The notes below the pieces were generated by a model. That model had not been told where the DNA came from. It saw only the letters and a list, made by a program, of their open reading frames with translations, and did not search any database. Positions 1 through 64,000 of a stretch of DNA of 64,000 nt are shown piece after piece. The translations under genes were made by a program, and so were the position numbers. The DNA comes from a virus. Location of the stretch: IMG/VR virus record IMGVR_UViG_3300029989_000006; one strand, 5' to 3'. Within the stretch, counting starts at the first letter, position 1. Every line of letters begins with the position of its first letter.

Positions 1-64
1 ATGTACCTGACTTGAAATCAGAGGTGCCAGGAATGGTGCGTGGGTTGAACCCCTACTACTTCCT
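1..64 (+). tRNA. tRNA-Ser(TGA), 5' end cut by window
   Basis: Anticodon arm ctga-CTTGAAA-tcag, long variable arm gtgcca..tggtgc, T arm gtggg-TTGAACC-cctac, 3' acceptor strand tacttcc. Confidence 0.8.
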
Positions 65-87
65 CAATTATTTATTAAACTTATAAA

Positions 88-414
88 ATGAAAGATTCAT
101 TTACTATTGAAACCGCTATGTTAGCAAAAGAAAAAGGATATCCACAGATATTTGCAGGATGTACTATTAATGGATATTATTTTAAAAATGCTGATACATA
201 TTTACAAGATACTCAGGCAAGATTATAAAAATGGTTGAGAGATGTGCATAATATTAAAGTTTATCTTTTATGGTATGATGATAAAATAACTAATCCTAGA
301 TGGAGTGTGTATATTCATTATCCTCCAGTTTATAAACACTATTATATTAATGGTATTGAAGATTATGAAGAAGGTTTAGAAATAGGATTACAAACAGCTT
401 TAAAATTAATTTAA
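88..414 (+). pseudogene. phage hypothetical protein with in-frame TAA at 226-228 (paralog of 5832..6251)
   Basis: Reads MKDSFTIETAMLAKEKGY...TQARL*KWLRDVHNI...YEEGLEIGLQTALKLI; same motif order as 5832..6251. Confidence 0.65.
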
Positions 415-416
415 TT

Positions 417-599
417 ATGGGATTTTCAATTATTTTATGTGAAATTTTGTTACTTTGTTCTTTGGGATTATTTTTATCATTTGTAAAAGATACAAGCACT
501 CCCCCAACTCACCAAACTTGGATATTTATATCTATCTTAAAATTTATAGGTATTATTATTATTGCATTTATTTCATTTATATTAGGTCATGTTTTCTAA
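417..599 (+). CDS. small membrane protein (2 TM)
   Basis: Two hydrophobic stretches; operon context. Confidence 0.55.
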   Translation: MGFSIILCEILLLCSLGLFLSFVKDTSTPPTHQTWIFISILKFIGIIIIAFISFILGHVF

Positions 600-861
600 T
601 AAAATTTCAAAAGAAAAAGAGTTATTAATTAGACTAGCAACTGATAAGAATGGAAATATAAAATTTAAATCTAAATTATTATATAATAATCCTTATTTAT
701 ATTCTTCTAATGAGGACTTACGTTATTATTTATGGATGATTGAATTAAGTATTTATATTGGGGATAATTTAGACTGTTCTTCAATTCATTGTTCATTTGA
801 TGTATTAAATATTAACAAATTAGAAAATGAATTATTGTATATAATAAATAAAATTAAATGA
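589..861 (+). CDS. hypothetical protein
   Basis: ORF ends in TGA overlapping next ATG (ATGA). Confidence 0.6.
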   Translation: MFSNKISKEKELLIRLATDKNGNIKFKSKLLYNNPYLYSSNEDLRYYLWMIELSIYIGDNLDCSSIHCSFDVLNINKLENELLYIINKIK

Positions 862-1214
862 TAGAGGCATTTTTATTAATTTGCATTCATTGGATTGCAG
901 ATTTTGTTTGTCAAAATAAGAAATTGGCTACTAGTAAATGGAATAGTTTTGATAAACTGACAGATCATACAGTTATTTATAGTGTGGTATTAGGATTACT
1001 AGTTTTTATAGTTCCTGTATTACAATTTAAAAATATTTCTGCACTGTTTTTATTTATAAGTTTAAACCTAATTCTTCATACTATAATTGATTATTTTACA
1101 AGTAAAATTGTGCATAAGAAATTTGAAAATAAACAATATGGTGCATTTAGAGTTATAGGATTTGATCAGGTATTACATTATGGATGTTTGTTTTTTACCT
1201 ATTCAATTTGTTAG
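858..1214 (+). CDS. DUF3307-like membrane protein
   Basis: HWIADFVCQ, H-x-IIDY and GFDQVLH motifs. Confidence 0.75.
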   Translation: MIEAFLLICIHWIADFVCQNKKLATSKWNSFDKLTDHTVIYSVVLGLLVFIVPVLQFKNISALFLFISLNLILHTIIDYFTSKIVHKKFENKQYGAFRVIGFDQVLHYGCLFFTYSIC

Positions 1215-1222
1215 ATATAAAT

Positions 1223-1294
1223 GATAAGTGGGGTGGTTGTATCACTTTTTGTCTGCAAAACAAAGTAAAAAGAGTTAGATTCTCTTACTTATCT
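1223..1294 (+). tRNA. tRNA-Cys(GCA), atypical
   Basis: Acceptor gataagt/acttatc, anticodon arm tttgt-CTGCAAA-acaaa, T arm aagag-TTAGATT-ctctt, U73. Confidence 0.75.
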
Positions 1295-1322
1295 CAGAGA
1301 TTATTAATTTAAAAATTTAATT

Positions 1323-2081
1323 ATGTTTAAAATTATTTGGCCTTGGAGTAAAACTTCAAAGGAAATGCAAGAGTTTCAAGAGTGGAAAGAAAAAAGATCA
1401 GTTGAAAATAAAAATCCTGAGATGATTGTAATGGATCCTAATGGAGAATTAAGTAAAGATTATCTTTATGATTTTCTAGGATGGGAAGCTAGTTATGGTA
1501 ATTATAACCGATATTCAGAAACTATTTTTGCACCAGGTTCTCCTCAACTAGAAGCTCTTAAAATGAAGATTACAGTTAAACCAATAGATGTTGTAAATCA
1601 ATTGGAAACTGCTCCAACATTTTTTGATTTAGCTTGTATTGAGGAAAAAATTCAACTTGTTCTTTCAAAAAAAGAATTGATTAATAATCAATATTCTAAA
1701 AGAGAAGTTAATGGATTATTAGAATGTCTTGAAAATAGAAAAAAATATACTGAATTTAAAGAATATTTTGAGGGATTTCAAGTCACTACTGATGAAAAAA
1801 TTGGAGAAGTTTTGGATAAACATTTATTAGTCCGCAAAGCTGTTGAAATTTTCATTCCTGATTTCCCTGTTGAAGCTATAAAAACAATGCAAACTTATAC
1901 TGATAAAGTGATGGAAGTTTGTGGTAAAAAACCTATTTTTTATGTTATTGCAGAAGATGATAACTTTAAGAAAGCATATGGAAAAAGAGATCCAATTCTT
2001 TTAGCTCAAAGTCCATTTGGTTTCTATTGGTATATTCTCGGTGCATGGGATAAAGAGATGTTACTTCTTTCTGAATTTTAA
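1323..2081 (+). CDS. conserved phage hypothetical protein
   Basis: 252 aa ORF; C-terminal DPILL...W.ILGAWD motif. Confidence 0.75.
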   Translation: MFKIIWPWSKTSKEMQEFQEWKEKRSVENKNPEMIVMDPNGELSKDYLYDFLGWEASYGNYNRYSETIFAPGSPQLEALKMKITVKPIDVVNQLETAPTFFDLACIEEKIQLVLSKKELINNQYSKREVNGLLECLENRKKYTEFKEYFEGFQVTTDEKIGEVLDKHLLVRKAVEIFIPDFPVEAIKTMQTYTDKVMEVCGKKPIFYVIAEDDNFKKAYGKRDPILLAQSPFGFYWYILGAWDKEMLLLSEF

Positions 2082-2090
2082 GATTTTATT

Positions 2091-2510
2091 ATGAAAATTT
2101 TATTTTGTATTTTACTTTTATTCTGTACAATAACAATGGCAGAAGTAAAAGTTATTAAACTTCCTATAAAAGAGAAATTAAAAAAATCTCTGGTTGTAAC
2201 TGCAACTACTTATACTATAAAAAACCGTAGTACTATTGATTTTTATACGAAAAGTGGTTTTAAAATAACTAAAACAAATCCAAAACTGGATAGAGTTATT
2301 GCTGTTAGTCATGATTTAAAGAAACTCTTTAATTATGGTGATTCAGTGTTGATTCAAGGTATTGGAAAACATAGTGGTGTTTATTATATAAGAGATTTAA
2401 TGGATTCAAAATGGAAAAATAGGATTGATATTCTATTAAATCCTAATGATTTATTAATAACTTATTACAAAGTAAAAATTATTTTAATGAATAAAAAAGA
2501 GGTACAATAA
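2091..2510 (+). CDS. 3D-domain (MltA/RlpA-like double-psi beta-barrel) protein with signal peptide
   Basis: N-terminal hydrophobic segment; VTATTY, IAVSHD, Y..RD, RIDI motifs. Confidence 0.75.
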   Translation: MKILFCILLLFCTITMAEVKVIKLPIKEKLKKSLVVTATTYTIKNRSTIDFYTKSGFKITKTNPKLDRVIAVSHDLKKLFNYGDSVLIQGIGKHSGVYYIRDLMDSKWKNRIDILLNPNDLLITYYKVKIILMNKKEVQ

Positions 2511-2525
2511 GTACCTCTTACAAAT

Positions 2526-2597
2526 TCTCCTATGGCAAACAGGTGTAGGCAACGCCCTTTTAAGGCGTGGGGCAAGGATCGTTACCTTGTAGGAGAA
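2526..2597 (+). tRNA. tRNA-Lys(TTT)
   Basis: Acceptor tctccta/taggaga, anticodon arm acgcc-CTTTTAA-ggcgt, T arm caagg-ATCGTTA-ccttg. Confidence 0.9.
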
Positions 2598-2611
2598 CAA
2601 ATATTTAAACT

Positions 2612-3028
2612 ATGAAGAAAGCAATTTTTAAGCTAAACGGAGGACAAGGTGCATTACTCTGTTCTCAATGTCATGTTATCATTACAACAGGAAGATATTT
2701 TACAGATAAACAATGGTTAGCAGCGAAAGGAGAAATTAAATTACCTCCACAATTCTGTGATAGATGTACAAGTAACCATTTATATAAGAAATTAGAAGAT
2801 AAAGTTTATAAATATCCTACTAAAAGTAAATATGGTTTTCATAATGATGAATTAGAAACTCTTTTAAAAGATTATCCTGATATTAATATGGATAAATTTA
2901 ATGAAGCCATGATGGGTAATACCTGTATGATAGATGAAGGAGGAGTAATTATGTATCATTGTGATATATTTGTCGCTTTAAAATGTGGAATAGAAAACAG
3001 AGAATTAACTATTGAAGAATGGGACTAA
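2612..3028 (+). CDS. hypothetical protein with N-terminal CxxC..CxxC zinc-binding domain
   Basis: CSQC...FCDRC; domain paralogous to 51000..51182. Confidence 0.7.
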   Translation: MKKAIFKLNGGQGALLCSQCHVIITTGRYFTDKQWLAAKGEIKLPPQFCDRCTSNHLYKKLEDKVYKYPTKSKYGFHNDELETLLKDYPDINMDKFNEAMMGNTCMIDEGGVIMYHCDIFVALKCGIENRELTIEEWD

Positions 3029-3128
3029 TTATGGAAGAGAAAAAATGTGCAAGTTGTAGAATGATACACTTATTTATAGTGTGTCCATTTTGTGGATCAA
3101 TTGTATCTATTCCTATGGAAGATTGAAA

Positions 3129-3488
3129 ATGAAAATTTTAAAATTTGAATGGGATAATGCTATTGGCTGTGAATGGAATGGTAAAAGTGTTTTAATAGGC
3201 CAATATTTACCAAATAGGGAAAATAATGAAATCTCACATATAGAGATTTATGGTTTTGCTTTAAGTATAGCAGATATAAATAAAGATTTTCAATTACATG
3301 AATATTCTTGTTTTGGTGGTAATATTTGCGGTGAAGTATCTGAGATTTCAAAAGAAGATGCAAGAAAATTATTGTATGAAGAAATTGATAAATCTTTAAA
3401 TATTTTATTTGATCAAGGTGAAATGAATATGATTAATCAAAAACTTAACGTCGCAGAATCAGTTTATGAAGATAACGATGAAGATTGA
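3129..3488 (+). CDS. hypothetical protein
   Basis: ORF; ATG at 3129 preferred; TGA stop. Confidence 0.6.
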   Translation: MKILKFEWDNAIGCEWNGKSVLIGQYLPNRENNEISHIEIYGFALSIADINKDFQLHEYSCFGGNICGEVSEISKEDARKLLYEEIDKSLNILFDQGEMNMINQKLNVAESVYEDNDED

Positions 3489-3690
3489 AAACTATTAATA
3501 ACTTAAAATGGATTCGAGTGCCATTGCGAAAATGTCCCTACCGTAAGTAAACACTGATGTCGACAATTAACAGAAGTTTAACTCGGAGGAAATCTATAAC
3601 ATATAAGGATTAGAAATCTAATATGAAAGAAGAAAGTACAGAACATAAGACTTTAATGGGGATTATGTACGGGAGAGTTATTAATAGTTT
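3489..3690 (+). ncRNA. candidate structured ncRNA closed by a 15-bp perfect stem
   Basis: aaactattaataact (3489-3503) is the exact reverse complement of agttattaatagttt (3676-3690); non-coding interior with hairpins. Confidence 0.5.
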
Positions 3691-3698
3691 AAATTAAT

Positions 3699-3776
3699 AG
3701 GAATGTATTCCCTCTGCCTGATAAGCAGTAGAAAGGATAATTTGGTTACATATGGGTTCAAGTCCCATCTTTCCTA
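3699..3776 (+). ncRNA. rearranged tRNA-like RNA, GAT (Ile) anticodon loop, no D arm in normal position
   Basis: Acceptor aggaatg/ctttcct, ctgc-CTGATAA-gcag, T arm atggg-TTCAAGT-cccat. Confidence 0.6.
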
Positions 3777-3941
3777 CACTCGTGTTGCCCTACCTCGGGC
3801 ACGTATAAAATAATAGATTCTAATAAGCAACCTAGTTGAGGCTTCGTGAACGTTTTGATAATATTCACCAGCACGTACTGGAAAAAAATTATCCACATAT
3901 CCTATTATAGGCCTTAGTAAAACTATAATGAGGATATACAT

Positions 3942-4012
3942 GGAGATAGCCTGGTGGCACGCCCTGATAGGGTTTTACTAGTTGTTTGAGGTTCAACTCC
4001 TCTTTATCTCCC
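3942..4012 (+). ncRNA. aberrant tRNA-like RNA (GAT-containing loop)
   Basis: Perfect acceptor ggagata/tatctcc, T arm gagg-TTCAACT-cctc, gccc-tgata-gggt hairpin. Confidence 0.5.
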
Positions 4013-4032
4013 AAATATTAATAAAATTTAAA

Positions 4033-4302
4033 ATGAGTAAACATTTAATTTATGATTTAATGGAAGCATGTTCTGGAGTTAATGAACTTCGACATGCAAT
4101 AGTAGTAATGAAAGAACTTGGTATCACTTATCAACATCGAACACCTCAAACAATGGGAGAATGTTGGTGGTTTTGGAATTGTGAAAATTTACCAGAAAAA
4201 TTACCAAGTTATTTAACACCACTTGATCTTGACCCAATGGAATGTATTGGATATGGATTAAGTCAAGAAGATGCAGAAAAGATACGTGATTATAAATATT
4301 AA
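4033..4302 (+). CDS. hypothetical protein
   Basis: ORF; ATG at 4033 after A-rich leader. Confidence 0.65.
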   Translation: MSKHLIYDLMEACSGVNELRHAIVVMKELGITYQHRTPQTMGECWWFWNCENLPEKLPSYLTPLDLDPMECIGYGLSQEDAEKIRDYKY

Positions 4303-4376
4303 ATCTCATGATGGCAGGACGTGTATAGCTGGCAATTGTCCAAGTTAGAACCTTCGGGTACTATGCGTGGGATTTA
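4300..4376 (+). ncRNA. candidate small structured RNA
   Basis: Closing stem taaatctcatg/cgtgggattta with G-U pairs; inner ggac/gtcc stem; C(UUCG)G tetraloop hairpin. Confidence 0.5.
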
Positions 4377-4382
4377 TTTAAT

Positions 4383-4457
4383 GCATAAGTGCTCGAGTGA
4401 TCCAAGAGGACGGTCTCCAAAACCGTAAAACCGTGAGTTTGAATCTTACCTTATGTG
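4383..4457 (+). tRNA. tRNA-Trp(CCA)
   Basis: Acceptor gcataag/cttatgt, anticodon arm acggt-CTCCAAA-accgt, G73. Confidence 0.9.
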
Positions 4458-4482
4458 CAATTATTTATTAAAAAATTATGTT

Positions 4483-4899
4483 ATGAGTTATCAAAAATTT
4501 GAAACTGTTGAAAGTAAAATTAATGAAGTTATTTCTACTTTATATGGAGATGAATTTCAAGTTCCTGAATTGCAGGATTCATTAAAAGCTGTTGGATGTC
4601 CTTATGCTTTAGTCATACCACCAATTTTGAAAAAAGCGGGAGTCATAAAAATGGATGGTGTAACTAAACTTTCCAGATTTGTAGTTGAAAGAATTAATTA
4701 TTCTGTCATAAAAGATTTATTTGAAGAAGCAATTCAAGTTTATCAGCATAAGTCTAAAAATATAAATCCATCTGTATATGAAGAAAAGATTATACAAGGA
4801 GAAAGAACTGCAGATGAAGATAGAGCTATAAAACTATTAAAATCTTTAGGTTATATTATTCAAAAAAAGATTATCACTGAATCAATTATAGAAATATAG
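4483..4899 (+). CDS. hypothetical protein
   Basis: ORF; ATG at 4483. Confidence 0.65.
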   Translation: MSYQKFETVESKINEVISTLYGDEFQVPELQDSLKAVGCPYALVIPPILKKAGVIKMDGVTKLSRFVVERINYSVIKDLFEEAIQVYQHKSKNINPSVYEEKIIQGERTADEDRAIKLLKSLGYIIQKKIITESIIEI

Positions 4900-4905
4900 T
4901 TTTAA

Positions 4906-4980
4906 GGGTCCTTAGCTTAGTTTGGTTAAAGCAAATCCCTCATAAGGATGAGAGCCACAGTTCAAGTCTGTGAGGGCCCA
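4906..4980 (+). tRNA. tRNA with CAT anticodon (Ile2-like or elongator Met)
   Basis: Acceptor gggtcct/agggccc, atcc-CTCATAA-ggat, canonical D and T loops; GGG start resembles Ile2. Confidence 0.88.
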
Positions 4981-5258
4981 CTAATTTTTAAAATAATTAA
5001 TAAAATGGAAAGACTTCAAAAAATTCAAAAAATTGTTATTCAGATGATGTATCTTTTGGATTAGATGTAATAGTTAAAGTTTCTTTTGTTATACCAAAAG
5101 GATACACTTCAATGACTCCAGATGAACTTATTAAGGACTGGTTCCAAAGACATCATTTAACATTAGAAGGATATAGCCATGCTTTTAGAGATGGATCAAT
5201 GGTTGGGAACTCTGAAGAAATTATTGATGTAACAATTATTAATAAAGAATAAAAAATT

Positions 5259-5373
5259 AACTAATTTACAAATAGTATAAATCTGAATTATTATGTAGGT
5301 GAAACACCTTCCTGAGTGCAAGGATAAAAATAATAAAGATAATCATAATTATCTAAGATATTGTAAATTAGTT
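5259..5373 (+). ncRNA. candidate structured RNA closed by a 13-bp stem
   Basis: aactaatttacaa/ttgtaaattagtt; inner aggtg-aaa-cacct and tcct/agga hairpins. Confidence 0.45.
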
Positions 5374-5380
5374 TTAAAAT

Positions 5381-5454
5381 GGGGTCGTAGCTCAGTTGAT
5401 TAGAGTATCACACTTGCAATGTGAATGTCAAGGGTTTGAGTCCCTTCTTCTCCA
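5381..5454 (+). tRNA. tRNA-Ala(TGC)
   Basis: G3:U70, tcaca-CTTGCAA-tgtga, T arm aaggg-TTTGAGT-ccctt, A73. Confidence 0.88.
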
Positions 5455-5473
5455 CAAACTAATAATAAATCAC

Positions 5474-5620
5474 ATGGAAAAAGTAATGATTGCAATAGTT
5501 CTATTATGTGGATTACTCTATATAATAGGAAAAGTTAAAGAGTGCAGTGATAATCCAGAATATGAAGCATGGATTACGCAGGACAAAGCAAAATACCCAG
5601 AATTATATAAAAAGAAATAA
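5474..5620 (+). CDS. small membrane protein
   Basis: ATG 5474; N-terminal hydrophobic helix; TAATG coupling. Confidence 0.55.
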   Translation: MEKVMIAIVLLCGLLYIIGKVKECSDNPEYEAWITQDKAKYPELYKKK

Positions 5621-5835
5621 TGGATGAAATAAAATTAGAAGATTATTGGACAAAGAAGTTTCCTAATGGACATTTGCCTTCTTATGCTAAAGAAATGATG
5701 CTTGAATTTGCATCAGATATTCTTCAATTAGCTACTGAAAATGCCTCAATAAAAACTGAAGTATGTATGGGAGTTGTAATAGATCATAATATTGACAGAG
5801 ATTCTATTCTTAACACAATAAATCAAATAGAATGA
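5620..5835 (+). CDS. hypothetical protein
   Basis: Coupled ORF, ATGA overlap. Confidence 0.6.
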   Translation: MDEIKLEDYWTKKFPNGHLPSYAKEMMLEFASDILQLATENASIKTEVCMGVVIDHNIDRDSILNTINQIE

Positions 5836-6251
5836 AAAATTTATTTGTACCATATGAATTAGCTTTAAAGCTAAAAGAGAAAGGATTTAATGAACCTTGT
5901 TTTGCTGTATATGTGAGACATAAATTACTTATGATTGGTCAACCAAATGATCTTCAAATTTATACTACTGAAGATTTTGAAGATGATATAAAAAGTGAAG
6001 ATATTATTGCTCCTCTTTATCAACAAGTAACAGATTGGTTTAGAGAGGAACATAATATACATATTCATATATCAAGAATGTATTGCTATGTAGGAGATAA
6101 GCCAAGAACCTTCGATGGTTGGTGCGTCTATATTGATAATGGGGTTGAAGATTCTGATTTAGAATGTAATTCCATATTCATTAAAATGTTCTATCCTACT
6201 TATTATGAAGCTTTAATAAAGGCTATTGAAGAAGCATTAAAACTTATTTAA
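5832..6251 (+). CDS. phage hypothetical protein
   Basis: LALKLKEKGF...APLYQQVTDWFRE motifs; paralog at 88..414. Confidence 0.7.
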   Translation: MKNLFVPYELALKLKEKGFNEPCFAVYVRHKLLMIGQPNDLQIYTTEDFEDDIKSEDIIAPLYQQVTDWFREEHNIHIHISRMYCYVGDKPRTFDGWCVYIDNGVEDSDLECNSIFIKMFYPTYYEALIKAIEEALKLI

Positions 6252-6601
6252 TGAAAAAAGGAGTATCACGAATAGTTTTTAAAATAGGAAAATTTGCAAT
6301 AAAAATTCCTAATCATTCATTTAATCACGAACATTTTCTACTTGGATGTTGGGCAAATTGTTCAGAAAGAAACTGGTATAAATGTACTAATAAAATAGCT
6401 GAATATAAAGATAAGATGGCACCTTCTCTATTTTGTTCATGGTTTGGTTTAATTCAAATTCAATATTGGTGTAATCCTATTGATAGAGATTTAACAGATG
6501 AAGAACTTAAATATTTTGATAATATTAGAAATGGAGAACAAAAATCTGAAAACTTTGGATATTATAATAATAGAATGGTTTGTTTAGATTATGCACAATA
6601 G
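6251..6601 (+). CDS. kinase-like fold protein (possible)
   Basis: G.SRIVF..AIKIP start and NFG...LDY end resemble minimal protein-kinase-like motifs. Confidence 0.45.
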   Translation: MKKGVSRIVFKIGKFAIKIPNHSFNHEHFLLGCWANCSERNWYKCTNKIAEYKDKMAPSLFCSWFGLIQIQYWCNPIDRDLTDEELKYFDNIRNGEQKSENFGYYNNRMVCLDYAQ

Positions 6602-6797
6602 ATATAATTAATATTTGATTTATATTAATGGAAAAATTATTATGAAAAAATGGATTATTAAATTATTTAATAAATTTATTATATTGATCAATACTGACTC
6701 ATATGATGATGGAACAGGTTGGGGATGAAGAAAGAACTTAATTTCTATTTCTATATTCTTTTTGGCAGATGTCAATTAATGTTGGATTATTGTTTAA

Positions 6798-7202
6798 ATG
6801 AAAATTATTATGGAAGAATTAGAAAAGAAAGTTGAAGAAGCTGCTAAAAAGTATATAAAAGACTATTATAGTGAGCAAATAATGCCTAAGTGTGTAAAAG
6901 ATGCTTTTATTAATGGCGCTAAATCTCCTGAAGCTAAAGAATATTGGCAACAAGAAAAAAAACTTAAGAATATTATCTTCTCTGATGATATTGATACAAT
7001 TGGTAAATGTGCTAAGTGTGGAGTTGAATTTCATATACATAAATTAGAACAACAAGGAATGTATACTGAAGAAGATTTAAGAGATGCTTTTAATACAGCA
7101 CAAAAACAAGCATCTGCAAGTACAGATCAATGTGGAAATGTAGAAGTAAATCATACAGAAACATTTGAAGAATGGTTTGAACAAAATAAAAAGAAATCAT
7201 GA
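6798..7202 (+). CDS. hypothetical protein
   Basis: ORF with inserted CxxC; TGA stop in ATGA overlap. Confidence 0.6.
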   Translation: MKIIMEELEKKVEEAAKKYIKDYYSEQIMPKCVKDAFINGAKSPEAKEYWQQEKKLKNIIFSDDIDTIGKCAKCGVEFHIHKLEQQGMYTEEDLRDAFNTAQKQASASTDQCGNVEVNHTETFEEWFEQNKKKS

Positions 7203-7481
7203 AGACTAAAAAAATTGCTAAAGAATTAACGAGTCAAGAACTTATAGAAAGAATTTATAATTATACAGTTCAGATTGAAAAGCTCCAAACTATGCGACTT
7301 ATTTTTACAAAGGAAATAATTAAACGAAAGAAAAGAAAAATTAAATTATGAAAATAAATTTTAAAACAATGAGACTTGATATCCAAAGGTTAAAAGATGC
7401 TATGGGCAGTGAATATACTTGTGAAAGATGTTTAGGAAACAGATGTCATCCAGAGACTTGTAATTGTTGGTGTCATAATTA

Positions 7482-7555
7482 GGAGATATAGCTCAATTGT
7501 ATAGAGTTCTAAATTACGAATTTAGAAGTTGCAGGTTAGAATCCTGCTATCTTCA
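7482..7555 (+). tRNA. tRNA-Arg(ACG)
   Basis: Acceptor ggagata/tatcttc, ctaaa-TTACGAA-tttag, T arm gcagg-TTAGAAT-cctgc. Confidence 0.88.
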
Positions 7556-7573
7556 CTAAAAATAAAAAAAATT

Positions 7574-7747
7574 ATGAGAACATTATTTAATTATTTCAGA
7601 CAGGTATTTTGTAAACATGAATTTGAAGTAGAAATTGTAGAATCAACCGAAAGAGATATATATTCAGGTGCTAGTAAACAAGGAGAAAAACGTTCTCTAT
7701 ATTGTCCTAAATGTGGATATCATTCTTGGCATTGGAAGAGTTTTTAA
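7574..7747 (+). CDS. small zinc-ribbon protein
   Basis: FCKH...CPKCG. Confidence 0.6.
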   Translation: MRTLFNYFRQVFCKHEFEVEIVESTERDIYSGASKQGEKRSLYCPKCGYHSWHWKSF

Positions 7748-7748
7748 T

Positions 7749-8030
7749 ATGGCAATGTTTGGAAGCTCTTGGTCAGAGGGCACTGAAGGAGAAGAAATAG
7801 GACCATTTAGTCATTGGTTAGAAGATTCAATTGAAGATGATGGGCCTATGGTACCTTCATCTTGGAAAGAAGAAGTTCCTACGAATGCATTTGACTTATG
7901 TATGGAATTAAAAAGAAAAACAGGTATGGGATTATTAAGTGCCAAACGTTGTTTACAAGATAATACTTGGGATATTGATAAAGCAAATGAAAACCATCAC
8001 ACTTATATGTGGGATGGTAAATTGAAATAA
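7749..8030 (+). CDS. protein with EF-Ts N-terminal (UBA-like) domain
   Basis: ELKRKTGMGLLSAKRCL...DIDKA resembles the EF-Ts N-terminal helices. Confidence 0.6.
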   Translation: MAMFGSSWSEGTEGEEIGPFSHWLEDSIEDDGPMVPSSWKEEVPTNAFDLCMELKRKTGMGLLSAKRCLQDNTWDIDKANENHHTYMWDGKLK

Positions 8031-8164
8031 ATATTCATCACATGGATACCGCATGGTTGAGTCAAATTTGAACTCTTCACCTCTTCGGCCGGTTAAACGA
8101 TTAGGTATGAATATAAATAGTTTTAAGGCATCTGAATTCTATTCAAAAATAATGGTGCCACCAC

Positions 8165-8251
8165 GTCTCGGTTGCCTTAGTTGGTCGAAAGGTCTAGGCT
8201 GTTAACCTAGTGAGTTTTACTCCACCGTGGGTTCGAATCCCACCCCTGACT
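8165..8251 (+). tRNA. tRNA-Asn(GTT) with long variable arm
   Basis: ctagg-CTGTTAA-cctag, variable hairpin gagt/actc, T arm gtggg-TTCGAAT-cccac. Confidence 0.82.
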
Positions 8252-8253
8252 CT

Positions 8254-8345
8254 AAACAAGTAAGTTCTATAAGACAGATCTCGTGTACACGACATAAATT
8301 AGAACAGAAACTAATCTGTCAAGGCTACAAGCAAAGTACTTGTTT
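8254..8345 (+). ncRNA. candidate structured RNA between tRNA-Asn and tRNA-His
   Basis: Nested stems aaacaagta/tacttgttt and gacagat/atctgtc; palindrome tcgtgtacacga. Confidence 0.4.
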
Positions 8346-8351
8346 TTAAAT

Positions 8352-8436
8352 GGTAATTGTAGCCGGTAATGGTCTCCGAACAGATTGTGGTTCTGTAATG
8401 CGAAAGCTAATGCGGGTTCGAGTCCCGTCTTTTACC
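8352..8436 (+). tRNA. tRNA-His(GTG) with long variable region
   Basis: G-1:C73, acaga-TTGTGGT-tctgt, gc-GAAA-gc variable hairpin, T arm gcggg-TTCGAGT-cccgt. Confidence 0.85.
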
Positions 8437-8451
8437 CTAAATTTTAAATAA

Positions 8452-8898
8452 ATGATAAATATTTGTAAAATTAGAAAATTTCCTGACTGGCATTATTTTG
8501 TTTATTATTTATCTAAACAAGATAGAGGAAAATGGTTAAATGTTTGGTTTCAAGAAGAAGATTGTTTATATAAAGGAAAAAAATATTCTCCTAATAATTA
8601 TTGTACCTTAAAAGAAGTTGATAAAGAATCTATGTTTCATTTATATGGAAGAAGGTTTAATCCAGTTTCTATCTTTATTATTAATTCTTATAAAAAAGAA
8701 AATCCTTTTTCTATGAAAGTTATGATACATTCAGTAGATGATAGTTCTTATGGTATATGGTTTGATTTTCCATTAGAAGGATTAGAATGTAGAAGATTGT
8801 TAATAATGAAATGGATTTCAGAGAGAAGTATAATAAATGGAGAAAAACTCCTTGATTATTGTGAATCTTTGGGAGGAGAAGACAGAGATTATAATTAA
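8452..8898 (+). CDS. hypothetical protein
   Basis: 148 aa ORF. Confidence 0.65.
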   Translation: MINICKIRKFPDWHYFVYYLSKQDRGKWLNVWFQEEDCLYKGKKYSPNNYCTLKEVDKESMFHLYGRRFNPVSIFIINSYKKENPFSMKVMIHSVDDSSYGIWFDFPLEGLECRRLLIMKWISERSIINGEKLLDYCESLGGEDRDYN

Positions 8899-8900
8899 TT

Positions 8901-9128
8901 ATGGCAAAGGATAAAGAATTTGAAAAAAAATATAAAGCTGAGCGAATTATGAGAAAAACAGTTCGGAAGGCTAAGAGACAATTAAGGAATAATGGGATGT
9001 GCAAATGTGGTATTAACCACAAAACAGATTGGCACTCTTGTCCTTATGATGAGGATATGAATGGCAATTATGAAAAAAATTGTAGATGCTGTTCTGATTG
9101 CACACACAATTGTGCAATGGATATTTAA
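8901..9128 (+). CDS. Cys-rich small protein
   Basis: CKCG..HSCPY..CRCCSDC..NC. Confidence 0.65.
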   Translation: MAKDKEFEKKYKAERIMRKTVRKAKRQLRNNGMCKCGINHKTDWHSCPYDEDMNGNYEKNCRCCSDCTHNCAMDI

Positions 9129-9131
9129 GAT

Positions 9132-9187
9132 TGCGAGGTAGCTCAGTGGTAGAGCGATTGTCGGGCGTTCGATTCGTTCCCTCGCTA
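9132..9187 (+). ncRNA. tRNA-like RNA lacking the whole anticodon arm
   Basis: tgcgagg-TA-gctc-AGTGGTA-gagc-gattgtc-gggcg-TTCGATT-cgttc-cctcgct-A. Confidence 0.75.
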
Positions 9188-9200
9188 CAAATTTAAAAAA

Positions 9201-9575
9201 ATGAAAAGTATTATAAAAGAAATTTTAAGAATAGAAAAACAATTATCTGATACTTCTTTAAAATTAAGTAATAATAATTTTCTTTTAAAAGCTTCAAAAG
9301 ATGCAGTTGAAAAAGAGAAACAGAAACAGTCAGATTTTAAAGCAAGTTTAATATTATTAACTGGACAATGGGATAATCAATATAAGATTTTATTAAACTA
9401 TTTTAAGACCAGGGAAAGAATAAGTTGGCATATTCAATATTTGAGAGAATGTATCACTGAATTGGAGCTTTATGAATCAGATTGGTTTGATTATGTTTAT
9501 AAAGAAAATATTGAATTAGAAGAATTAGAGCAATTATATAAAAAAATTAATGGGACAATTACAAAACAGAATTGA
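9201..9575 (+). CDS. hypothetical coiled-coil protein
   Basis: 124 aa ORF. Confidence 0.6.
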   Translation: MKSIIKEILRIEKQLSDTSLKLSNNNFLLKASKDAVEKEKQKQSDFKASLILLTGQWDNQYKILLNYFKTRERISWHIQYLRECITELELYESDWFDYVYKENIELEELEQLYKKINGTITKQN

Positions 9576-9933
9576 AAAGGATTTGCATAATTCTATTTTA
9601 AATAGAAATGATGCTAAAAAAGATATTTTAAGAGTTATTTACTCTGATATGAATAAAATTGGAAGAGATGTTACTGATGAACAAGTTATTAAAATTATCA
9701 AGAAACAGATTGAAGATTCTAGAGCTTGTCATACAGAAGAAGAAATTCCTTTAATAGAGGTTTATCTTCCAGCCGAAATGTCAGATGTTGAGATGAAGAT
9801 GAACTTAACAATTATGTTATCTGAACAATGTATTTCTAAAACTGATATACCTAATGCAATGAAGGCTGCAAAGACTTTTTTAGGTTCTGATTTTGATGGA
9901 AAAAGAGTTTCAGCAATTTTAAAAACATTATAA
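9550..9933 (+). CDS. GatB/YqeY domain protein
   Basis: Helical YqeY pattern: DEQVIKIIKKQI, YLPAEMS, DGKRVS. Confidence 0.8.
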   Translation: MGQLQNRIEKDLHNSILNRNDAKKDILRVIYSDMNKIGRDVTDEQVIKIIKKQIEDSRACHTEEEIPLIEVYLPAEMSDVEMKMNLTIMLSEQCISKTDIPNAMKAAKTFLGSDFDGKRVSAILKTL

Positions 9934-10100
9934 TGAAATGGGGATATAAAGTTATTATTGAAGACATGTCTATTTATCAATTAATTGAAATATTAAATAT
10001 AAATGGAAAACTTGGCTGGGAATTAGTTAATAATGTAGTAACTGATTCCTCAATGTTTAGTAAAACTTATGTATTAATTTTCAAGAAAGTTCTTTAAAAC

Positions 10101-10245
10101 ATTAATATTATACCTATATGTATGCAACTGATGGGTGAAGACATTGCAGTAGATGGATTACGGATATCCTGCGACTCTGTTTAGCAACAGAGGATAATTG
10201 TGAGTAACTTATTCCGCCATCGTCTAATAAAACAATAATATTAAT
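10101..10245 (+). ncRNA. candidate multibranched ncRNA
   Basis: Closing attaatatta/taatattaat; inner stems tgcaa/ttgca, gatgg/ccatc, ctctgtt/aacagag. Confidence 0.5.
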
Positions 10246-10283
10246 TAAAAACTTATCAGCGTATACACTGGTAAGTTTAATAT

Positions 10284-10359
10284 AGTCTCAGGGCCTGCTA
10301 GGGTGGGCGATAGCTTGTCACGCTATTCAATCAGGAGGGTTCGAATCCCTTTGGGACTG
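10284..10359 (+). tRNA. tRNA-Asp(GTC)
   Basis: Acceptor agtctca/tgggact, atagc-TTGTCAC-gctat, TTCGAAT, G73. Confidence 0.88.
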
Positions 10360-10376
10360 CAAAAAGATAATAAAAT

Positions 10377-10450
10377 GCTCTCATGGTGTAACTGCATAAC
10401 ATAACTCACTTCTAATGAATTGACTGGGGGTTGGAATCCCTCTGGGGGTA
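10377..10450 (+). tRNA. tRNA-Arg(TCT)
   Basis: Acceptor gctctca/tgggggt, tca-CTTCTAA-tga, T arm ggggg-TTGGAAT-ccctc. Confidence 0.82.
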
Positions 10451-10636
10451 CTAAATTAAAAATATGAAACAAAAAATTGAAAAACTTTTAGAATCATTAA
10501 TACCTTTAGGTATTGGTTTAATTTCTAGTAGTTTATGGTGGACACATAATGATAATTGGAAGACTTATTTACCAATTGTATTATTACTAATGGCAATACA
10601 AAGATTATTTGATAAATATAATAAATATAATAAATA

Positions 10637-10918
10637 ATGGGAGAATTAACATTTATAAATTCGAACTCTGATAAAAATAATCCAACATTACTTGGTTTAC
10701 ACCATGTTCTTGGATTTGGTAAATATAGAAACAAAAGAATAGATACTATTATAGAAATAGACCCAGGATACCTTCTTTGGTTAGTTGACAGTGAATGTTA
10801 TAAGTTTTATAATGACGAAGTTTATAAAAAAGTTAGCAGAGTAGCTAGTAAGAAAAGTTCAGAGAAGTATAAAGCAACTTATTATCCTTGGAGTAAAGGA
10901 AGAACTAAATTATATTAA
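10637..10918 (+). CDS. ExoX C-terminal/DUF3820-like small domain protein
   Basis: FGKYRNK.I...DPGYLLWL motif. Confidence 0.65.
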   Translation: MGELTFINSNSDKNNPTLLGLHHVLGFGKYRNKRIDTIIEIDPGYLLWLVDSECYKFYNDEVYKKVSRVASKKSSEKYKATYYPWSKGRTKLY

Positions 10919-10929
10919 TAGATATAAAT

Positions 10930-11005
10930 CGAGATGTTGGGGAGTCCGGTACCCCGCTTGCTTTGGGAGCAAGAGAACTCGCAGGTTCGAATCCTGCCAT
11001 CCCGA
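10930..11005 (+). tRNA. tRNA-Pro(TGG)
   Basis: C1:G72, cttgc-TTTGGGA-gcaag, gcagg-TTCGAAT-cctgc. Confidence 0.9.
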
Positions 11006-11009
11006 CGTG

Positions 11010-11265
11010 ATACTACGTAAAGCCTCTTCTAAAGAATGTAACGTAGTTATAGCAAAAGCCTTTCGGGTTAAAGGTATAAGCACCACCAGTTCCTTTCTAA
11101 AAGGAAAAAAACTTTAGGTGACGTACTAGGATAAGGCTGCCTAGTAAAATATAAGTAAACTAAAATTCTAAATGATAAGTAATTTTTAATAAAGTCTTTT
11201 GAAGATTAAAAATGATGATCCACGATGCGGCCAGAGAAAAGACCTTGGGGTTATTTAGTTACTTA
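11010..11265 (+). ncRNA. candidate structured RNA(s) at end of tRNA operon
   Basis: Non-coding; stems actacgt/acgtagt, tactagg/cctagta, taagtaa-ctaaa/tttagttactta, UUCG loop. Confidence 0.4.
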
Positions 11266-11269
11266 ATTT

Positions 11270-11304
11270 ATAAGGACATCGAAAGGTGTCCTTATTTTAT
11301 TTTT
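11270..11304 (+). terminator. intrinsic terminator
   Basis: ataaggacatc-GAAA-ggtgtccttat followed by T tract. Confidence 0.85.
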
Positions 11305-11327
11305 AACAAATTGTAAATTAAATACTT

Positions 11328-11588
11328 ATGAGATATGAAATAGACAAAACAAAAAAAGAGATAACTCTTTTAGAACCAACACTTTTAAAGGATTTGTTTG
11401 AAGAATTGGGAGGATTAGATCTATCAGAAGAGTGGATAATAAAAGGAAAAACTGATTTTAATATTGCTCCTCTTTATCCAATATATCCTACTTTTCCTCA
11501 GTTTCCCCAACCAGTTATTCCACAACAACCTGTTTACCCTTGGTGGGATCAACCTTATTACACTGTTAATTGCACAGTAAAGCAATAA
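11328..11588 (+). CDS. hypothetical protein with Pro-rich C-terminus
   Basis: PIYPTFPQFPQPVIPQQPVYPWW. Confidence 0.6.
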   Translation: MRYEIDKTKKEITLLEPTLLKDLFEELGGLDLSEEWIIKGKTDFNIAPLYPIYPTFPQFPQPVIPQQPVYPWWDQPYYTVNCTVKQ

Positions 11589-11617
11589 TTATTATTAATC
11601 TTAAAGTCACTTACAAA

Positions 11618-12022
11618 ATGAGCGCAGAAAAAGTTACATCGAAAGACAAAGCAAAGGAAAAACGTTATCCCCCAGTGGATACAGCAAATGATTCCCAAAT
11701 GGTTAGTGAAGGATTACGTCCTCCATTATTTATCCAGGATCCGGAATGGCATAGACAGACTGGCCCAGAAAGAATTGCCTTAGGAAGGATGAAAAAGATT
11801 AAGGGTTTAAGGCCCTCAGCTCCTCCTACTTTTAGAAGGATTACTCCTCATCGGATTACTGTTCACTTGAAAAATTTGAAACAGCAACCAGATTTCAAAA
11901 CTACTTATTCTGATACTATATATCAGGATGAAATTGGTAGTTATTTAGATCTGTTCTTTTCACATATGAAAGAAGAGATCAAGGTTGTTTACTTTAATGG
12001 TAAGAAGATCCGTGAAAATTAA
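11618..12022 (+). CDS. hypothetical protein
   Basis: ORF; ATG 11618. Confidence 0.65.
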   Translation: MSAEKVTSKDKAKEKRYPPVDTANDSQMVSEGLRPPLFIQDPEWHRQTGPERIALGRMKKIKGLRPSAPPTFRRITPHRITVHLKNLKQQPDFKTTYSDTIYQDEIGSYLDLFFSHMKEEIKVVYFNGKKIREN

Positions 12023-12428
12023 ACCAAATAAACTAATAACTAAATACAAGGTATTAGTTTTTAGTAATAAGAAAAGAGAATTAAATTCTCGCACACAACA
12101 TGTTAAGGATACAGTTAGATTTGTAAAAACTAATCTAAATGTAAGTTCTTCAATAATGTTTGATAAACATGCCGACAAATGTTTATTTCGTAATCTTATA
12201 GATGATATAGAATTTACTCTAGAAGATAACAGATTAATTGCTGTCGGTAAAGTTCCAATTGATGTACCTATCTCAATTTCTGTAAAACAGGAAATACTAC
12301 GTCATGTTAATAGAGTTCTTAAATCTAGAGAGTTACAATTTAAGAATAAATACGAAACTCAAGTTTCAAAATTAATTAATAATTTAAATGATACAGTGGA
12401 TCAATCAACTTCGGTGTTGGTGGAGTAA
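12012..12428 (+). CDS. hypothetical protein
   Basis: ORF; GTG start overlapping upstream gene. Confidence 0.55.
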   Translation: MKIKPNKLITKYKVLVFSNKKRELNSRTQHVKDTVRFVKTNLNVSSSIMFDKHADKCLFRNLIDDIEFTLEDNRLIAVGKVPIDVPISISVKQEILRHVNRVLKSRELQFKNKYETQVSKLINNLNDTVDQSTSVLVE

Positions 12429-12527
12429 ACAGTTTTTTGATATTCATAAATCAATGGATGATATAAAAGGAATTCCTGATCATTTTAATGAATATAAATG
12501 TCAAAGATGTGGTAAAATTTTTAAGTT

Positions 12528-12770
12528 ATGACTTATAAAATAGGTAATAAATTTAAAATTATTGATAAGGATGTAAAAGAAGAAGTTTATATTTTATGTA
12601 AACCCAATAGATTTGAATTATGTCTTATTAATATTGAAACTGGACTGCGATGGGATGCCTCCGTTGGATATGAAGATAGTCAGTTTCTTATTCCGGAAAA
12701 TATAATAGAAATGTTATTTAATTTTCAAAATAAAGAAAAATGGAAAGAAGTTTTTACTTTAATACAATAA
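12528..12770 (+). CDS. hypothetical protein
   Basis: ORF in operon. Confidence 0.6.
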   Translation: MTYKIGNKFKIIDKDVKEEVYILCKPNRFELCLINIETGLRWDASVGYEDSQFLIPENIIEMLFNFQNKEKWKEVFTLIQ

Positions 12771-12774
12771 TAAA

Positions 12775-13155
12775 ATGAAAGAATTGTTAAAATTAGAAGA
12801 TGTGGGATCAAAAGTCCTTGTGGAGTATTATCGGGAAAAAGAAAAACATGTTCCTGTTTTGATACAAATTGAAGATGATGTTTATGAAAGAAATTCCATA
12901 GTGATTAAAGGTAAACCAATTGGAGTTGTTATTGCAATTGCTCCAGGTGTTATTGGTTGGTCATTATGTAATAATGATGATGTATTTTCAAAAGAAAAAG
13001 CAATTGACTTAGCATTAAGTCGTGCTTTTCTTGCAGAAAATATGAACCATGAAGTTCGTAATAAGTTTTATGCAAAAATACCGAGATCTTTAGATAAACT
13101 GTTTGCAAAAATGGATGAAAGATCTCAATTATACTTTAATGATGATACTGATTAA
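12775..13155 (+). CDS. phage hypothetical protein
   Basis: IGWSLCN..DVFSKEKA..LA..RA motif. Confidence 0.65.
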   Translation: MKELLKLEDVGSKVLVEYYREKEKHVPVLIQIEDDVYERNSIVIKGKPIGVVIAIAPGVIGWSLCNNDDVFSKEKAIDLALSRAFLAENMNHEVRNKFYAKIPRSLDKLFAKMDERSQLYFNDDTD

Positions 13156-13459
13156 GGATCATGATTTTGAAATGGAGCAGGTAAAATCTGCTCCATTTTT
13201 TGATTTAAGCATATTGTCTCCAGTAAATGAGGGGAAGGAAAATGAAAGATATGAAATGAAATTAGTTGGATATGGAATGACTTTTGAACATTGTATGAAG
13301 ACTATGGTTATTCATCGTCTCTCACAATTAGAAGAAGTTTTTACTGTTTCAGAATATGTTCAAAGATATGCTGAAGAGGTTAAGAAATTTGCATCAAATA
13401 TGAAAATTACTTCTATTCAGAAAGCAACTGTAAAGGAGGAAAATGATGGAGATAATTGA
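13139..13459 (+). CDS. hypothetical protein
   Basis: ORF; TGA stop. Confidence 0.6.
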   Translation: MMILIKDHDFEMEQVKSAPFFDLSILSPVNEGKENERYEMKLVGYGMTFEHCMKTMVIHRLSQLEEVFTVSEYVQRYAEEVKKFASNMKITSIQKATVKEENDGDN

Positions 13460-13817
13460 GAAAGATTTTAAAATTACACATAATGGATATTGTTTTGTTC
13501 TTCATTTATTAAAATCTAAAAAAGAATTAAAAGAATCCCAAGAATCTCCTGAGTTGAAAGATTTAGAAGATAAAGAAGAGAAAGAAGATAAGTTTAAAAT
13601 TGGTGGGTATTATAGTTTTATAGATCATGCTTTTAGTGGTGCAAATGATTTTAGAAATGGGAAAAAATATCCTTTTTCTGAGTCAAAAACTGAGTTAAAA
13701 ATCCAGATTCAGAAGTATAAATTAATTACTAATGAGTTTAATAGATATTTATCGGTAATGAATTTACCTATTACTTTATTAGCAAAAAAGGTGTTAAATG
13801 GAATACGGAATATTTAA
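13443..13817 (+). CDS. hypothetical protein
   Basis: ORF in operon. Confidence 0.6.
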   Translation: MMEIIEKDFKITHNGYCFVLHLLKSKKELKESQESPELKDLEDKEEKEDKFKIGGYYSFIDHAFSGANDFRNGKKYPFSESKTELKIQIQKYKLITNEFNRYLSVMNLPITLLAKKVLNGIRNI

Positions 13818-14067
13818 TATAGGAATAAAGGATGGAATTCTTATAGTTAAATGTAAAAAACATTCTGTAACTTTACAGGATGTTAAAGAAATTAGAGATC
13901 AAATGCAAGAATCTACTGGCTTAGTTTATGACTATGTTATCTGGGATTCTTTACTTGGTTATTACAATGGATATGATTTTAATTTAAAGAATTATATCTT
14001 TTGTGGAAGTTTAAATGAGTCTTATAATATTAACAAAGTTAAAGCTTATATTAAAAATGATGACTAA
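13798..14067 (+). CDS. hypothetical protein
   Basis: ORF in operon. Confidence 0.6.
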   Translation: MEYGIFNIGIKDGILIVKCKKHSVTLQDVKEIRDQMQESTGLVYDYVIWDSLLGYYNGYDFNLKNYIFCGSLNESYNINKVKAYIKNDD

Positions 14068-14617
14068 AATATTTTTTGATACAGAATTTACAGGGTTAAA
14101 ACAAGATGCTGATCTTATTTCTATAGGTTTGGTATCTGAGTGTGGAAAAACATTCTATGCAGAGTTTACTGATTATAATTTTGTAAAATGTGATGATTGG
14201 ATTTTTGAAAATATTATTAAAAAATTAGTTTTTAATGATTATCCAAAATCTGGAATTATTATATCAAATGATCCCGCTGTATTTAGAATGAAGGCTAATT
14301 CTCTATCTATTAAAGAGCAATTAGAAAAATGGTTTTCTCAGTTTGATAAAGTAGAAATTTGGAGTGATTGTTTAGCATATGATTGGGTATTATTTTGTGG
14401 ATTATTTGGGCATGCTTTTAATATTCCTAAAAATATTTACTACATTCCATTTGATATTTGTACTTTATTTAAAATTAAAGGTATTGATCCTGATATAAAT
14501 AGAGAAGAATATGCTGATATGAATTCAGAAATATTAAAACATAATGCTTTATGGGATGCACAAGTGATTAAAAAATGTTATAATAAATTAATGTCTAATG
14601 AAATGGTTTGTGAGTGA
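14057..14617 (+). CDS. DEDDh 3'-5' exo(ribo)nuclease
   Basis: FFDTEF, YDW, HNALWDA motifs. Confidence 0.85.
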   Translation: MMTKIFFDTEFTGLKQDADLISIGLVSECGKTFYAEFTDYNFVKCDDWIFENIIKKLVFNDYPKSGIIISNDPAVFRMKANSLSIKEQLEKWFSQFDKVEIWSDCLAYDWVLFCGLFGHAFNIPKNIYYIPFDICTLFKIKGIDPDINREEYADMNSEILKHNALWDAQVIKKCYNKLMSNEMVCE

Positions 14618-15257
14618 TCCACATTACGGGCATGTAAATTTGTGTTCTGCTACATCAGTATGGCAAGACCAGGATAGATGTAGGAAATTTAAGTCACTTG
14701 AAACAATGAATGATTGGATTGTTAATAGAATTAATTCTGTTGTTAAACAAGATGATGAACTTTATTGTTTAGGTGATTGGTCTTTTGGAGGTATTGAAAA
14801 TATTTGGAATTTTAGGAACAGAATTATTTGTAGAACAGTTTATGAAATTTTAGGAAATCATGACGATCATATTAGAAATGATAGACAACTTCCTAATTGT
14901 AAATTTGATGATTGTTTTCCAGGTGAAGATTCTTTCTTTGACAATTTTAATTTAAATGCTCAAGAGATATTTACATCTGTTCAATCTTTATTAGAATTAG
15001 TTGTTGATAAACAACTAATAATTCTATTTCATCATCCAATAGATCATTGGAGAGATGCGGAAAAAGGATCTATTATGTTACATGGTCATTTGCACGGTAA
15101 ATTAAATAACTGTGAAACTAATCTGAAATATAGAAGAAAGGATGTTGGCATTGATTGTGGAGGTCCATTTTCTCTTGATGAGATTTTAGAAGAAATGAAT
15201 AAACGTGAAACTTATAAAAGATCAAATGATGAACTTATTAGTATTAACCAATCATGA
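14598..15257 (+). CDS. calcineurin-like metallophosphoesterase
   Basis: SDPHYGH, LGD, GNHD, HGHLH. Confidence 0.9.
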   Translation: MKWFVSDPHYGHVNLCSATSVWQDQDRCRKFKSLETMNDWIVNRINSVVKQDDELYCLGDWSFGGIENIWNFRNRIICRTVYEILGNHDDHIRNDRQLPNCKFDDCFPGEDSFFDNFNLNAQEIFTSVQSLLELVVDKQLIILFHHPIDHWRDAEKGSIMLHGHLHGKLNNCETNLKYRRKDVGIDCGGPFSLDEILEEMNKRETYKRSNDELISINQS

Positions 15258-15477
15258 TTTAAGAATGGGCTATAAAAATACTCCTGATTGTGATGTAGAA
15301 CTAAATCATATTCGTTATAATTGTACATCTCTTATTAAAGAAGCAGAAGTTGTCTTATTTGTTGGTAAAAAAAGAATAAAAGTTTTAAAAAATAATTTAG
15401 GACATCGTGATATAGTATTTCCATTTGGTTGGGAATCTAATGATATTATTGAGTTTTGTAAATTTAAAAATGAGTAA
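15226..15477 (+). CDS. hypothetical protein
   Basis: ORF in operon. Confidence 0.55.
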   Translation: MMNLLVLTNHDLRMGYKNTPDCDVELNHIRYNCTSLIKEAEVVLFVGKKRIKVLKNNLGHRDIVFPFGWESNDIIEFCKFKNE

Positions 15478-15889
15478 AGATATTTCTATATACTGCGATG
15501 GTGCCTATTCTTCCTTACGTGATAAGGGAGGATGGGCATTTGTTGTTTTAGAAAATGGGATTAAGATTTATTCTAAATTTTATTTCAAAAATAATACAAC
15601 TAATAATAGAATGGAGATACAAAGTTGTATTGAGGCCTGTAGCTGGGCAATTCAACAATCCTATTCTGAAATTACAATCTATTCTGATTCTATGTACTTG
15701 ATAGGGACAATGACTAAAGGATGGAAAAAGAATAAGAATCATGATCTTTGGATTTTAATGGACCAGATAAGTAAGAAATTAAAAATTAACTTTGAACATG
15801 TTAAAGGTCATGCAGGAAACGTTTATAATGAATTATGTGATGCACTTGCAAATCAAGGAAGTCATTTAGAAATTGATGAAAATGGGTAA
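15470..15889 (+). CDS. rnhA: ribonuclease HI
   Basis: YCDGA, TTNNRME, SDSMY, HVKGHAG...NELCD. Confidence 0.93.
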   Translation: MSKDISIYCDGAYSSLRDKGGWAFVVLENGIKIYSKFYFKNNTTNNRMEIQSCIEACSWAIQQSYSEITIYSDSMYLIGTMTKGWKKNKNHDLWILMDQISKKLKINFEHVKGHAGNVYNELCDALANQGSHLEIDENG

Positions 15890-16145
15890 ATTAGGACAAG
15901 GGCCTGCATATCCTATACAAACTAGGATTTATAAAGGTGGTCAAACAGAATTAGGAGAAATTGATGACACTTATTATGGTATGTCTATTCGATTACAATT
16001 AGCAGGAATGGCAATGCAAGGAATACTGTCTAATCCAAATACTGTATGTGATACTGAAGAAGAATTAGATGAACTTTTTAATGCCTTTGCTATACTTTCT
16101 TTTAAAGCAGCGGATTTATTATTAAAAAAAGAATTTGATGAATAA
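15882..16145 (+). CDS. phage hypothetical protein
   Basis: PAYP...GMSIR...AGMAMQG motif. Confidence 0.65.
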   Translation: MGKLGQGPAYPIQTRIYKGGQTELGEIDDTYYGMSIRLQLAGMAMQGILSNPNTVCDTEEELDELFNAFAILSFKAADLLLKKEFDE

Positions 16146-16527
16146 ATTAAGATGTTATTATGCACATACAATGTTGTCTTATGGTTCAACTATTGAAGCA
16201 CAAGATGTTGCATTGTTAGAATTTTTAGGGTTTGAGGTTGTTAATCCAAATAGCCAAGAAATTGAAGCTGGCGTTCAAACATATATTTTAGAACGTGGTA
16301 AAGAAAACTGCATGGATTTTTTTAAAGAAATCATAGATTATTGTGATTTGATTGCGTTTAGAGGTATGCCTAATGGAGAAATCTTAAGCGGTGTAGCTTT
16401 TGAAGTTAATTACGCTCAAAGTATTGGGCGACCAGTAATTGAGTTACCTTGTAATGTTAAGAGGCGTAGTTTAGACTATTTAGCTACAAAACAAATATTA
16501 ATAGAATTGGGACATTATAAAGTATGA
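16135..16527 (+). CDS. nucleoside 2-deoxyribosyltransferase-like protein
   Basis: YYAH, VVNP, CD, SGVAFEVNYA..IGRPV pattern. Confidence 0.6.
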   Translation: MMNKLRCYYAHTMLSYGSTIEAQDVALLEFLGFEVVNPNSQEIEAGVQTYILERGKENCMDFFKEIIDYCDLIAFRGMPNGEILSGVAFEVNYAQSIGRPVIELPCNVKRRSLDYLATKQILIELGHYKV

Positions 16528-16796
16528 CGGGAATAGAATTAATTGCACAAGAAAGGCATGAACAAATCTATAAACATGGATGGCCATTAGAAAAATATTT
16601 GGAAGGTGAATTGATTAAAGGTGCATTATTTGCCATTAATCCAGATGTATTTGAATGGCCTTATTATTGGTTAGAACATTATAGAGATAAGATTATCAAT
16701 AAACCAAACCGAATTGAAAGATTGAAAATAGCTGGAGCATTTATTGCTGCAGAAATTGATAGGATTCAATACGAAGAATCAAATAATGAAATATGA
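16524..16796 (+). CDS. phage hypothetical protein
   Basis: IAQER..Q..KHGW...L.IAGAFIAAEIDR motif. Confidence 0.7.
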   Translation: MTGIELIAQERHEQIYKHGWPLEKYLEGELIKGALFAINPDVFEWPYYWLEHYRDKIINKPNRIERLKIAGAFIAAEIDRIQYEESNNEI

Positions 16797-17374
16797 TACA
16801 AAGAACAGTAGTAGAGAATAGTTCCAAGAATATGGTCATTATGGATGTATTTTCCAAATTGGCACAAGAGAGAATCATCTTTATTGATGATGTAATTACT
16901 GAAGAATTAGCTAATGGAGTAATTGCTCAGATGTTATATCTAGATTCAGTTGATTCTAAAAAATTTATTAATATTTATATTAATAGTCCAGGTGGAACAA
17001 TATTAGATGGATTAGCAATTTATGATGTTTCAAAGATTATTAAATCTCCTATAAGAACTACCTGTATAGGTGGTGCAGAAAGTATGGGAGCTATTTTAAT
17101 GTTGATGGGACAGGAGAGGATTGGATTACCTCATTGTAGATTAATGTTACATGAAGCTTCTGGATATATTATAGGTAAAACTGCTTCAGTTAAAATTGAT
17201 TTTGAATTACAATTATCTCTTCAGAAGGATATTTTTGACATTGTAAAAGAGCATACTACAATAACTAATATTGATGAGGTTTTGAAATTTGATAAATGGT
17301 TTAATGCAAAGGAAGCTTTGGAATGTGGACTTTTAACAAAGATTGCATCCTATGTCGAAAAAGATAACGGATAA
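16793..17374 (+). CDS. clpP: ClpP-like protease subunit
   Basis: ERIIF, YINSPGG, ESMG (catalytic Ser), MLHE (His), DKWF..KEAL..GL. Confidence 0.92.
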   Translation: MIQRTVVENSSKNMVIMDVFSKLAQERIIFIDDVITEELANGVIAQMLYLDSVDSKKFINIYINSPGGTILDGLAIYDVSKIIKSPIRTTCIGGAESMGAILMLMGQERIGLPHCRLMLHEASGYIIGKTASVKIDFELQLSLQKDIFDIVKEHTTITNIDEVLKFDKWFNAKEALECGLLTKIASYVEKDNG

Positions 17375-17681
17375 TCCTATTGTTTATATTAAAAACAAAA
17401 GGACTGTATTTATTGAAGATACATTTATCTATGAAGTAACCATATGTGCATATTTTCCTAATTATTTTTCAGTAGTTAATACAACATATTTTTCCTGTAA
17501 ACATGAGATCCCATTTATTGTGGAATCATTTTGGAAAAATCCACATACTGAAATTTGTTGTGAATTATATGCAGCACCATTAAATTGGTTATTAGATAAC
17601 GGGTTTACTGTTTATATTAAACCTGAGAAGAAACGAATAACAAAAAAGAATAATGACGAATCGAAAACTATCATTACTTAG
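17352..17681 (+). CDS. hypothetical protein
   Basis: ORF in operon. Confidence 0.55.
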   Translation: MSKKITDNPIVYIKNKRTVFIEDTFIYEVTICAYFPNYFSVVNTTYFSCKHEIPFIVESFWKNPHTEICCELYAAPLNWLLDNGFTVYIKPEKKRITKKNNDESKTIIT

Positions 17682-18162
17682 TACTGAGTTAAAGGATTTG
17701 TTAGTTAAACAAATAGCACATGAATTAAAGAATCATAATCTATATTTAAGTATAGCAAACTTCTTTAGTGTTGAGGCTATTTCAGATCTGCAGACATATT
17801 ATGAGAAAAGAGCGCATGAAGAATGGAATCATCATAAATGGATTATGGACTATCTTTCTGATGCTGATGTAAAATTTGTTTACCCAGCTGTGGAAATAAA
17901 TACTGAGACATTTGATTCAAGTTACACTGCTCCTTTTACTGCGACAGTTGATAGAGAAATTCAAACAACTCAATTGATTTATGCAATTTATGAACAAGCT
18001 GTATCTGAAAAAGATTTTATGACTGCTAGTTGGTTATACGATAAATTAATCAAAGAACAGATTGAGGAAGAAAATGTTTCCCGTATGGCAAGAACTATTA
18101 TGGAGGAGCCAGGAGATATATTTATAAAAGCAGAACAAGTACTTGATTTATTAGAAAACTAA
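17653..18162 (+). CDS. ferritin-like protein
   Basis: QIAHE...Y, EE..H, E, EQIEEE ferroxidase pattern. Confidence 0.88.
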   Translation: MTNRKLSLLSTELKDLLVKQIAHELKNHNLYLSIANFFSVEAISDLQTYYEKRAHEEWNHHKWIMDYLSDADVKFVYPAVEINTETFDSSYTAPFTATVDREIQTTQLIYAIYEQAVSEKDFMTASWLYDKLIKEQIEEENVSRMARTIMEEPGDIFIKAEQVLDLLEN

Positions 18163-18344
18163 TGTATTTAATTAAAACTCCAGAAGGAGAACTTGATGAC
18201 GTTGTTCCTTTTACTTTAGAAGAAGTAACTGCTTTTGAAAAATCCCATCCCGGATGGACAGTTGAGGAATTTGATGAAGAGGATTTTATAGATGAGAATA
18301 TGTTAACAGATGAATATGGAAGTGCTGATGCCCTCCCATGGTAG
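18162..18344 (+). CDS. small acidic protein
   Basis: TAATG-coupled; D/E-rich. Confidence 0.6.
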   Translation: MYLIKTPEGELDDVVPFTLEEVTAFEKSHPGWTVEEFDEEDFIDENMLTDEYGSADALPW

Positions 18345-18640
18345 AACGAATAGAAGAAGTACAATTAGTAGCATGTAGGGAATCTAATTACACAATGTAT
18401 GTTTTTAAAAAAATAAATTCATCAGAATTTATAATGTGTACTAGATTACCTAATTGGCAAGTTCCAGATATAAAAATGCTTGATGTAGGATTTTTACAAT
18501 ATCATATTGTAAAAGCTGGAGATGTATATTTTGATCCGAAACTTGAAACAACTACTAAATATAATTATTCTAATGTTTATTTTATAAATTTTATATTAAA
18601 AACAGAGGTTTTACAAACAAATAACGAAATAATATTATAA
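18338..18640 (+). CDS. hypothetical protein
   Basis: ORF in operon. Confidence 0.65.
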   Translation: MVERIEEVQLVACRESNYTMYVFKKINSSEFIMCTRLPNWQVPDIKMLDVGFLQYHIVKAGDVYFDPKLETTTKYNYSNVYFINFILKTEVLQTNNEIIL

Positions 18641-18643
18641 GAT

Positions 18644-19501
18644 ATGAATACTACATTACTTGAAAATAAATTATCAGAAGCTATTGAGCAGAAGAGAACA
18701 GATATAAACTCTTTCATTTGGAAGGGTAACAAAACATTAGATAGTGCTGGAAAATATAAACAGTCAGAGAAGAAATTAACTGCAATGACTGAATTTGAGA
18801 TTAATGAATGTTATAATCATTGTAAAACAATGTTGTTCAACAAAAGTATTCAAAATCCGGGAAGGTATCTCGTATTAGAATTAATTACTGAACAAAAAGA
18901 TCATTGTGGTGCAGAATTATTTCTTCGTTTTCTTGAAACAAATAACAAACTTAGTAGATTCAATTTAATTGGAGCTATTAATGATTTCCTTGCTGCAAAC
19001 AAAGAAGCGTTAAAAGGAAATAAAGTTAACATGAGTACTATCTTTAATGGGGTCCCCAATGAGTTTGAAAAAATTCCTTTAAGCTTAGTGATGGATGGTT
19101 GTTTAGATCGTTTAGGTGTGTTTAATAAGAAACACATAACAAGAACTTTTATTTTAAAACAGGGTATTTGGTTAACTCCTGCTGAATCTAAGGATTTAGT
19201 GGAGTATGATCAAGAAGGTAATTTAGTAGATCGTATTGAAGTTATTCGTGATAGACTTGGAATAAAAGAAATTGAGAGATTATATATCAATTCTAAAGGA
19301 TTGAATTTCACTCAAATGAGAGCTATGTTGAATATCAAACCTAATAAGAAATATAAAGATTTGACAACATCTCAATTAGAGACTCTTAGAAATAGGATAT
19401 TATTCAGTTTGGAAGAAACAGTTAAAAGCCATATTCAATCTTGGGAACAAAGAATGTTTGAAATTGAATTAGTGGCTGAGTATAAAGGGTTTAAGTTGTA
19501 A
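18644..19501 (+). CDS. conserved phage hypothetical protein
   Basis: 285 aa ORF upstream of polymerase. Confidence 0.75.
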   Translation: MNTTLLENKLSEAIEQKRTDINSFIWKGNKTLDSAGKYKQSEKKLTAMTEFEINECYNHCKTMLFNKSIQNPGRYLVLELITEQKDHCGAELFLRFLETNNKLSRFNLIGAINDFLAANKEALKGNKVNMSTIFNGVPNEFEKIPLSLVMDGCLDRLGVFNKKHITRTFILKQGIWLTPAESKDLVEYDQEGNLVDRIEVIRDRLGIKEIERLYINSKGLNFTQMRAMLNIKPNKKYKDLTTSQLETLRNRILFSLEETVKSHIQSWEQRMFEIELVAEYKGFKL

Positions 19502-19505
19502 ATTA

Positions 19506-19853
19506 ATGAAACGATTTTTAATAAATTTATCTACTAATTGGTGCGGAGAAGATCAAGATTATTCTGCGTGGGCTGAGGATGAATTTGAGCTAGAAGCTCA
19601 TGCTAATCTAGATGTACATTCATATGATAATTTTGATAGCTTTGGTGGTTTTGAAGCAATGTTGGAAGAAATGTATGGAACATCAGATAGAGATGAATTA
19701 ACTGACGAACAAATTACTGAAGCAGAAAATAATGAGGGTAGTTATTACTCTTATACTATTGAGCCTTGGGATGAAGATCGTGATGAAGAAGAATGGAAAT
19801 GGTATGAGTTAATTTACGACGGAAGAGAAAAGAAAGAGGAAAATGCTATATAA
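19506..19853 (+). CDS. highly acidic protein
   Basis: D/E-rich. Confidence 0.7.
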   Translation: MKRFLINLSTNWCGEDQDYSAWAEDEFELEAHANLDVHSYDNFDSFGGFEAMLEEMYGTSDRDELTDEQITEAENNEGSYYSYTIEPWDEDRDEEEWKWYELIYDGREKKEENAI

Positions 19854-20214
19854 TATTTATGCAGGATTAGGTGGTGGTTTTGGTAGCAACTTAGAAGAAG
19901 TTGAAAGTGAAGTAGATTTTGCTTGTGAATCAGATGCATGGGAAGCAGCTTGGGAAGCAGCTTGTGAGATATATGAAGGTTATATTGGAACAGATGATAG
20001 TATAAGATCTGTTGCTCAAATTATTGAGGATGATCTTAAAACTGATCCTGAGTATGCTGAAGCAACTGAAGAAGAACTTGAAAAAGTTGCAATAGAAATC
20101 TTTGAAGAAGAAAGAGAAGGTTGGCTTGAATATAATGTCGAGGAATGCCTTGAAGATGAAGATAATATGTGGGAAGATGATGTAGAAGAAGAGGAAGAAG
20201 AGGAGGATTTATAA
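19843..20214 (+). CDS. highly acidic protein
   Basis: D/E-rich with poly-E tail. Confidence 0.7.
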   Translation: MLYNIYAGLGGGFGSNLEEVESEVDFACESDAWEAAWEAACEIYEGYIGTDDSIRSVAQIIEDDLKTDPEYAEATEEELEKVAIEIFEEEREGWLEYNVEECLEDEDNMWEDDVEEEEEEEDL

Positions 20215-20216
20215 TA

Positions 20217-22199
20217 ATGATTTTTTTAGTAACTAATCAAGTTTCTTTTTTTAATCCAGAATGGTTTAAAATTATAAGCTTAGAAGAAGGAATTAATTTA
20301 CTTCAGGGATATGATGAGTTAGGAATTGACACAGAAACTACCGGGTTAGATTGCTATACTAAACAATTATTATTAGTACAAATCGGAAATGCAAAATTTC
20401 AAGTATTATTTGATATTTCAAGTTATGATGGAGTAATTCCCAAACCTTTGAAAGATTATTTAAATACAACTAATACTCTATTACTTCTACAAAATGCGAA
20501 ATTTGATTTAAAGTTTTTATTTCATCAAGGAGTAATCCTTACAAAAGTATATGACACCTTCTTAGCAGAGGTTATCATTACTAATGGTTTACAGTATGCA
20601 GGGCGAGATTTAGAATCCCTTGCATTAAAATATTGTCAAAAGCAGTTAGATAAATCTGTAAGAGGTGAAATTATTAAAAGAGGATTAAGTGATCGTGTTT
20701 TAGTTTACGCTGCGGAAGATGTTGAATTTCTTCCACAAATAAAAAGAATGCAGCTTGCAATAGCAAAGGATTTAAATCTTCTAAATGCAATAGCTTTAGA
20801 TAATTCTTTTGTTATTGTACTTGCATATGTAGAATATTGTGGTATCAAACTTGATTATGATAAATGGGTAAAAAGAACTGCTAAAAATGTTGAGGAAGCT
20901 TATGAATTAAAACTTAGGTTAGAAGAACAATTATTAAAAGATGACAAATCTCAATGTTTTTCTGGCATGTCTGATCTTTGGTCTGGCAAACAGGATTGTA
21001 TTGTTAATTGGGATTCTCCAAAACAAGTTCTTAAAGTTCTTGAAAGTTATGGAGTAAAAGTAACTGTAAGAGAAAAAGGAATTGAGAAGAAATCTATTGA
21101 TGCTAAGGTGTTAGATCCTCAGCGAGATAAATTCTCAATTCTTCCATTTTATCTTGATTATAAAGCTAAGCAGAAGGATATCTCTACTTATGGAACATCT
21201 TGGAAGAATAAAATTAACCCTATAACTGGAAGAATACATACTACCTTTAAGCAGTTGATGGATACGGGCCGCCTATCTTGTGGAAACAAGGATGATGGTA
21301 CCCCAAATTTGCAGAACCTGCCCTCAGGATATGAAACAAGAAGTTGTTTTATTTCTGAAAAGGGAAATATTATGATAGATGCCGATTATTCAAGTCAAGA
21401 GCAAATTATATTAGCTAACTTTAGTAAAGAGGAGAATTTAATTAACTTCTATGCTAAGGGATTTCATGATATGCATAGCTATATTGCATTTTTAATGTTT
21501 CCTAATATTAGGAAATATTCATTAGAAGAATTGACTCCTGATAAATTAGAATATATTAAGAAAGAGTATGCTGATAAAAGATTTTTAGCTAAGAAGGCAG
21601 GGTTTTCGATAAATTATGGGGGAAATGGATCTACAATTGCTCAAAATTGTAATATATCTAAGAAAGAAGGAGAATTTGTATACAAATCATACTTTGATTC
21701 TTTTCCAAAGCTACGCGAATATTTTGATTTGGTGTTAAGAAAAGCATGTCATTTTGGATATATTCAGTTTAATAATATAACTGGTAGAAAATATTTCTTT
21801 AATATTGCAGAAAATCATTATTTTCAATTAAGAGATCAAGTTGAAGATCCTTATTTTTGGCAACATGAACCAAATGCTCGAGAGATTTTTAGAAAATATA
21901 GCTCTGCTCAAAATGAGATGAGTCGTATTGCTCAGAACTTTCCAATTCAGGGTTCAGCTTCTGATATAACAAAATATGCATGTATTCTATTCTTTAAAGT
22001 CATTTTAGCAAACAAATGGTGGATGAAGGTTAAAATTGTTAATCTCATTCATGATGAAATTTTAGTAGAATGTCCTGAGGAAATGTTAGAGGAAGTAAAG
22101 CCTATATTATTAAAATGTATGGAAGATGCAGGTAAGCCATTTTGTGAGATTGTATCATTGAAAGCTTCTGCAGAATCAGGATTATATTGGGTTCATTAA
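20217..22199 (+). CDS. polA: DNA polymerase family A with 3'-5' exonuclease
   Basis: DTETTG, NAKFD, YAAED; TGRLS, NLQN, DADYSSQE (motif A), K...FSINYG (B), IHDE (C). Confidence 0.95.
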   Translation: MIFLVTNQVSFFNPEWFKIISLEEGINLLQGYDELGIDTETTGLDCYTKQLLLVQIGNAKFQVLFDISSYDGVIPKPLKDYLNTTNTLLLLQNAKFDLKFLFHQGVILTKVYDTFLAEVIITNGLQYAGRDLESLALKYCQKQLDKSVRGEIIKRGLSDRVLVYAAEDVEFLPQIKRMQLAIAKDLNLLNAIALDNSFVIVLAYVEYCGIKLDYDKWVKRTAKNVEEAYELKLRLEEQLLKDDKSQCFSGMSDLWSGKQDCIVNWDSPKQVLKVLESYGVKVTVREKGIEKKSIDAKVLDPQRDKFSILPFYLDYKAKQKDISTYGTSWKNKINPITGRIHTTFKQLMDTGRLSCGNKDDGTPNLQNLPSGYETRSCFISEKGNIMIDADYSSQEQIILANFSKEENLINFYAKGFHDMHSYIAFLMFPNIRKYSLEELTPDKLEYIKKEYADKRFLAKKAGFSINYGGNGSTIAQNCNISKKEGEFVYKSYFDSFPKLREYFDLVLRKACHFGYIQFNNITGRKYFFNIAENHYFQLRDQVEDPYFWQHEPNAREIFRKYSSAQNEMSRIAQNFPIQGSASDITKYACILFFKVILANKWWMKVKIVNLIHDEILVECPEEMLEEVKPILLKCMEDAGKPFCEIVSLKASAESGLYWVH

Positions 22200-22214
22200 T
22201 AATAAAATAAAATT

Positions 22215-22496
22215 ATGAAAAAAGGTGATTTAATAAAACTTACCAAAGTAAGTGATGATTTTTTCAACGGAAATCATCCAAATGGTATTTATGAAGGTTA
22301 TACAAGAATTGGAGAACTTCAGGATGATATTACAGTTGGAAAACGTTGTCATATTGTTCACCCACTTACTGGCGAATATTTATCAACCAGTGATGTTGTT
22401 AGTTTTGATGGAGAATTTATGATAACAACATATTCTACTTATAAAGCTGAATTGTTAAAAGATTCTGAGGAAGATAAAAATTCTGCAATTTTATAA
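22215..22496 (+). CDS. hypothetical protein
   Basis: ORF. Confidence 0.65.
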   Translation: MKKGDLIKLTKVSDDFFNGNHPNGIYEGYTRIGELQDDITVGKRCHIVHPLTGEYLSTSDVVSFDGEFMITTYSTYKAELLKDSEEDKNSAIL

Positions 22497-22564
22497 AAAT
22501 TTTTTTAGTACTTTTATACTCTTATACCGTTTAGAAAATGTATGTAAAAATGAAATTATAAAGA

Positions 22565-25153
22565 ATGGGTTTAAGTAGGACTGGGCGTCAAAAACTTGGA
22601 GTAAAGAAATGGATGGAATTTGGTGGAAGAGGCACGTTTGTATGGGCTACTGGAGTTGGAAAAACTCGTGGAGCTATAATGGCAATTAAATCTTTTCTTA
22701 CAAAAAATAAAGGAAAGACTATAGTAGTTATAGTTCCAACTGAAGTTTTAAAACTTCAATGGATTAAAGAACTTGTTAAGTTTGAGTTATTCTTTGATGT
22801 ATCTATAGAGATTATTAATTCTGCTGTTAAAAAAACAGATAAGATTGATTTTATAATACTCGATGAGTGTCACAAATATGCCGGAAACCATTTTTATTCA
22901 ATCTTTACTCAAAGAACTCCGAAATTAATTCTGGGATTATCTGCTACTTTTGAAAGATTAGATGGTGCACAAATTTTATTGGAACAATATTGTCCAGTTT
23001 GCGATGTAATTACTTTACCTGAAGCAATTGCAAATAAATGGGTATCTCCATATAAGGAGTATAAAGTTTTAATAGAAGCACCAGATATTGAATTGTATAG
23101 AGAATATAATCAAAAATTTATCAATTCTTTCAGCTTCTTCAATTTTGATTTTGATACTGCAATGAAATGCTTGACTGATATTGTTTATAGAAGAACTTTT
23201 GCCAAAACAATGGGACTTCCACCAGGAGAGATTGACGCAGTTACTTTCACTTGGGGAAGAATGTTAAAAGCAAGAAAATATTTTGTTATGGATCATCCGA
23301 AAAAGGTGGAGATAACAAGAAAAATTCTTGATTATAGACCTAATAGTAAAGCAATTACATTTTCTCCAACAAAGAAACAGGCAGATGAAATCAAAAGAGG
23401 ATATGTAGTTCATTCTGGTAAAACAAAGAAAAAGAATGCAATAACAATTGAAGAATTTTCTAAGTTAAAAACTGGTGTATTACATGGAGTTAAAGGATTG
23501 AATGAAGGTACTGATATTGATGGTATAAATCTTGCAATTATCTTATGTAATAACTCATCTACTCAGGAAAAAACTCAAAGGGTAAAATTTTAAATTTATC
23601 CCATTATAATTTTTATATTTTTATAAAAACATATAATATACAAAGTCTTTGAATTATTTTGTGTAAATTTATAGTTATTAATTTAACTAATATTTATTAT
23701 GAATACATCAAAACTTTATGTATTAAAAGACCCGGAAACATTAGAAATTCGTTATGTCGGGATAACAATCAGAACTTTACAAAAAAGATTATCAGGACAT
23801 ATTTGCGATGCAAAATGCAGACCTGAACTTAATTACCATAAAATAAATTGGATAAAATCTATTTTAAAAAAGGGATTAAAACCTATTATTGAATTAGTTT
23901 TAGAATATGATTCTTTAGATTTAGCAAAACAAGCAGAAATGGATTATATTGCTAAATATAAACAAGAATATAAATTAACAAATTGTACTATTGGGGGAGA
24001 CCATTTAGGAGAAAGATCTCATTCTCGAGAATCTATACTTAAAAAATCTACAACAAGAGCTATTTGTCAATATAATATTTTTGGAGAATTACTTAGGGAA
24101 TTTGAAATTACTGAAGATGCTGCTAGATTTTTAAATTTATCATCTGCTTCTAAAATAACAATGTGCTGTAAGAAATTAAGACCTCATAGTCATGGTTATA
24201 TATGAAGATATAAAGGAGATGAATTAGGTGATATATCTAATATTGATGTCTTTTCTTTATCGTTTAATAGATTGGTTCAATTTGATTTAGAAGGTAATTA
24301 TATTGCAGATTATGATTCTTATTTAGCTGCATCTCTTATTGTTGGAGATCATTCTAAAGGAGGGAATATTGTTTCTGCATGTAAAGGAATACAAAAACAT
24401 TGTAAAGGATTTCAATGGAAACTAGAACCTAATTTTGAATATTTAGATGAATCATTTCTTTTAATAAATAATGATCCATCAATTAAAAAAAGTCTTATAG
24501 GTAAGTCTGGTAAAAAAGTAAATCAATATGATATAAACAATAATTTTTTAAAAACTTTTAATTCTATTTCAGATGCTTCAATAGAAGTATTAGGTACAAT
24601 TAATGGCAGAAAAAAAATAGTTGAATGTTGTGAAGATTTTGATTTAAAATATAAAAATTATAAATGGCAATACTGCCCACTAGAAGAGTAATTTTCTAGA
24701 AAAAATATTCCTGAATATCGGTGAATCCTTAACGTGTAATGACGATGGTAATACCGAGGCATAGGCTACACTAAAGTGTAGATTCAGCCGTAGAGACTTA
24801 AATGCAGGAACTCCTAGAAATAGGATGAAGATATAGTCCAGACCACAAACAATAAATCAGTAAGAATTCCATGGGAGGTGAGATATGCATGTCAAGTCCT
24901 ACAAGTCTGATGATTGGTGATGAAAATTATAGTGGTACGAGGTCGAGTGATTAGATTTGAAGAAAATAAAGAAGCTGAAATATTTACCTTAGTAATAAAA
25001 GGTACAGTAGAAGAAGCATGGTATAATACTTCCACAAATGGAAAGAATTATATAGAGATTACTGAAGAAGAATTAGATATAATTCTAGCAGGAGGTGAGT
25101 TGGAAAACTTGGAAAGAACTGCAGAAAAAAGTGATGTATTATTTAGGTTATAA
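22565..25153 (+). CDS. SF2 (DExH) helicase, spliced: join(22565..23583,24940..25153)
   Basis: ATGVGKT, DECH, SAT, EGTD; splicing restores motif VI QRVGRVIR. Confidence 0.88.
23584..24939 (+). mobile_element. group I intron in SF2 helicase, endonuclease ORF in P1 loop
   Basis: 5' exon ends in U (agggt) pairing with gccc at 24675-24678; core elements aatatcggtgaa, aataccgag, gtagagact, aagatatagtcc; terminal G. Confidence 0.88.
23699..24691 (+). CDS. intron-encoded GIY-YIG-like homing endonuclease with NUMOD1 repeats (TGA=Trp at 24203)
   Basis: LYVL...RYVG; GYI[TGA]RY aligns with repeats GFQWKL and NYKWQY; 330 aa if TGA read through. Confidence 0.88.
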
Positions 25154-25419
25154 TTATGACAGTACAAGAATTAATTGATGAATTGCAATTAGTAGATGAT
25201 AAAACTATGGAAGTTTTAGTATATAATTGTTCAGATGGTGAGAATATGGTTATTGAAAATATTGATGTTTTAGATGGCCATGTTGATTTAAATATGGAAT
25301 ATTAGATCAAGTTTACTTATAGATAATTTTTATTAACAATATGAATTACCCAATTTAGTTAAATATCCCATAACGGATTAATTACCCAAAGTAAGTAAGT
25401 GGTTCAAAATACAGCATAA

Positions 25420-26034
25420 ATGCAACATTTTGAACTATCTCTAAATGAAGAGATTAATGTTTACATTAACAGTGGTATGACTCCTACTGAACTTTTTATT
25501 CTAAGGTTGCTATTTTTGGCGGCTGATGGAGATCAACGATATTTAATTAATTATATATCAAATATCTCTGATGGTAAGAAAATCTTAAGACAAGTTTTAG
25601 AATCATTAAAAGTAAAAAAAGTCATAAACTCCACCTTTAACATTCCTAAAGAAGGTGAAGCTTTAAATTTTAAGAATATTCCTTTTAATAAGGTAACTCT
25701 TAAAACATACATTAGGGAATCCAATGAATTAGGTAAAGAATTTTTCGATAATTATCCCATGTTTGTATCAATTAATGGGAAAATGTGTAGTTTAAGAAAT
25801 TTTACAAAAGGAAATTTTCAATCATTAGAACAGTTTTGTATTCATTATTCTGCACAAATTAAAAATTGTGGCGTAACTCATGAACGTATAATGGCTGCAG
25901 TTACCTTTGGAAGGGAAAATAATTTAATCCATTATACTATTTTAGAATTTATTGCCTCTCAGAAATGGATAGAATTAGAACACATAAAAAATTCTGACAA
26001 TATTAATGGCTATAACAACATGGAGTTATTATAA
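25420..26034 (+). CDS. hypothetical protein of replication module (possible initiator/loader)
   Basis: 204 aa ORF upstream of DnaB; EFFDNYP motif. Confidence 0.6.
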   Translation: MQHFELSLNEEINVYINSGMTPTELFILRLLFLAADGDQRYLINYISNISDGKKILRQVLESLKVKKVINSTFNIPKEGEALNFKNIPFNKVTLKTYIRESNELGKEFFDNYPMFVSINGKMCSLRNFTKGNFQSLEQFCIHYSAQIKNCGVTHERIMAAVTFGRENNLIHYTILEFIASQKWIELEHIKNSDNINGYNNMELL

Positions 26035-26036
26035 AT

Positions 26037-27179
26037 ATGAAAAAATTAACAACAGAAGAATTTATAGATAAAGCAATTAAAATACATAGTAGTACTTATG
26101 ATTATTCAAAAGTTGTATATCAAAATACTAAAACTGCAGTTAATATAATTTGTCAGAAACATGGAGAATTTTTACAAAATCCTGTAATACATTTAGGAGG
26201 TTCAGGATGTCCTAAATGTTGAGGAAATCGATGCACATCAAAAGAATCTTTCATAGAAAAAAGTAACATTATACATAAAAACAAATATGACTACTCAAAA
26301 GTGATTTATTTAGGAAGTAAGGAAAAAGTATGTATAATTTGTTTAGAACATGGAGATTTCTGACAAACTACTAATAATCATTTAAAGGGAAAAGGTTGTC
26401 CTGTATGTGGTAGATTAAAATGTGATCTAGCAAGAATTAAATCAAAAGATTCTTTTATTGATGATTGCCACATAATTCATAATTATAAGTATGATTACAC
26501 TTTAGTAAACTATAAGACTAGAAAAGATAAAATTAAAATTGTCTGCCCTATTCATGGAGAGTTTATACAAGAAGCCAGTAGTCATTTAGCAGGACATGGT
26601 TGTCCTTTATGTAGCTGAGAAATTTTATCTGAAGATAGGGCTTTCTCTTGGGAGTTTGTTAAAGAACAGTGTAAGGAAATTCATAAAGGTTTATATAGTT
26701 ATCCTAATCAAGAATATAAAAATAGTAGATCTAAGATTGAAATTATCTGTAAAAATCATGGTGTATTTTTACAATCAATCACGAATCACCTACAGGGACA
26801 AGGTTGCCCTATTTGTAGATCTTCTAAAGGAGAACTATTGATTCACAACTGATTGAAAGAAAATAATATTCCTTTTAGAACTCAATTTGAATTAATTACA
26901 ACTGAAATTGCTAGAAATACTAATTTGATGAAGATTGATTTCTTTGTTAAATTTAATAATAAACAGTATTTTATAGAGTTTGATGGGATTCAGCATTTTC
27001 AATATGTCCCTATTTTTCATAAAGGAGGAATTATTGATTTTGAAAAAGAACAGAGAAGGGATAAAATTTTAAATGAATTTTGTGAATTGCATAAAGATAA
27101 AATAACTTTAGTTAGATTCAATTATAAACAAAATAATGAAGAAATAATTAAAGAATTAAATAAAATATTTATAAATTAA
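26037..27179 (+). CDS. putative free-standing endonuclease: four zinc-finger-like repeats plus C-terminal Vsr/PD-(D/E)xK-like domain (TGA=Trp x4)
   Basis: Repeats YDYS..IIC..HG.F.Q...HL.G.GCP.C; SKGE..I, IDF, IEFDG.QHF; one frame with TGA at 26220, 26361, 26616, 26850; 380 aa. Confidence 0.88.
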
Positions 27180-28258
27180 TGTCGGTAACACAATTATTTG
27201 AAAATATTCAAAAAGGTAGGCGAGGAAATAATATTGGTATTAGTACTGGTTTACCTAAATTAGATTCTATTATATATGGAATACAACGTAAATACTTATA
27301 TGTAATTGCAGCCGATCAAGGTGGAGGTAAGACTTCCTTTGCTCTGGATGTATTTGTTTATAATTTATTTAAAAATAAAGAAAACCATGCTATAAATATC
27401 CTTTATTATTCTTTTGAAATGGCTGGTGATGTATTATATGCAAAACTTTTATCTAGATATATTTATGATACATTTAATAAAGTTATCACCTATGAAGAGA
27501 TTCTCTCTTTGACTTTTCCAATATCTGATGAAAATTTCATTTATATAGAAAAATCTAAAGATTGGTTGTTGGAACTTCAAAAATGTTTTACCATATATGA
27601 TAAGCCTTTATCTCCACCAGCTATATATGCTACTTGTAAAGGATGGCTAAGTAATTTTGGCACATTTGAACAAGTTGGAGACCATAAAGAAAATTATATT
27701 GAACATGATCCAACTTCCTATAAAATAGCTTTAATAGATCATATAAGACTAATTTCTGGCAATGATGCAGTAAAAACTAAAATAGATTTAGTATGTGATT
27801 ATTTTGTATATTTTAGAAATAAGTGTAATATGACTGGTGTTTTAATACAGCAGATTAATAGAAATTCTAAAAGTGTAGAAAGACGTCAGGGAGGATATGA
27901 ACTACTTCAATTAGATGATTTAGCTGATTCTTCGGGACCAGCACAATCCGCAGAAGTAATTATTATGCTTTATTACCCTTACAGAGAAAAAGTATCTTCA
28001 TGTGAAGGTTTTCCTATAAAAAATGTGTTAAAACACAAAGGAAGAATTATTCAAATTAATAAGAATAGATTTGGTAGATCAGATTTAAATATCGGCAGTG
28101 TATTTCATGGAGAGATTGGTATGTTTATTGAGCTTCCAAAACCCTCTGAAATTGCAGATTATGAACCATATCTAAATTTAATGACAACAGATATAGTTAA
28201 ATCAAAAGAAATAATAAGAGAAGATGATAAAGAAGAAAACAATATATTTAAGTTATAA
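27179..28258 (+). CDS. DnaB-like replicative helicase
   Basis: ISTGLPKLD, GGGKT, SFEM, IDHI, QINR, KNRFG. Confidence 0.9.
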   Translation: MSVTQLFENIQKGRRGNNIGISTGLPKLDSIIYGIQRKYLYVIAADQGGGKTSFALDVFVYNLFKNKENHAINILYYSFEMAGDVLYAKLLSRYIYDTFNKVITYEEILSLTFPISDENFIYIEKSKDWLLELQKCFTIYDKPLSPPAIYATCKGWLSNFGTFEQVGDHKENYIEHDPTSYKIALIDHIRLISGNDAVKTKIDLVCDYFVYFRNKCNMTGVLIQQINRNSKSVERRQGGYELLQLDDLADSSGPAQSAEVIIMLYYPYREKVSSCEGFPIKNVLKHKGRIIQINKNRFGRSDLNIGSVFHGEIGMFIELPKPSEIADYEPYLNLMTTDIVKSKEIIREDDKEENNIFKL

Positions 28259-28261
28259 AAT

Positions 28262-29896
28262 ATGGCGGAATTAGGCGCAATAGTTGGTGAAGCTGGATCT
28301 GGTAAATCAACTAGTTTAAGAAATTTAGACCCCACAAGAACATTTATTATTAATGTTGCAGGAAAGAATCTTCCTATTAAAGGTTTTAAAAAGAATTTCA
28401 AAGCATTGGTTCAAGATCCTGGATCTAAAGAATTTGTTGGAAATTTATATAATACTAGCAATGTTGATAAAATTATCCAAGTAATAAAGTTGGTCAGTGC
28501 AAAGATGCCTCAAATTAAACAAATTATTATTGATGATAGTCAATATTTAATGGCATTTGAAGCAATGGATAGAGCTACTGAGAAGGGGTGAATAAACATG
28601 CCCAAACCAATCTAACTGCGGGGATAACCTTAGAGTCTTTTTAACCAAACAATAGTAGTAATACATATTGTGGCTTTCAGTAATGATGAAAGGTATGGTA
28701 AAATCAAAAAGAATTGGTCAATTCGCATCCAAGTTTCCAAATTAAATTTGGAAAAAGGTTCAACGACTATCTCCGTGAAGGAGAGTACATTAAGATTATT
28801 TATAATCTTTTTGGAAACGGTTGGGATTTTTATAAAAATTATTCGCTATCTTTGTAAATTATAATTTATTAAAATAGCATATGGAAAAAATTAAAGGAAA
28901 AAGTAAAATGCCAGAATATACACAATGGAAATCTATGAAATCCAGGTGTTATTCACCGTCGGCAACAAAAGGAAAGTATAAAGAGAATAATATTCAGGTT
29001 TGTCCTGAATGGATGAATTCTTTTGAGACTTTTTATTTAGATTTAGGTAATTGTCCAGAAGGATTTACTTTAGAAAGACTTGATAATCTCAAGGATTATT
29101 CTAAAGAGAATTGCATTTGGGCAAATAGAACTACACAAAGTAAAAATAGAGAAGATTTTAATGATATAGTTACCTATAATGGGAAAACTATGGTATTAAA
29201 AGATTGGGCTAAAGAATTTGATATTAAGTACACGACCTTATATCAGAGAATTTACAGAAGTGGTTTATCTTTTGAACAAGCTATACAAAAAGATCCATTT
29301 AAGAAATTAATAACTATTGGAGAAGAGTCTAAAACTCTTAAACAATGGTGTGAATTTTATAATATGGAGTTTGAGTTAGTTAACAATAGGGTATCTAAAC
29401 ATAAATGGGCTCCTCTTGAAGCTTTAACTATTCCAAAAGGAATAAAAAGAAGTAAGAATTAAGATATAGTCTGAACTTTATAGAAATATAAAGAATTGTA
29501 CATTATGTACATAATAACAAAATTGATGAAAAATTTACTCAAATGGCTCAACATTTTTATTCTATACTTAAAGAAGCAATGAATGCTCGTGAAGATCTTA
29601 AGGTTTTCATTTTAGCACATTCTGAAAATATAGGTGATGTTTTAAATCCTTCTTATAAGATTAAAACTCTTGGTAAGATGATTGATAATATGATTACAGT
29701 AGAGGGATTATTTACCTATGTATTATTTACCTGTAAAAGAATGACAGATGAAGGTATATTGGAATATAAATTTATCACTAATTCAGATGGTACAAATACT
29801 GCAAAAACACCAATGGGATGTTTTTCTGAATTATACATAGATAATGATTTACAATATGTTTTTGATCAGATTGATCAATATAATAGTGGAGAATAG
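28262..29896 (+). CDS. AAA_24/Sak4-like P-loop ATPase, spliced: join(28262..28589,29526..29896)
   Basis: GEAGSGKS, IIIDD; splicing gives EKGYEKFTQMAQH; TAKTPMG. Confidence 0.87.
28847..28854 (+). promoter_or_regulatory. Bacteroidota-type -7 promoter box
   Basis: TATCTTTG about 26 nt upstream of the intron ORF. Confidence 0.55.
28881..29462 (+). CDS. intron-encoded HNH-type homing endonuclease
   Basis: W.SMKSRC, VCPEW, TLERLDN..DYSKENCIWA....Q..N; no internal TGA. Confidence 0.85.
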   Translation: MEKIKGKSKMPEYTQWKSMKSRCYSPSATKGKYKENNIQVCPEWMNSFETFYLDLGNCPEGFTLERLDNLKDYSKENCIWANRTTQSKNREDFNDIVTYNGKTMVLKDWAKEFDIKYTTLYQRIYRSGLSFEQAIQKDPFKKLITIGEESKTLKQWCEFYNMEFELVNNRVSKHKWAPLEALTIPKGIKRSKN

Positions 29897-29898
29897 AA

Positions 29899-30459
29899 AT
29901 GATTAAAGGTGTTACAGTAACTTTTAACTTTGAAACAGAAACATCAGTTGTTACTGATGTAAAATGTTCTGTTGATGGAATGGTTAAGAAAACAAGAGCT
30001 ACAACAAAGAAATCTCATGTAGTCGAAGAAATGGCTTCGGAAAGTATAATTACTTTAGAAGAAAATAAACTATGCTTTAATAATAAAGCAGTTGCTGAAA
30101 TGGAACTGGTTTACGAGGATAGGATTGTTATTATATTTGAACCAGAAGGTCCAAAAAAGAATAAGATATTGATTCCCACAATTGGTAAAGATACTTCTTT
30201 CGACCAACCGGGATCTGGAAATAAGCTTACTAAAACAAATTCAATTGGGTATAAAGGAAAACAAAATGCTGTGCTGGCTGAGTTTGGAACTGAATTTACC
30301 CTAGAACCTTTTAAAGAAGGAATTTGGAAGTTAATTTCTAAAAATGGTGTAGAGAAAACTCTACAAGAAAAAATTGAGATTGTTGAAAAAGAAGAACCTA
30401 TAGTTATTATAGATGCAGATGAAACAGTACAAATAGATGAATTTGCATTTAATCTTTAA
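29899..30459 (+). CDS. hypothetical protein
   Basis: 186 aa ORF. Confidence 0.7.
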   Translation: MIKGVTVTFNFETETSVVTDVKCSVDGMVKKTRATTKKSHVVEEMASESIITLEENKLCFNNKAVAEMELVYEDRIVIIFEPEGPKKNKILIPTIGKDTSFDQPGSGNKLTKTNSIGYKGKQNAVLAEFGTEFTLEPFKEGIWKLISKNGVEKTLQEKIEIVEKEEPIVIIDADETVQIDEFAFNL

Positions 30460-30470
30460 TATATAATAAT

Positions 30471-31193
30471 ATGAGTGGTTTTTCATTCGGAGCAACAGCT
30501 GGCGCATCACAGAGCACAGCTAAACCAAAATTAGTTGGAAATAGTTTACACGTTGTTAAATTTGACGAATGTGTTTCAGATGATATCGTTGGGGTTAAAG
30601 ATCCCACAATTACATATAAAGTTTTAAAGCTTAGATTCTCTAATGATGATGGAGCTTTTGAACACACAGTTTTTGAACCAAAAGCTGAAGATTTTGCAAG
30701 AAAAGAAAATGAGATAACAGATAAGAATGGTAATAAACAAAAGATTCCTCAACCTTCAAATGTAGAATCTATGATGCTTTTATTTAAGCATGTTATTGAC
30801 GTTGTTAATCCTACAGTTGCAGGACAAATTGATAGAGAAGAAAAGAATCTTTCTGCACCTTCTTGGGATGTATTAAGAACATTGGTTATTTCTATTTTAA
30901 CTCCTGGAAAAGGAACTAAAACTACCATTAAATTATTGAAAAATAAAAATGGAGAAGCAGTTTTTCCTGGATTCTTTGCAGGATTAACTAAAGAAGGTAA
31001 AGCTTATGTCAGAAATAATTTTATTGGTGATAAAGTAGCATTTAGTGCTTATGAAGTTGATAGAATTAAAAATGAAGCAAATGCTATTGTAACCAAAACT
31101 AATAATTTTGCAGGAAATTCTACATCTGATTTTACTATTGATACTCCTAATGGTGAAGCTTTAGATATGAATTTTGAAGTAACAGGATTGTAA
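30471..31193 (+). CDS. putative single-stranded DNA-binding protein
   Basis: Between recombination ATPase and primase; beta-rich N-terminus, acidic tail. Confidence 0.5.
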   Translation: MSGFSFGATAGASQSTAKPKLVGNSLHVVKFDECVSDDIVGVKDPTITYKVLKLRFSNDDGAFEHTVFEPKAEDFARKENEITDKNGNKQKIPQPSNVESMMLLFKHVIDVVNPTVAGQIDREEKNLSAPSWDVLRTLVISILTPGKGTKTTIKLLKNKNGEAVFPGFFAGLTKEGKAYVRNNFIGDKVAFSAYEVDRIKNEANAIVTKTNNFAGNSTSDFTIDTPNGEALDMNFEVTGL

Positions 31194-31222
31194 AAAATAT
31201 TTTGGAGTAAAACAATTTATTT

Positions 31223-32260
31223 ATGTATGAATTAGATATTACTCCAAGAATTACTAAAGAACTTTTACTTAGCAGGCATACTCAAGAAGATTATTTTGAA
31301 TATTATCTTGGTGTGCCTGTTAAGAAAGGGTTATTTTGTAGTCCTTCTATAATTAGGAATGATACAAATCCAACTTGTTCATTTTATAAAAATTCTAAAG
31401 GAGATTTATTGTTTAAAGATTTTGCTGGTCCATCATTTAATTTTATTGGATGTGTAATGTATATATTTAGTTGTAATTACTATAATGCATTGCAGGTAAT
31501 AGCAAATGATTTTGGATTTAAATCTATAAGTAAATTAAAAATTAATCCACCAAGAATTCCTTTTACTGGTATAGTTTTAAAAGAGACTAATAAAGCTAGA
31601 ATTCAGGTTGAATCAAAGGAATTTAGTCCTAAGGAATTAGAATGGTGGGAGAACTTTGGAATATCTAAAACAACTTTAAAGAAATATAATGTATTTTCTA
31701 TTAAATCAGTTTTCTTAAATGGAAATTATTTTAACAGTTCCTCTGAAAAATCTCCATTTTTTGGATATTATGGAGGAGAGAATTCTGATGGAGATGAACT
31801 ATGGAGAATTTATATGCCAATGAAAAGAAATTATAGATTTCTTAGTAATTGGGATAGTATAATGATCCAAGGGGCAAAACAATTATCAAAGTCAGGAGAA
31901 TATATTATATTAACTAAAGCTCTTAAGGATGTTATGGTTTTACATGAATCAGGTATTCCAGCAATAGCCCCTAATAGTGAAAACACTTTTATAACTGATA
32001 CTCAGATGGAAAAACTGAGAATTAGATTTAAAAATGTAAAAGTATTTATGGATAATGATTTACCAGGTGTAAAAGCTGCACATAAATATAAGAAAAAATA
32101 TGGTGTGCAATGCGTTTTTATTAGAAGAAAATATTCAAAAGATATTTCTGACCTATGTAAAAAGGTGAGCAGGACTGTATTTTGGACGATTATAGAGGAG
32201 TTAAATAGCATTATGAAGAATGATGCAGTAAAAAATACTAAGCATTTTAAGGTATTTTAA
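31223..32260 (+). CDS. DNA primase (zinc finger plus TOPRIM)
   Basis: CSP...D.NPTC..FKDF; TKALKD, APNSE, DNDLPG. Confidence 0.88.
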   Translation: MYELDITPRITKELLLSRHTQEDYFEYYLGVPVKKGLFCSPSIIRNDTNPTCSFYKNSKGDLLFKDFAGPSFNFIGCVMYIFSCNYYNALQVIANDFGFKSISKLKINPPRIPFTGIVLKETNKARIQVESKEFSPKELEWWENFGISKTTLKKYNVFSIKSVFLNGNYFNSSSEKSPFFGYYGGENSDGDELWRIYMPMKRNYRFLSNWDSIMIQGAKQLSKSGEYIILTKALKDVMVLHESGIPAIAPNSENTFITDTQMEKLRIRFKNVKVFMDNDLPGVKAAHKYKKKYGVQCVFIRRKYSKDISDLCKKVSRTVFWTIIEELNSIMKNDAVKNTKHFKVF

Positions 32261-32270
32261 GGTATTTTAA

Positions 32271-32576
32271 ATGAAAATTGATGAAGAAAAGATTATTACA
32301 AATATTATTGAAAACTTTTTAGAAGATCAATTTAATTGTAATGATAGATTCGTTGCTAAAAATCTTCTTAAATTATTAAGAAATGATTTAAATGAATTCT
32401 TATTAGATGCTCAATATAATGGACATCAAAATGTCTATAATGAAGGTTATGCTGATGGAGTTTTTGATGGAAAAGCCGAAGGATTTGATGAAGGTTTTAC
32501 ACAAGGAGAAAATAGTGGAATAGATGAAGGGTTTGATCGAGGATATGAACAAGCTTTAAAAGATAATAGTATATAG
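32271..32576 (+). CDS. GxxxG-repeat protein (Yae1/FliH-like repeat)
   Basis: EGYADGVFDGKAEGFDEGFTQG... Confidence 0.6.
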   Translation: MKIDEEKIITNIIENFLEDQFNCNDRFVAKNLLKLLRNDLNEFLLDAQYNGHQNVYNEGYADGVFDGKAEGFDEGFTQGENSGIDEGFDRGYEQALKDNSI

Positions 32577-32584
32577 GATTAATT

Positions 32585-33082
32585 ATGAATATTATTTTAG
32601 ATGTTGATGATGTAGTTTTGAATTTTTATGGTGGATATGCAAAAAGATATAATTGCAGTATGCCAAAAAGGTGGAGTAATTCACAAAGAATGATAAATAG
32701 ACTAGCAGAATTAAAAAAGGATAAATCATTTTGGATACATTTGGAAGCGAAACATATTCCAGATTTTATTCCATCACATTTTGTTTCTGCAAGATCTTTA
32801 CCAGTATCCTGGACTATTGAGGCTTTAAAAAGGCATAATATTCCAGGCAGGAGTAAAGTAACTCATGTAGGATGGGGACAAAGTAAAATAGGCACATTAA
32901 GAAGACTAGGTTGTGATATTTTTATTGATGATAAATGGCAAACTGTAAAAGAATGTAATGAGAATGGAATTTTCTGTTTATTAATGGATGCTTGTCATAA
33001 TCGGCATATTAAAACTAAATATCGTATTCATAATTTAGAACTTGATAATATTCTTTATTTATGGAGAAAATTAAAACAATGA
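32585..33082 (+). CDS. HAD-superfamily nucleotidase
   Basis: LDVDDV, SAR, K, FIDD. Confidence 0.8.
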   Translation: MNIILDVDDVVLNFYGGYAKRYNCSMPKRWSNSQRMINRLAELKKDKSFWIHLEAKHIPDFIPSHFVSARSLPVSWTIEALKRHNIPGRSKVTHVGWGQSKIGTLRRLGCDIFIDDKWQTVKECNENGIFCLLMDACHNRHIKTKYRIHNLELDNILYLWRKLKQ

Positions 33083-33091
33083 TAAATAAGT

Positions 33092-33298
33092 ATGACGGTT
33101 TATGTAGTTACTAATCCTGAAAGTGGTTGGGATTGTGTTTGTGTAGTTTGTTTAACTATAGAATCTTTAGGAGATTTTTTAGATGAACGCATATTTGATA
33201 ATAAAGGAAATTGGGATAATATGACTGTTGAACAAATGCAAACTTGGATTGATGATTTAGGTCATCATTATATTATTCATGAAAAAAATGCATATTAA
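33092..33298 (+). CDS. hypothetical protein
   Basis: TAATG-coupled ORF. Confidence 0.6.
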   Translation: MTVYVVTNPESGWDCVCVVCLTIESLGDFLDERIFDNKGNWDNMTVEQMQTWIDDLGHHYIIHEKNAY

Positions 33299-34320
33299 TG
33301 GCTGAAATAAAAATAATTCCTGAGACATTGGAATTAATTAAAATGTCTGATGAGGAATATTTTAGTGAGAAATATAGAGGCTATATTTCTAATTCAAGTT
33401 TAAGTAAAATTAATCCAGACGAAGGTGGATCACTTGAGAAATATTTAGCACCTTATAAACAAGAATATTCTGATTCTTTTGAGTTAGGTTCTGCATTGCA
33501 TGCAATGGTTTTACAACCTGATTCATTTATAATTTCAGATATAAGAAAACCTAATGCAAAATTAGGTATTTGGGCCGAAGAAGTTTTTAAGTTAAGGTCT
33601 CAAGGATTAACTTTAATAGAGTCTTTTAAACAAGCATCATTTAATGCAAATTATTATGCTGGAACTTTAAATGATAATAAATTAAAAGTTGCAATCAAGA
33701 AATCTTTGTCATTTTATCTTGGAAGAATGAAAGTAGAGGAAATATCTGGTATTAAAACATTATTTATTTCTGAACCAGTTGCTTTAAAATATGCAGAATG
33801 TATTGTTAGAGTAAAAGAAAATCAAAAAATTCATTATACTCTTAATCCAGAAGGACTTTTGGAAAAACCAACTGTATTTAATGAATATGCTATCTTTTGT
33901 GAAGCAGATTTTGTTAAAGATGATGATACAATAAAAAGAATAAAATTAAAAGGAAAGATTGATAATTTTACTCTTGATAGAGAAGAATGTGTAGTTACTT
34001 TAAATGATTTAAAAACTACTGGAAAACCACTTGGATTCTTTATGGGTAATTTGGTTAATCAGGAAGGTGAAGAAGTTTGGTATGATGGATCTTTTCAAAA
34101 ATACCATTATTATAGGCAGGTTGCTTTATATGGATGGTTGCTACAATCTGCATTAAAGCAGTTTTACAATATTAATTATCAATTAAAAGTAAATATGCTT
34201 GTGGTTGAGACAATCCCATATTTTAATGGTAAAATATTTGTTGTGAATGGTAACTTCATTAAAGAAGGATTAAAAGAACTTAAACAATTATTAACACTTG
34301 TAGTGGATGGAACAACTTGA
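33298..34320 (+). CDS. PD-(D/E)xK exonuclease (RecE/ExoVIII-like)
   Basis: ISNSSL, GSALH, KGKIDN, DLKTT, YYRQVALY. Confidence 0.85.
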   Translation: MAEIKIIPETLELIKMSDEEYFSEKYRGYISNSSLSKINPDEGGSLEKYLAPYKQEYSDSFELGSALHAMVLQPDSFIISDIRKPNAKLGIWAEEVFKLRSQGLTLIESFKQASFNANYYAGTLNDNKLKVAIKKSLSFYLGRMKVEEISGIKTLFISEPVALKYAECIVRVKENQKIHYTLNPEGLLEKPTVFNEYAIFCEADFVKDDDTIKRIKLKGKIDNFTLDREECVVTLNDLKTTGKPLGFFMGNLVNQEGEEVWYDGSFQKYHYYRQVALYGWLLQSALKQFYNINYQLKVNMLVVETIPYFNGKIFVVNGNFIKEGLKELKQLLTLVVDGTT

Positions 34321-34672
34321 CTTGGATAAATTAAATTATGAACAGAAAAGTGCTTTACATAATAAAGTATTTTCATTGGGAGCTTTATTTTCTCATGAAC
34401 TTAATGATAAACTTATTCTAATTTCTCTAGTTGCTTTAGTTACACAACAAATGAGAAAAAAAGATAAAAATATTACTCCATTAAAAGTTTTAATGAGTAT
34501 TACACAACAAAAAGAAGATAATACTGCATTTTATCAATTTTTAGAATCTTTATCTATCTTAGTAGATGATTTATGTTATGGGAGTGATAAAATCGATCCT
34601 TGTGGATTTAAGACATCACAAGAGATTATTAATAAAATAAAAGAAATTTTAAGTACATGGCTACCCTTTTAG
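34307..34672 (+). CDS. hypothetical protein
   Basis: ORF in operon. Confidence 0.65.
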   Translation: MEQLDLDKLNYEQKSALHNKVFSLGALFSHELNDKLILISLVALVTQQMRKKDKNITPLKVLMSITQQKEDNTAFYQFLESLSILVDDLCYGSDKIDPCGFKTSQEIINKIKEILSTWLPF

Positions 34673-35589
34673 AAGAAGGAAATATTTATTTTGTACATGA
34701 TGATGAAATAGAAGAAGATTTATCCCAGACTGAGGATACAGAAGTTATATCTATGTGGGTTAAAGATAGAGATTTCATTAGACCTACAACAGATATAACA
34801 TTATTAAAGAAAATAGAACCAGGAGTTTATACTGCAGAATATGATCGAAATATAGGTATATATTGTCGTAAAGTACCAAATACAACGGATGAACTATTTA
34901 TATTTTCAGATTCTTTGATAACCAATCTATTAGCAGAAATTGATTTATTTTGGAGTAAAAAAGAATTATATAAAAAAAATAATTTAATACACAAGCGGGG
35001 AATTTTATTAGAGGGATTTCCAGGAACCGGTAAAACTTCTATAATTACAATTATATGTAATAAGGTCATTAAAAATGGTGGTATTGTCTTTAAAATTAGT
35101 AATGATAAGAGCTTAAATGATTATTTATTATTTATGAAATCTGGTTTTAGAAAAATTGAGCCAGATACTCCTGTAATTACTATTATTGAGGATCTTGATT
35201 TTTATGAAGAAGTTGAGTCTGAATTACTTGATTTTCTTGATGGACAAACACATATTAATCATCATATTGTTTTAGCAACTACTAATAATTCAGAAGCTAT
35301 TCCAGATACTTTTCTAAGACCTAGTCGAATAGATCTTAGAATTGAGATAGAACTTCCTAATAAAATTATTAGAGAAGAATTTTTTAGATTCAAAAATGTT
35401 CCAGAAGCAGATATTAAACACTTGGTTAAAGAATCTGATGGATTTTCTTTAGCAGATTTAAAGGAGTTATATATTTGTATATATTTATTAGATTACCCTA
35501 CTAAAGATGCAGTTAAAAAAATCTCAAAACCAAGGGAAAAGATTAATTATTTACAAAGTCCATTGAATTCTGGAAATATTGGTTTATAG
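34657..35589 (+). CDS. AAA+ ATPase
   Basis: GFPGTGKT, IIEDLD, ATTN, RPSRID. Confidence 0.9.
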   Translation: MATLLEEGNIYFVHDDEIEEDLSQTEDTEVISMWVKDRDFIRPTTDITLLKKIEPGVYTAEYDRNIGIYCRKVPNTTDELFIFSDSLITNLLAEIDLFWSKKELYKKNNLIHKRGILLEGFPGTGKTSIITIICNKVIKNGGIVFKISNDKSLNDYLLFMKSGFRKIEPDTPVITIIEDLDFYEEVESELLDFLDGQTHINHHIVLATTNNSEAIPDTFLRPSRIDLRIEIELPNKIIREEFFRFKNVPEADIKHLVKESDGFSLADLKELYICIYLLDYPTKDAVKKISKPREKINYLQSPLNSGNIGL

Positions 35590-35713
35590 TAACTCTAATT
35601 TTTATATTAATAAATTCTTATTGAGTTTTTATTAATATAATGAGTTTTAAATATTAATTTTATTACAAACTCTAATTAATTACATTTTAAGCAATTTTAT
35701 AAAAAATATTGTG

Positions 35714-35721
35714 TAAATTTG
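35714..35721 (+). promoter_or_regulatory. Bacteroidota-type -7 promoter box
   Basis: TAAATTTG in AT-rich intergenic region. Confidence 0.55.
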
Positions 35722-35795
35722 CACTATAATTAGATGAAGAAATACATAGATAATTAAACTTATAGATAATAAAAATATATATTTTAAAAAATAAA

Positions 35796-36380
35796 ATGAT
35801 TATGAAAAATGTAGAATCACAAGGTTACAGCAAAGAAAAAGCTTTAGAAGCATCAGGTTTAGAAATTGAATTAGAGCGTATGAAAAATGCGACTCAGGCA
35901 TGGAAAAAAGACGGTTCTCCAATGGGAACAAAGGCACTTAATTTGTTTATGGCAAATTACATGAAGAAAAATAAAGTTGCCGGAGCTTATTTGGTTATCG
36001 AACCAGCATCTGATGATACTAGACTTCGTCCTTATTCTGTAATTAATGAAGTTACTACTGGTAAACGTAAAGCTACAACAACTTACCAAATTAAGGAAGC
36101 TGAATTGAAAGTTAAACACGTAAAAACTGTTAATGAAGAAGGTGAAGAAAAAGAAGTTCCTGTTGTTACAGTAGTTAATACTGGAGCAGTAGAAGGAAGA
36201 GCAGGAAAAAAAGATTCCGCTTTCAAATTAATGAAAGAATTGATTGAGGCTAACAACAAAAATTATGTTGTTGAGATCGTTAAAGAAATCACTGATGGAC
36301 AGAAATATGCTGGCTATGGTCTGTATACTCCATCAAAATCAGCTAAATTGGGGAAATTTAATTTCTTTGTAGTTGACTAA
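35796..36380 (+). CDS. hypothetical protein, monocistronic, probably highly expressed
   Basis: Own promoter and terminator; uses TAC/AAC/CGT codons rare elsewhere. Confidence 0.75.
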   Translation: MIMKNVESQGYSKEKALEASGLEIELERMKNATQAWKKDGSPMGTKALNLFMANYMKKNKVAGAYLVIEPASDDTRLRPYSVINEVTTGKRKATTTYQIKEAELKVKHVKTVNEEGEEKEVPVVTVVNTGAVEGRAGKKDSAFKLMKELIEANNKNYVVEIVKEITDGQKYAGYGLYTPSKSAKLGKFNFFVVD

Positions 36381-36400
36381 TTAGATATAATATCTGAATT

Positions 36401-36439
36401 TAAGCCAACAGTTATTTTAACTGTTGGCTTATTTTTTTT
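36401..36439 (+). terminator. intrinsic terminator
   Basis: taagccaacagtta-ttt-taactgttggctta plus T tract. Confidence 0.88.
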
Positions 36440-36486
36440 GTATTTTAATAACAACAAGTAAAGGTGTAACAACTAATAAAAATTGA

Positions 36487-37815
36487 ATGGATAGTACAAC
36501 AACACATGATACCCTTCTAGATGATAGAATGAATGAACGTAGTCTAGGAACTGCAGTAAGGGACACAAATGGAAAAATTATTAGATATGATTATAAGATT
36601 TTAAACCATGATGCGCCTGCATTAGAAGGTTCATTTACACTCGATGAGATGAATTTAATTTATAAATTATATTCATTTTCAGGGGCAAATTTAGATAGAA
36701 GAACTGTATCAAGAGAATTTGATTTAATTATTTTTAATGATTTTATTCGAATTTTGCCTGCATTTCAAATTACAAAGAAATGTCCTCCTTTTGCTCCTCA
36801 TATTTCAGAGATGTATACGATAGATGAATTAGTTGCAATTGGTAGACAAACTAAAGAGAATCAATACTTTAAAAAGATTGAGCAGGATAATAATAAATTA
36901 GATCAAATTCGTGTTCAACAATTACTTAAAGAAAATTTTGAATTAAAAGAAGTTATTAGAGAAGCAGAAAGTTTTCCAGGTTTAAATTTTGAACCTATTG
37001 AATTTGTTTCTTGTCAAAATGCATCAGAAAATACTCTTTTAGTTTATTTATCAGATATGCATATTGGTGCACATAACTCTGGTGAAGGTGTTTATGATAA
37101 TCCTTATTCTGAGGAAGAAGTAACTAGAAGATTACAAAAAGTATTTTATAAAATTTCACAATATAAAAACGTAGATAAAGTAATTATTGTTAATCTAGGT
37201 GATGCAATTGATGGTTATAATGCAAGTACAACTAGACCAAGTTCTAATCATGTATTGCCACAAAATATGACTAATAGACAACAAGGAGAAACCTTTGTTA
37301 GAGTTGTTACAAATTTCTTTCATAATATTATTAAGAATATTAACTGTAATGAAATACAGTTTTATTCTGTATGTGAATCAAATCATGGTGGTGATTTTGA
37401 AGCTGCTTGGGTAAATGGCTTAATTTGTGTTCTGGATATGATGGGAGTTAAATGTCATTTTGCAAGAAAACCAATTGAATATTTCAATGTAAATAATAGA
37501 ACTTTTATTTATACCCATGGTAAAGATAATCTTAATCAATTTAAAAATTTGCCATTAACCTTAGACCAAAAAGCTGAAGCATATCTAAATGAGTTTATTG
37601 ATAGAAGTGATATTAGAGGAAAGATATCTGTAATTAAGGGTGATTTACATCAATCTGCAATTACTAAAGGTAAGAAATTCACTTATCATTCCTGTGCTTC
37701 ATTATTTGGAAGTTCTCATTGGATTCATGCAAATTTTGGGTTTACTGCTTGGGGATGTGATTATGCAATCCTAGATAAAGATGGTAATATTATAAATGGA
37801 TTAATTGAAGACTGA
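36487..37815 (+). CDS. metallophosphoesterase/nuclease with N-terminal helical region
   Basis: SDMHIG, LGDAIDG, SNH, THG, GDLH. Confidence 0.82.
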   Translation: MDSTTTHDTLLDDRMNERSLGTAVRDTNGKIIRYDYKILNHDAPALEGSFTLDEMNLIYKLYSFSGANLDRRTVSREFDLIIFNDFIRILPAFQITKKCPPFAPHISEMYTIDELVAIGRQTKENQYFKKIEQDNNKLDQIRVQQLLKENFELKEVIREAESFPGLNFEPIEFVSCQNASENTLLVYLSDMHIGAHNSGEGVYDNPYSEEEVTRRLQKVFYKISQYKNVDKVIIVNLGDAIDGYNASTTRPSSNHVLPQNMTNRQQGETFVRVVTNFFHNIIKNINCNEIQFYSVCESNHGGDFEAAWVNGLICVLDMMGVKCHFARKPIEYFNVNNRTFIYTHGKDNLNQFKNLPLTLDQKAEAYLNEFIDRSDIRGKISVIKGDLHQSAITKGKKFTYHSCASLFGSSHWIHANFGFTAWGCDYAILDKDGNIINGLIED

Positions 37816-38165
37816 TGGCGATAACATATCATGCTTTTAGGACATATGATTACAAAGGAGGAGAATTAGTATCAGAGATAAATTTATTTAGACCTGGACT
37901 AATTAGTGAATTAATACATTATATATTAATTTCCTTTTTAGAAGATGTTGATTATGGAGATATTGATGTAGATGATGAGGCTGCTATAAATAGATTTGAA
38001 GTAGAATACCTTAGTAGAGAAGAATGTTTTGAAGAAGTAGAAGATTTTATTGCCGATTATGATCGAACATTAATTATGTATAAATGTGAAGGTAATATAC
38101 TTGAAGAAATTTATTTAGATAGACAATTGTGGAATGAAATGGTTGAAGAATATTTAAATGAGTGA
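37815..38165 (+). CDS. acidic hypothetical protein
   Basis: TGATG-coupled ORF. Confidence 0.62.
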   Translation: MAITYHAFRTYDYKGGELVSEINLFRPGLISELIHYILISFLEDVDYGDIDVDDEAAINRFEVEYLSREECFEEVEDFIADYDRTLIMYKCEGNILEEIYLDRQLWNEMVEEYLNE

Positions 38166-38925
38166 AAACGGAATAACTCTTAAGGAGTTATTAAAAGGTA
38201 AATCTACAATGATTAAGAATAAGGAATTTTTTCCTACTCGTAATTATGTTGAACCTTTTATTGATAGAATGTCCAAATTTACACAAGACTTTCGTTTTGA
38301 TGTAAAGTTACCTGATCAAATGACTGGTAATAAAGAACATACAGATATAACATATAATAGAGTATTAATACAAGCTGTTTTACCTGAATCTCATATGATT
38401 GATAATCATGATGAGGTGATAGGATTTCTGTATGGTATTGATGTAAAGAAACCAGTGGTTAAGATTTACAAAGGACATTTAAATAGGGCTTGCACAAATT
38501 TATGTGTATTCAATCCATCATGGATTAATGTTCAGGAATTAATTCCTGGAGATCCGATTAATTTTAATCCAATTAGTGAATTATTAGAAATGCAGAGTGA
38601 TTTTGCATTAAGACTAAAATCATTAAAAGATACTTATATCAACAGAGATGATAGACGTAGGTATCTTGGGGAATGGGTGGATTATGCTCTTAGAGAATCA
38701 CAAGATTATGGATTTGGTAAAGTTAAGTTGGCGGTAAGTACTCCGATTGATGCGTATAAAGAATTATTTATAAATCAAGAAAGTGAGTATTATGTACCAA
38801 TGGGAATTGATCCAAGTTTATTTGATATATATAACAGTTTTACTCAAATTATCAATGATGATCGCAAAGATCTGATGAATAAATTTGAAAAGACAATAAT
38901 TATTAATAGGCTATTAGGAATATAA
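38158..38925 (+). CDS. DUF932/DUF945-like protein
   Basis: RACTNL motif and C-terminal SLFDIYNSFTQ. Confidence 0.65.
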   Translation: MSENGITLKELLKGKSTMIKNKEFFPTRNYVEPFIDRMSKFTQDFRFDVKLPDQMTGNKEHTDITYNRVLIQAVLPESHMIDNHDEVIGFLYGIDVKKPVVKIYKGHLNRACTNLCVFNPSWINVQELIPGDPINFNPISELLEMQSDFALRLKSLKDTYINRDDRRRYLGEWVDYALRESQDYGFGKVKLAVSTPIDAYKELFINQESEYYVPMGIDPSLFDIYNSFTQIINDDRKDLMNKFEKTIIINRLLGI

Positions 38926-39248
38926 TGGAAGAAAGAGAAAATTTTAGTATTCTTGATTTATTTATACAAAAAGATCAAGAGGATTATTTTTTAGATAATT
39001 TTTATGCATATGAAAATATAGAAGATCAGGATGGAAATCTGTTATTTGAGTTCATTGAAATGACTATATTAGATTTTGATTTAGAAGATAGTTATAGTAA
39101 ACAAAGAGTTATTTACAGAAGAGTTTACGATAATAAATTCTTTGAATTTACTTATGCAAGATTTTATGATGGTCCTGAATTTGAAGAAGAAGGATGGGTT
39201 TTCTTTGAAGTATTTCCTCAAGAAAAATTAATTATTGAATATGTCTAA
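38925..39248 (+). CDS. acidic hypothetical protein
   Basis: Ends EVFPQEK..IEY; coupled ORF. Confidence 0.62.
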   Translation: MEERENFSILDLFIQKDQEDYFLDNFYAYENIEDQDGNLLFEFIEMTILDFDLEDSYSKQRVIYRRVYDNKFFEFTYARFYDGPEFEEEGWVFFEVFPQEKLIIEYV

Positions 39249-40602
39249 TAGTTTTCAACTTGGAGGGGATCAACTTCTTGCAATTGAAACTGTTAAAAAA
39301 TTCTTAAAATCTTCCGATATTGCTATATCTATTTCTGGTTTTGCTGGTACTGGTAAAAGTACTATAACCAAAGAAATAGTGAATTATTTAAACGATGAAT
39401 ATATTTCTTATGTATTATGTGCACCTACTCATATTGCTAAGTTAGTCTTAGAGCAATTTACTGAAGAGGAAGGGATTACATTACATAAATTACTCGCATT
39501 AACCCCTGATATTGAGATCCTTAACTTAGACTTTAAGGATCTCAAATTCTTAACAAATAATAAAATAAGTTTATTTCCTGCAAAAGGTGTTGTTATTTGT
39601 GATGAATCATCAATGGTTAATGATGAATTATTTGATCTACTGATTATGAAAGCCCACGAATATTTTGCAAAGATAATATTCGTGGGTGATGAAAAACAGC
39701 TTAGACCAGTAACTGCGTTAACTCATTCAAAAGTATTTAATTTACCTAATAAAATAACACTGAATAAAATCTATCGACAATCTTCTGAAAGTGGCTTAGT
39801 TCCAATACTTCCAGTTTTAAGGGAAAGAATTATAGATAGATTTTATGATTCTATTGGAACAAAAGGTTCTCTTACTTGTCATACAGATATGAGAGACTTT
39901 TTTTCTAAAATTATACCAGCATTTAGAATTGCAATTGAAAATAAGGATATTTTAGAGACAAAAGTATTAGCTTATACAAATGATAGAGTCGGTGTATTTA
40001 ATAGAAAAGTAAAAGAGATTATATTTGGTTTAGAGAATGAGTACAGTAAATCTGAATTTTTAACTTGTTATGAAAATCTGGAATTTAATAATATGAATTT
40101 TTGGAACTCAATGACATATATTGTTGTTAGTGATCCAGTTAAGATTAGTATTGAAATTCCATATTTTATGTCATTGCCAGGTTATAGATTAAATTTATAT
40201 GATGCGGCAAATGATGTAACTGGATATGTCTGTATTTTAAGTAAGTATATTTCAAAAGAGTATCTTGATTCTTTATGTTTTGTAATTGAATCTACTAGAT
40301 TAGATGCAATTGAATTAAAACGAAGAAGATCAAGAGATGCTTCAAAAAGATGGAGGCAATATTATGAAATCATAAATAGTTTTGCTTCACCAATGGATTT
40401 ATATTTTGATAATAGGTTGATTAGAAAGAAATCATTTGATTATGGTTATGCTTGCACAATCCATAAGGCACAAGGCCAGACGATGAATGACGTATTCATA
40501 GATATGAAGAATGTTTCAATTTGTAGAGATCCAGATGAATTAAGACAGCTACAATATGTATCTGTATCTAGAGCTAAAAATAACGTATTTATATATCAAT
40601 AA
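39241..40602 (+). CDS. Dda/RecD-like SF1B helicase
   Basis: GFAGTGKS, APTH, DESSM, GD..QL.PV, YRQ, YACTIHKAQG, YVSVSRA. Confidence 0.92.
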   Translation: MSNSFQLGGDQLLAIETVKKFLKSSDIAISISGFAGTGKSTITKEIVNYLNDEYISYVLCAPTHIAKLVLEQFTEEEGITLHKLLALTPDIEILNLDFKDLKFLTNNKISLFPAKGVVICDESSMVNDELFDLLIMKAHEYFAKIIFVGDEKQLRPVTALTHSKVFNLPNKITLNKIYRQSSESGLVPILPVLRERIIDRFYDSIGTKGSLTCHTDMRDFFSKIIPAFRIAIENKDILETKVLAYTNDRVGVFNRKVKEIIFGLENEYSKSEFLTCYENLEFNNMNFWNSMTYIVVSDPVKISIEIPYFMSLPGYRLNLYDAANDVTGYVCILSKYISKEYLDSLCFVIESTRLDAIELKRRRSRDASKRWRQYYEIINSFASPMDLYFDNRLIRKKSFDYGYACTIHKAQGQTMNDVFIDMKNVSICRDPDELRQLQYVSVSRAKNNVFIYQ

Positions 40603-40880
40603 TGAAGATAATTAAAGTCATATATGACAGTAATTGTAAGTTTATTTTAGATATAATAAATAATTTACCTAATAAAAGAATCTTTATTGAGACTTATAAT
40701 TATGAGAGTAAGGCTGAACAAAAAACTGCAAGAGGAATTTTAACTCGTTTTGGAACTAAGAATTTACCATTAATAGTTTTTGAAGATGAGAATTTAGTAG
40801 AATATAACGCTATTTGGAGTGAAAGAAATCCAAATTGGGAAGAAGAAATTAATAAAATACTTAATGATGAAAACTCTTAA
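40602..40880 (+). CDS. thioredoxin/glutaredoxin-like fold protein (no CxxC)
   Basis: SNCK...FGTKNLPLIVF; adjacent to RNR. Confidence 0.45.
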   Translation: MKIIKVIYDSNCKFILDIINNLPNKRIFIETYNYESKAEQKTARGILTRFGTKNLPLIVFEDENLVEYNAIWSERNPNWEEEINKILNDENS

Positions 40881-41052
40881 AGGTTATTTTTATATTAATA
40901 CAGGTTATATAGGTTCTCAAAGAGAAGAATCCTTTAATATTACAGTAGATGACAGTGTGTCAGGTGATTCTATATTAGAAGAAATGTTTGATAATTTTAT
41001 GTATAATATAGATAAAGGATGGATAATTGAAGAAGAAAATATAATTGATTAA
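40864..41052 (+). CDS. hypothetical protein
   Basis: Short ORF in operon. Confidence 0.5.
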   Translation: MMKTLKGYFYINTGYIGSQREESFNITVDDSVSGDSILEEMFDNFMYNIDKGWIIEEENIID

Positions 41053-41053
41053 T

Positions 41054-43600
41054 ATGGAAGAATACTTTAAAAATGATGAACTAGCATATGATGCTTGGAG
41101 AAGCAAGTATCAATTAAATAATGAGACATTAGAGGAATTTTTTATTAGAATTGCTAGAGAATTTGATAGATTAGATAACTTTCCTCAATGTTTAAAACTT
41201 GATGAAGATAAATTTAAAAAATTATCTCCTTATGGTCAATCTAGAATTAAGGAGGATAAATACGAATTGTTTTTAGGCTTATTTAAAGATTTTAAATATA
41301 TTATTCCTGGTGGATCTGTATTAGCTGGAATCGGTGGTACTAAACCTGTTTCTTTATCAAATTGTTTTGTATTAGAAACAGATGATTCTATTGAACCGAT
41401 TTTTGATACTGCTAAAGCAATGGCCCAGATTTATAAAAGAAGAGGTGGTGTAGGAGTAGATTTATCTTCATTAAGACCACGTGGCGCAGGAGTAAACAAT
41501 GCTGCAAATACAACAAGTGGTATAGTTCCATTTATGGAATTATATAGCCAAACTACTAATACTATTGGACAAGAAGGTAGACGTGGTGCGTTAATGCTTT
41601 CTGTTGATATTAATCATCCAGATAGTCCTGAATTTATTACAAGTAAACAGAATTTAACTAAAATTACAGGAGCTAATATCTCTGTTAAGTTAAATAATGA
41701 ATTTAAAAAGGCTGTTGAAAATAATAAGGATTATATTTTAAGATGGCCCACAAATGTAGATTTATCTACTTATCCTGACGATGATTTAACACTTATTCCT
41801 TATAATAAATTAATTATGTTATGGGAAGGATTGTATGTTAAAAAAGTTAAAGCTTTAGAAGTATGGAATTCTATAATTGAATGTGCTTGGAATACTGCTG
41901 AACCTGGTATACTATTTTGGGATAACATTATTGATAATGATCCTGCAAGTGTATATCCTGAGTTTAAAGCAGTATCAACCAATCCCTGTGGTGAAATACC
42001 CCTTTCTCCTTATGATTCTTGTAGATTAATTGCAACTAATTTATTTAGTTTAGTATATAAACCATTTACTACGGAAGCCTATCTTAATTTAGAAAAGGCA
42101 TATGAAATATTTTATGAAGCTCAGATTATTGCTGATATCTTAGTTGATTTGGAAATAGAATATGTTCAAAGGATTATTGATAAAACTGAAGGTGCTGAAA
42201 AGGAACTTTGGATTAAGATCAAAGAAATTGGACAAAAAGGTCGTAGAACCGGAACTGGTTTAACTGGTTTAGGTGATATGTTTGCGGCTCTTGATGTTCC
42301 TTATGGTGATGAAACTACTTTACATACTATAATGAGAACTAAAATGGAGGCTGAATTTGATGCATCTATTGACTTAGCAATTATTAATGACCCATTTCCA
42401 GCATATTCTGTAAGTAATGAATGGGATAATTATGATGAAACTGATATTGGGCCAACTATGGGAAATAATCCATTTTATGAATATTTCCAATGGAATTTTC
42501 CTAATCAATTTAAAAGAATGATTCAAAATGGTCGTAGAAACATTTCAATCTCAACAATTGCTCCAACTGGAACTATTAGTTTAATGGCTGGAGTTACAAG
42601 TGGTGGAGAACCCTTATATGATTATTATTATAGAAGAAGAAGAAAATGCAATCCTGGAGAAACTCCTGATTTTACTGATCAAAATGGGATAGGGTTTATG
42701 GAATATAATGTAATCCATCCTAAATTTAAAGAATGGGCACATATTATTGCAGGACCTATAGTTCCTCTTGATAATATGACTACTGGTGAATTAAATATTC
42801 TTGTAAAACAATCTCCTTGGTATAATCAAATAGCTGAAAAAATTGATCCTTCTGTAAGAATTAAAACTCAATCTATTTTACAACAGTACACAACTCATTC
42901 TATTAGTTCTACTATTAACTTAGCTGAATCTACCACAAAAGAACAAATTGATTTTTTGTATAGAGAAGCTTGGAATAGTAATCTTAAAGGAGTTACAGTA
43001 TACCGTGACAATTGTAGAACTGGAATTTTACTTAAAAGTGAAGCTTCTAAACCAATTATCGAAGAAAGACCTACTGAAATAGAATGTAAAGTTGAGCATT
43101 TTAAGAATGAAAAAAAGGATTGGATTGCTTTTGTTGGACTTCTTAATGATTTTCCATATGAGATATTTACTGGTCCAAAAGATTTAGATGTATTTCCTAT
43201 TCCTAGTAGTGTTATTTCTGGTAAAATTATAAAAGTACGTCAAGAGGATGGAACTTCAAGATATGATTTTAGGTATGTAGATTCTTATGGATATACAAAT
43301 ACCTTAGGAGGATTATCAAGAGTATTCGATAAAGAACATTGGAATTACGGTAGATTATTGTCTGCATTGCTAAGACAAAATATGGAAATTGTAAAACTTG
43401 TAAAAGTTGTAGAAGGACTTATTTTCAGTAATAAAGGTATGAATACTTGGAAAGCTGGTGTTATAAGAGCATTGAAAACATTTATTCCTGATGGAACAAA
43501 AGTTCATGGTGAAATCTGTGAAAATTGTGGTGGTACAAATGTAATTTATAATAATGGATGTAAAGAATGTAGAGACTGTGGCAGTAGCAAATGTGGATAA
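41054..43600 (+). CDS. nrdJ: class II (adenosylcobalamin-dependent) ribonucleotide reductase
   Basis: SNCF, RRGA, TNPCGE, IAPTGTIS, KGVTVYR, C-terminal zinc ribbon; no small subunit gene nearby. Confidence 0.92.
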   Translation: MEEYFKNDELAYDAWRSKYQLNNETLEEFFIRIAREFDRLDNFPQCLKLDEDKFKKLSPYGQSRIKEDKYELFLGLFKDFKYIIPGGSVLAGIGGTKPVSLSNCFVLETDDSIEPIFDTAKAMAQIYKRRGGVGVDLSSLRPRGAGVNNAANTTSGIVPFMELYSQTTNTIGQEGRRGALMLSVDINHPDSPEFITSKQNLTKITGANISVKLNNEFKKAVENNKDYILRWPTNVDLSTYPDDDLTLIPYNKLIMLWEGLYVKKVKALEVWNSIIECAWNTAEPGILFWDNIIDNDPASVYPEFKAVSTNPCGEIPLSPYDSCRLIATNLFSLVYKPFTTEAYLNLEKAYEIFYEAQIIADILVDLEIEYVQRIIDKTEGAEKELWIKIKEIGQKGRRTGTGLTGLGDMFAALDVPYGDETTLHTIMRTKMEAEFDASIDLAIINDPFPAYSVSNEWDNYDETDIGPTMGNNPFYEYFQWNFPNQFKRMIQNGRRNISISTIAPTGTISLMAGVTSGGEPLYDYYYRRRRKCNPGETPDFTDQNGIGFMEYNVIHPKFKEWAHIIAGPIVPLDNMTTGELNILVKQSPWYNQIAEKIDPSVRIKTQSILQQYTTHSISSTINLAESTTKEQIDFLYREAWNSNLKGVTVYRDNCRTGILLKSEASKPIIEERPTEIECKVEHFKNEKKDWIAFVGLLNDFPYEIFTGPKDLDVFPIPSSVISGKIIKVRQEDGTSRYDFRYVDSYGYTNTLGGLSRVFDKEHWNYGRLLSALLRQNMEIVKLVKVVEGLIFSNKGMNTWKAGVIRALKTFIPDGTKVHGEICENCGGTNVIYNNGCKECRDCGSSKCG

Positions 43601-44014
43601 ATGACTAATGAACAAATTTTAGAAGGTAATAAACTAATTGCTGAATTTATGGGTTATGAAATACCAAAACAAACTCATAAACTAGATTGGATCTATTATA
43701 AAGGAGTATTACAAAATATGCTATTTCATTATTCTTGGGATTGGTTAATTCCAGTAGTTGGAAAGATTGAATCTATCTATGATAAGCATCATGGACATTT
43801 TGGAGTACATATTTCAAGTAATACTTGTTCAATACAAGGCACTAATTTATGGAAATCTTTAGAAATGGAAGTGGATAATAATGAATCTATAACAAGACCA
43901 TATGGCTATGTTTATTGTTCAGATTCAAATGTTATATTTGATACTAAAATAGAAAGTACCTGGTATAATGTAGTAGAATTTATTAAGTGGTACAATAATT
44001 ACAAAGAAAAATGA
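43601..44014 (+). CDS. phage hypothetical protein
   Basis: NKLIAEFMG...SWDWLIPVV.KIE motif. Confidence 0.7.
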   Translation: MTNEQILEGNKLIAEFMGYEIPKQTHKLDWIYYKGVLQNMLFHYSWDWLIPVVGKIESIYDKHHGHFGVHISSNTCSIQGTNLWKSLEMEVDNNESITRPYGYVYCSDSNVIFDTKIESTWYNVVEFIKWYNNYKEK

Positions 44015-44301
44015 GTAAATATATTTATATCCAAGCGGATACTAATGACGGTGATTACATTAGTGAATTAAATGAAATAGATGAAGAAGATTTAGTATCA
44101 ATTCTTCCTATTATTCAACAAGTTGCTAATAATTTTGGAGATTTTGGAATGGGAGAATTTGGAGATTCTGCTGATAAACTTTATGGAGAAATAGATAATT
44201 ATGATTTATTTAGACAATTTGTTCCCAGAGGAGAATATGGAATTCATACAATTGTCGAAATAAGAATTTTGGAAGTAACAAGTGATAAAAAATTATTATA
44301 A
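44011..44301 (+). CDS. hypothetical protein
   Basis: DTNDGDY...GIHTI motif. Confidence 0.65.
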   Translation: MSKYIYIQADTNDGDYISELNEIDEEDLVSILPIIQQVANNFGDFGMGEFGDSADKLYGEIDNYDLFRQFVPRGEYGIHTIVEIRILEVTSDKKLL

Positions 44302-44501
44302 TGGTAGTATTTTTTGAAGAAAGAGATTTACTTTCTTTTGGTTTATTTATGGTGTCAGATTTTAGGAAAACAGCTTATATTAATTCTATGAAAGAAACTC
44401 CTGCATTAGTTCCACAAGTTTTAAGTGAATGTGGGCAGGATGATTTAGAATTATGGATGTATTATAAACAAAATACAGAAAAGGGACAAGAAGATGCTTA
44501 A
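44301..44501 (+). CDS. hypothetical protein
   Basis: Coupled ORF. Confidence 0.6.
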   Translation: MVVFFEERDLLSFGLFMVSDFRKTAYINSMKETPALVPQVLSECGQDDLELWMYYKQNTEKGQEDA

Positions 44502-44940
44502 TGTTCAGGTAATAAATAAATCATATAATGATTTACCAGAATATTCTACAAAAGGATCTGCTGGAATGGATGTAAGAGCAAATGTAATAAATGAAGTTGG
44601 TTATATTACTCTTTATCCTAATGAAACAAAGTTAATCCCAACTGGATTGTTTTTTGCAGTACCAGAAGGATATGAAATGCAAATTAGACCTAGAAGTGGT
44701 CTTGCATTGAAAAATGAAATTACAGTTCTAAATACTCCTGGCACTTTAGATAGTGATTATATTGGTGAGTTGGGAATTATTTTACATAATTTCGGGAAAA
44801 GCACATTCTTTATAAATAATGGTGATAGAATTGCTCAGATAGTGTTCAATAAATACGAATCCGCAGTATTAGAATCTGTTTCACAATTAAATGAAACTAA
44901 TAGAGGAACTAGTGGATTTGGATCAACTGGTATTAAATAG
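44494..44940 (+). CDS. dut: dUTPase (trimeric)
   Basis: AGMD, RSGLA, GTLDSDYIGE, GDRIAQ, RG..GFGSTG. Confidence 0.95.
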   Translation: MLNVQVINKSYNDLPEYSTKGSAGMDVRANVINEVGYITLYPNETKLIPTGLFFAVPEGYEMQIRPRSGLALKNEITVLNTPGTLDSDYIGELGIILHNFGKSTFFINNGDRIAQIVFNKYESAVLESVSQLNETNRGTSGFGSTGIK

Positions 44941-44941
44941 T

Positions 44942-45283
44942 ATGAAAATAGTACTAAGAAATGAATATTCAGTAACTATGCCAAAGGTGTTTATTACTGA
45001 AATTGATTTTAATATAGAAGAATTTTTAAAAGATTCAGAAATACATGATGAAGATGATTTAAGATACAGATTAGAGGATTTAATATGGGATGCTAATTAT
45101 CAATATTTTGATAATGGGGATGAAGACATAGAAAATGATGATTTAGAAACTTTCATTGAAAATATAAATGAATTAGTTGAAAAATATTCATATTTAATTA
45201 TCACTGAGTTAAAAGAAACATGTTGTAATAGCGCTACTGAAGAATCCAATTTTTGTAATATTTGTGGTAAAAAATTAAAGTAA
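44942..45283 (+). CDS. acidic protein with C-terminal zinc ribbon
   Basis: CC...FCNICG. Confidence 0.62.
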   Translation: MKIVLRNEYSVTMPKVFITEIDFNIEEFLKDSEIHDEDDLRYRLEDLIWDANYQYFDNGDEDIENDDLETFIENINELVEKYSYLIITELKETCCNSATEESNFCNICGKKLK

Positions 45284-45660
45284 TGACAAGGTTAGAAGGA
45301 TTAATTGAGGTTTTAAAAGAGAATGATTTTGACAATGAAGTAATAGATGAACTTATTTTAAAATATTATTCAACACAAGATGATATTACATTTTATTCAG
45401 AAGGATATACTTTTAAAGTATATACAAATGATGAAATGGAAGATAATTTATATGAGATTGCTGATGTAATTTATTGTGAGGTTATATCAGATATGCAAAG
45501 AACTACCAGAAATATAACATATAGTGATTATGTTCTTGAAGAATTAAAGCGTGATAATATAATAGATAATATTTCTAAAGACTTAAATTATTTTGAAGAA
45601 AAAGAAGATTGTTTATTTTTAGGTGAAACTGGTAGATATACAGTTTGTGAGTTAGTATAA
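45283..45660 (+). CDS. acidic hypothetical protein
   Basis: Coupled ORF. Confidence 0.62.
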   Translation: MTRLEGLIEVLKENDFDNEVIDELILKYYSTQDDITFYSEGYTFKVYTNDEMEDNLYEIADVIYCEVISDMQRTTRNITYSDYVLEELKRDNIIDNISKDLNYFEEKEDCLFLGETGRYTVCELV

Positions 45661-46142
45661 TGGAAGAAAAAGAGTTTAAGAAATATAGATATTTAGGTTA
45701 TTGGTATCCAGGAGTTCCAGAACACTGGAAACCAATAGTCCTAAATATGTTAAAAGAAATGGATGAATATATTAAACCTAAGTTAGTTCCTAGGTTTATA
45801 TATAATTGGGTTGCATGGTTTGCAAGAAGAGGAAGTGTTGTAAATGTTTCAAATAATTTTTGGTATAAAATTTCATATTATTTAAATAAAGGGAATTTTA
45901 TTACTGATATTAAAGATAAATATGCAACTTTAAGAGTTTATGGTTATTTTGATAATTCTGTTGATGAAATAATTGAAAAAGCTGAAAAACTTTGTGAGAA
46001 TACTTGTGAACGATGTGGTGGAACTGAAGAAGTAAAAGATATAGCAATTAAAGGATGGGTAACCAATCTTTGTATTAATTGTAGAACTGAATTAAAGCCA
46101 AAAAAGAATGATAGTAATATCGGAAATAGTACTAGTAAGTAG
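45660..46142 (+). CDS. phage protein with C-terminal zinc finger
   Basis: IKDKYATLRVY...CERCG...LCINC. Confidence 0.7.
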   Translation: MEEKEFKKYRYLGYWYPGVPEHWKPIVLNMLKEMDEYIKPKLVPRFIYNWVAWFARRGSVVNVSNNFWYKISYYLNKGNFITDIKDKYATLRVYGYFDNSVDEIIEKAEKLCENTCERCGGTEEVKDIAIKGWVTNLCINCRTELKPKKNDSNIGNSTSK

Positions 46143-47262
46143 AAATGCACGTGATAAAGTTCAGGTTGCAATTACATCATTAAGTCAGAATGGTAATTCT
46201 TTTATTATTAATAGAAAAACTGGTCAGTATAAAGGAAAAATGTCAGTTCAACCTGAGTTAGTTATTGAAAAAGGTAAAGCAAAAAGGTCTGTAATTCAGC
46301 AAGCAGAGTTAGAATTTAATAGTATTATTAATAAATATTGTGATAAAGGTTATAAAAAACTACATAATTTAACTGATACTAAATTTGAAGAAATAGAAGA
46401 TTCTGAACTTAATGAATTAGTTCCAACCATTAAAAGTGATGATAATGGAAACAATAAACCTATGTTAGCTAAATCATTTGATGATTGTCAGAATTCTGTA
46501 TTGGAAAAACCAATGTATTGTTCTCGAAAACTTAATGGAGTTCGCTGTCTTATTAGGCAGGGTAGTACTAGTAGTAGAGGTGGTAAAGATTATGATTGTT
46601 CTACTATAAAAATTATGGAAGAACTTGAAGATTTCTTTATTGATCATCCAGATATAGTTCTGGATGGTGAATTATATATTCATGGGGAGTTTCTACAAAG
46701 AATTTCTGGTATTGCAAGATTAAAAACTTGGGAATCTAGGTGTGATAGATTACAATATTGGATTTATGATATAGCTTCTGAAACTGAAACTTTTGAAGAA
46801 AGATTAGAAACTTTAAAAGAAATGCAGGAGATATTTAAATCTGCTACATATGTTAAAGTTTTAGAGCACGTACTTACTGAGGGTTGGGATAAAGTTAAAA
46901 CTTTACATGATAAATGGGTGGCTGAGGGATTTGAAGGATTAGTCGCAAGAAAACCTGATAAGGTTTATCAATTTGGAAAGAGAAATTCTACAATGATTAA
47001 GTTAAAAATGACTAAAGATGATGAGTTTGAAATTATTGATTATAAAGATGGGTTAAGACCTGAAGATTTTGTATTCGTATGTCAAACTAAATCAGGTAAA
47101 GTTTTTGAAGCTAAACCATTAGGAAGTAGAGAATTAAAAGCAGAATATTTAGAGAATATTGATAATATTATTGGTAAAATGGGAACTGTTAGATACTTTG
47201 AATTATCAAAGGATGGAATTCCATTACAGACAAGATTATTAGCAATCAGGGATTACGAATAA
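46108..47262 (+). CDS. ATP-dependent DNA ligase
   Basis: PMLA, KLNGVR, LDGELY, EGLV, KLK. Confidence 0.92.
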   Translation: MIVISEIVLVSRNARDKVQVAITSLSQNGNSFIINRKTGQYKGKMSVQPELVIEKGKAKRSVIQQAELEFNSIINKYCDKGYKKLHNLTDTKFEEIEDSELNELVPTIKSDDNGNNKPMLAKSFDDCQNSVLEKPMYCSRKLNGVRCLIRQGSTSSRGGKDYDCSTIKIMEELEDFFIDHPDIVLDGELYIHGEFLQRISGIARLKTWESRCDRLQYWIYDIASETETFEERLETLKEMQEIFKSATYVKVLEHVLTEGWDKVKTLHDKWVAEGFEGLVARKPDKVYQFGKRNSTMIKLKMTKDDEFEIIDYKDGLRPEDFVFVCQTKSGKVFEAKPLGSRELKAEYLENIDNIIGKMGTVRYFELSKDGIPLQTRLLAIRDYE

Positions 47263-47272
47263 AAATTAAATT

Positions 47273-47485
47273 ATGAAATTTAGAAAAGTAGTTGAGACTT
47301 ATATCTTAAATGAAGAATTATTAGATATGGTAAATGAAGTTTTAGAATGTGATGATAAAGAACCTTTAACAACTTTGGAAAATTTAACAATTGAGAATTA
47401 CATTGAAATCTTTGGAGAAGATTGGTTTTATGAGGAATTTGAATATGCAAGTGATGATAATTCAGTAATTACGATTGTTGAATAA
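47273..47485 (+). CDS. small acidic protein
   Basis: ORF. Confidence 0.6.
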   Translation: MKFRKVVETYILNEELLDMVNEVLECDDKEPLTTLENLTIENYIEIFGEDWFYEEFEYASDDNSVITIVE

Positions 47486-47491
47486 AAATGA

Positions 47492-47740
47492 ATGACTGCA
47501 AACGAATTCAATAAGAAATATGCAGACTTTATAGTTAAGCGACATCCTGGATGTTGTTTAATTAATAAGTCTGTTATTGATTATTTAGACAGAGAATTTG
47601 AGGAATTGATTAAAATCCCAGGTTTTCAATTCCACGAGATTAAACCAAGGTTTAATTTCTTTAGATTAACAGGAACAGATTTATCTCAAGAAAAGATTTG
47701 GGAGATTGAGAATAAATTATATGAATTACATAAACAATGA
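47492..47740 (+). CDS. hypothetical protein
   Basis: ORF; ATGA overlap. Confidence 0.6.
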   Translation: MTANEFNKKYADFIVKRHPGCCLINKSVIDYLDREFEELIKIPGFQFHEIKPRFNFFRLTGTDLSQEKIWEIENKLYELHKQ

Positions 47741-48246
47741 AATTAATAATAAAAGAAAAATCAAAATCACAACTTAGGGAAGTTTATGTTATTGAAGTTG
47801 ATTTTATGTTTGGGGACGCAGATGGTAATGAAACTTTAACTTTTGAGTTTTCTGAAGCAGAGTATGCAGATTTATATTTTGCAGATGAAGTGCATTCATT
47901 TATTAAATCTATATTAGAAGCAATTGATATAGATCGTCTAGGAAGAGGTGGTTTTGAATCTTCAAGAGAATGTATAAGATGGTATGGTTTAGGTCAGGAT
48001 TATACATGGAAAAATAATAAAATGGCATATGTTGAAGTACATAATCCAGTTTATCAGTGGAATAGATTTTGTGAAGATGATTATGATATTGAAGAATTTG
48101 AAGAGTTAGAATTTAGATCGGATAGATTTTTATATAGCATCCCAACTTACTCTGATAGATGGTATGGTTCATATGAATCTATTACCATTTCATATTATGA
48201 TGATCAAGGATATAAATATTTAGTAGAAATTGATGAGAAAAATTAG
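47737..48246 (+). CDS. acidic hypothetical protein
   Basis: 169 aa ORF. Confidence 0.65.
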   Translation: MKLIIKEKSKSQLREVYVIEVDFMFGDADGNETLTFEFSEAEYADLYFADEVHSFIKSILEAIDIDRLGRGGFESSRECIRWYGLGQDYTWKNNKMAYVEVHNPVYQWNRFCEDDYDIEEFEELEFRSDRFLYSIPTYSDRWYGSYESITISYYDDQGYKYLVEIDEKN

Positions 48247-49321
48247 TGCAGAAATAATTGCGGACAGTACAATACATGGCCATAGATTGATTACTTATAT
48301 GTTGACTTATCCAAGATTTATACATGCAGAACTGATGACACATCGTGTGTTTTCAAGAAATTCGGCTAGTAGCAGAGCCATACCATTTGAGAAAATGATA
48401 AAATCTGTTGGAGAAGATCCGTTTATTCCTATTGCATGGCAAAAAGATCATAAAGGTATGCAGGGAGCACAATATATTACTTCTCCACAGGGAATAGAAC
48501 ATTGTAATAATTTATGGGAAGTAGCAGCAGAACAAGCTGTTAAATCAGCTAAGATGATAAGAATAATGGATGGAGAAATTGAGTATCCCGGTACAATTGA
48601 GGAAGTATTTTCTGATTTTGAAGATGAGGATGAGATTTTAATTACAAAACAACTTTGTAATCGTCTTTTAGAACCGTTTTTATGGCACACTGTAATAGTA
48701 ACATCAACTGAATTTTCAAATTTCTTTGAATTAAGATGTCCTAAATATATTCAACATACTATAAACAAAGTAAACACTTTTTACAGTAAAAAAGATTATG
48801 AAAATAAGTATGGTAAACAAGATATATCTGAATTAGATTGGATTAAATCTAGTCAATCAGGAGCTGAAATACATATTCAAGCATTAGCGGAAGCTATGTG
48901 GAATGCTAAAAATGAATCTACTCCTAAAGAATTAAAAGAAGGTGAATGGCATATTCCTTTTGGAGATAAAATATCTGGAGATGTTACAAAATGGTTTTCA
49001 ACTATTGAAGATCAAGCATATTGGTTAGGAAAAGATATGACTAAGTTATTTCTTAAAGTAGCTGTTGCACGATGTGCTAGATTATCTTACATGACATTTG
49101 ATGGAGAAATAGATTATAAAAAAGATATTCAACTCCATGATACACTGTTAGCTAGTAAACACGCAAGCCCATTTGAACATGTAAGTCGAGGTTTAACTGA
49201 AGAAGAATATAACACATTAGGTAAAATGATATTAGATCCAGTTAAAGGTTATGTTTTTGAAAAAGGATGGGCTGATAATTTTAGAGGATTTATATCTTAT
49301 AGAAGAATTCTAAATTTCTAA
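48233..49321 (+). CDS. thyX: flavin-dependent thymidylate synthase
   Basis: ELMTHRVFSRNSASSRAIP, NRLLEPF, NFFELR, HASPFEH. Confidence 0.9.
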   Translation: MRKISAEIIADSTIHGHRLITYMLTYPRFIHAELMTHRVFSRNSASSRAIPFEKMIKSVGEDPFIPIAWQKDHKGMQGAQYITSPQGIEHCNNLWEVAAEQAVKSAKMIRIMDGEIEYPGTIEEVFSDFEDEDEILITKQLCNRLLEPFLWHTVIVTSTEFSNFFELRCPKYIQHTINKVNTFYSKKDYENKYGKQDISELDWIKSSQSGAEIHIQALAEAMWNAKNESTPKELKEGEWHIPFGDKISGDVTKWFSTIEDQAYWLGKDMTKLFLKVAVARCARLSYMTFDGEIDYKKDIQLHDTLLASKHASPFEHVSRGLTEEEYNTLGKMILDPVKGYVFEKGWADNFRGFISYRRILNF

Positions 49322-49352
49322 ATTTTAAAGGATTTATTAAAATTTTAATTAT

Positions 49353-49360
49353 TATCTTTG
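49353..49360 (+). promoter_or_regulatory. Bacteroidota-type -7 promoter box
   Basis: TATCTTTG 13 nt upstream of the GIY-YIG ORF. Confidence 0.55.
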
Positions 49361-49373
49361 CATATAACTTTAA

Positions 49374-50105
49374 ATGAAGAATATGTCAGGAATTTATAAA
49401 ATTTTAAATAAATCCAATAACAAATGTTATATTGGTAGTACAGTTAATTTCGGTGATAGAAAAAATTTACATTTTTCTAAATTAAAACGAGGAAAACATC
49501 ATTCAATTATTCTGCAAAGAGCATATGATAAATATGAAATAGATAGTTTTGAATTTATTATTTTAGAAGAGTGTGAAAATGAAAAACTTCTAGAAAGAGA
49601 ACAATGATATTTTGATAATTATAAACCAGAATATAATGTTGCAAAAGTTGCAGGAAATACACTAGGTGTTGCCTCTACAAGACGTATAGCTATAGTACAA
49701 TATGACTTAGATGGAAATCAAATAAAAATTTGGGATTGTTTAGAAGATATTAAAAAAGAATTAAATTTGGCTGCATCCTCAAAGATATCTGAATGTTGTA
49801 AATTAAAACGAAATAAAATTTATGGCTTTGTTTGAAGATATTTAGAGGATAATCCTGGATTTTCATTAAGTACAGTTAGAAAAGGTAAATGTATTGCTGA
49901 GATAGATTCTTGTGGAAATATTATTAATGTATGAGAAAGAATTATAGATTGTGCAAATGATATAGGAACATCTTCTGCAGCAATTTGTGATACTTTATCA
50001 GAAAAATCCCGAAGAAAAACAATATATAATAGAATGTTTAAAAGAATAGAAAAAGAAGAGTTAGAACAATATCGTTATTTAATAGAAAATAAAAATGATT
50101 GATAA
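49374..50105 (+). CDS. free-standing GIY-YIG homing endonuclease with NUMOD1 (TGA=Trp)
   Basis: GIYKI..YIGS; REQ[TGA]YFD..PEYN; GFV[TGA]RY; in-frame TGA at 49605, 49833, 49932, 50100, then TAA; 243 aa. Confidence 0.88.
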
Positions 50106-50610
50106 TATAACTTTAGAAAGAATAAAATTACTTCATCCTAAAATTAGGAATGAAGTACATGATATATATGTAAATGAAGTTGTTCCTGCTTTAACAGGTA
50201 AATCAACTTGTAGATTTGCATACACATTAAGAACATTTGCTGAACAAGATTTATTGTATGCACAAGGTAGAACCAAATTATTTGATGCAAGTGGAAATCG
50301 ATTAGGTATCGTAACTAATGCTTCTGGTGGAAAATCTATCCATAATTATGGATTAGCTTTTGATATTGTATTGTTAGAAAATGCAATTGCTTCATGGGAT
50401 ATAGTAAAAGATTTTGATGGTGATCATGTTCCAGATTGGATGGAAGTTATTAATATCTTTAAAAATAAAGGATATGAATGGGGTGGAGACTGGAAAAGTT
50501 TAAAAGATACACCACATTTACAAAAGACTTTTGGATTAAACTGGGCACAATGTTCAGCTATATATAAAAGAAAAGGTGGATTAGATGCTGATGGATATAT
50601 TATTTTTTAA
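50095..50610 (+). CDS. M15 family L-Ala-D-Glu peptidase (endolysin)
   Basis: RTFAEQ..LYAQGR, SIHNYGLAFD, WGGDW..D.PHLQ. Confidence 0.9.
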   Translation: MIDNITLERIKLLHPKIRNEVHDIYVNEVVPALTGKSTCRFAYTLRTFAEQDLLYAQGRTKLFDASGNRLGIVTNASGGKSIHNYGLAFDIVLLENAIASWDIVKDFDGDHVPDWMEVINIFKNKGYEWGGDWKSLKDTPHLQKTFGLNWAQCSAIYKRKGGLDADGYIIF

Positions 50611-50614
50611 TTAA

Positions 50615-50998
50615 ATGGAAGAAAAGGCATTAAGATTTAATAGTGGAAAACCTAAATGGTCTTTAGTTCATTATAAATCAATAGTTCCCATGATCCGTGT
50701 ATTGGAATATGGGGCACATAAATACAGCACTTTTATAAGTCAAGATGGATCAAAAACTGTAACAGGTGCTGAGATAACTCAAGAAGAAGCAAAGGATTGG
50801 ATTTTATTAACCTCTGGAAGAAATAATTGGAAGAAACCAATGGATCTGAAAGAGATTTTAGAATCTATGCAACGACATATAGCTCAATTAATGGATGGAG
50901 AAGATTGTGATTTAGAGTCCGGTATTAATCATATGGGACACATAATGTGTAATGCAATGTTCTATAATTATCATAAAGATAATGAACTTTTAACTTAA
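50615..50998 (+). CDS. dATP/dGTP diphosphohydrolase-like (DUF5664)
   Basis: GKPKWSL, VLEYGAHKY, NNW, RH, D.ESGINH..H..CN. Confidence 0.82.
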   Translation: MEEKALRFNSGKPKWSLVHYKSIVPMIRVLEYGAHKYSTFISQDGSKTVTGAEITQEEAKDWILLTSGRNNWKKPMDLKEILESMQRHIAQLMDGEDCDLESGINHMGHIMCNAMFYNYHKDNELLT

Positions 50999-50999
50999 A

Positions 51000-51182
51000 A
51001 TGGAAAAGAAGGCAAAGTTCAAAGTAGTGCATAATAAACCTCAGTTAATTTGCTCTAAATGTAGTGAATTAGTGAAATATTCAAAAGATTTCTCAGAAGA
51101 GGATTGGAAAGCATTTAAAGGAGAGATTTTATTAAAACCACAATTTTGTGATAAATGTGAAGAAATTTTAAAATATAAATAA
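51000..51182 (+). CDS. small zinc-binding protein
   Basis: CSKC...FCDKC; paralog of the 2612 N-terminus. Confidence 0.65.
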   Translation: MEKKAKFKVVHNKPQLICSKCSELVKYSKDFSEEDWKAFKGEILLKPQFCDKCEEILKYK

Positions 51183-51604
51183 TGCAATATATTAAATTTT
51201 TACAAGGATTACCAGGAAGCGGAAAAACTACATGGGCTAAGAAAGTAATTGAACTGAATAAAGACTATGTAATTGTTTCTAGAGCAGAAATATCTAAAAT
51301 AGTTGATGGAATCCCTTACACAGAAGAAATTCATAATGATGTGTTTGAATTGCAGAAGATTATTTGTAAAATATTTCTAAATTCTGGAAAATCTGTAATT
51401 CTTGATGATATGAATTTTGATCCAAAATATTGGGAATATTTTTCTCAATTATCTGTTTCTAGAGGCATTCCAATTGAAAGGATTTTCTTTGATGTGCTAG
51501 TTGAAGAATGTATCGAACGAGATTCAAAACGTGAAAAACCAATTGGAAAAGTAGCTATCGAGCTTGCGTATACAAAGTATCTTAAAGATAATAATAATGA
51601 ATAA
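51182..51604 (+). CDS. P-loop kinase (AAA_33; polynucleotide kinase-like)
   Basis: GLPGSGKTT, VILDDMN, CIERD..R. Confidence 0.85.
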   Translation: MQYIKFLQGLPGSGKTTWAKKVIELNKDYVIVSRAEISKIVDGIPYTEEIHNDVFELQKIICKIFLNSGKSVILDDMNFDPKYWEYFSQLSVSRGIPIERIFFDVLVEECIERDSKREKPIGKVAIELAYTKYLKDNNNE

Positions 51605-51860
51605 AGAGATTGTGATTAAAATTTTGGAAACCAATTCTGTTTCACGAGATGAATTACATATTTTTATTTCAGATTATATATTGGAAAAGAAAAATAAGAA
51701 CATCTCAGGACAAGAATTAGCTGCAATTGAAAGTATGATCCATCAAGGATTTTTAAATCTAAGATTTGCTGCTGAACAAGCTGCATATGATTTGGGATTA
51801 ACAGTATTATCTTTATTGGATAATGCTTCAAATCCTAAAAAAACTTGGGTATATGAATAA
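51597..51860 (+). CDS. hypothetical protein
   Basis: Last ORF before terminator. Confidence 0.6.
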   Translation: MNKEIVIKILETNSVSRDELHIFISDYILEKKNKNISGQELAAIESMIHQGFLNLRFAAEQAAYDLGLTVLSLLDNASNPKKTWVYE

Positions 51861-51865
51861 ATAAT

Positions 51866-51913
51866 AATAGGGAAGGATTGTAGTTTAACTACAGTCTTTC
51901 CCTATTTTTTTTT
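51866..51913 (+). terminator. intrinsic terminator
   Basis: aatagggaaggattgtag/ctacagtctttccctatt plus T tract. Confidence 0.85.
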
Positions 51914-51978
51914 GATTTTTATATTTTTTATGAAAAAATATTTATATTTTTGATGATTAATTTAATATTATAATTCTT

Positions 51979-52686
51979 ATGGAAAATTCAAATTTTGCTT
52001 CATATACACCGTACATTGATGATCTTTCATCTGATGAAAAATTAAAAGAATATTATACTCAGCATCCTCATTTTTCTAATGAGTATTTAGATAGATATTT
52101 AGCACAACTAACTCCTGAACCTAAAACTATGATTGTAACAACTCCTAAAGATGAAAAACATTACTCCACAAGTGATATTATAGGAAATAAAGAATATTTT
52201 GCTAAATTATTAGGAACTAAATCTAATTATGTTTCTCCAGTTAAAAATGAAATTACTGATGAAATTAGTAAAATGGATGTACCTGATGAAGATAAAGAAT
52301 ATCTAGTAAAATTAGCAGGAAGAGAAAGTAATTATAATCCAACTGTCAAGAATAAATTTGGGTACTATGGATTATATCAATTTGGTGATAGTGCTCTAAA
52401 AGATATTGGTGAGACTAGACAATCTTTTACAGATAGTGCAACACAGAATAATGGTGCACTAAAATTAGCTAAGTTAAATGAATCTCGTTTACAAAATGTA
52501 ATGAGTGAATTTGTAGGTAAGAAATTTAGGGGATTAAATATCACAAGAAATGGAATTTTAGCTGCAGCACATTTATTAGGTGCAGGAAAAGTGCAGAAAT
52601 GGTTTAGTGAAGAAAAACCTGATGCAAAAGATTATCATGATGGTTTTGGAACAAAAATAGAAGAATATTTAAATCTTTATTCATAA
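51979..52686 (+). CDS. lysozyme-like/lytic transglycosylase domain protein
   Basis: RESNYNP...GYYGLYQF, AAAHLLG motifs. Confidence 0.75.
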   Translation: MENSNFASYTPYIDDLSSDEKLKEYYTQHPHFSNEYLDRYLAQLTPEPKTMIVTTPKDEKHYSTSDIIGNKEYFAKLLGTKSNYVSPVKNEITDEISKMDVPDEDKEYLVKLAGRESNYNPTVKNKFGYYGLYQFGDSALKDIGETRQSFTDSATQNNGALKLAKLNESRLQNVMSEFVGKKFRGLNITRNGILAAAHLLGAGKVQKWFSEEKPDAKDYHDGFGTKIEEYLNLYS

Positions 52687-52694
52687 TAAAACAG

Positions 52695-52734
52695 AAATAC
52701 CCACAGTACAATCGTACTGTGGGTATTTTTTTTT
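52695..52734. terminator. terminator between convergent gene blocks (probably bidirectional)
   Basis: 15-bp perfect stem aaatacccacagtac-AATC-gtactgtgggtattt, T tract on +. Confidence 0.88.
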
Positions 52735-55700
52735 ATTCTGATGGATGCATAAACTCAAACATCTTAAGATCTTTATTCATTAATTGTTCAAATGTTTTAT
52801 TTCCTCATAATACACTGTGTACATCTGTTGCAGTTTTAGTTCCTCAAGCTCAAAAAACTGGCTCAGTTTTTAAAGCTCCTAAAGTATTATTTCATAAATT
52901 TCCTTCACTTAATACTTTTTTATTTACGGATGCCATAAACTCTACTGTTCTTCCATCAATTCCATCAGTACCATTTTCTGCAATTCAGCCATCATAAATA
53001 GCCTTCATCATACCAAACAGTAAAACCATTAATAATGAATCTACCATTGCAAAACCTACTCTCTCATTTCTATGATCTTTATTTTTTGCAATTTCTCCTC
53101 AGTTTCCTTTTATAACATCTTGCATTAGATATCCTACAGAGTATAATAACCCTTCTTGTGGATGTCCTACTCATGCTAACATTGGATCTCCAGTATTTTC
53201 AGTAGTTGCTTTAAATCCAATAATTTCATCAGGATTTGTTTGACTATAAACAGGTTCTCTTCATAATAATTGACCTGTTTCCTCATCAGTTACTTGTTGA
53301 TGACTTCCCATCATACTTTTATCTGCAGAAACTGGTTTACCAAATCACATATTCATCTTACCTGGCCAGAATTGAAGTAATTGTAATCAGATTATTCCAT
53401 ACCAAGTATTATGTCACTCGGCTTGACTATCTTTATCATAATATCCATAAACTGTATCAGTAAAAGATTTAAATCCAGTTCTTTCTTTTTCAGAATAAGC
53501 TTGATCTAATAAATCAGTTGCTTCATCAAGAATTGGATTGTTTCCTTTAGCTAATTCTGTATTTCTTTCACCTAAAATTATTGTATAAAGATTTCTTTGT
53601 TCATTATATTTTAGATTATTCTTTGCAGGAATATATTGTCCATCAGCATTTTTATATTTTTCTCTATTTTGGAAATAATATTCAAATCGCTTATCTTGAG
53701 TTGGATCATAGTGTATATAACCTTTATCGTCTAAAGTATGTGCATAAAAACTTCCATCATGAATCATTTTTGCAATGAATAGAGATAATCTATTATAATA
53801 ATCAGGAATAGTATTACAAGCATACATCCATTTACTTAATCCTAACATAGCACCTCTTCTATTTGTCTGCATTTTTCTCGGTAAAGAATTAACATCCATA
53901 TTTGCAAATCCATAATAAAGATTTATTCCATCCATTAAATTTCATTTTTTAGACATTTTATTATCAACTGCTAACATAATCTTCATTGCTTCTGCTAAAT
54001 CTTTAATATTAAATGGTTTTTTTCCACCATAAATATTAAGGGCAGCCAATCCTACATTTTTATACAATCCAAATGTTAATTCCTTTGCCATTAAAGCAGG
54101 ACGAAATCCTAACATTGCAGCAGTTGCAATGGTTTTCCCTGATCGAACTAATCTAATTGCATCACTTGCCTCTGGATCAATAATAGGTTCATCAAATAAT
54201 CCTAATTTTATTCTATTAGTAATGTATTCTAATTGTTTAGATATGTTTTCTTTATTTTTTCCTGCAAGTAATTTCATTCATCAAACATATGATGTAATAT
54301 TTGGAAGAATTGCGTCAACATTTGCTTTTCTTATACTACTGAAAGCAACTCTATGAGCTATTGTATCTAAATCCAATTCATAATATCCTGGGGAATTTTC
54401 ATTAATTAGTCTAACTTTCATTTCATCTGATTGCATAGAATAAATATCATACATTTCATTGAAACCTAATTGTGTTTCTTTAATTCTATTTAAATCATTT
54501 TCTGAAAATTCTCTTGGATCTAAATAGTCCTTAGTTTCATCAAGTCATTTAGATACATCTTGTCATAATCCTGCTAATCCACTTTTTAAAATTCTATCAT
54601 TTCTATTAATTTGTTGAGAACGCATTATTGGCATTTTGAAATAATCTCCAGAAATAATACTCTTTATAATTATACCAGAAGTATCAGTTTTAGTAATAGA
54701 TTCTATACTTGTTAAATCAATTTTACCTCATAATTTTTCTGGAATATGTAGTCTATATTTTTTAATTTCAAATAACATTTGCTTAGAATATTCTTGTTCA
54801 GCCTGTGTTAGAGTCTTATCAGAATATGGATCTTTTAATGACCAACTATTAGAAACTTCACTGCCATCATGTTCTCACATATTTTTATTAAGAGATCTAA
54901 CATTACCAATTCAATTTTGTGAAAGATTTGAGTAGTTTATTTTTTTAAAAAATTCATATGTAAATGCAGCTATTGTAGTAGATTGTTTATACATTTTATG
55001 TCTAATACTAGAATTTGCTCCTGTAATCATTTTATTAATATTCTGTAAATCTACAGAACCTATACGATCAGGAGTATTAGTTTTCAAACCACCAATAATT
55101 CCTAAAATTCTTCTACCAGTTTTATCATAATCTGCTTGTTCATCTGAATAAAAAGCTGCTAATAAACTTTTAAAATCAGAGAAACCAATAGCAAAATTTC
55201 TCATTTGCATAAAATCTCCCTCTGGGACATCTCCTGATTTAGCAACAATTAATGAAGATAGAATTGCAAAAACATATTCAAGTCTGTTCTTAAAATCAAT
55301 TTCAGAACCAAAAGTTTTTTTCTTTAATTCTGGAAAAGCATCAGCAAGTTCTCTATGAATTTGTTTCAATTTATACAATTCCATTCCTTGATAATCTTCA
55401 CCATATTTTAAAACAATTTTTTCAACTGATGTAGACTCTAAATTAAGAACTGCCTCTTGCATTTCTGTAACAGCTCTATCTGTAAGATTAAGAAAATTAG
55501 ATAAATTTATTTTTGGAGTTATTCCTTTTGAAGTTAATAAATCAAAATATTGTTTTTGTATTTTATTTACATCAAAATATCTTGCCTGAGATCCCTCAAC
55601 ATTTAATGGTATTAAATTCTTAATTTTATTGAAATCTAAATCTAATTCATCATAATAATGATGAAAAAATAATAACATTTTTAAATATTCAACCTCAGCA

Positions 55701-57334
55701 AATGTTGTGTTTTTATCATATTTTGCATCACCATTTAATACAGTCAAACTAAATAAAACTAATTTATTACTTCTTTTACTTTTTAATAAGATAAATCCTA
55801 AAGAATCAAGTGCCATATTATTTTCAACAACTTTATAATCACCATTTAAATACGGAGATAGTAAGGCATTAACATGAAGGGTTTGGTGGTCATTAGCCAT
55901 CTTAAGAGGTAAATCCGATTTATTTAGAATTGCCTCAGAAATTTTATCCTTTAATTGCGTAACTCTGTAATAGTTATTTTCCGATAATTTCTTAGTATAT
56001 GCGTAAACTCTTTCTTTAAATTTTACCAGTTTTTCAGCATCTGATAAACCTGGTGCCCTAAATCTAAAATTTTCATCTTTAATTAAACCAAGTTCAAAAT
56101 CATCAATTTTACTAATAAATTCTAATTTATTATTTTTTATTGCATCTGCAATTATTTTTTCTGGATCATTTTCATCCTTAGATGTTTTGATCTTATATAA
56201 TGGGAATAAAAAAGCTAAATCTGCTAAAAATCTATCATTCTTTTTAGTATCATATTCTATATTAAACTTTTCAGGAATAATTAACTGAGCAGTTCTTGTT
56301 ATAGTACCAGTAGATTGTAAACCAGTATTTGCAGCAGATAATGATACAATTTTTCCTGCGCTAAAATTAATTGGATTAAATTTATTTAAAGTTGAACGTT
56401 CTCCAATACTGATTGGAATAACATTTATAGAAATAATATTTTTAGCATTAATATGTTGTGCTAATAACTGTCTTTGAAGTGCTAATTCTCAATCTGTTGT
56501 TAATTTCTTTGTTGAATCCCAGTCTGGATAATCACGTTTTGATAATTTTAATTCAAAAATATGAACATTTCCATCCTCATCAACTACAACAAAATCTAAT
56601 TTTCCTTTTAAACCAATGGCTCCACCATCTATAGTATCTAATATAACATTAGTTAATATAGTTCCTTTACTATTTAGAGTTGAATAAATTTTATATAATA
56701 CATCTTTAATTTTATCTTTTCAATCCTGACTTTCTCCACCTAAATGCCATTTATTCTTTTCAATTAAATCATCAATATTCTGTTCAACACTAATATTAAA
56801 TTCACCTTGAGAAAATTTAAGACTACTTAAAATTGAATGTAATCCAATTCCAAAATCTCTTAATCCTTTTTCTATTTCAATAACATCTTGAATATCCTTT
56901 GTATATTGTATGATTTTATTACTTATATCTGGATTATCAGCATATTGAGAAATTAGTTCTTTTAAACTTCAATCAATATGTGGATTAACTCCATCAGAAA
57001 TTAATTTCCTTTTAACTTCTGATAGTATTCTATTTTCTTCAATATATTCAGGAGCTAATCTTTGTTTAGAAATTCCTAAAGTTCCTAAAAACTCTTCCTG
57101 TCTAGTAGTAATAAATTGTGAAATATCCATTTTACTTGGATCCATTGATATAGTTTTTCCTCTTGGAAATTGATCTTTAATTTTATCTACTATACTATTT
57201 ACAATTTCATCAGAACTAAAAATTTTTGTATTTTTTAGTTCTGATGTATTTTTATAATAATATTCAGTTAATCCTGTTAAAGTTACAGGATGTTTAAAAT
57301 TATCCTTTAATAAGTAAGTACAATTTATTGACAT
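52733..57334 (-). CDS. giant virion cargo protein with PD-(D/E)xK nuclease-like domain and C-terminal hydrophobic helix (TGA=Trp), about 1533 aa
   Basis: Fragments 56969-57334, 54911-55900, 53942-54277, 53414-53935 share one frame and each ends at TGA; TAA at 52733-52735; motifs GIGLH and GKLDFVVVDEDGNVHIFELK. Confidence 0.82.
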
Positions 57335-60300
57335 TGTATTTCTAAATTATTGTTTTTAATTTGTTCTGACATTCATTCACGGAAATTGGTTTCAAATAAA
57401 ATTAAACTTTCATTTCCTATTTCATGAGAGAGTCTGGGAAATCTTGATTCCATAGTAGTATTTAATATAGAAAATATATTTGAATCTTCTGTTATTGGTT
57501 CTAATTCTAATTTTATTAAAGCACTATTTATTGCATTGCTAAATGATTTATAATCAATAATATTTTCAATTCCAAGATTAATTTTATTAGTTAATTTATT
57601 AATTAATTCTTCTTCTAATTCAGATAAATCTTCTGTTTTAGAATTAGAAAGTAATTTATAATTTTGTAATACTTCTTCATATGTATTTTTACTTAAATCA
57701 TTGTATTTTAATGCAATAAAAAATAAATGTAAATACTCATGAATAATATTTTGTTTACCAGAATTAAGATTTGCAGTATTTATAACCAATCTTTGTCCTT
57801 GTTCATTAGATTCTATTCAAGCCTGTTTAGATTGAAGATCAGTATTATATACATGATCTACATCAATATTAAAAATTGTTGAAAATCTTTTAGTTAAATC
57901 TGAAAGTATAATTCTATTTCTAGCAATAATATCCTCAGGAGAATTATTATTTTCACCAATTTTAAGATCTAATTTTTCTAATTTTGATCCAATTTTACGA
58001 TTTCCTTTCTTTGCATAAATTCACATTATATCATTAGAATTTTTAGGAATAGTTTTAATTACTGTTAGAATTTTACCCCTGTGTGAAAATGTATTAAATT
58101 CTATAGTAATGTTATCAGCTGAAGCAGAAGTAATTTGATATAATTTGTTTTGAGAAACCATATTTCCATCAACTGTCTTAGCTAATACAATATACGCTCC
58201 AGGTTGTAATAATTCTCTTTTTTGTTCAGTTTTTTCCTGAAAATTAGAATTATACAATGCTTTATTAAATCTTTGATAATAACCTCTTTCTAAAGTTTTT
58301 ACATATAATCCAGTTCCGTTAATATTTCGTTTAAAATTAATTGCATTAATTAAATCCTCAGTAACATTAGTGTATCCTTCATAGTCTTTTGGATTTTTAT
58401 TATATATTTCTTCTGCAACAAGTGTTCCTATATTTAATTGTCCACTTGGCATTAACAAAGCTGTCTGAAAATCTAAATTACTTGGGATAAAACATAACAT
58501 TGAAGTTTTATCTTCTCCTTCATATAAAGTCTGTAAAAATAAATTATTATATTCTATATTTTCAATAGCAGAACTTCTACTAATATCACGTGTAGTAATA
58601 AAATTAGTTCGTTTTGATAAATCATTATCTACTAAATATTCATTTATTGGCATTAAAGTTTTTTTATCAAAATTAATCATTGCTAATAAATTTTTATCTT
58701 TATTTAGTATTTGATAAATTTGATTATATTCAACTCCTTCATTAGTTTGCTTTGGTATTATAACAAAGTCTCCTTCTGAACTTAATTCAAAATTATCAAA
58801 ACTTGAATAAGAAAATTTAGCTGGAGATTGATCTTTTGCAATTCTATTTGCAAATTCTGACATTTCTTGAAATACTTCTCTAGTAACCTGTGGTTTTTTT
58901 CTATAAACATTTACTACAGAATCTCTACTAATTGCTTCAGAATAATATTTATCATTTCTTTTTACTAATATATAAATTGATTTTTCATCATCACTTATTC
59001 CAAGAACTTTATTATATCTTCTTTTACCTTTTTCATCAATATGAAGTATATAATCAGATGAATCAATAGGAACTTGAGGATTTCTTCTTAATTCTATTGC
59101 ATCATAATTTTTTAATGTCTGAACTTTTTCTTCCCATGTTTGGTCAGTAAATTCATCTTCAAATGCATTTTTATGTGTTATTAGAGTTGTAATTCTATCT
59201 AAATTAACATATGGATTTTCTAATAATACATCTTGTTTTTCACCAGTATAAACTTTATTAAGCAATAATTTAGAAGGAGAAACATCTTTAATAGTATTTC
59301 AATAAGTTTTTACCTCAGTTTGTTTAGCCCCATTCTTTATTTTTTCTTTTCTAGTTTCACTTTGGACTCTACCACCTCTTACTGCGCTAGATAAAACTAA
59401 TGATTTAGGTAAATATTCACCCTTATTTGCTTTTATAACAATTGAATCATTTGAATTTATTTCATTTGCTTCAGTAGTATTTAGTATTTTAGTTCCTTTA
59501 GCTAATTTTCTAAATTTTATTTCTCCTAAATATATTCTGTCTGTGGCAATTTTAATTTTTCCTTCACTATTATAAAATCCTCTAATTTTTATTCTATCAT
59601 CCTCTATATCCACATCAACAGGAACAATATATCTTGTATAATCCTCTTTTTTAGGAATTAATATTAAATCTTGACCAAGACTTAGATTGGATTTTATAAA
59701 ATTAACCATAGATTCTAAATCTGTAAAATCTTTAGAAGTTTCTTGTGGTGAATAATAATCATCCTTTTTTTCTAGATACTTCTGAATCTTTATTCCCTTT
59801 TGAGTTAAAGTAGATTTTAAATAATCATCAGATATTTTACCATATTCCTCTGATGCTTCTTTATTTTTATCTACTCAATTTGTTTCTCCTAAATTAAAAA
59901 TTTGTTTTAAAAGTAAATCAAATTGTGTATTTAAAAGGAATTTTGAACCAGTTATTATATTTACTAAATCAGCGTAAATGGCATCTCTATTAGGATTTTG
60001 AGATAAACTGTCTAAAATTGGATTCTGAAATTCTAAATTTTCATTTTCTCCAATAAATTTTCCAATAAAAAATTCTTCTGGAGTATATTCTTTAGTTATG
60101 CCATATTTTAATAAAACATTTGATAAATTTTCTTTAGACATTAAAGATCCCTGATGTTTAAAAATTCCATAGAACATAGAGAGATAATTATTTTTATCAT
60201 AAACTATTGTTGGATCTTCTGTTCCATTATTTATTACAGTAGCTTGATTTTGATCAAATTGTCCTGAAATAAATATTTTCTTATGTTTTAAAGGTCCTTT

Positions 60301-60855
60301 ATAAAAGTTATTTAAAATAATAAATAATGCATTATCTGTTTGTGCTTCTATAGTTGTATCACTAAAACTGTTTAAATAATCCTCTAATTTATTTAATTCA
60401 TCTATTGGAGCAGTAGTATTTAATACTCCAGTAATGTTTAGATTATTAAAATAAGTATCAATTTTATTTTCTGAAGCAAGATTTAATAATTCCTGAAAAT
60501 TAATCTTCTGATATTTAGTTCCATTAATTTTTTTATAATCAAAGGCAATATCATAATTAAGATTCTTTCATATTGCATTTTGTAATGAATTATTAGTTAC
60601 CTTCTTACTAATAAGTTCATTTAATTTAGTAATAACCTCGGAATCTTTAGTGTTTCTAATTATGTTATTTATTTCATTTACTGTTAAACCTGTATGTAAT
60701 GAATTTAAATAGGCAAGCAAATTACTAGTACCTTCTTCTTTAGAAGTTGGGAGTAATTCTAGAAATTTTTGATCCTGTAAAGATATTTGGTTTACAGTGG
60801 AGGGGATTCTTAGTTCCCCCCCATTTGGTAATTTTACATAAAAATAGCACTTCAT
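57325..60855 (-). CDS. giant virion cargo protein with zincin-like HExxH motif (TGA=Trp), about 1176 aa
   Basis: Five ORF fragments in one frame, each ending at TGA; ATG in TAATG overlap; IIHEYLH near C-terminus; TAA at 57325. Confidence 0.82.
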
Positions 60856-63800
60856 TATATACAATTATAATTAATTATTAATCCCTTTAAGTTAATTAGG
60901 TTTTTTAATTTATCTACATTTCTAGTTAACTCTAAATTTGCGTTATTTACTATATCCATTTCAGTATTAATAACATAATCTCCATTTACTAATGATAAAT
61001 TATTATTAACTCCAGTTGTTAATTTATTTCTAACATTTAAAGTTAAAAATAATAAAGTATTTAATTTACTTCTATAGATTTCTATTCTAATTGCTGGATT
61101 TTCAATTGGTAATAAATCAAGTAGTTTTGCTTCTCCTCTATCAATTGCAACTGAATATTTTATATATTCTCCTGCAATATTATTATTATTCTTTATATAA
61201 TCCTCAAACATTGGAGTTAATCTCTTATCTCCATAAGAATCATTATTTACAATTAAATTATAAACATAAAGTAAATCTTTTCACTGCATATTAACTCCTC
61301 TTACATTTGGTATTTTTACACACTTTTGATCAATTTCATTAAATTGATTTAATAATATCTGAAATTTTTCCAAATTAATAGTTGAATTTAAACTGCTAAT
61401 AGGAAAAGTTGGAGTAACCTGTGTTGTGGAAATATTAAAGCTATTTTTAACAGTAGATAATCTTAATATATTACCTAAATCTGTATTTTGTTCATTTTTT
61501 AAAATTTGTAATCCTAATACTTCTACCATTCTTTTAAAATTAGCAATACCAGTATCAGTTTTTAAATCAATTATATAATCAGGATCAGTAACTTTTACTG
61601 TTACAACTTTTCCTTGGTCAAATACTGTAGGATTTACAAGTAAAGCTCCTGAAGTTGAAATCTTAGCTAAATCATCTCTGTATAAAGTTATTGAGTTTAT
61701 ACCTGCTAATCTTAATCAATCCTGAACTTTAAATACTAATGCTTCAGCTTTTTCTCCATTTTTTAATCAAGAGGCAACAGCTAATTTATCATATAAATTA
61801 ATTATTCTTCTAATCATAACATCATCAATGTTGATAGAAAATGCAGGATTACCTCTTCAAGTTTTAATTGCTCCTTTATTATATTGTTGGATATTTAGAG
61901 AATTTGTTCTGATAATATCACGCATTTGCGAAAATATAAAATTATACTTTTTTGACGATATTAAAAGTATATTATTAATAATACCAACACCATCAATCAT
62001 AGCTTTGAAATGTGGTGAATTTTCTATCACATCAAAAATATTTATTGTATTTTTTATAAGATTGTAATAGCTTGTGGTTATTTTTCTATAATTTTCATTC
62101 TTTGGATGCATATAATATCTAAAGTCAAACTGCCCTCCCAATAAACTTACATTTTTAGTTTCTTCAACACCAGTTGAATTAATAAAAGATATCTCTACAT
62201 TATTTGCTAAATTAAATATATCTCTAACATAACCTCTATCCTTTTCTCCTTCATGCAGAAGTGGATTTTGTCTAATGACTCTATTAATTAATGAAATTCT
62301 AAATTGTTCAGATGTATCCCAAGTTGAACTATCTCTTAATTTTATTGCATCCTGTCCAAATATGGCACCCTCTCTATTTCATAGAATTTGATCAAATCCA
62401 GTTAAGAATCTATTTAATTCTATAGAATTAGCAGCAATTTTCTGATTAACTTTTAACATACTTGCTAAAATCTTAAATTCTTGTGCTCCTTCATAAATAT
62501 CATGAAATGTTTCTAGATCTTTAAATTGCTGTAATATAGATGCCTCTAATTGTTTCTTTTCATTATCAAATTGTGTTGAAATTAATATAGTTTCTTTCTC
62601 AGTTTTTGGAATTATTTGAGAATATTTTTTCTCAAGTTCTTCAATTAATTTTGTTTTATCATTATTTAGCATTGTTTCATAAGATACTAATAATTCATTA
62701 ATATATAATTTCTTTGGATCTTTAAAATAATTTGTATTTAATCCTTTAATTAGATATTGAACAATTGGAGAATTCATATATTTTACTACTTCATCAATTG
62801 AAATTCCTAATGAAGTTAGGTATAAATGGGTTCCTAATAATTCAGTTATTCCATTAATTTTTGCCATAACTAACTCCTTTGCATTATCAGTTGCACCTGA
62901 TATAATATTTGAAACAACTACTGCAGCTCTATTGTTAAGAACATCCAGCTGTTTATTTAATTTAGTTAATCCAAAAGCATCTTCTAATTCCTTAGTCATT
63001 TCTTTAGATATATTAATATCTGCAATTGAGGAGATATTATATGATTTACCATTAATATTAAAGGTTTTCAAGAAAGCTTTATTACTTAATCTTAAATCTT
63101 CTGGTTGAGTTTCTAAATGTTTATATCAATTATTGTAATAATTAGTTAATGCTAAAAATACTTTTAATCCATTTGCACCAATACCTACATCAGCCTTACC
63201 AACTGCTGCCTCTTTCTGTTGTTTATAGAAACTTAACATATCTCAATTTGATAAATTTCTATAACTTGCATCCATTCCTGCATTTTTTGCAGCATCATGA
63301 AGTGATTCTACATCTACTGGTATAGAAGAAAGAAATTGACTACTTGGGGCAGAAATAACTTGTCTAATTCTTGCAATAACAGAATTTTTTACTGCATTTT
63401 TAGAATAAATAAATTTCTTAAATGAATTATGTTTATTAACTAAATTTAAAACTAAGTTTGCATATGGATTTATATTATTTTTAATAACAATAACATCTAC
63501 TTGATTAAGTTTTCTTAAGATATTTCCAATAATTTTTGCTTCATCTAAAGATAAATTAATATCTGAAAGATCTTCAATATCACTTGGAATATTAGTTATT
63601 TTTGAAAAATCTAATATATCTTGATCTAGATTAATACCATTATCATTAAATGTGTATTTTTTATATGAAGGTAATGGAAATTTCTCTAATTCATTTAACT
63701 CCTCAACTGTTGAATAATTTGATAAATTAGTTCAAGTATCATATTGACCACTTTTATTAAATCCATATCCCATGATATATGCTTTATCAATATCGAAGTC

Positions 63801-64000
63801 AGATCCTTGAATTCAAATCTGTCATATTGATACATAGGCATCATTTGATTCTGTACTAAAATATCCAATATTCTTCATCTCCATTGCAGATTGTAAAGAT
63901 TGTGCTGGAATTCTAGAAACAATAAACTGATGTGATTTCTGCCATGAAGCATAAACTCTTTCTGATAAAGTATCTAATACTCCCTCTTTGTTATTAATAA
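60855..64000 (-). CDS. virion RNA polymerase catalytic subunit (crAss-like), C-terminal part; TGA=Trp; starts outside window
   Basis: RIPAQ and QGSDFDIDK catalytic motif at about 63783-63809, in frame with all downstream fragments to TAA at 60855. Confidence 0.9.

Follow-up and report, generated by a model that had tools for sequence, protein, structure and literature searches.

Can the letters of the tRNA elbow change while the elbow itself is kept? The tertiary pair G19-C56, which closes the elbow and turns a flat face towards solvent, is taught as virtually invariant. The question is raised by a stretch of viral DNA of 64,000 nucleotides (in full, the window; IMG/VR virus record IMGVR_UViG_3300029989_000006), in which the initial annotation described several tRNA genes with A-U, U-A or C-G at positions 19 and 56, always complementary. 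The window is part of a crAss-like phage genome of 172 kb that is TGA-recoded and has a G+C content of 29%. Bacteroidota are the likely host phylum, judging solely from the similarity of the crAss-like polymerase.

Genome-wide, 29 tRNA genes were found; ARAGORN called 26 of them, and Rfam contributed three more (Ser-UGA, Phe-GAA and a long-arm Leu-UAG). At 19:56, 21 of them carry G-C, four A-U, two U-A and two C-G, and none is mismatched. A19-U56 occurs in tRNA-Trp(CCA) (4383..4458; A19 at 4400, U56 at 4440; ARAGORN), tRNA-Ala(UGC) (5381..5455; A19 at 5399, U56 at 5437) and, upstream of the window, in two further variants called by ARAGORN, Val-UAC and Gly-UCC. U19-A56 is present in tRNA-Cys(GCA) (1223..1295; U19 at 1240, A56 at 1277; with G8, G14, U21 and discriminator U73; ARAGORN) and tRNA-Arg(ACG) (7482..7556; U19 at 7500, A56 at 7538), and C19-G56 in tRNA-Arg(UCU) (10377..10451; C19 at 10395, G56 at 10433) and tRNA-Ser(UGA), of which the window holds the 3' part (1..64, with G56 at 47; whole gene at genome positions 102594-102677). 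The canonical pair is kept by tRNA-Lys(UUU) (2526..2598; ARAGORN and Rfam), tRNA(CAU) (4906..4981; ARAGORN and Rfam), tRNA-Asn(GUU) (8165..8252; with an enlarged variable region), tRNA-His(GUG) (8353..8437), tRNA-Asp(GUC) (10284..10360) and tRNA-Pro(UGG) (10930..11006). The tRNA genes given here with window coordinates all lie on the plus strand. The T-loop of tRNA-Lys, AUCGUUA, has its 54:58 pair swapped to A54/U58. Relative to A-U and G-C, respectively, the U-A and C-G swaps bring no reduction in G+C.

The coordinates previously given for positions 19 and 56 in Trp, Ala, Arg-ACG, Cys and Arg-UCU, and for G56 in the truncated Ser gene, proved exact. The Rfam tRNA model places the altered bases at G18-N19 and U54-U55-N56, confirming their assignment to 19 and 56; in the ARAGORN folds the T-loop has 7 nt, and N56 is its third base. 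A C19 had been predicted for tRNA-Ser from its G56 and was indeed found upstream of the window (D-loop AGUGCUA, T-loop UUGAACC). The claim of compensatory change without mismatch thus extends from the tRNAs of the window to 29 of 29 in the genome. If the letters at 56 are shuffled among the 29 tRNAs, complete complementarity is expected by chance once in 1.8e9 arrangements (29!/(21!4!2!2!)).

Statistics were drawn from a clean alignment of 18 sequences (A3) and from the count anchored on the T-loop. In A3, position pair 19:56 comprises eight GC, seven AU, two CG and one UA combinations and is 100% paired, with ten two-sided and no one-sided changes; the structure as a whole, 22 pairs with 19:56 counted in, is 94% paired. 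Two other alignments, one made with MAFFT (A2, 21 tRNAs) and one model-based (A4, 95 matches), shifted short D-loops by one column and thereby produced false mismatches that were really GG with C56, and they were therefore left out.

The tRNA array also contains conserved YqeY-like and ValRS-arm-like genes beside a 56-nt tRNA-like RNA that lacks an anticodon arm. Searching with proteins encoded in the array brought up no relatives in IMG/VR and only three short contigs in metagenomes; related phage contigs were obtained via exact-protein look-ups of YqeY homologues. The ValRS-arm-like open reading frame had no match among solved structures, and candidate homologues upstream of YqeY in L034, L035 and L016:2058 turned out to be a different family. 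Tabulation of the orthologous tRNAs on the related contigs revealed at least eight double switches at 19:56 and no clear one-sided change, bearing out the expectation that changes in related phages are complementary and not random. Arg-ACG has U-A in the phage under study and A-U in five relatives. Arg-UCU has C-G here and in L032, A-U in L016 and L034, and G-C in L002. Trp, Cys and Ser-UGA, all swapped in our phage, are G-C in relatives, while Thr-UGU, with G-C in our phage, has A-U in two of the relatives; for Ser-GCU, one relative carries G-C and another C-G. Together with the position assignment and the C19 of tRNA-Ser, these complementary changes argue for selection to keep the 19:56 pair, and on comparative grounds the switches among orthologues support selection that would act on pairing and not on base identity. 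A C55 was seen in the Arg-ACG of one relative, L016.

How far such swaps extend was assessed in scans that left position 56 free, with a pattern favouring the D-arm typical of Arg. In cellular sequences, mostly Bacteroidota tRNA-Arg, 84 of 84 matches were complementary, and among phage tRNAs in IMG/VR 111 of 112. tRNA-Arg makes up 75/84 of the cellular and ~83% of the viral matches, an excess that is partly a selection artefact, since the pattern was biased to the Arg-type D-arm. Among 61 sampled Bacteroidota genomes, tRNA-Arg(ACG) has A19 in 7 and G19 in 41, which corresponds to ~1 in 7 genomes. Two Bacteroidota genomes were tabulated in full and contain five swaps in 78 tRNAs (Parabacteroides 3/43, Gelidibacter 2/35), with A19-U56 native to Arg-CCG, Arg-UCG and Gly-UCC; in neither of them was a swapped 19:56 seen in the tRNAs for Ala, Trp, Val or Cys or in Ser-UGA. 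That host tRNAs might carry the same variants had been named beforehand as a finding that would speak against the initial interpretation, and this holds in part, for A19-U56 in some Arg and Gly tRNAs of the likely host phylum. Host enzymes would thus already handle such elbows. Elsewhere, single swaps were found in a T5 tRNA-Ile and in the tRNA-Cys of cr111_1.

What sets the phage apart is the density of its swaps: 28% of its tRNAs against 4-7% elsewhere (~4% in other IMG/VR phage tRNAs). The difference is significant both against the two Bacteroidota genomes (8/29 versus 5/78; Fisher p = 0.006) and against T5 and cr111_1 taken together (8/29 versus 2/49; p = 0.004), so drift alone does not obviously suffice. 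AT pressure was rejected as the main cause because no trend with G+C exists: among 828 other phage tRNAs, bases other than C56 occur at 4.9%, 4.7% and 3.5% by G+C tertile (p = 0.26). Recent capture from a host was likewise rejected: when the phage tRNAs were compared by BLAST with the collected cellular and viral tRNAs, those for Arg, Gly, Ala, Trp, Cys and Ser had no close counterpart. Val alone did, at 86-88% to Val tRNAs of other phages, which likewise have A19-U56. The density in this phage is real and unusual, while the phenomenon itself is known and widespread. A search of the accessible literature for natural 19:56 variants returned nothing relevant.

Like the canonical elongator elbow of bacteria and phages (G18-Psi55, G19-C56, T54-A58), the variants combine a cloverleaf, a 7-nt T-loop and Watson-Crick pairing at 19:56, but 8 of the 29 phage tRNAs use A-U, U-A or C-G instead of G-C. 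The tRNA-Ile1(GAU) of phage T5 (gene T5t02) likewise has A19-U56, with D-loop AGCGAUCUA and T-loop UUUAAAU; it is, however, the lone swap among ~23 T5 tRNAs parsed, whereas the phage under study has eight of three pair types. In Bacteroidota, tRNA-Arg(ACG, CCG, UCG) and tRNA-Gly(UCC) have A19-U56 in a matching D-arm context, which in the Arg-ACG of the related phages reads GCUC-AACUGAAUA-GAGC. These swaps are chromosomal, number two to three per genome and are the minority state in the phylum, whereas the phage Arg-ACG has moved on to U-A. Animal mitochondrial tRNAs also depart from G19-C56, under mutation pressure, but often lose the 19:56 interaction entirely, while the phage tRNAs always keep a pair. 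A co-varying contact between D-loop and T-loop also marks the A18/G55-type elbow at the neighbouring 18:55 contact, found in IMG/VR loci with D-loop AGUAGUA and T-loop UGCGAAU; this type occurs in no tRNA of the phage under study.

Exchange of 19:56 for A-U, U-A and C-G with near-perfect covariation thus occurs in nature. It is found in phages as well as in bacteria, Bacteroidota among them, and is most prominent in tRNA-Arg. Covariation can thereby be observed in natural sequences at a tertiary pair whose conservation normally leaves none to see. In tRNA models and annotation, such swaps deserve no penalty. The variants are also ready natural substrates for asking whether it is the letters of the elbow or just its shape that matters to T-loop nucleases, TruB/TrmA, RNase P and the ribosome.

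We consider it probable that these are working phage tRNAs, as predicted from their genes, in which 19:56 was swapped by compensatory substitutions under selection for Watson-Crick geometry, and that their density stems from weakly constrained evolution. What selection preserves would then be the geometry at 19:56, whether or not it is formed by G and C. The pair's distal face has been described as a stacking platform (PMC4810234), and the users of the elbow, such as RNase P, the ribosomal L1 stalk, L5 and T-box leaders, may depend mainly on stacking and contact and not on base reading. In a yeast suppressor tRNA, single changes of G19 or C56 abolished function (PMC4117946). A mismatched intermediate could be tolerated in the phage until the second change is fixed, because accessory tRNAs are partly redundant with those of the host, and the high density would most likely reflect fast evolution of such tRNAs under weak constraint. 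A dedicated role for the new letters would be unnecessary. As a likely side effect, U56, A56 or G56 would take the T-loop outside the GUUCNANNC consensus of TruB-type pseudouridine-55 synthases.

Adaptive escape, in which C56 changed and N19 followed to preserve the fold, is conceivable but unlikely. The U54-U55-C56 motif would thereby be lost to a host nuclease acting on the T-loop or elbow, or a phage factor could tell phage from host tRNAs. Escape from a nuclease is possible given that a defence nuclease of the fitting kind has been published: the prokaryotic Schlafen CbCash targets a UUC motif and cleaves 5' of U55, with a UC motif after its cut sites (PMC13462974). Moreover, evasion of anticodon nucleases through loop mutations is described for phage tRNAs (PMC10264068). 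Those tRNAs likewise depart from a conserved loop sequence, but there the anticodon loop is concerned and evasion was tested experimentally, whereas the elbow swaps affect a different loop and evasion is hypothetical. In favour of escape are also the 10 of 29 T-loops without UUC (those of the eight swapped tRNAs and of Lys and Phe, where A54 accompanies a canonical 19:56), the C55 of the L016 Arg-ACG, a swap density 4-7 times background, the transversion swaps and the repeated switching in Arg-UCU. Against it, 19 of the 29 tRNAs retain UUC, and identical swaps are native to Bacteroidota tRNA-Arg and tRNA-Gly, so that for these species they would not separate phage from host tRNAs. Furthermore, ~48 phage proteins were scanned without detecting a Schlafen-type, HEPN-type or RNA-repair gene or any other tRNA-repair or tRNA-nuclease gene; an RNA-ligase-like gene of the relative L017 has no counterpart in the phage under study. 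If the swaps were protective, counter-defence by phage tRNAs, known for the anticodon loop, would extend to the elbow as well. In an extended form, loss of C56 (elsewhere of U54) would disguise a third of the tRNAs as poor substrates for Schlafen/Cash-type UUC nucleases or for TruB/TrmA marking, with the YqeY-like and ValRS-arm-like proteins aiding altered elbows; we regard this as quite improbable.

A functional role unrelated to defence, in which the letters at 19:56 tune individual isoacceptors by adjusting recognition by synthetases or modification enzymes (ArgRS, or avoidance of TruB/TrmA), likewise has a low probability. ArgRS reads A20, the neighbour of position 19, and tRNA-Arg dominates the swaps everywhere, although its excess partly reflects the Arg-biased pattern and just two of the eight variants here are Arg tRNAs. 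TruB and Pus4 require the GUUCNANNC consensus, C56 included (PMC13492117), which would suit such tuning; free switching of orthologues among three pair types, on the other hand, is unexpected for an identity element.

Decay into pseudogenes can practically be dismissed: neither Rfam nor a custom model (R1) detects tRNA-Cys, which has unusual G8 and G14, and the acceptor stems of Ala and Val contain one or two mismatches, but 19:56 complementarity is perfect, cloverleaves and identity elements are otherwise intact, seven of the eight variants score highly with Rfam, and the genes are conserved in assemblies and relatives. The expectation that scanners would score the variants as pseudo-tRNAs was accordingly wrong for these seven, which passed the RF00005 gathering threshold of 29 bits (full cloverleaf) with 63.3 (Arg-ACG, the top score in the window), 60.6 (Val), 57.2 (Ala), 49.1 (Trp), 44.4 (Ser, whole gene), 43.1 (Arg-UCU) and 42.3 bits (Gly). 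Their range of 42-63 bits overlaps that of the canonical tRNAs (30-69 bits). tRNA-Cys, called by ARAGORN alone, folds by hand into four fully paired stems with one G-U in the D stem, which ARAGORN draws shorter. All eight variants retain the anticodon loop Y32-U33-NNN-R37 as well as G18, U54, U55 and A58, with T-loops of the form U54-U55-N-R-A58, and the identity elements G3:U70 of Ala and U73 of Cys are present. As genes, the eight are identical across five independent assemblies of the phage.

The window corresponds to bases 102614 to 166613 of a single 172,188-bp IMG/VR virus record (G+C content of 28.9%; CheckV completeness of 100%), and near-identical copies of the phage are held by several ENA and JGI metagenome assemblies. 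Its DNA polymerase A shows 34 to 37% identity to those of crAss-like phages, e.g., cr108_1, IAS virus, and crAss001. Once TGA is read as sense, the longest open frames extend to 2,906 codons instead of 851, and the genome provides a suppressor tRNA whose anticodon is UCA (genome c60008-60081). Together, these features identify a TGA-recoded crAss-like phage. TGA is sense in part of its genome; at window positions 52733-63884, each of the large minus-strand genes contains 6 to 22 in-frame TGA codons.

ARAGORN detected 26 tRNAs genome-wide, 11 of them in the window, and Rfam added tRNA-Ser(UGA) across the window start, tRNA-Phe(GAA), and tRNA-Leu(UAG), giving 29 in total. The tRNA-Leu (114 nt; genome 93668-93781, upstream of the window; Rfam, 53 bits), missed by ARAGORN, is exceptional for the length of its variable arm (~40 nt). 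Another upstream tRNA (genome 72917-72988; Rfam, 52 bits), labeled "?(Ser|Leu)(ga)" by ARAGORN, has a six-base anticodon loop and adjoins a tRNA-His of closely similar sequence.

The tertiary elbow pair 19:56 is G-C in 21 of these 29 tRNAs, A-U in four, U-A in two, and C-G in two, with no mismatch; by our own arithmetic, full complementarity would be expected once per 1.8 × 10^9 arrangements if the letters at position 56 were shuffled among the tRNAs. G18, U54, U55, and A58 are retained in all eight variants, six of which are not tRNA-Arg, and all three alternative pair types are in use. The initial annotation had reported such swaps within the window. Its coordinates all proved exact on re-check, Rfam alignments and ARAGORN loop assignments agree that the bases in question are 19 and 56, and the C19 it predicted for tRNA-Ser is present in the D-loop AGUGCUA of the half upstream of the window. 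Two more variants, Val-UAC and Gly-UCC (each A19-U56), also lie upstream.

Relatives are scarce in the collections searched; nine informative contigs were obtained via the polymerase (contig L002) and exact look-ups of homologues of the YqeY-like protein encoded in the tRNA array. Their 62 ARAGORN tRNAs comprise 48 G-C, 10 A-U, 2 C-G, and 2 ambiguous cases. Arg-ACG is U-A in our phage and A-U in L016, L017, L018, L034, and L035; Arg-UCU is C-G here and in L032, A-U in L016 and L034, and G-C in L002. Trp (A-U here), Cys (U-A), and Ser-UGA (C-G) are all G-C in relatives, Thr-UGU is G-C here and A-U in L002 and L008, and Ser-GCU, not found in our phage, is G-C in L008 and C-G in L017. The relatives' changes are complementary: orthologues in this phage and on the nine contigs show at least eight independent two-sided switches and no clear one-sided state, which is strong comparative evidence that selection acts on pairing rather than on base identity. 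The only possible exceptions in the lineage are the two ambiguous cases, tRNA-Gln(UUG) at L014:6560-6633 and L032:6167-6239, which keep C56 and whose D-loops, AACGUGUA and AAUGUGUG, have an interrupted GG, reflecting either U at position 18 or an insertion between G18 and G19. When 18 tRNAs of this phage and its relatives were cleanly aligned, 19:56 was 100% paired (GC, 8; AU, 7; CG, 2; UA, 1), with 10 two-sided and no one-sided changes; taken together, the 22 structure pairs, 19:56 among them, scored above every one of 500 shuffles and every slid control.

Two whole collections were scanned for a common D-arm with non-G at 19 followed by G53-U54-U55-N56-R57-A58, leaving position 56 free. Among the matches listed for GTDB species representatives, at least 84 tRNAs could be parsed, and 84/84 were complementary; 62 were tRNA-Arg(ACG) with A19-U56, overwhelmingly from Bacteroidota, and the remainder included further Arg isoacceptors as well as Gly and Ala of Saccharibacteria, among a few others. 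In IMG/VR, 111 of 112 were complementary (A-U, 77; U-A, 19; C-G, 15; A.C, 1), again mainly Arg. Complete tRNA sets contained 3/43 non-G-C pairs in a Parabacteroides sp. (Gly-UCC, Arg-CCG, and Arg-ACG) and 2/35 in Gelidibacter gilvus (Arg-UCG and Arg-ACG), all A-U, and tRNA-Arg(ACG) from 61 sampled Bacteroidota genomes carried G19 in 41 and A19 in ~7, never both together. One swap each occurs in phage T5 (Ile-GAU) and in cr111_1 (Cys), a crAss-like phage of the gut, compared with eight here, and 4.3% of 828 other tRNAs on IMG/VR loci are without C56. This spread across cellular genomes, IMG/VR, T5, and cr111_1 shows that the swap is a general, low-frequency feature of tRNA evolution and not phage specific. 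The initial annotation's premise that host tRNAs lack these variants stands only in part, as at least Arg and Gly-UCC can carry the swap in the host phylum of crAss-like phages. A literature search found no paper describing natural 19:56 variants; the T5 tRNA-Ile with A19-U56 has nevertheless long been in databases, so our phage exemplifies, at high density and with several pair types, a phenomenon that is known but little discussed.

Swap density (8/29) exceeds that in host-phylum genomes (5/78; Fisher P = 0.006) and in T5 plus cr111_1 (2/49; P = 0.004). AT pressure was rejected as the main cause, since in other phages the proportion of tRNAs without C56 does not follow G+C content and U-A or C-G leave G+C unchanged relative to A-U or G-C.

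The best-supported account, which we consider fairly probable, is neutral or nearly neutral compensation, in which a pair with a geometric role would be replaced by another. The review literature depicts the distal face of 19:56 as a flat platform by which proteins, RNAs, and the ribosome recognize the elbow (PMC4810234), and a yeast suppressor tRNA does not tolerate single mutations at 19 or 56 (PMC4117946). Phage accessory tRNAs evolve fast and are partly redundant with host tRNAs, which would presumably help them through a mismatched intermediate. Because TruB and Pus4 both need the GUUCNANNC consensus, C56 included (PMC13492117), swapped tRNAs would plausibly lose TruB-type pseudouridylation. 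Adaptive escape from a T-loop-reading nuclease has a concrete candidate in CbCash, a prokaryotic Schlafen nuclease that targets the UUC motif of tRNA T-loops, cleaving 5' of U55 (PMC13462974); however, UUC is kept in 19/29 phage tRNAs, the same swaps occur in tRNAs of the host phylum, and a scan of ~48 phage proteins turned up neither a nuclease nor an RNA-repair gene. We consider escape unlikely. Isoacceptor-specific tuning of 19:56 appears more doubtful still.

That the variants are pseudogenes is highly improbable, and the prediction that scanners would call them so fails: seven of eight score 42 to 63 bits in Rfam (cut-off, 29), overlapping the canonical range of 30 to 69 bits, with Arg-ACG the top match in the window; Ala keeps G3:U70 and Cys the discriminator U73; and the tRNA genes are letter-identical across five independent assemblies. 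Only tRNA-Cys is atypical (G8, G14, and U21) and was missed by Rfam and our own model.

T-loops vary elsewhere in the lineage, with A54 and U58 in Lys (window 2526-2598) and L016 Asn (L016:1196-1268), A54 alone in Phe (AUCAAAA; genome 87694-87766), and C55 in L016 Arg-ACG; Asn and His at L034:2215-2363 are also altered at 54. In the T-loops AUCGUUA, AUCGUAC, and GUCGUAG, 58 is altered together with 54. The 54:58 pair seems to be a second elbow contact that co-varies in the lineage. One Gelidibacter tRNA(CAU) has the T-loop AUCGUGC. Many unrelated IMG/VR phage tRNAs (loci L164, L186, L187, L207, L223, L236, L245, and others) have A18 in the D-loop AGUAGUA together with G55 in the T-loop, which reads UGCGAAU or UGCAAUU; this co-varying 18:55 swap is absent from our phage.

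The tRNA array also encodes two small, overlapping plus-strand genes, a pair likewise found in L016, L017, and L018: a 124-amino-acid protein resembling the tRNA-binding coiled-coil arm of ValRS (9201-9575; PF10458, E = 3e-8) and a 127-amino-acid YqeY/GatB-tail-like protein (9550-9933; PF09424, E = 2e-10) whose profile matches the solved YqeY structure 8xje (E = 5e-16). In their parent enzymes, these domains touch the tRNA elbow or D-loop. In T5, a similar small "tRNA amidotransferase" gene adjoins tRNA-Arg. Just upstream of this gene neighborhood, here and in L016, lies a 56-nt tRNA-like RNA (window 9132-9187, plus strand; L016:1981-2036; Rfam, 38.7 bits), also kept at L008:10460-10515. It has an acceptor stem but lacks an anticodon arm; its D-arm is canonical (GG), and its T-arm carries UUCGAUU. 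It may serve as a processing signal or as a decoy that binds protein. In a further tRNA-like element (3699-3776, plus strand; Rfam, 32 bits), only 4 nt replace the D-arm and the variable region is long; CUGAUAA resembles an anticodon loop, and the T-loop, UUCAAGU, is canonical.

What the first reader, a model, noticed from the sequence alone, without database searches (positions are those of the whole stretch)
3699..3776. Rearranged tRNA-like RNA with a D-loop-like sequence 3' of the anticodon arm
Seen: acceptor, T arm and a CTGATAA (Ile GAT) anticodon hairpin are recognisable, but only 8 nt separate the acceptor from the anticodon stem, so there is no D arm. Instead 23 nt follow the anticodon arm, including a D-loop-like AATTTGGTTA. 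Extra pairings (atgta/tacat, tcc/gga) wrap around the anticodon hairpin. Inference: a topologically permuted tRNA in which the GG elbow contact comes from the variable-arm position; it could be a non-canonical decoder or a mimic.
Basis: partly seen in the sequence, partly recalled or inferred. Interest (0 to 1): 0.7.

Follow-up and report, generated by a model that had tools for sequence, protein, structure and literature searches.

The report
Phage isoleucine tRNA with rewired D-arm
This 78-base gene in a crAss-like gut phage most likely encodes a working isoleucine tRNA that has every standard tRNA part, but with one D-stem strand and the D-loop placed after the anticodon arm instead of before it. 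More than 140 distinct phage genes share this layout, gene finders mostly miss it, and I found it described in no paper.

Summary
Window 3699-3776 (+) has a 7-bp acceptor stem, a 4-bp anticodon stem with loop CUGAUAA (GAU, Ile) and a normal T arm. Only 8 nt lie before the anticodon stem and 23 nt after it, including AAUUUGGUUA.

It is not a degenerate cloverleaf. The same layout recurs in 142 distinct sequences from IMG/VR contigs, three GenBank phages and 28 genome contigs. All four helices covary, and the UCC/GGA helix around the anticodon arm is paired in 100% of cells.

My reading is that the D-stem strands are swapped around the anticodon arm and the D-loop (A14, R15, G18G19, A21) follows the second strand.

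Evidence for a real decoder:
- Members lie in tRNA arrays, always co-oriented with their neighbours.
- They carry anticodons that the canonical tRNAs of the array lack.
- Anticodon class tracks synthetase identity bases. Ile has U20 and A73. Arg has A20 and mostly G73.

This 172-kb, 29% GC phage has no canonical tRNA-Ile(GAU).

ARAGORN overlapped 2 of 173 copies, and Rfam's tRNA model reached threshold for 2 of 20. Charging and 3D fold are untested.

This scan reported the same family earlier in at least eight other genomes. I found no paper describing it.

The parts
3699..3705 (+). Acceptor stem, 5' strand (AGGAAUG)
   Evidence: Pairs with 3769-3775. All 7 pairs show changes on both sides in the family.
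3706..3707 (+). U8 A9 equivalents
   Evidence: Invariant TA in 49 of 49 members collected with a pattern that did not fix these bases.
3708..3711 (+). Strand equivalent to canonical 22-25: U, then helix A 5' strand UCC (3709-3711)
   Evidence: 3709-3711 pairs with 3735-3737. It is 100% paired and 3 of 3 pairs show double changes. RNAalifold recovers the helix unaided.
3712..3713 (+). C (26-like) and U (27-like)
   Evidence: Nearly invariant. In four variant members U.U becomes C-G. The C-G(3731) pair is inferred.
3714..3728 (+). Anticodon arm: stem CUGC/GCAG, loop C32 U33 G34 A35 U36 A37 A38. Anticodon GAU at 3720-3722.
   Evidence: Rfam alignment. 4 of 4 stem pairs covary. C32, U33 and A37 are invariant.
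3729..3734 (+). Linker U-A-G-A-A-A between the anticodon stem and helix A 3' strand
   Evidence: GAAA was invariant in members collected with a pattern that did not fix it. Its role as an A-bulge at the junction is inferred.
3735..3738 (+). Helix A 3' strand GGA (equivalent to canonical 10-12), then U (13-like)
   Evidence: Covaries with 3709-3711.
3739..3748 (+). Displaced D-loop AAUUUGGUUA (A14 A15 U U U G18 G19 U20 U A21)
   Evidence: Conserved across the family. Indels occur only before GG and after GG-N. Base 20 tracks the anticodon class.
3749..3751 (+). CAU connector to the T stem (last U is 48-like)
   Evidence: Nearly invariant in members collected with a pattern that did not fix it.
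3752..3768 (+). T arm: AUGGG / UUCAAGU / CCCAU
   Evidence: Rfam alignment. The outer pairs covary.
3769..3777 (+). Acceptor stem 3' strand CUUUCCU, discriminator A73 (3776), C74 (3777). The rest of CCA is not encoded.
   Evidence: The canonical tRNAs of the window have the same N73-C end and the same AT-rich leader.

Best explanation
Window 3699-3776 is a functional elongator tRNA-Ile(GAU) gene of a crAss-like phage with a rewired D-domain.

Layout. After U8 A9 the chain runs straight into the strand that corresponds to canonical 22-25, then into the anticodon arm. After the anticodon arm come a UAGAAA linker, the strand that corresponds to 10-13, the D-loop (A14...G18 G19...A21), a 3-nt connector and the T arm. 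Put another way, the block 10-48 is circularly permuted inside an otherwise ordinary tRNA.

Fold (inferred). Helix A (3 bp plus a conserved U.U) stacks on C26-G44, U27.U43 and the 4-bp anticodon stem. That gives the same roughly 10 stacked layers as a normal D stem plus anticodon stem. G18 G19 can then dock on the T loop to form the L shape.

Function (inferred). The RNA is made from the phage's tRNA array and trimmed like its neighbours. Its CCA is completed by the host, and the host IleRS charges it through GAU, A37, A38, A73 and U20. It then reads AUU and AUC, which are about 5.7% of all codons in this 29% GC genome.

Shown: the four helices, the conservation, the array context, the anticodon complementarity, and the link between anticodon class and identity bases.

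Inferred: the 3D fold, processing, charging and decoding.
For: 1. Structure. In 49 distinct homologues 96% of cells are paired, against 69% in shuffles and 38-50% with slid partners. The covariation score is 0.705 against 0.188 (0 of 500 shuffles reach it). Acceptor 7 of 7, helix A 3 of 3 and anticodon stem 4 of 4 pairs show double changes. RNAalifold finds the same helices unaided.

2. A discrete family. The R1 model gives 106 matches of at least 55.9 bits. Ordinary tRNAs of the same loci score at most 39.3 bits.

3. Context. 149 of 173 members have another tRNA within 1.5 kb, and 818 of 818 such neighbours are on the same strand. The window copy has the same leader and N73-C end as its neighbours.

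4. Complementarity. Among 44 distinct tRNA-rich loci, a canonical GAU tRNA accompanies a permuted GAU in 3 of 19. It is present in 18 of 25 loci without a permuted GAU (Fisher p=0.00027). For UAU the figures are 0 of 18 against 9 of 26 (p=0.006).

5. Own genome. There are 26 ARAGORN tRNAs and none is Ile(GAU) or Ile(UAU). Ile is 8.4% of codons, of which ATT plus ATC are 67%.

6. Identity bases. Of 142 distinct members, Ile anticodons have U20 in 109 of 110 and A73 in 110 of 110. Arg anticodons have A20 in 20 of 20 and G73 in 15 of 20. This matches the bacterial identity sets in PMC9976931 Table 1.

7. Anticodon loop. C32, U33 and A37 are invariant.
Against: - There is no expression, charging or structure data for any member.
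- The minimum-free-energy fold of the single sequence is no better than shuffles (z=0.03).
- The tertiary contacts (U8-A14, A15-U48, G18/G19 with the T loop, C26-G44) involve invariant bases, so covariation cannot test them.
- The minor E. coli IleRS determinants C4-G69, U12-A23 and C29-G41 are not present in this copy.
- The acceptor stem has a U.U at 6-67.
- The members were collected with sequence patterns, so part of the apparent invariance is ascertainment. Each half was checked with a pattern that fixed only the other half.
- The loci are related to each other, so the Fisher p-values overstate independence.
Confidence: 0.8

Rival explanations
1. It is a tRNA mimic or decoy. The RNA folds like a tRNA but is not used in decoding. 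It might soak up or mislead a host tRNA-targeting nuclease or another tRNA-binding defence protein, or serve some other non-translational role.
For: The core is non-canonical, and gene finders miss it. In the one cultured bacterium that carries a member, the small tRNA array sits next to an HD/P-loop kinase-like gene and an RNA ligase gene. That hints at a link with tRNA damage. Phage tRNAs that resist host anticodon nucleases are an established theme (my own knowledge, not tested here).
Against: A decoy would not need to fill exactly the anticodon that the canonical set lacks. It would also not need to keep synthetase identity bases matched to its anticodon class. The anticodon loop keeps all decoding features. 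Canonical and permuted Ile tRNAs sit side by side in the same arrays.
Confidence: 0.12
2. It is a decaying tRNA pseudogene: an ordinary tRNA-Ile gene that lost its D arm and gained junk in the variable region.
For: The Rfam tRNA score is only 32 bits. ARAGORN gives no call. There is a U.U mismatch in the acceptor stem. One relative (L075) does look like a truncated remnant beside a putative endonuclease ORF.
Against: The same 'defects' are conserved base for base in 142 distinct sequences from very different phages, with compensatory changes in every helix. The window copy scores 92.6 bits on the family model, in the upper half of members.
Confidence: 0.03
3. It is a precursor that is cut and rejoined into a canonical cloverleaf, as happens with the circularly permuted tRNA genes of the red alga Cyanidioschyzon.
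For: Permuted tRNA genes that are restored by processing exist in algae (cited in PMC10085705). RNA ligase genes occur near one bacterial member.
Against: Here the 5' and 3' acceptor strands are already at the ends, so circularisation cannot restore the order. Restoring it would need two internal cuts and two ligations. No conserved partner enzyme lies near members: the recurrent neighbours are only homing-endonuclease-like ORFs.
Confidence: 0.03

Closest known systems
Canonical bacterial and phage tRNA-Ile(GAU) (Rfam RF00005)
   Same: 7-bp acceptor stem, A73, a 5-bp T stem with UUCAAGU loop, and a 7-nt anticodon loop with U33, GAU, A37, A38. It has U8 and a D-loop sequence with G18 G19, and it sits inside a tRNA array.
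   Different: There is no D hairpin between positions 9 and 26. The strand that pairs with the 22-25-like strand, and the D-loop, lie 3' of the anticodon arm. The anticodon stem has 4 Watson-Crick pairs plus U.U.
D-armless mitochondrial tRNAs, such as metazoan mt-tRNA-Ser(AGY) and nematode mt-tRNAs (PMC7609411, PMC4013460)
   Same: A short connector lies between the acceptor and anticodon stems, and there is no D hairpin in the usual place.
   Different: Those tRNAs have truly lost the D-loop and its GG, are flexible, and need adapted partner proteins. Here all D-arm parts are kept and relocated, and the molecule is full length (about 77 nt).
Circularly permuted tRNA genes of Cyanidioschyzon merolae (Soma 2014, cited in PMC10085705)
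   Same: The order of tRNA segments in the gene differs from the cloverleaf order.
   Different: There the whole molecule is permuted in the gene and processing restores a canonical tRNA. Here only the internal block 10-48 is permuted and the mature RNA is expected to keep that order.
Non-circular permutations of hammerhead and twister ribozymes (PMC10085705, NAR 2023)
   Same: A natural RNA keeps its 3D parts while the order of the strands changes in a way that is not a simple circular permutation of the whole molecule.
   Different: A different RNA class. That paper states that no such permutations were known in natural RNAs before it, and it does not report a tRNA case.
Allo-tRNAs with 8/4 or 9/3 acceptor/T branches (PMC5389517)
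   Same: Non-canonical tRNAs found in metagenomes and phages, often with a UAU anticodon.
   Different: Allo-tRNAs change helix lengths but keep the cloverleaf order. This family keeps the 7/5 lengths and changes the order.

Membership tests
tRNA (Rfam RF00005, canonical cloverleaf) | Score at or above the curated gathering threshold | tested here: met
   32.0 bits against 29. Only 2 of 20 other members reach the threshold.
tRNA (Rfam RF00005, canonical cloverleaf) | 7-bp acceptor stem with discriminator, and a 5-bp T stem with a U54 U55 C56 R57 A58 loop | tested here: met
tRNA (Rfam RF00005, canonical cloverleaf) | Anticodon arm with a 7-nt loop, U33 and purine 37 | tested here: met
   Loop CUGAUAA. 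The stem has 4 covarying pairs plus U.U.
tRNA (Rfam RF00005, canonical cloverleaf) | D hairpin (stem 10-13/22-25 closing the D-loop) between position 9 and the anticodon arm | tested here: not met
   Only 8 nt lie there. Rfam deletes the D arm. The pairing partner lies 3' of the anticodon arm.
Phage tRNAs with a permuted D-domain (model R1 built here; no published name found) | Full-length match to the family covariance model, well separated from ordinary tRNAs | tested here: met
   92.6 bits. Members score at least 55.9 bits and ordinary tRNAs at most 39.3 bits.
Phage tRNAs with a permuted D-domain (model R1 built here; no published name found) | A covarying 3-bp helix enclosing the anticodon arm, followed by UAAUUGGN-type D-loop sequence | tested here: met
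   UCC/GGA at 3709-3711 and 3735-3737, then UAAUUUGGUUA.
Functional tRNA-Ile (bacterial identity set, PMC9976931 Table 1) | A73, G34 A35 U36, A37, A38, U20 | tested here: met
   All are present in the window copy. Family-wide, U20 is in 109 of 110 and A73 in 110 of 110.
Functional tRNA-Ile (bacterial identity set, PMC9976931 Table 1) | Minor E. coli determinants C4-G69, U12-A23, C29-G41 | tested here: not met
   The window has A4-U69 and U29-A41. The helix A middle pair is C-G. These determinants were defined in E. coli, and their weight in Bacteroidota is unknown.
Functional tRNA-Ile (bacterial identity set, PMC9976931 Table 1) | Aminoacylation by IleRS and decoding of AUU/AUC | not testable with these tools
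   Needs charging assays or tRNA sequencing.
D-armless mitochondrial-type tRNA | Loss of the D-loop and its G18 G19 elbow bases | tested here: not met
   A complete D-loop consensus is present at 3739-3748 and conserved.

The most novel reading that the evidence does not exclude
This is a natural class of fully functional tRNAs (Ile, Arg, and Met or Ile2) whose core is built with a different strand topology: the 10-48 block is circularly permuted. That would show that the cloverleaf order is not required for charging, EF-Tu binding or ribosomal decoding. The class would have spread among phages by duplication and anticodon shifts. The rewired D-domain may also make these tRNAs blind to host or phage factors that recognise the canonical D arm, such as tRNA nucleases or modification enzymes. 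I put that last part at about 0.2 on its own.
Probability: 0.7. Interest if true: 0.9.

Novelty: new variant of a known kind. Interest (0 to 1): 0.85.

Why it matters
The cloverleaf order of tRNA is among the most conserved features in biology. Known exceptions lose arms, as in mitochondria, or change helix lengths, as in tRNA-Sec and allo-tRNAs. A widespread tRNA that keeps every part but joins them in another order would matter for several reasons.

- It would show which features synthetases, EF-Tu, RNase P and the ribosome truly read: 3D position rather than chain connectivity.
- It would give tRNA engineers a new scaffold.
- It would explain apparent gaps in phage tRNA sets. In this phage, Ile(GAU) is missing from the canonical set.
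- It exposes a blind spot in ARAGORN, Rfam and tRNAscan-based annotation. The isolate Kehishuvirus 'tikkala' is published with 24 tRNAs, and this gene is unannotated in its record.

The idea is directly testable, because one cultured phage-host pair and one cultured bacterium carry a member.

Tried and rejected
- **Ordinary degenerate cloverleaf.** Rejected. There is no room for a D hairpin, and the long-range helix covaries.
Rejected. No compensatory change; G7 covaries with the acceptor partner instead.
- **Single-sequence thermodynamics.** Uninformative (z=0.03).
- **First any-anticodon pattern.** It had a spacing error and found nothing. Corrected after a local check.
- **Conserved protein partner.** I clustered ORFs within 3 kb of 150 distinct members. 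Only homing-endonuclease-like and unknown ORFs recur, in at most 28 of 150 loci.
- **Neighbouring tRNA-like RNA at 3942-4011.** No homologues by blastn against GenBank phages or by a pattern scan of viral contigs. Left unresolved.
- **L075 as a split or intron-bearing member.** No 5' half found. It is probably a remnant next to a putative endonuclease ORF.
- **Tertiary pairs by covariation.** Not possible, because the bases involved are invariant.
- **Origin from a canonical phage tRNA-Ile.** The canonical Ile tRNAs in the same loci are too diverse to point to a parent.
- **Literature.** Eight full-text searches and five papers read gave no description of this layout. The library lacks most subscription journals, so absence is not proof.

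Full report
**What is at the site.**
Window 3699-3776 (+) reads AGGAAUG UA U UCC C U CUGC CUGAUAA GCAG UAGAAA GGA U AAUUUGGUUA CAU AUGGG UUCAAGU CCCAU CUUUCCU A. Rfam's tRNA model matches end to end at 32.0 bits (gathering score 29). It aligns the acceptor stem, anticodon arm and T arm. It deletes the D arm (4 nt in place of 15) and opens a 19-nt insert in the variable region. ARAGORN finds 11 tRNAs in the window but not this one. The gene lies in a 493-nt gap between + strand ORFs, inside a co-oriented tRNA array.

**It is a conserved family, not a wreck.**
- blastn found the element, unannotated, in three GenBank phages: Kehishuvirus 'tikkala' (an isolate on Bacteroides cellulosilyticus), crAss-like cr130_1 and bajarodcaudo virus 1.
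- Two pattern scans of IMG/VR fixed different halves of the molecule.
- The contigs range from crAss-sized to jumbo phages above 300 kb.
- A covariance model built from 49 distinct copies (R1) separates members from ordinary tRNAs of the same loci. There are 106 matches of at least 55.9 bits, and ordinary tRNAs score at most 39.3 bits. The window copy scores 92.6 bits.
- In all I counted 142 distinct member sequences.

**Secondary structure.**
On the 49-sequence alignment the proposed four helices are 96% paired. Shuffles give 69% and slid partners give 38-50%. The covariation score is 0.705 against 0.188 (0 of 500 shuffles reach it). Double changes occur in 7 of 7 acceptor pairs and 4 of 4 anticodon-stem pairs. 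All 3 pairs of the helix that encloses the anticodon arm also show them, and that helix is paired in 100% of cells. In the window this helix is 3709-3711 with 3735-3737. RNAalifold recovers the same helices without guidance.

**Topological reading (inference from sequence and textbook tRNA structure).**
- After U8 A9 the chain enters the strand that leads directly into the anticodon stem. That is the direction and place of canonical 22-25, then 26, then 27-31.
- The partner strand comes after the anticodon arm and a conserved (U)WGAAA linker.
- That strand is followed at once by U-AAUUGGUYA. This is the canonical D-loop consensus A14 R15 Y16 Y17 G18 G19 N20 (N) A21.
- Indels in the family fall only before GG and after GG-N, the two places where normal D-loops vary in length. 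The window copy has one extra U before GG.
- Counting stacked layers gives U.U + 3 bp + C-G + U.U + 4 bp = 10. That equals a 4-bp D stem + 26.44 + a 5-bp anticodon stem. Four variant members shift the register but keep the same count, and they turn U27.U43 into C-G.
- The block 10-48 is therefore circularly permuted, with new ends at 21|22.
- The three new junctions are 9 to 22, 44/45 to 10, and 21 to 48. They join residues that are neighbours in the known tRNA fold, through the triples 9-[12-23], 45-[10-25] and 21-[8-14]. This last point rests on my knowledge of yeast tRNA-Phe and was not computed here.

**Evidence that it decodes.**
1. *Array context.* 149 of 173 copies have another tRNA within 1.5 kb, and all 818 such neighbours are on the same strand. 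The window copy has the same AT-rich leader and the same N73-C end as the canonical tRNAs around it.
2. *Anticodon range.* Anticodons are restricted to UAU, GAU and CAU (Ile, and Met or Ile2) and to ACG, UCU, UCG, CCU and GCG (Arg). Several phages carry two or three members with different anticodons.
3. *Gap filling.* In 44 distinct tRNA-rich loci, a canonical GAU gene accompanies a permuted GAU in 3 of 19. It is present in 18 of 25 loci that lack a permuted GAU (p=0.00027). For UAU the figures are 0 of 18 against 9 of 26 (p=0.006). The loci are related, so these p-values are optimistic.
4. *Identity bases.* Ile members have U at the position after G18 G19 in 109 of 110 and A73 in 110 of 110. 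All 20 Arg members have A there, and 15 of 20 have G73. A20 is the main ArgRS determinant, and A73 and U20 belong to the Ile set in bacteria (PMC9976931 Table 1). This is hard to explain unless the displaced loop sits where a D-loop sits and the RNAs are charged.
5. *Anticodon loop.* C32, U33 and A37 are invariant.

**This phage.**
- The window is bases 102614-166613 of a 172,188-bp IMG/VR record, 28.9% GC and rated complete.
- Its DNA polymerase is closest to crAss-like phages, at 35-37% amino-acid identity.
- It reads TGA as a sense codon. ORF coverage rises from 102 kb to 151 kb and the longest ORF from 849 to 2900 aa, and it carries a tRNA(UCA).
- ARAGORN finds 26 tRNAs. None is Ile(GAU) or Ile(UAU), and Phe and Ser are also absent.
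- Ile is 8.4% of codons: ATT 60%, ATC 7%, ATA 33%.
- R1 finds one member in the genome.

**Distribution outside viral contigs.**
One scan of 185,579 species genomes gave 28 stretches. Of these, 27 are on MAG contigs, and many of those are phage-sized. One has the same length, 362,763 bp, as an IMG/VR contig. The remaining stretch is in the chromosome of the isolate Ohtaekwangia koreensis DSM 25262. There a UAU member (76.9 bits, one C.A mismatch in helix A) sits in a small Asn-[member]-Lys-Pro-His array. That array lies beside an HD plus P-loop kinase-like gene, an RNA ligase gene and a WYL regulator.

**Detection.**
ARAGORN overlaps 2 of 173 copies, and one of those two is miscalled as Leu. 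RF00005 reaches its threshold for 2 of 20 sampled members. The K. 'tikkala' paper reports 24 tRNAs by tRNAscan-SE, and its record leaves this gene unannotated.

**Why the rewiring exists is open.**
No partner protein recurs nearby. Canonical and permuted Ile tRNAs coexist in the same arrays. Possibilities include a near-neutral alternative fold that spread as a gene cassette, altered bending at the D/anticodon junction where the AAA bulge lies, and escape from factors that read the canonical D arm.

**Prior knowledge.**
Eight full-text searches and five papers read gave no description of this layout. A 2023 paper on permuted ribozymes states that non-circular permutations were previously unknown in natural RNAs, and it reports no tRNA case.

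The scan's own notebook shows the same family reported from at least eight other genomes, with the same reading. I had recorded my reading before seeing those notes, and I tested the claims I reuse here.

**Verdict.**
It is most likely a working tRNA-Ile(GAU) with a permuted D-domain (0.8). Charging and 3D fold remain to be shown.

Noticed in passing
window 3942-4011 (+): A second tRNA-like RNA lies 165 nt downstream. It has an 8-bp acceptor stem, a 4-bp T stem with loop UUCAACU, and a long composite hairpin whose tip reads CUGAUAG (GAU again). It has no clear D arm. Rfam's best match is tRNA-Sec at only 18.8 bits, and ARAGORN gives no call. The fold has z=-2.1.
   Followed up: partly
window 9132-9187 (+): A 56-nt tRNA-like RNA with an acceptor stem, a normal D arm (GCUC AGUGGUA GAGC) and a T arm, but no anticodon arm at all. 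RF00005 scores it at 38.7 bits with the 15-nt anticodon arm deleted.
   Followed up: partly
whole genome G000 (window = C1:102614-166613); tRNA(tca) at C1 complement 60008-60081: The phage recodes TGA as a sense codon. ORF coverage rises from 102 kb to 151 kb and the longest ORF from 849 to 2900 aa when TGA is read as W. TGA makes up 43% of Trp-position codons in long ORFs. A tRNA with anticodon UCA is encoded outside the window.
   Followed up: partly
window 8165-8252 and 8353-8437 (+): tRNA-Asn(GUU) of 88 nt and tRNA-His(GUG) of 85 nt have long extra arms, which is unusual for these isotypes. The genome also has normal-length Asn and His tRNAs elsewhere.
   Followed up: no
window 3489-3690: About 200 nt of non-coding sequence lies directly upstream of the permuted tRNA. 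Another first-stage note describes it as closed by a 15-bp terminal stem. I did not examine it.
   Followed up: no
L201 (Ohtaekwangia koreensis DSM 25262, NZ_FUZU01000001.1) 511-6201: A bacterial mini tRNA array (Asn, permuted Ile-UAU, Lys, Pro, His) is flanked by three genes: a WYL/WCX regulator fused to a PhyH domain, an HD plus AAA_33 kinase-like protein, and an RNA ligase (PF09414). It looks like a tRNA supply and repair island.
   Followed up: partly
L188:3719-3812 (-) and L075:7414-7480: Two variants of the family. L188 carries a roughly 14-nt hairpin insert in the T-loop region (94 nt in total, 67.7 bits). L075 keeps only the 3' half of a member directly after an ORF that looks like a homing endonuclease, so it is probably a disrupted copy.
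   Followed up: partly
L107:8847-8926, L125:2954-3034, L095:7910-7989, L189:2060-2138: A subgroup of the family has a shifted register. Helix A has 2 bp, and the anticodon stem is extended with C-G in place of U.U and a G.A layer. The AAA bulge and the total number of stacked layers are unchanged.
   Followed up: partly

Follow-up and report, generated by a model that had tools for sequence, protein, structure and literature searches.

Translation of the T4 endonucleases I-TevI, I-TevII, I-TevIII and segB, and of Aeh1 mobE, is delayed, and the rationale offered is that the delay protects both the splicing of the intron and the expression of the host gene (Edgell, Gibb and Belfort 2010, PMC2988022). 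These endonucleases lie on early or middle messages that are polycistronic or contain introns and are translated only late, and the free-standing ones are cassettes that lack a promoter and overlap their neighbors (PMC2988022), an arrangement resembling the one we describe here. T4 differs in that it uses hairpins sequestering the ribosome-binding site together with late promoters (PMC2988022), whereas in our phage translation would be blocked by ribosomes terminating at a recoded stop codon. Timing of an endonuclease through the genetic code was proposed by Borges et al. for one Agate intron endonuclease (bioRxiv 10.1101/2021.08.26.457843), where, as here, a phage reading TGA as Trp infects a standard-code host and an endonuclease within an early gene favors TGA over TGG. 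With this precedent in another phage group, the timing idea itself is not new. The Agate study reportedly appeared in Nat Microbiol in 2022.

Among crAss-like phages, Yutin et al. (2021, PMC7886860) noted TGA in the intron ORFs of the Zeta group and gave one PolB example. Our genome shares with Zeta phages, including the Lera phage, a size class of 145–192 kb with many tRNAs, opal suppression mainly in late genes, and a forward replication arm unusually rich in group I introns and homing endonucleases (PMC7886860; PMC12386605). Unlike the present analysis, neither of those reports identifies endonucleases as the genes that carry TGA in the standard-code arm, and neither discusses timing; Table S1 of the Lera report has '-' in the suppression column for the homing endonucleases it lists (PMC12386605).

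The DNA analyzed here, a 64,000-nucleotide stretch hereafter called the window, comes from a 172 kb crAss-like gut phage genome that carries a tRNA-UCA and is putatively of the Zeta type; the PolA encoded in the window most resembles those of crAss-like phages (34–38% identity). The plus-strand replication arm uses the standard code with TGA as a stop, and in the minus-strand late arm TGA is read as Trp through the phage tRNA(UCA), whose gene is on the minus strand, apart from the tRNA cluster of the plus arm. The features that define this layout are:

4383–4458, plus strand: phage tRNA-Trp(CCA)
52733–64000, minus strand: start of the late arm and our reference for the late code, where three giant ORFs have in-frame TGAs (22 in the one of 1533 aa, 6 in the one of 1179 aa and at least 10 in the one of >1009 aa)
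Genome positions 60008–60081 (L004:8-81, outside the window), minus strand: opal suppressor tRNA(UCA)

The late strand also has 22 ORFs without TGA, four of which lie in a row and together have 36 TGG codons. In the early arm, TGA is the terminal stop of 27 of 145 ORFs, and a backup TAA or TAG lies nearer behind these stops (median 6 codons vs 8–11, p = 0.027), which suggests that early messages are still translated after the suppressor appears.

A preliminary description of this DNA had named three nucleases as the only ORFs it found needing TGA readthrough among the standard-code genes. Inspection of the ORFs agreed that in the window's plus-strand standard-code arm no others are credible carriers of internal TGA, and the coordinates and in-frame TGA counts given for the three were all confirmed. 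These nucleases and their immediate context are as follows:

22565–23583, plus strand: exon 1 of an SF2 helicase (ResIII/DEAD/Helicase_C in Pfam), standard code
23584–24939, plus strand: group-I-like intron of 1356 nt within helicase motif VI, delimited against the intron-less relatives L015–L018
23699–24691, plus strand: intron-borne GIY-YIG endonuclease with three NUMOD1-like modules (GIY-YIG and NUMOD1 in Pfam/PHROGs), 1 TGA and 3 TGG
24940–25153, plus strand: helicase exon 2, from the same comparison and the spliced ORF
26037–27179, plus strand: free-standing endonuclease with four treble-clef zinc-ribbon repeats (DUF4379/DUF723) and a C-terminal Vsr/DUF559-like PD-(D/E)XK domain (Pfam, PHROGs)
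49374–50105, plus strand: free-standing GIY-YIG/NUMOD1 endonuclease (Pfam/PHROGs), located between the genes for a ThyX-like protein and an M15 peptidase

We screened the remaining plus-strand ORFs for those that reach at least 60 aa under code 4 and contain TGA. The candidates were rejected as spurious N-terminal extensions, as genes with a real TGA stop followed within a few codons by TAA or TAG, or as intron sequence (28262–28615 and 24878–25153). Genome-wide, six nuclease genes carry internal TGA, the other three being an HNH_2, an HNH and a PD-(D/E)XK_5 nuclease outside the window; four or five nuclease folds are represented. Their Trp codons are 15 TGA and 5 TGG (75% TGA), whereas the other 145 ORFs of the early arm have 0 internal TGA and 310 TGG (Fisher p about 5e-22). 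This comparison set was called under code 11, and the ORF-by-ORF inspection is the independent support for the contrast. On these counts the concentration of TGA in nucleases is not due to chance. In five of the six genes the first TGA falls before or within the catalytic domain. Unlike the Agate report, which concerned one intron-endonuclease family in another clade, the pattern here spans all these genes and folds and both intron-borne and free-standing forms.

The helicase is uninterrupted in relatives L016–L018 (408 aa), and splicing the window version restores a stop-free ORF of 410 aa; a T closes the 5' exon and a G closes the intron, which matched no Rfam intron model. The sole TGA of the intron-borne ORF (24203–24205, codon 169) takes the place of Trp in the G-Y-I-W-R-Y that closes the first NUMOD1 module, and the corresponding G-aromatic-x-W-x-aromatic motif has TGG in the two sister modules and in a paralogue. 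This TGA is downstream of the catalytic domain, and termination there could yield an early product of 168 aa that retains the GIY-YIG domain and the greater part of a single DNA-binding module. A hairpin is predicted over the AUG of this ORF (z = -3.1) and may be mere intron structure.

The zinc-ribbon nuclease has TGA at 26220, 26361, 26616 and 26850 and a single TGG, with Trp in homologues at W109, W194 and W272. Its AlphaFold model (pLDDT 94.5) finds PD-(D/E)XK nucleases, Vsr among them, as all of its best fold matches. The claim that every TGA precedes the catalytic domain fails for the fourth, located within the first helix of that domain but still upstream of the catalytic D..ExDGxQH motif. 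The ORF begins 2 nt past the upstream stop and overlaps the start of a DnaB-like gene, and in relatives lacking it (L015–L018) the flanking genes are 3 nt apart. Such close spacing leaves no room for a promoter of its own, and the packing argues for a probable shared transcript with the replication genes. Past the TGAs, the Vsr-like domain evolves under constraint (omega = 0.22 vs L019).

The free-standing GIY-YIG ORF has internal TGAs at 49605, 49833 and 49932 and one TGG, and it ends in a TGA at 50100 with a TAA behind it; homologues have Trp at W154 and W187. In L022, a copy with 90% identity has the three internal TGAs conserved at dS 0.64 (omega 0.10–0.14), and on a table-11 contig a copy with 57% identity spells two of the three sites as TGG.

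Comparison with relatives bore out the proposal that the TGAs occupy Trp-type positions, since homologues and paralogues have Trp at the aligned sites. Four relatives lack both the helicase intron and the zinc-ribbon nuclease and have different endonuclease insertions elsewhere, and the endonuclease copies are less diverged (dS 0.4–0.7) than the flanking DnaB gene (dS 1.1–1.3). Purifying selection acts on the sequence past the TGAs (omega 0.1–0.2), for which the Agate report gave no comparable direct evidence. The relatives' copies are intact with the same TGAs, free of the TAA, TAG or frameshifts that the preliminary description had named as refuting its reading. By these sequence comparisons, the window's three nucleases appear to be functional mobile elements of the homing type. 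TGA also occurs in endonucleases of relatives, namely LAGLIDADG (L015, L018, L118), GIY-YIG (L016, L025) and DUF723 (L019) nucleases, with 1–3 TGAs each among neighbors without internal TGA. As a control, 79 of 80 GIY-YIG homologues, mainly on standard-code viral contigs, were TGA-free in the matched region.

Other nucleases of this genome follow the standard code:

28590–29525, plus strand: group-I-like intron of 936 nt in an ATPase gene (exons 28262–28589 and 29526–29896), which is a continuous ORF in relatives
28881–29462, plus strand: intron-borne HNH-type endonuclease (PHROG 3377), standard code with 6 TGG and 0 TGA

The ATPase ORF is unbroken in L015 and L017 (231–232 aa) and the spliced window version gives 232 aa, with borders T|...G; an in-frame TGA at its codon 110 is an artefact of the exon–intron junction. 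The HNH gene has the identical six TGGs in L025, L026 and L027 (dS 0.41–0.52, omega 0.08–0.17), so Trp codon choice is under selection in at least one early-arm endonuclease family. It is one of five strictly standard-coded nuclease genes (0 TGA, 15 TGG), a contrast within one genome that the Agate report lacks, and delay is thus not general for selfish nucleases here. Plus-strand lysozyme genes of relatives also contain TGA.

We considered whether the three window ORFs are dying homing-endonuclease pseudogenes with nonsense mutations. Degeneration after fixation is common for homing endonuclease genes, and some distant GIY-YIG copies on other viral contigs (L094–L105) do contain TAA or TAG. 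However, all 15 interruptions in our genome are TGA (P about 2–4e-8) and none is a TAA, a TAG or a frameshift, they fall at Trp positions, and the constraint past them and their retention at dS 0.64 leave decay effectively refuted. Recent arrival from a donor using TGA for Trp in all its genes, which would make the TGAs baggage with no timing role, fits the demonstrable mobility of the elements and the fact that the nearest homologues of two of the nucleases are TGA-coded too (L019, L020, L022). Yet in L019 and L025 the homologues written with TGA likewise have neighbors without internal TGA, so the source pool would be dual-code phages rather than fully code-4 genomes; the purifying selection on resident copies and the spread of the trait over six genes and several folds also make such a legacy highly improbable.

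The suppressor could be active throughout infection, with early genes avoiding TGA for other reasons (e.g., because inefficient decoding is costly for abundant proteins) and the nucleases always made at a low level. The 22 TGA-free late-strand ORFs show gene-specific avoidance unrelated to strand, and the backup stops indicate that readthrough of early messages matters, but the 27 early ORFs ending in TGA would pay a cost and the minus-strand suppressor gene is separate from the tRNA cluster of the plus arm; we give this reading little credence. It is possible, although we doubt it, that the TGAs are a passive by-product: the nucleases would matter, or be transcribed from their own promoters, only late, and AT-biased drift from TGG to TGA would be tolerated with no selected gate. 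The T4 intron endonucleases do have late promoters of their own (PMC2988022), and distant homologues on standard-code contigs have TGG at the same sites. The TGA share in the nucleases (75%) is not higher than in TGA-bearing late genes (77%; p = 0.24 and 0.79), and sites compared between diverged copies (six shared TGA, one shared TGG, one mixed) fit neutral toggling, so neither the share nor the TGA/TGG conservation gives a sign that the TGAs were selected as a gate. Against drift stand the zinc-ribbon nuclease, with no intergenic room for a promoter, and the standard-coded HNH gene, whose TGGs retained in four genomes point to selected codon choice; whatever the cause, without the suppressor there would be no full-length protein.

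Our analysis confirmed the observation of late-coded nucleases within the standard-code arm. That their full-length translation depends on the TGA-as-Trp code is well supported, because the TGAs stand for Trp, the genes are mobile and show no decay, and relatives repeat the pattern. The preliminary description's proposal of translational gating stands insofar as intact, selected, mobile nucleases amid standard-code operons need this code, but not as a general rule, given the standard-coded nucleases and the TGA-bearing lysozymes. We infer that the genes are co-transcribed early, that the suppressor appears late and that the delay is beneficial; the suppressor might instead be made early. On balance we favor, with some reserve, suppressor-gated delayed translation of endonucleases on early messages. 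The window's three nucleases, packed in early or middle operons, would ride early messages on which ribosomes lacking the suppressor would halt at the first TGA, and full-length enzyme would be made only once tRNA(UCA) is active. Homing endonuclease translation in this phage would thus be delayed even though the message is early.

The viral genome containing the window (genome bases 102614–166613) is a single contig of 172,188 bp with a GC content of 29%; ~140 bp at one contig end recurs close to the other, and the genome is complete by CheckV. GC skew and ORF maps revealed two arms, which are given here together with the suppressor tRNA:

Late arm, genome 155346 across the contig ends to ~63870, minus strand: giant ORFs, open only with TGA as sense
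Early arm, genome ~64000–155300 (window 1–52700), plus strand: genes for replication and nucleotide metabolism, with the majority of the 26 tRNAs
Opal suppressor tRNA, anticodon TCA, genome 60008–60081 (positions 8–81 of L004, a sequence from the same genome), minus strand

Reading the minus-strand arm in code 4 lifted its coding density from 0.5–0.7 to ~1.0, with 183 in-frame TGAs spread over 28 ORFs. Setting aside six nucleases, the 145 early-arm ORFs contain no internal TGA, and 27 of them stop at TGA; the lack of TGA against 310 TGG codons, along with these 27 stops, rules out a host-wide code 4. A homologue of an early gene in a related contig (L016, 8290–9153) also stops at TGA, at a matching length. 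The suppressor tRNA(UCA) shares only ~50% identity with the phage tRNA-Trp(CCA), and we therefore infer its charging with Trp from protein alignments. It lies within a TGA-free minus-strand cluster, with standard-coded HNH and GIY-YIG genes on its flanks. TGA is absent from 22 of the 50 minus-strand ORFs, including four consecutive large ones (12676–18598 of L002, from the same genome; genome 32676–38598) that have 36 TGG and no TGA. Recoding is thus also gene-specific inside the late arm, and the TGA-avoiding ORFs there may encode abundant or earlier-made proteins.

The PolA of this phage is nearest to those of crAss-like phages, at 34–38% identity, and a 24 kb megablast against GenBank phages gave no match. 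In genome size, tRNA load, opal suppression and density of introns the phage resembles the Zeta group (Yutin et al., PMC7886860), of which these traits make it a putative member. One further tRNA, at window 3699–3776, was called by Rfam (32 bits, barely over the gathering score) and is absent from the ARAGORN output.

The preliminary description had proposed that nucleases among the early genes are written in the late code and so gated until the code switch, naming three ORFs:

23699–24691, plus strand: intron GIY-YIG ORF, one TGA
26037–27179, plus strand: zinc-repeat/Vsr-like nuclease, four TGAs
49374–50105, plus strand: free-standing GIY-YIG ORF, three internal TGAs and a terminal one

These coordinates and TGA counts were reproduced exactly, and all three are nucleases. 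We then inspected each plus-strand ORF of at least 60 aa containing TGA under code 4, and found no other credible TGA-bearing ORF in the plus-strand arm of the window. The remainder were false N-terminal extensions, true TGA stops with TAA or TAG a few codons on, or intron sequence. Across the whole plus-strand arm only three more credible cases emerged, again all nucleases (HNH_2, HNH and PD-(D/E)XK_5). Small TGA-bearing plus-strand ORFs at genome 65–74 kb were rejected as seemingly non-coding or spurious, or as stopping at TGA.

Trp codons by gene set
Six nucleases: TGA 15, TGG 5, TGA share 75%
145 other early-arm ORFs: TGA 0, TGG 310, TGA share 0%
All 50 late-arm ORFs: TGA 183, TGG 125, TGA share 59%
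28 TGA-using late ORFs: TGA 183, TGG 55, TGA share 77%

In Trp codon usage the six nucleases are quantitatively equivalent to late genes, and we found no extra TGA enrichment in them over late genes. The first TGA falls before or within the catalytic domain in five of the six; the sole TGA of the 23699 ORF falls past it.

Two of the window nucleases are GIY-YIG/NUMOD1 proteins. The 49374 ORF matches GIY-YIG above the Pfam cut-off (E = 2e-11), and the 23699 ORF does so only marginally (E = 0.0026, 18.4 bits, below the cut-off of 22.6); the latter has a NUMOD1 match (E = 2.4e-13; three modules by six-frame search), which is weaker in the 49374 ORF. The 26037 ORF combines four zinc-ribbon repeats of the treble-clef type with a C-terminal domain. 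In Pfam its protein matches neither DUF559 nor Vsr directly and gives just one weak hit, to CoiA_nuc (E = 0.037), although DUF559 is matched in two of its homologues (P0020 and P0044). A PDB sequence search with the C-terminal domain returned nothing meaningful, so a fold search was needed. With the predicted model (pLDDT 94.5), the top Foldseek matches were all PD-(D/E)XK nucleases, among them AF1548, the R2 endonuclease domain, TnsA, Vsr (1cw0; TM 0.58, probability 0.99) and the DUF559 protein 3hrl, at E-values of only 1e-3 to 6e-2. The model and these matches point to a restriction-endonuclease-like fold. In an alignment with the DUF559-bearing homologues, a D-F...E-x-D-G-x-Q-H motif shows invariant D, F, E, G, Q and H residues, with the D of ExDG kept in at least 90% of sequences.

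TGA-bearing ORFs could simply be decaying genes, and we weighed this against the positions of the TGAs and the selection acting on the genes. In the 26037 ORF, TGA 109 and 272 fall at sites where Trp is invariant or in the majority among homologues, and TGA 194 lies opposite the Trp of the closest homologue. In the 49374 ORF, TGA 154 lies opposite an invariant Trp, and TGA 187 and 78 lie opposite Trp in most or several homologues, including the closest, with aromatic residues elsewhere. The TGA of the 23699 ORF occupies the Trp of its first NUMOD1 module, a position encoded by TGG in modules 2 and 3 and in a paralogue (genome 63211–63870). These alignments indicate that the recoded codon specifies Trp. 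Under decay, moreover, ~30% of nonsense codons would be TGA, and the probability that all 15 would be is ~2–4e-8. Beyond the TGAs, the sequence is also under purifying selection. Against its homologue in contig L019, the Vsr-like domain of the 26037 ORF gave an omega of 0.22, with TGA 109 and 272 common to both. For the 49374 gene, contig L022 supplied a copy 90% identical that keeps all three TGAs, and the pair gave a dS of 0.64 and an omega of 0.10 (0.12–0.14 downstream of the TGAs). Nonsense codons confined to TGA, their alignment with Trp and the dN/dS values together rule out simple decay, so that the refuting condition set in the preliminary description does not hold. In a contig translating with table 11, a 57%-identical copy of the 49374 gene carries TGG in place of two of the TGAs, and TGA is absent from the matched region in 79 of 80 GIY-YIG homologues from viral contigs, most of them standard-code.

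The preliminary description had called for a comparison of endonucleases with their neighbours across recoded relatives; its outcome was positive and extended the pattern to other viral contigs.

TGA-bearing endonucleases in relatives
LAGLIDADG, L015: 2 TGA, 0 TGG
LAGLIDADG, L018: 2 TGA, 2 TGG
LAGLIDADG, L118: 3 TGA
GIY-YIG, L016: 1 TGA, 1 TGG
GIY-YIG, L025: 2 TGA, 0 TGG
DUF723/Vsr-type nuclease, L019: 3 TGA, 0 TGG

In every case, the replication genes beside these endonucleases have no internal TGA.

Late coding is not a property of every endonuclease. Five further nuclease genes of the same genome are strictly standard-coded, with 15 TGG and no TGA in total, a result with a chance of ~1e-9 under late-type usage:

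Genome 96637: HNH
Around the suppressor tRNA, minus strand: three nucleases
28881–29462: intron-borne HNH-type ORF (PHROG 3377, E = 2e-50)

The 28881–29462 HNH keeps six of six TGG codons in three further genomes, at a dS of 0.41–0.52 and an omega of 0.08–0.17. The five standard-coded genes and this retention of TGG point to two coding classes of endonuclease and not to one rule. In L025, an HNH of the PHROG 3377 type adjoins the GIY-YIG intron ORF that has only TGA.

Nor are nucleases the only plus-strand late-coded genes across the lineage, as shown by lysozyme and transglycosylase genes. In recoded relatives, the plus-strand gene nearest the boundary with the late arm encodes a Phage_lysozyme2 protein with one or two in-frame TGAs. 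In the present genome, an SLT transglycosylase gene beside the suppressor tRNA has six in-frame TGAs and one TGG:

L112:7697–8404, L145:7805–8404 and L154:2576–3181: TGA-bearing Phage_lysozyme2 genes
L004:555–1520, plus strand: SLT transglycosylase

These genes agree with the published link of recoding to lysis genes. In the window, the lysozyme counterpart (51979–52686, SLT domain) and an M15 peptidase (50095–50610) have no TGA.

Two of the window's endonuclease ORFs lie within introns:

23584–24939, 1356 nt: helicase intron, splitting motif VI and carrying the GIY-YIG ORF; absent from L015–L018
28590–29525, 936 nt: ATPase intron, splitting the ATPase gene 28262–29896

Four relatives, L015–L018, were found via PolA. 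Three of them have an unbroken helicase gene, and in the fourth another insertion occupies another site. Removal of the window's helicase intron leaves a 410-aa ORF that agrees with intron-less relatives. The spliced ATPase product of 232 aa likewise matches intron-less relatives, and its exon–intron junction creates an apparent TGA at codon 110 of the ORF 28262–28615. L016 and L025 have a different intron in this ATPase gene, ~12 codons upstream, with a GIY-YIG ORF. In both window introns a T (U) precedes the 5' splice site and a G ends the intron. Rfam matched no intron family at gathering score across the window, the only scan to reach the ATPase intron, or at E ≤ 1 across 23300–27400; because no covariance model matched, we call the introns group-I-like.

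The other two nucleases also show signs of mobility. The 26037 ORF is missing from all four relatives, where its neighbours stand 3 nt apart, and so is squeezed into an operon that has no room for its own promoter. L022 has its copy of the 49374 gene at the equivalent place after a ThyX-like gene, with another gene downstream. Between genomes, endonuclease copies have a dS of 0.4–0.7 against 1.1–1.3 for the flanking DnaB gene, in comparisons that included window 27179–28258 (DnaB-like) and 28881–29462 (endonuclease) with L025 and L026. This low dS is as horizontal spread predicts, and indicates recent spread of the ATPase intron among these phages. In L018 (3315–6689), PolA is split by insertions of ~360 and 1016 nt, and the larger carries an endonuclease-VII/HNH-like ORF (PHROG 3322 and 1035) with no Trp codon.

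How might late coding delay these nucleases? In the mechanism that we consider most likely, their ORFs would ride on early or middle messages or inside early-gene introns; without tRNA(UCA), ribosomes would terminate at the first TGA, and as the suppressor accumulates full-length nucleases would be produced. The backup stops of early genes hint weakly that early messages may still be translated once the suppressor is present. Behind TGA-terminated genes (26 of the 27 scored) the next TAA or TAG comes at a median of 6 codons, against 8–11 behind TAA/TAG-terminated genes, and within 10 codons in 85% against 51% (Mann–Whitney p = 0.027).

We also looked for signals that could act on the nucleases separately. 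The Bacteroidetes-type box TAnnTTTG occurs 263 times on both strands against ~294 expected, and this lack of enrichment makes it unusable for calling endonuclease-specific promoters; one box lies 21 nt upstream of the 49374 ORF. A sigma-70 scan across 22000–30000 matched less often than in shuffled sequence, and the nucleases are not bracketed by terminators. A predicted 80-nt hairpin (23639–23718; –15.1 kcal/mol, z = –3.1, matched by 3 of 200 shuffles) covers the start of the 23699 ORF, and no helix above shuffles was found at the other two nuclease starts. In T4, early transcripts carry endonuclease ORFs, both intron-borne and free-standing, whose translation is held back until late by hairpins at ribosome-binding sites, and premature translation of I-TevI impairs splicing of its host gene (PMC2988022). 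The predicted 23699 hairpin recalls those of the T4 intron endonucleases, though it may simply be part of the intron fold. The outcome proposed here resembles the delayed endonuclease translation of T4.

The TGAs may be tolerated rather than selected, given the lack of enrichment beyond late genes and given that TGA/TGG states, in a few comparisons of diverged nuclease copies, are compatible with neutral toggling. Another reading, which we consider possible rather than probable, is that the lineage keeps late-coded and standard-coded endonuclease classes, each maintained by selection on Trp codon choice, with the code serving as a per-gene timer and barrier. The late-coded class would comprise GIY-YIG, LAGLIDADG, DUF723/Vsr and some HNH nucleases, and the standard-coded class would be typified by the PHROG 3377 HNH, with its six TGG in four genomes at a dS of ~0.5. 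If the two-class reading is true, late-coded endonucleases would be confined to suppressor-carrying phages.

There is precedent for late-coded intron ORFs. Agate phages have a group I intron endonuclease, located within an early gene, that prefers TGA (Borges et al., bioRxiv 10.1101/2021.08.26.457843), and the intron ORFs of one Zeta-group PolB contain TGA (Yutin et al., PMC7886860). The present genome is a clear multi-family instance of this published idea, to which it adds a contrasting, standard-coded endonuclease class. Annotating such genomes with a single code breaks these nuclease genes or wrongly lengthens 27 early genes. The hypothesis of the code switch as a timer draws its support only from sequence analysis and metaproteomic confirmation of the codes, and this genome offers concrete constructs for it. 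It is an unusually clean natural example, in which six nucleases of different folds are the sole late-coded genes of a 91-kb standard-coded arm and neighbouring standard-coded endonucleases serve as internal controls. Homing endonucleases need to be restrained from harming their carrier, and stop-codon recoding would provide a second, very simple route to delay.

Follow-up and report, generated by a model that had tools for sequence, protein, structure and literature searches.

The window analysed here is a stretch of 64,000 nucleotides from the IMG/VR virus record IMGVR_UViG_3300029989_000006, and it represents part of a phage genome of 172,188 bp. A plus-strand arm and a minus-strand arm converge in it (Table 1), and the 46-nt gap between them contains a hairpin that is likely a two-way terminator; its T-run lies on the plus strand alone, and the scan flagged the minus-strand reading too.

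On the minus strand of 52733-64000, translation table 11 yields 13 ORF fragments of at least 60 aa, 12 of which end at TGA. Under table 4 these fragments fuse into three continuous frames, each closed by TAA (52733, 57325, and 60855), as the preliminary description had proposed, and the internal TAA or TAG codons that in its view would speak against such fusion are absent from all three (0 in 3756 codons). Given an off-frame TAA+TAG rate of 8.8% per codon, a single open frame of 1533 codons would be expected by chance with a probability of about 1e-61, and all three open together with about 1e-150. The tight gene overlaps claimed for this block were also seen: giant genes 1 and 2 share 10 nt (ATGTCAATAA), and the stop and start codons between giant genes 2 and 3 overlap as TAATG, so that the ATG at 60855 is likelier to be the start of giant gene 2 than the alternative TTG at 60864. 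Giant gene 3 as a whole occupies 163468-171969 of the genome and encodes 2833 aa, with 10 of its 21 in-frame TGA codons lying in the window. Neither PHROGs nor Pfam assigned any of the three giant window proteins to a family, and a search of IMG/VR for loci related to giant gene 1 found no relative. Full-length homologs of giant gene 1 number 70, and many of them contain a PD-(D/E)XK nuclease domain (PF12705).

Table 1. Features of the window and the suppressor tRNA gene elsewhere in the genome
Feature	Position	Strand	Remarks
Plus arm, in-window part	1..52686	+	11 tRNA genes; replication and nucleotide-metabolism genes; two lysin-like genes
tRNA-Trp (CCA), ordinary	4383..4458	+	not a close copy of the UCA suppressor
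HNH homing endonuclease	26037..27179	+	phrog_559, E 5.5e-65, match to residues 67-377; 4 in-frame TGA
GIY-YIG homing endonuclease	49374..50105	+	phrog_314, E 4e-26, match spans residues 1-227
Peptidase_M15_4 lysin-like gene	50095..50610	+	Trp encoded by TGG only; open under table 11
Hairpin	52693..52730		15-17 bp
Giant gene 1 (P0001)	52733..57334	-	1533 aa; 22 in-frame TGA, 6 TGG; TAA stop
Giant gene 2	57325..60855	-	about 1176 aa from ATG 60855; 6 in-frame TGA; TAA stop
Giant gene 3, virion-RNA-polymerase-like, C-terminal 1047 codons	60855..64000	-	continues beyond the window edge
DFDID (DxDxD catalytic motif)	63786..63800	-	invariant in the family, as part of GSDxDxDK
Two in-frame TGA codons	63822-63824, 63813-63815	-	7 and 4 codons upstream of DFDID
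tRNA(UCA), suppressor	genome 60008-60081 (outside the window)	-	Rfam tRNA score 56.2 bits (threshold 29 bits)

Identity of the minus arm and the meaning of TGA

The minus arm encodes TerL and portal proteins matching phrog_6681 (annotated terminase large subunit) and phrog_6547 (annotated portal protein), and an MCP matching PF23898 (Crass_capsid) at 46 bits, with a cut-off of 27 bits. Because of these matches, and because the DFDID region of giant gene 3 aligns to gp66, a virion protein of Cellulophaga phage phi14:2, the minus-arm block is regarded as late. The alignment to gp66 (hhalign) has a probability of 93% and an E value of 2.9e-7 and covers 60 columns only; the product of giant gene 3 thus appears to be like a virion RNA polymerase and related to gp66. 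Virion RNA polymerases of the gp66 type are recognized by two double-psi beta-barrel domains in a single chain, and the structure of phi14:2 gp66 has reportedly been published. An AF2 model of 500 aa around DFDID had a pLDDT below 50 over the motif region; with this low-confidence model, Foldseek (pdb) and VIA-align (pdb_via_wide) returned only non-specific helical matches, and phmmer and profile searches in which the RNA polymerase region was compared with PDB sequences returned nothing relevant.

The motif stretch of this protein reads A Y V S I TGA Q I TGA I Q G S D F D I D K, and the TGA codons that had been pointed out right beside the catalytic motif were accordingly located there. The three aspartates (D204, D206, and D208) are invariant in the family, and the family consensus at both TGA columns is W. 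In the related locus L009, TGA 63822-63824 corresponds to TGG (W) and TGA 63813-63815 to TTT (F).

Alignments of the other late genes agree with this picture. Among the 22 TGA columns of giant gene 1, aligned with its 70 homologs, W is the commonest residue in 13, the background frequency of W being 1.3%. The gene of one relative, P0009, can be read through under table 11, having 22 TGG and no TGA; it has TGG at 12 of the 22 TGA sites and a Gly codon at none. TGG was also found at three of the five aligned TGA sites of giant gene 2 in L009, at three of 15 in the RNA polymerase gene (a further six being Tyr or Phe codons), and at two of nine in TerL (a further three being aromatic codons). Alignment of TGA to Gly, which the preliminary description would have counted against its claim, was seen nowhere. 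In total, the minus arm contains 187 in-frame TGA codons in 54 genes. The comparison of coding density under the two tables, which the preliminary description had recommended, revealed a large gain in the minus-arm block, from 70% (103 fragments, table 11) to 95% (54 genes, table 4), and a small one on the plus arm, from 81 to 84%. The base that follows sense TGA and the base that follows stop TGA did not differ usefully. As judged from these alignments, TGA is a Trp codon in most of the late virion genes, as had been claimed. A table-11 annotation splits the 54 late genes into roughly 100 pieces, and the terminase, portal, and giant virion proteins then go unseen; therefore, the code must be recognized for the phage to be read at all.

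Distribution of recoding along the genome

The plus arm encodes PolA, helicases, primase, RNR, ligase, and a candidate ThyX (by motif only). Outside homing-endonuclease genes it contains 0 in-frame TGA against 329 TGG, and TGA terminates 28 of its genes, 10 of them in ATGA 4-nt overlaps and one in a TGATG overlap with the next start. Since TGA serves there as a stop and is absent internally, an unmodified host with the standard code is able to translate the replication arm. The preliminary description had stated that plus-strand genes use TGG for Trp and stop at TGA in such overlaps, and the stops that it listed were recovered (ATGA at 861, 5835, 16527, 16796, 44014, and 47740; TGATG at 37815); a uniform absence of internal TGA did not hold. 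The exceptions are four well-supported homing-endonuclease genes, one gene of unknown function, and one ambiguous case. The GIY-YIG gene is interrupted in frame by TGA at codons 78, 154, and 187 and finishes with a TGA followed by a stop, and the HNH gene lies directly upstream of an ORF for a DnaB-like C-terminal part (27179-28258). The Peptidase_M15_4 gene is outside recoding control, and the second lysin-like gene of this arm (SLT) is also TGA-free.

The boundary between the two codes does not coincide with the strand switch; it lies inside the minus arm, at TerL, and the initial 11 kb of this arm are nearly TGA-free. Within the late arm, 0 TGA and 7 TGG codons occur in the MCP gene; the respective counts are 1 and 14 for the MCP cluster and 0 and 36 for a lectin-fibre cluster, with TGA making up 75-81% in the late blocks that adjoin the MCP cluster. 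The division into late genes with TGA as Trp and early genes with TGA as stop is therefore broadly right and fails for the capsid and lectin-fibre clusters, the initial 11 kb of the minus arm, and the homing endonucleases of the plus arm. Recoding thus tracks lateness imperfectly, given the TGA-poor MCP and lectin-fibre clusters and the two TGA-free lysin-like genes of the plus arm.

The tRNA with a UCA anticodon that the preliminary description had advised looking for was found outside the window; a release-factor gene, for which it had also suggested a search, was not found in the phage genome, and neither was a TrpRS gene. Near the head of the minus arm, the tRNA(UCA) gene is surrounded by TGA-free genes, and all of the well-supported TGA-containing genes of this arm are located downstream of it. 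Its discriminator base is G73, and the tRNA is presumably charged by the TrpRS of the host. A scan of IMG/VR with its 19-nt anticodon arm gave 19 matches, none of them a tRNA and all due to chance.

Decoding during infection

The reading that we favour, with a probability of about 85%, is that TGA in the late genes is decoded as Trp by the phage tRNA(UCA), that the replication arm is kept in the standard code, and that the code switches during infection; the timing of the switch and the standard-code host are parts that we infer. Early in infection, TGA would end translation. Once the suppressor tRNA(UCA) has accumulated, the late genes that contain TGA would be translated whole, together with the recoded homing endonucleases, and the giant proteins, including the putative virion RNA polymerase related to gp66, would then be made and packaged. 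Since the phage has no release factor, the host RF2 is expected to compete at each TGA, and the efficient completion of proteins with 21-23 TGA codons is a difficulty for this reading, as is the imperfect match of recoding to lateness. The metaproteomic validation in PMC9523058 covers TAG-to-Gln, and for TGA-to-Trp the timing of the code switch is put forward as a hypothesis.

Another explanation, which we consider possible but doubtful, dispenses with an on/off switch: suppression would compete with the host RF2 in a graded manner, each TGA would cost yield, and TGA density would set dosage. High-copy proteins such as the capsid would then avoid TGA, which low-copy proteins and selfish homing endonucleases would tolerate or put to use. 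The scarcity of TGA in the MCP and its cluster, next to blocks rich in it, fits such attenuation, as does the lack of a release-factor gene. After the TGA stops of early genes, moreover, the next in-frame TAA or TAG follows at a median of 5 codons, against 9 in controls (one-sided Mann-Whitney p = 0.017), which hints that read-through matters; the 24-kb locus of a relative holds no homolog of these genes. However, the giant proteins are conserved whole with their 21-23 TGA codons, so that suppression per site must be high; a TAG-recoded relative has four TAG codons in its MCP, so that avoidance in the capsid is not general; and the TGA-free lectin cluster could be a recent acquisition. Graded attenuation is also compatible with a code switch and does not exclude it. 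We suggest tentatively that TGA use may act as a per-gene translation dial beyond a late-gene flag, with low-copy cargo and the homing endonucleases of the early arm rich in TGA, the most abundantly made head proteins (the MCP cluster) and the lectin-fibre cluster kept free of it, and backup stops close behind the TGA stops of early genes. If this is true, and if selection and not history is behind the pattern, recoding would determine the stoichiometry of proteins and hold mobile elements in check.

It is far less probable that TGA means Trp all through infection, either in a code-4 host or with a suppressor active from the start, and that the TGA-free plus arm is historical. Related phage contigs occur in MAG bins labelled Tenericutes or Anaeroplasmataceae, but the bins of relatives are labelled inconsistently (Firmicutes, Clostridium, and Methanobacteriaceae as well), and the TerL genes of the relatives in those bins are standard-code or TAG-recoded, never TGA-recoded. 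The contrast between the plus arm (0 TGA against 329 TGG) and the recoded late blocks (75-81% TGA) is far from neutral, TGA ends 28 plus-arm genes, often in ATGA stop/start overlaps, and a code-4 host would make a tRNA(UCA) supplied by the phage redundant. In addition, crAss-like phages of known host infect standard-code Bacteroidota (PMC7886860; PMC12386605).

That TGA encodes some other amino acid (Cys, Sec, Arg, or, following code 25, Gly) or is a true stop in decayed, fragmented genes is very improbable: the tRNAscan isotype call for the tRNA(UCA) of a related phage is ambiguous between Trp and Arg (PMC12386605), yet no TGA column prefers Gly, Cys, or Arg, W and aromatic residues predominate, full-length homologs are plentiful, and 187 TGA sites go with no TAA or TAG across 3756 codons, the alignments ruling out Gly, Sec, Cys, and pseudogenes.

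Comparison with known phages

TerL is 28-30% identical to that of many Crassvirales, and a crAss-type block of giant proteins, one of them with the DxDxD RNA polymerase motif, is present; by these matches and that of the MCP, the phage is crAss-like (Crassvirales sensu lato). The nearest phage records in GenBank are distant, with 45% identity for TerL and only 25% for the RNA polymerase protein. Stop-codon reassignment in late genes is known in crAss-like phages, as the preliminary description correctly stated (PMC7886860). In the Zeta group, TGA is reassigned to Trp in late genes, and relatives mix standard, TAG, and TGA codes (PMC7886860, Yutin et al., 2021); phage Lera, of 179.6 kb, shows the same late-gene reassignment (PMC12386605). 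The present phage resembles both in its genome size (about 170-180 kb), its 26 tRNA genes including tRNA(UCA), the TGA codons inside TerL, structural, and giant RNA-polymerase-block genes with replication genes in the standard code, and the DxDxD giant protein at the end of the late arm; as in the Zeta group, the standard code, TAG recoding, and TGA recoding all occur among its close relatives. Assignment to a Zeta-like group is indirect, being drawn from genome size, tRNA count, PolA, and mixed-code relatives as in PMC7886860. Lera differs in having UCA and CUA suppressors, whereas one suppressor tRNA (UCA) was found here.

The stop-codon recoding study of Borges et al. reportedly appeared in its published version in Nat Microbiol in 2022. 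In its preprint form (bioRxiv 10.1101/2021.08.26.457843), stop-codon recoding is described as a regulator of late genes and lysis. The standard-code early genes, the recoded structural genes, and the phage suppressor tRNA found here agree with this model, and a recoded homing endonuclease is inserted in the early region, as in the TGA-recoded Agate phages of the same study. Unlike in the model, the 'code change module' of RF1 and TrpRS is absent, and the Peptidase_M15_4 and SLT genes are TGA-free on the standard-code arm; therefore, lysis gating, the centre of the model, is not evident for them.

Phage phi14:2, whose gp66 is annotated as 'Catalytic RNA polymerase subunit' in NC_021806, shares the alignable catalytic region RIPxQ...GSDFDIDK and a giant RNA polymerase gene at the end of the TerL-portal-MCP arm, but is without recoding. 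The pattern and the model proposed for it are already in the literature (PMC7886860; bioRxiv 10.1101/2021.08.26.457843; PMC12386605), in the publications of Yutin (2021), Borges (2021/22), and on Lera (2025). The phage is thus an ordinary instance of a known phenomenon, and it adds no new principle but a further clean example of a phage with two decoding regimes, together with a relative caught early in recoding.

Tryptophan at TGA in the giant late genes

The window covers positions 102614-166613 of a 172,188-bp IMG/VR record that was rated complete by CheckV. Read with translation table 11, 52733-64000 breaks up on the minus strand into 13 ORF fragments (60 aa or longer), 12 of them terminated by TGA; under table 4 they were joined into three genes (gene 1, gene 2 and the RNA polymerase gene) with no internal TAA or TAG, in agreement with the three continuous frames of the preliminary description. 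At an off-frame TAA plus TAG rate of 8.8% per codon, the chance of gene 1 staying open is about 1e-61. The likelier start of gene 2 is the ATG at 60855, within a TAATG stop/start overlap. The TGA codons described beside the RNA polymerase catalytic motif were located 4 and 7 codons upstream of GSDFDIDK.

Coordinates of the features, in the window unless marked as genome (whole record)
Feature	Position	Strand or arm	Remarks
Gene 1	52733-57334	minus	1533 aa, 22 TGA
Gene 2	57325-60864	minus	6 TGA
RNA polymerase gene, in-window part	60855 to window edge	minus	10 TGA
RNA polymerase gene, entire	genome 163468-171969		2833 aa, 21 TGA
tRNA(UCA)	genome 60008-60081 (outside window)	minus	ARAGORN; 56 bits against the Rfam model
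GIY-YIG homing endonuclease	49374-50105	plus arm	internal TGA
HNH homing endonuclease	26037-27179	plus arm	internal TGA
HNH homing endonuclease	genome 85638-86216	plus arm	internal TGA
HNH homing endonuclease	genome 77275-77745	plus arm	internal TGA
Gene without assigned function	genome 100661-101125	plus arm	internal TGA
Ambiguous internal-TGA case	23699-24691	plus arm	
Candidate ThyX-like ORF	48230-49321	plus arm	sequence motif alone
Peptidase_M15_4, peptidoglycan-hydrolase-like	50095-50610	end of plus arm	TGA-free
SLT, peptidoglycan-hydrolase-like	51979-52686	end of plus arm	TGA-free

With the C-terminal half of gene 1, 70 homologs, mostly full-length, were retrieved, and in their alignment tryptophan was the commonest residue in 13 of the 22 TGA columns (background 1.3%), with phenylalanine or tyrosine common in most of the others. 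Because database proteins may have been called with table 4, the DNA of two homologs was retrieved: P0008 is open only with TGA read as tryptophan (21 TGA, 2 TGG), and P0009 is open under table 11 (no TGA, 22 TGG). As expected if TGA stands for tryptophan, 12 of the 22 TGA codons of gene 1 lie opposite TGG in P0009 and none opposite a glycine codon. In gene 2, three of five aligned TGA codons are opposite TGG; among 15 in the RNA polymerase gene, three are opposite TGG and six opposite Tyr/Phe codons, and the TGA adjoining the motif is opposite TGG. In TerL (outside the window), compared with a standard-code GenBank relative, two of nine TGA codons face TGG and three face aromatic codons. Taken at the level of aligned sequences, these comparisons show that TGA encodes tryptophan in the recoded genes of the phage.

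By its TerL, portal and MCP sequences, the phage is placed among the crAss-like phages. No PHROG or Pfam family was found for the giant genes of the window, and their relatives are many (approximately 1540 aa and 3000 aa). The DxDxD motif is conserved across 67 relatives, in the form DFDID in 51. A profile of 30 sequences covering 500 aa around the motif aligned with the catalytic region of phi14:2 gp66 (hhalign probability 93%, E 2.9e-7, 60 columns), a protein annotated as a virion 'Catalytic RNA polymerase subunit', MS-detected, whose gene sits at the corresponding end of the TerL-portal-MCP arm; structure comparison for the motif region gave nothing informative. Because of this conservation, alignment and shared position, the best reading of the giant-gene block is the crAss 'transcription block', whose giant proteins are packaged and made late. 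Separated from the RNA polymerase gene by the record ends is a fourth giant late protein (L002, genome 296-8995; 2899 aa, 10 TGA), with weak SF1-helicase-like matches to AAA_30 and AAA_12, both under the Pfam cut-off.

Distribution of the two codes along the genome

The plus arm spans approximately genome 64,000-155,300 and carries, in the window, PolA, helicases, primase, exonuclease, RNR and ligase. Without its homing-endonuclease genes it contains 329 TGG and no in-frame TGA, and 28 of its genes terminate at TGA, ten through 4-nt ATGA overlaps with the following start codon and a further one through a TGATG overlap. From table 11 to table 4, coding density rose from 70% (103 pieces) to 95% (54 genes) in the minus-arm block, but only from 81% to 84% in the plus arm. 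The earlier statement that plus-strand genes use TGG for tryptophan and often stop at TGA therefore stands, except that some plus-arm genes, nearly all homing endonucleases, carry real internal TGA. One recoded HNH gene (26037-27179) is flanked, within 25420-28258, by a 204-aa ORF without family and an ORF whose match to DnaB-like helicases is limited to their C-terminal part; an intron or mobile element may have split a helicase gene here. In the 46-nt gap between the converging arms, a strong perfect hairpin of 15-17 bp (52693-52730), followed on the plus strand alone by a T-run, is likely a two-way terminator.

The change of code does not coincide with the strand switch. There are 6 TGA versus 30 TGG in the initial 11 kb of the minus arm (genome 63870 down to 52748), where homing endonucleases, a DnaD-like protein, PhoH, an exonuclease and tRNA(UCA) are encoded. 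Heavy recoding starts at TerL (9 TGA, with 4 in the portal gene) and continues across the record ends into the window, and all well-supported TGA-bearing minus-arm genes are downstream of the tRNA(UCA) gene. Outside the window, at genome 26169-31621 and 32676-38598 (L003, L004), two islands within the recoded late arm lie between flanking blocks with 75-81% TGA: the TGA-poor capsid cluster (1 TGA versus 14 TGG; the MCP, a PF23898 match, has 0 and 7) and four Laminin_G_3 lectin-like proteins (0 versus 36).

Decoding machinery and proposed working

ARAGORN predicted 26 tRNA genes in the genome. The tRNA(UCA) is structurally sound, with a 7-bp acceptor stem and the discriminator G73, the bacterial Trp determinant, and is no recent duplicate of the phage tRNA-Trp(CCA) at 4383-4458. 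Beside tRNA-His, at genome 72917-72988, there is a tRNA-like call with an abnormal two-base anticodon ('ga'). The preliminary description had looked to a UCA tRNA and a release factor gene, and only the former was found: neither the release-factor domain PF00472 nor the class Ib synthetase PF00579 was detected in the whole genome, and the same searches were positive in control genomes.

The sequence shows that TGA encodes tryptophan, that the genome carries a suppressor gene and that codon usage is split between gene sets. In the proposed working, TGA-free genes would be translated first by host ribosomes, tRNA(UCA) would be charged by host TrpRS and then build up, and TGA-bearing genes would be completed after that. 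Weak signals hint that suppression competes with RF2 rather than switching cleanly. The capsid cluster avoids TGA, and in the plus arm (genome 64000-155330) the next in-frame TAA or TAG follows TGA stops at a median of 5 codons versus 9 for control genes with TAA/TAG stops (one-sided Mann-Whitney, p = 0.017), and these codons may serve as a second stop where read-through occurs late; a TAG-recoded relative, however, does have TAG in its MCP. Overall, the two-code reading, with TGA as tryptophan in the late block and as stop in early and middle genes, was correct as an observation and essentially right as an interpretation, with a timed switch as its probable working.

Relatives and published precedents

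The clade of the phage mixes codes: MT835470 uses the standard code in TerL and MCP, MT835492 has TAG within the MCP, and TerL relatives on mis-binned MAG contigs follow the standard code or show TAG recoding. Among GTDB genome contigs, L035-L039 come from phages and measure 4 to 158 kb (78-158 kb in three cases); their TerL is 41-43% identical to that of the phage, and three have TAG inside TerL. They have been placed in MAGs with the labels Firmicutes, Tenericutes, Anaeroplasmataceae, Clostridium and Methanobacteriaceae, almost certainly because low-GC phage DNA was binned wrongly. In the 163-kb relative contig L009 (ENA ERZ4223863 NODE_25), the visible 6.4 kb of the RNA polymerase gene (1-6401) forms one frame with exactly three TGA (711, 2265, 2991) and no TAA or TAG, and one of the three aligns with a TGA (W1072) of the phage gene. 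L009 is otherwise mostly standard, the two giant genes adjoining having 0 TGA and 32 TGG; its recoding looks incipient and confined to a single gene, as if the same process had only begun.

Late-gene TGA-to-Trp recoding is already known, and the refinements here are minor. TAG-to-Gln or TGA-to-Trp recoding, mostly limited to late genes, was described in 243 crAss-like phages by Yutin et al. 2021 (PMC7886860), who also noted that the code switches inside the Zeta group and that stops lie next to the DxDxD motif. Borges et al. (bioRxiv 10.1101/2021.08.26.457843) proposed a timed switch and had already found an early gene whose intron endonuclease is recoded. Phage Lera, a 179.6-kb Zeta phage with TGA in TerL, RNA polymerase and structural genes (PMC12386605), resembles the phage studied here in having 26 tRNA genes, including tRNA(UCA), and TGA in both TerL and RNA polymerase.
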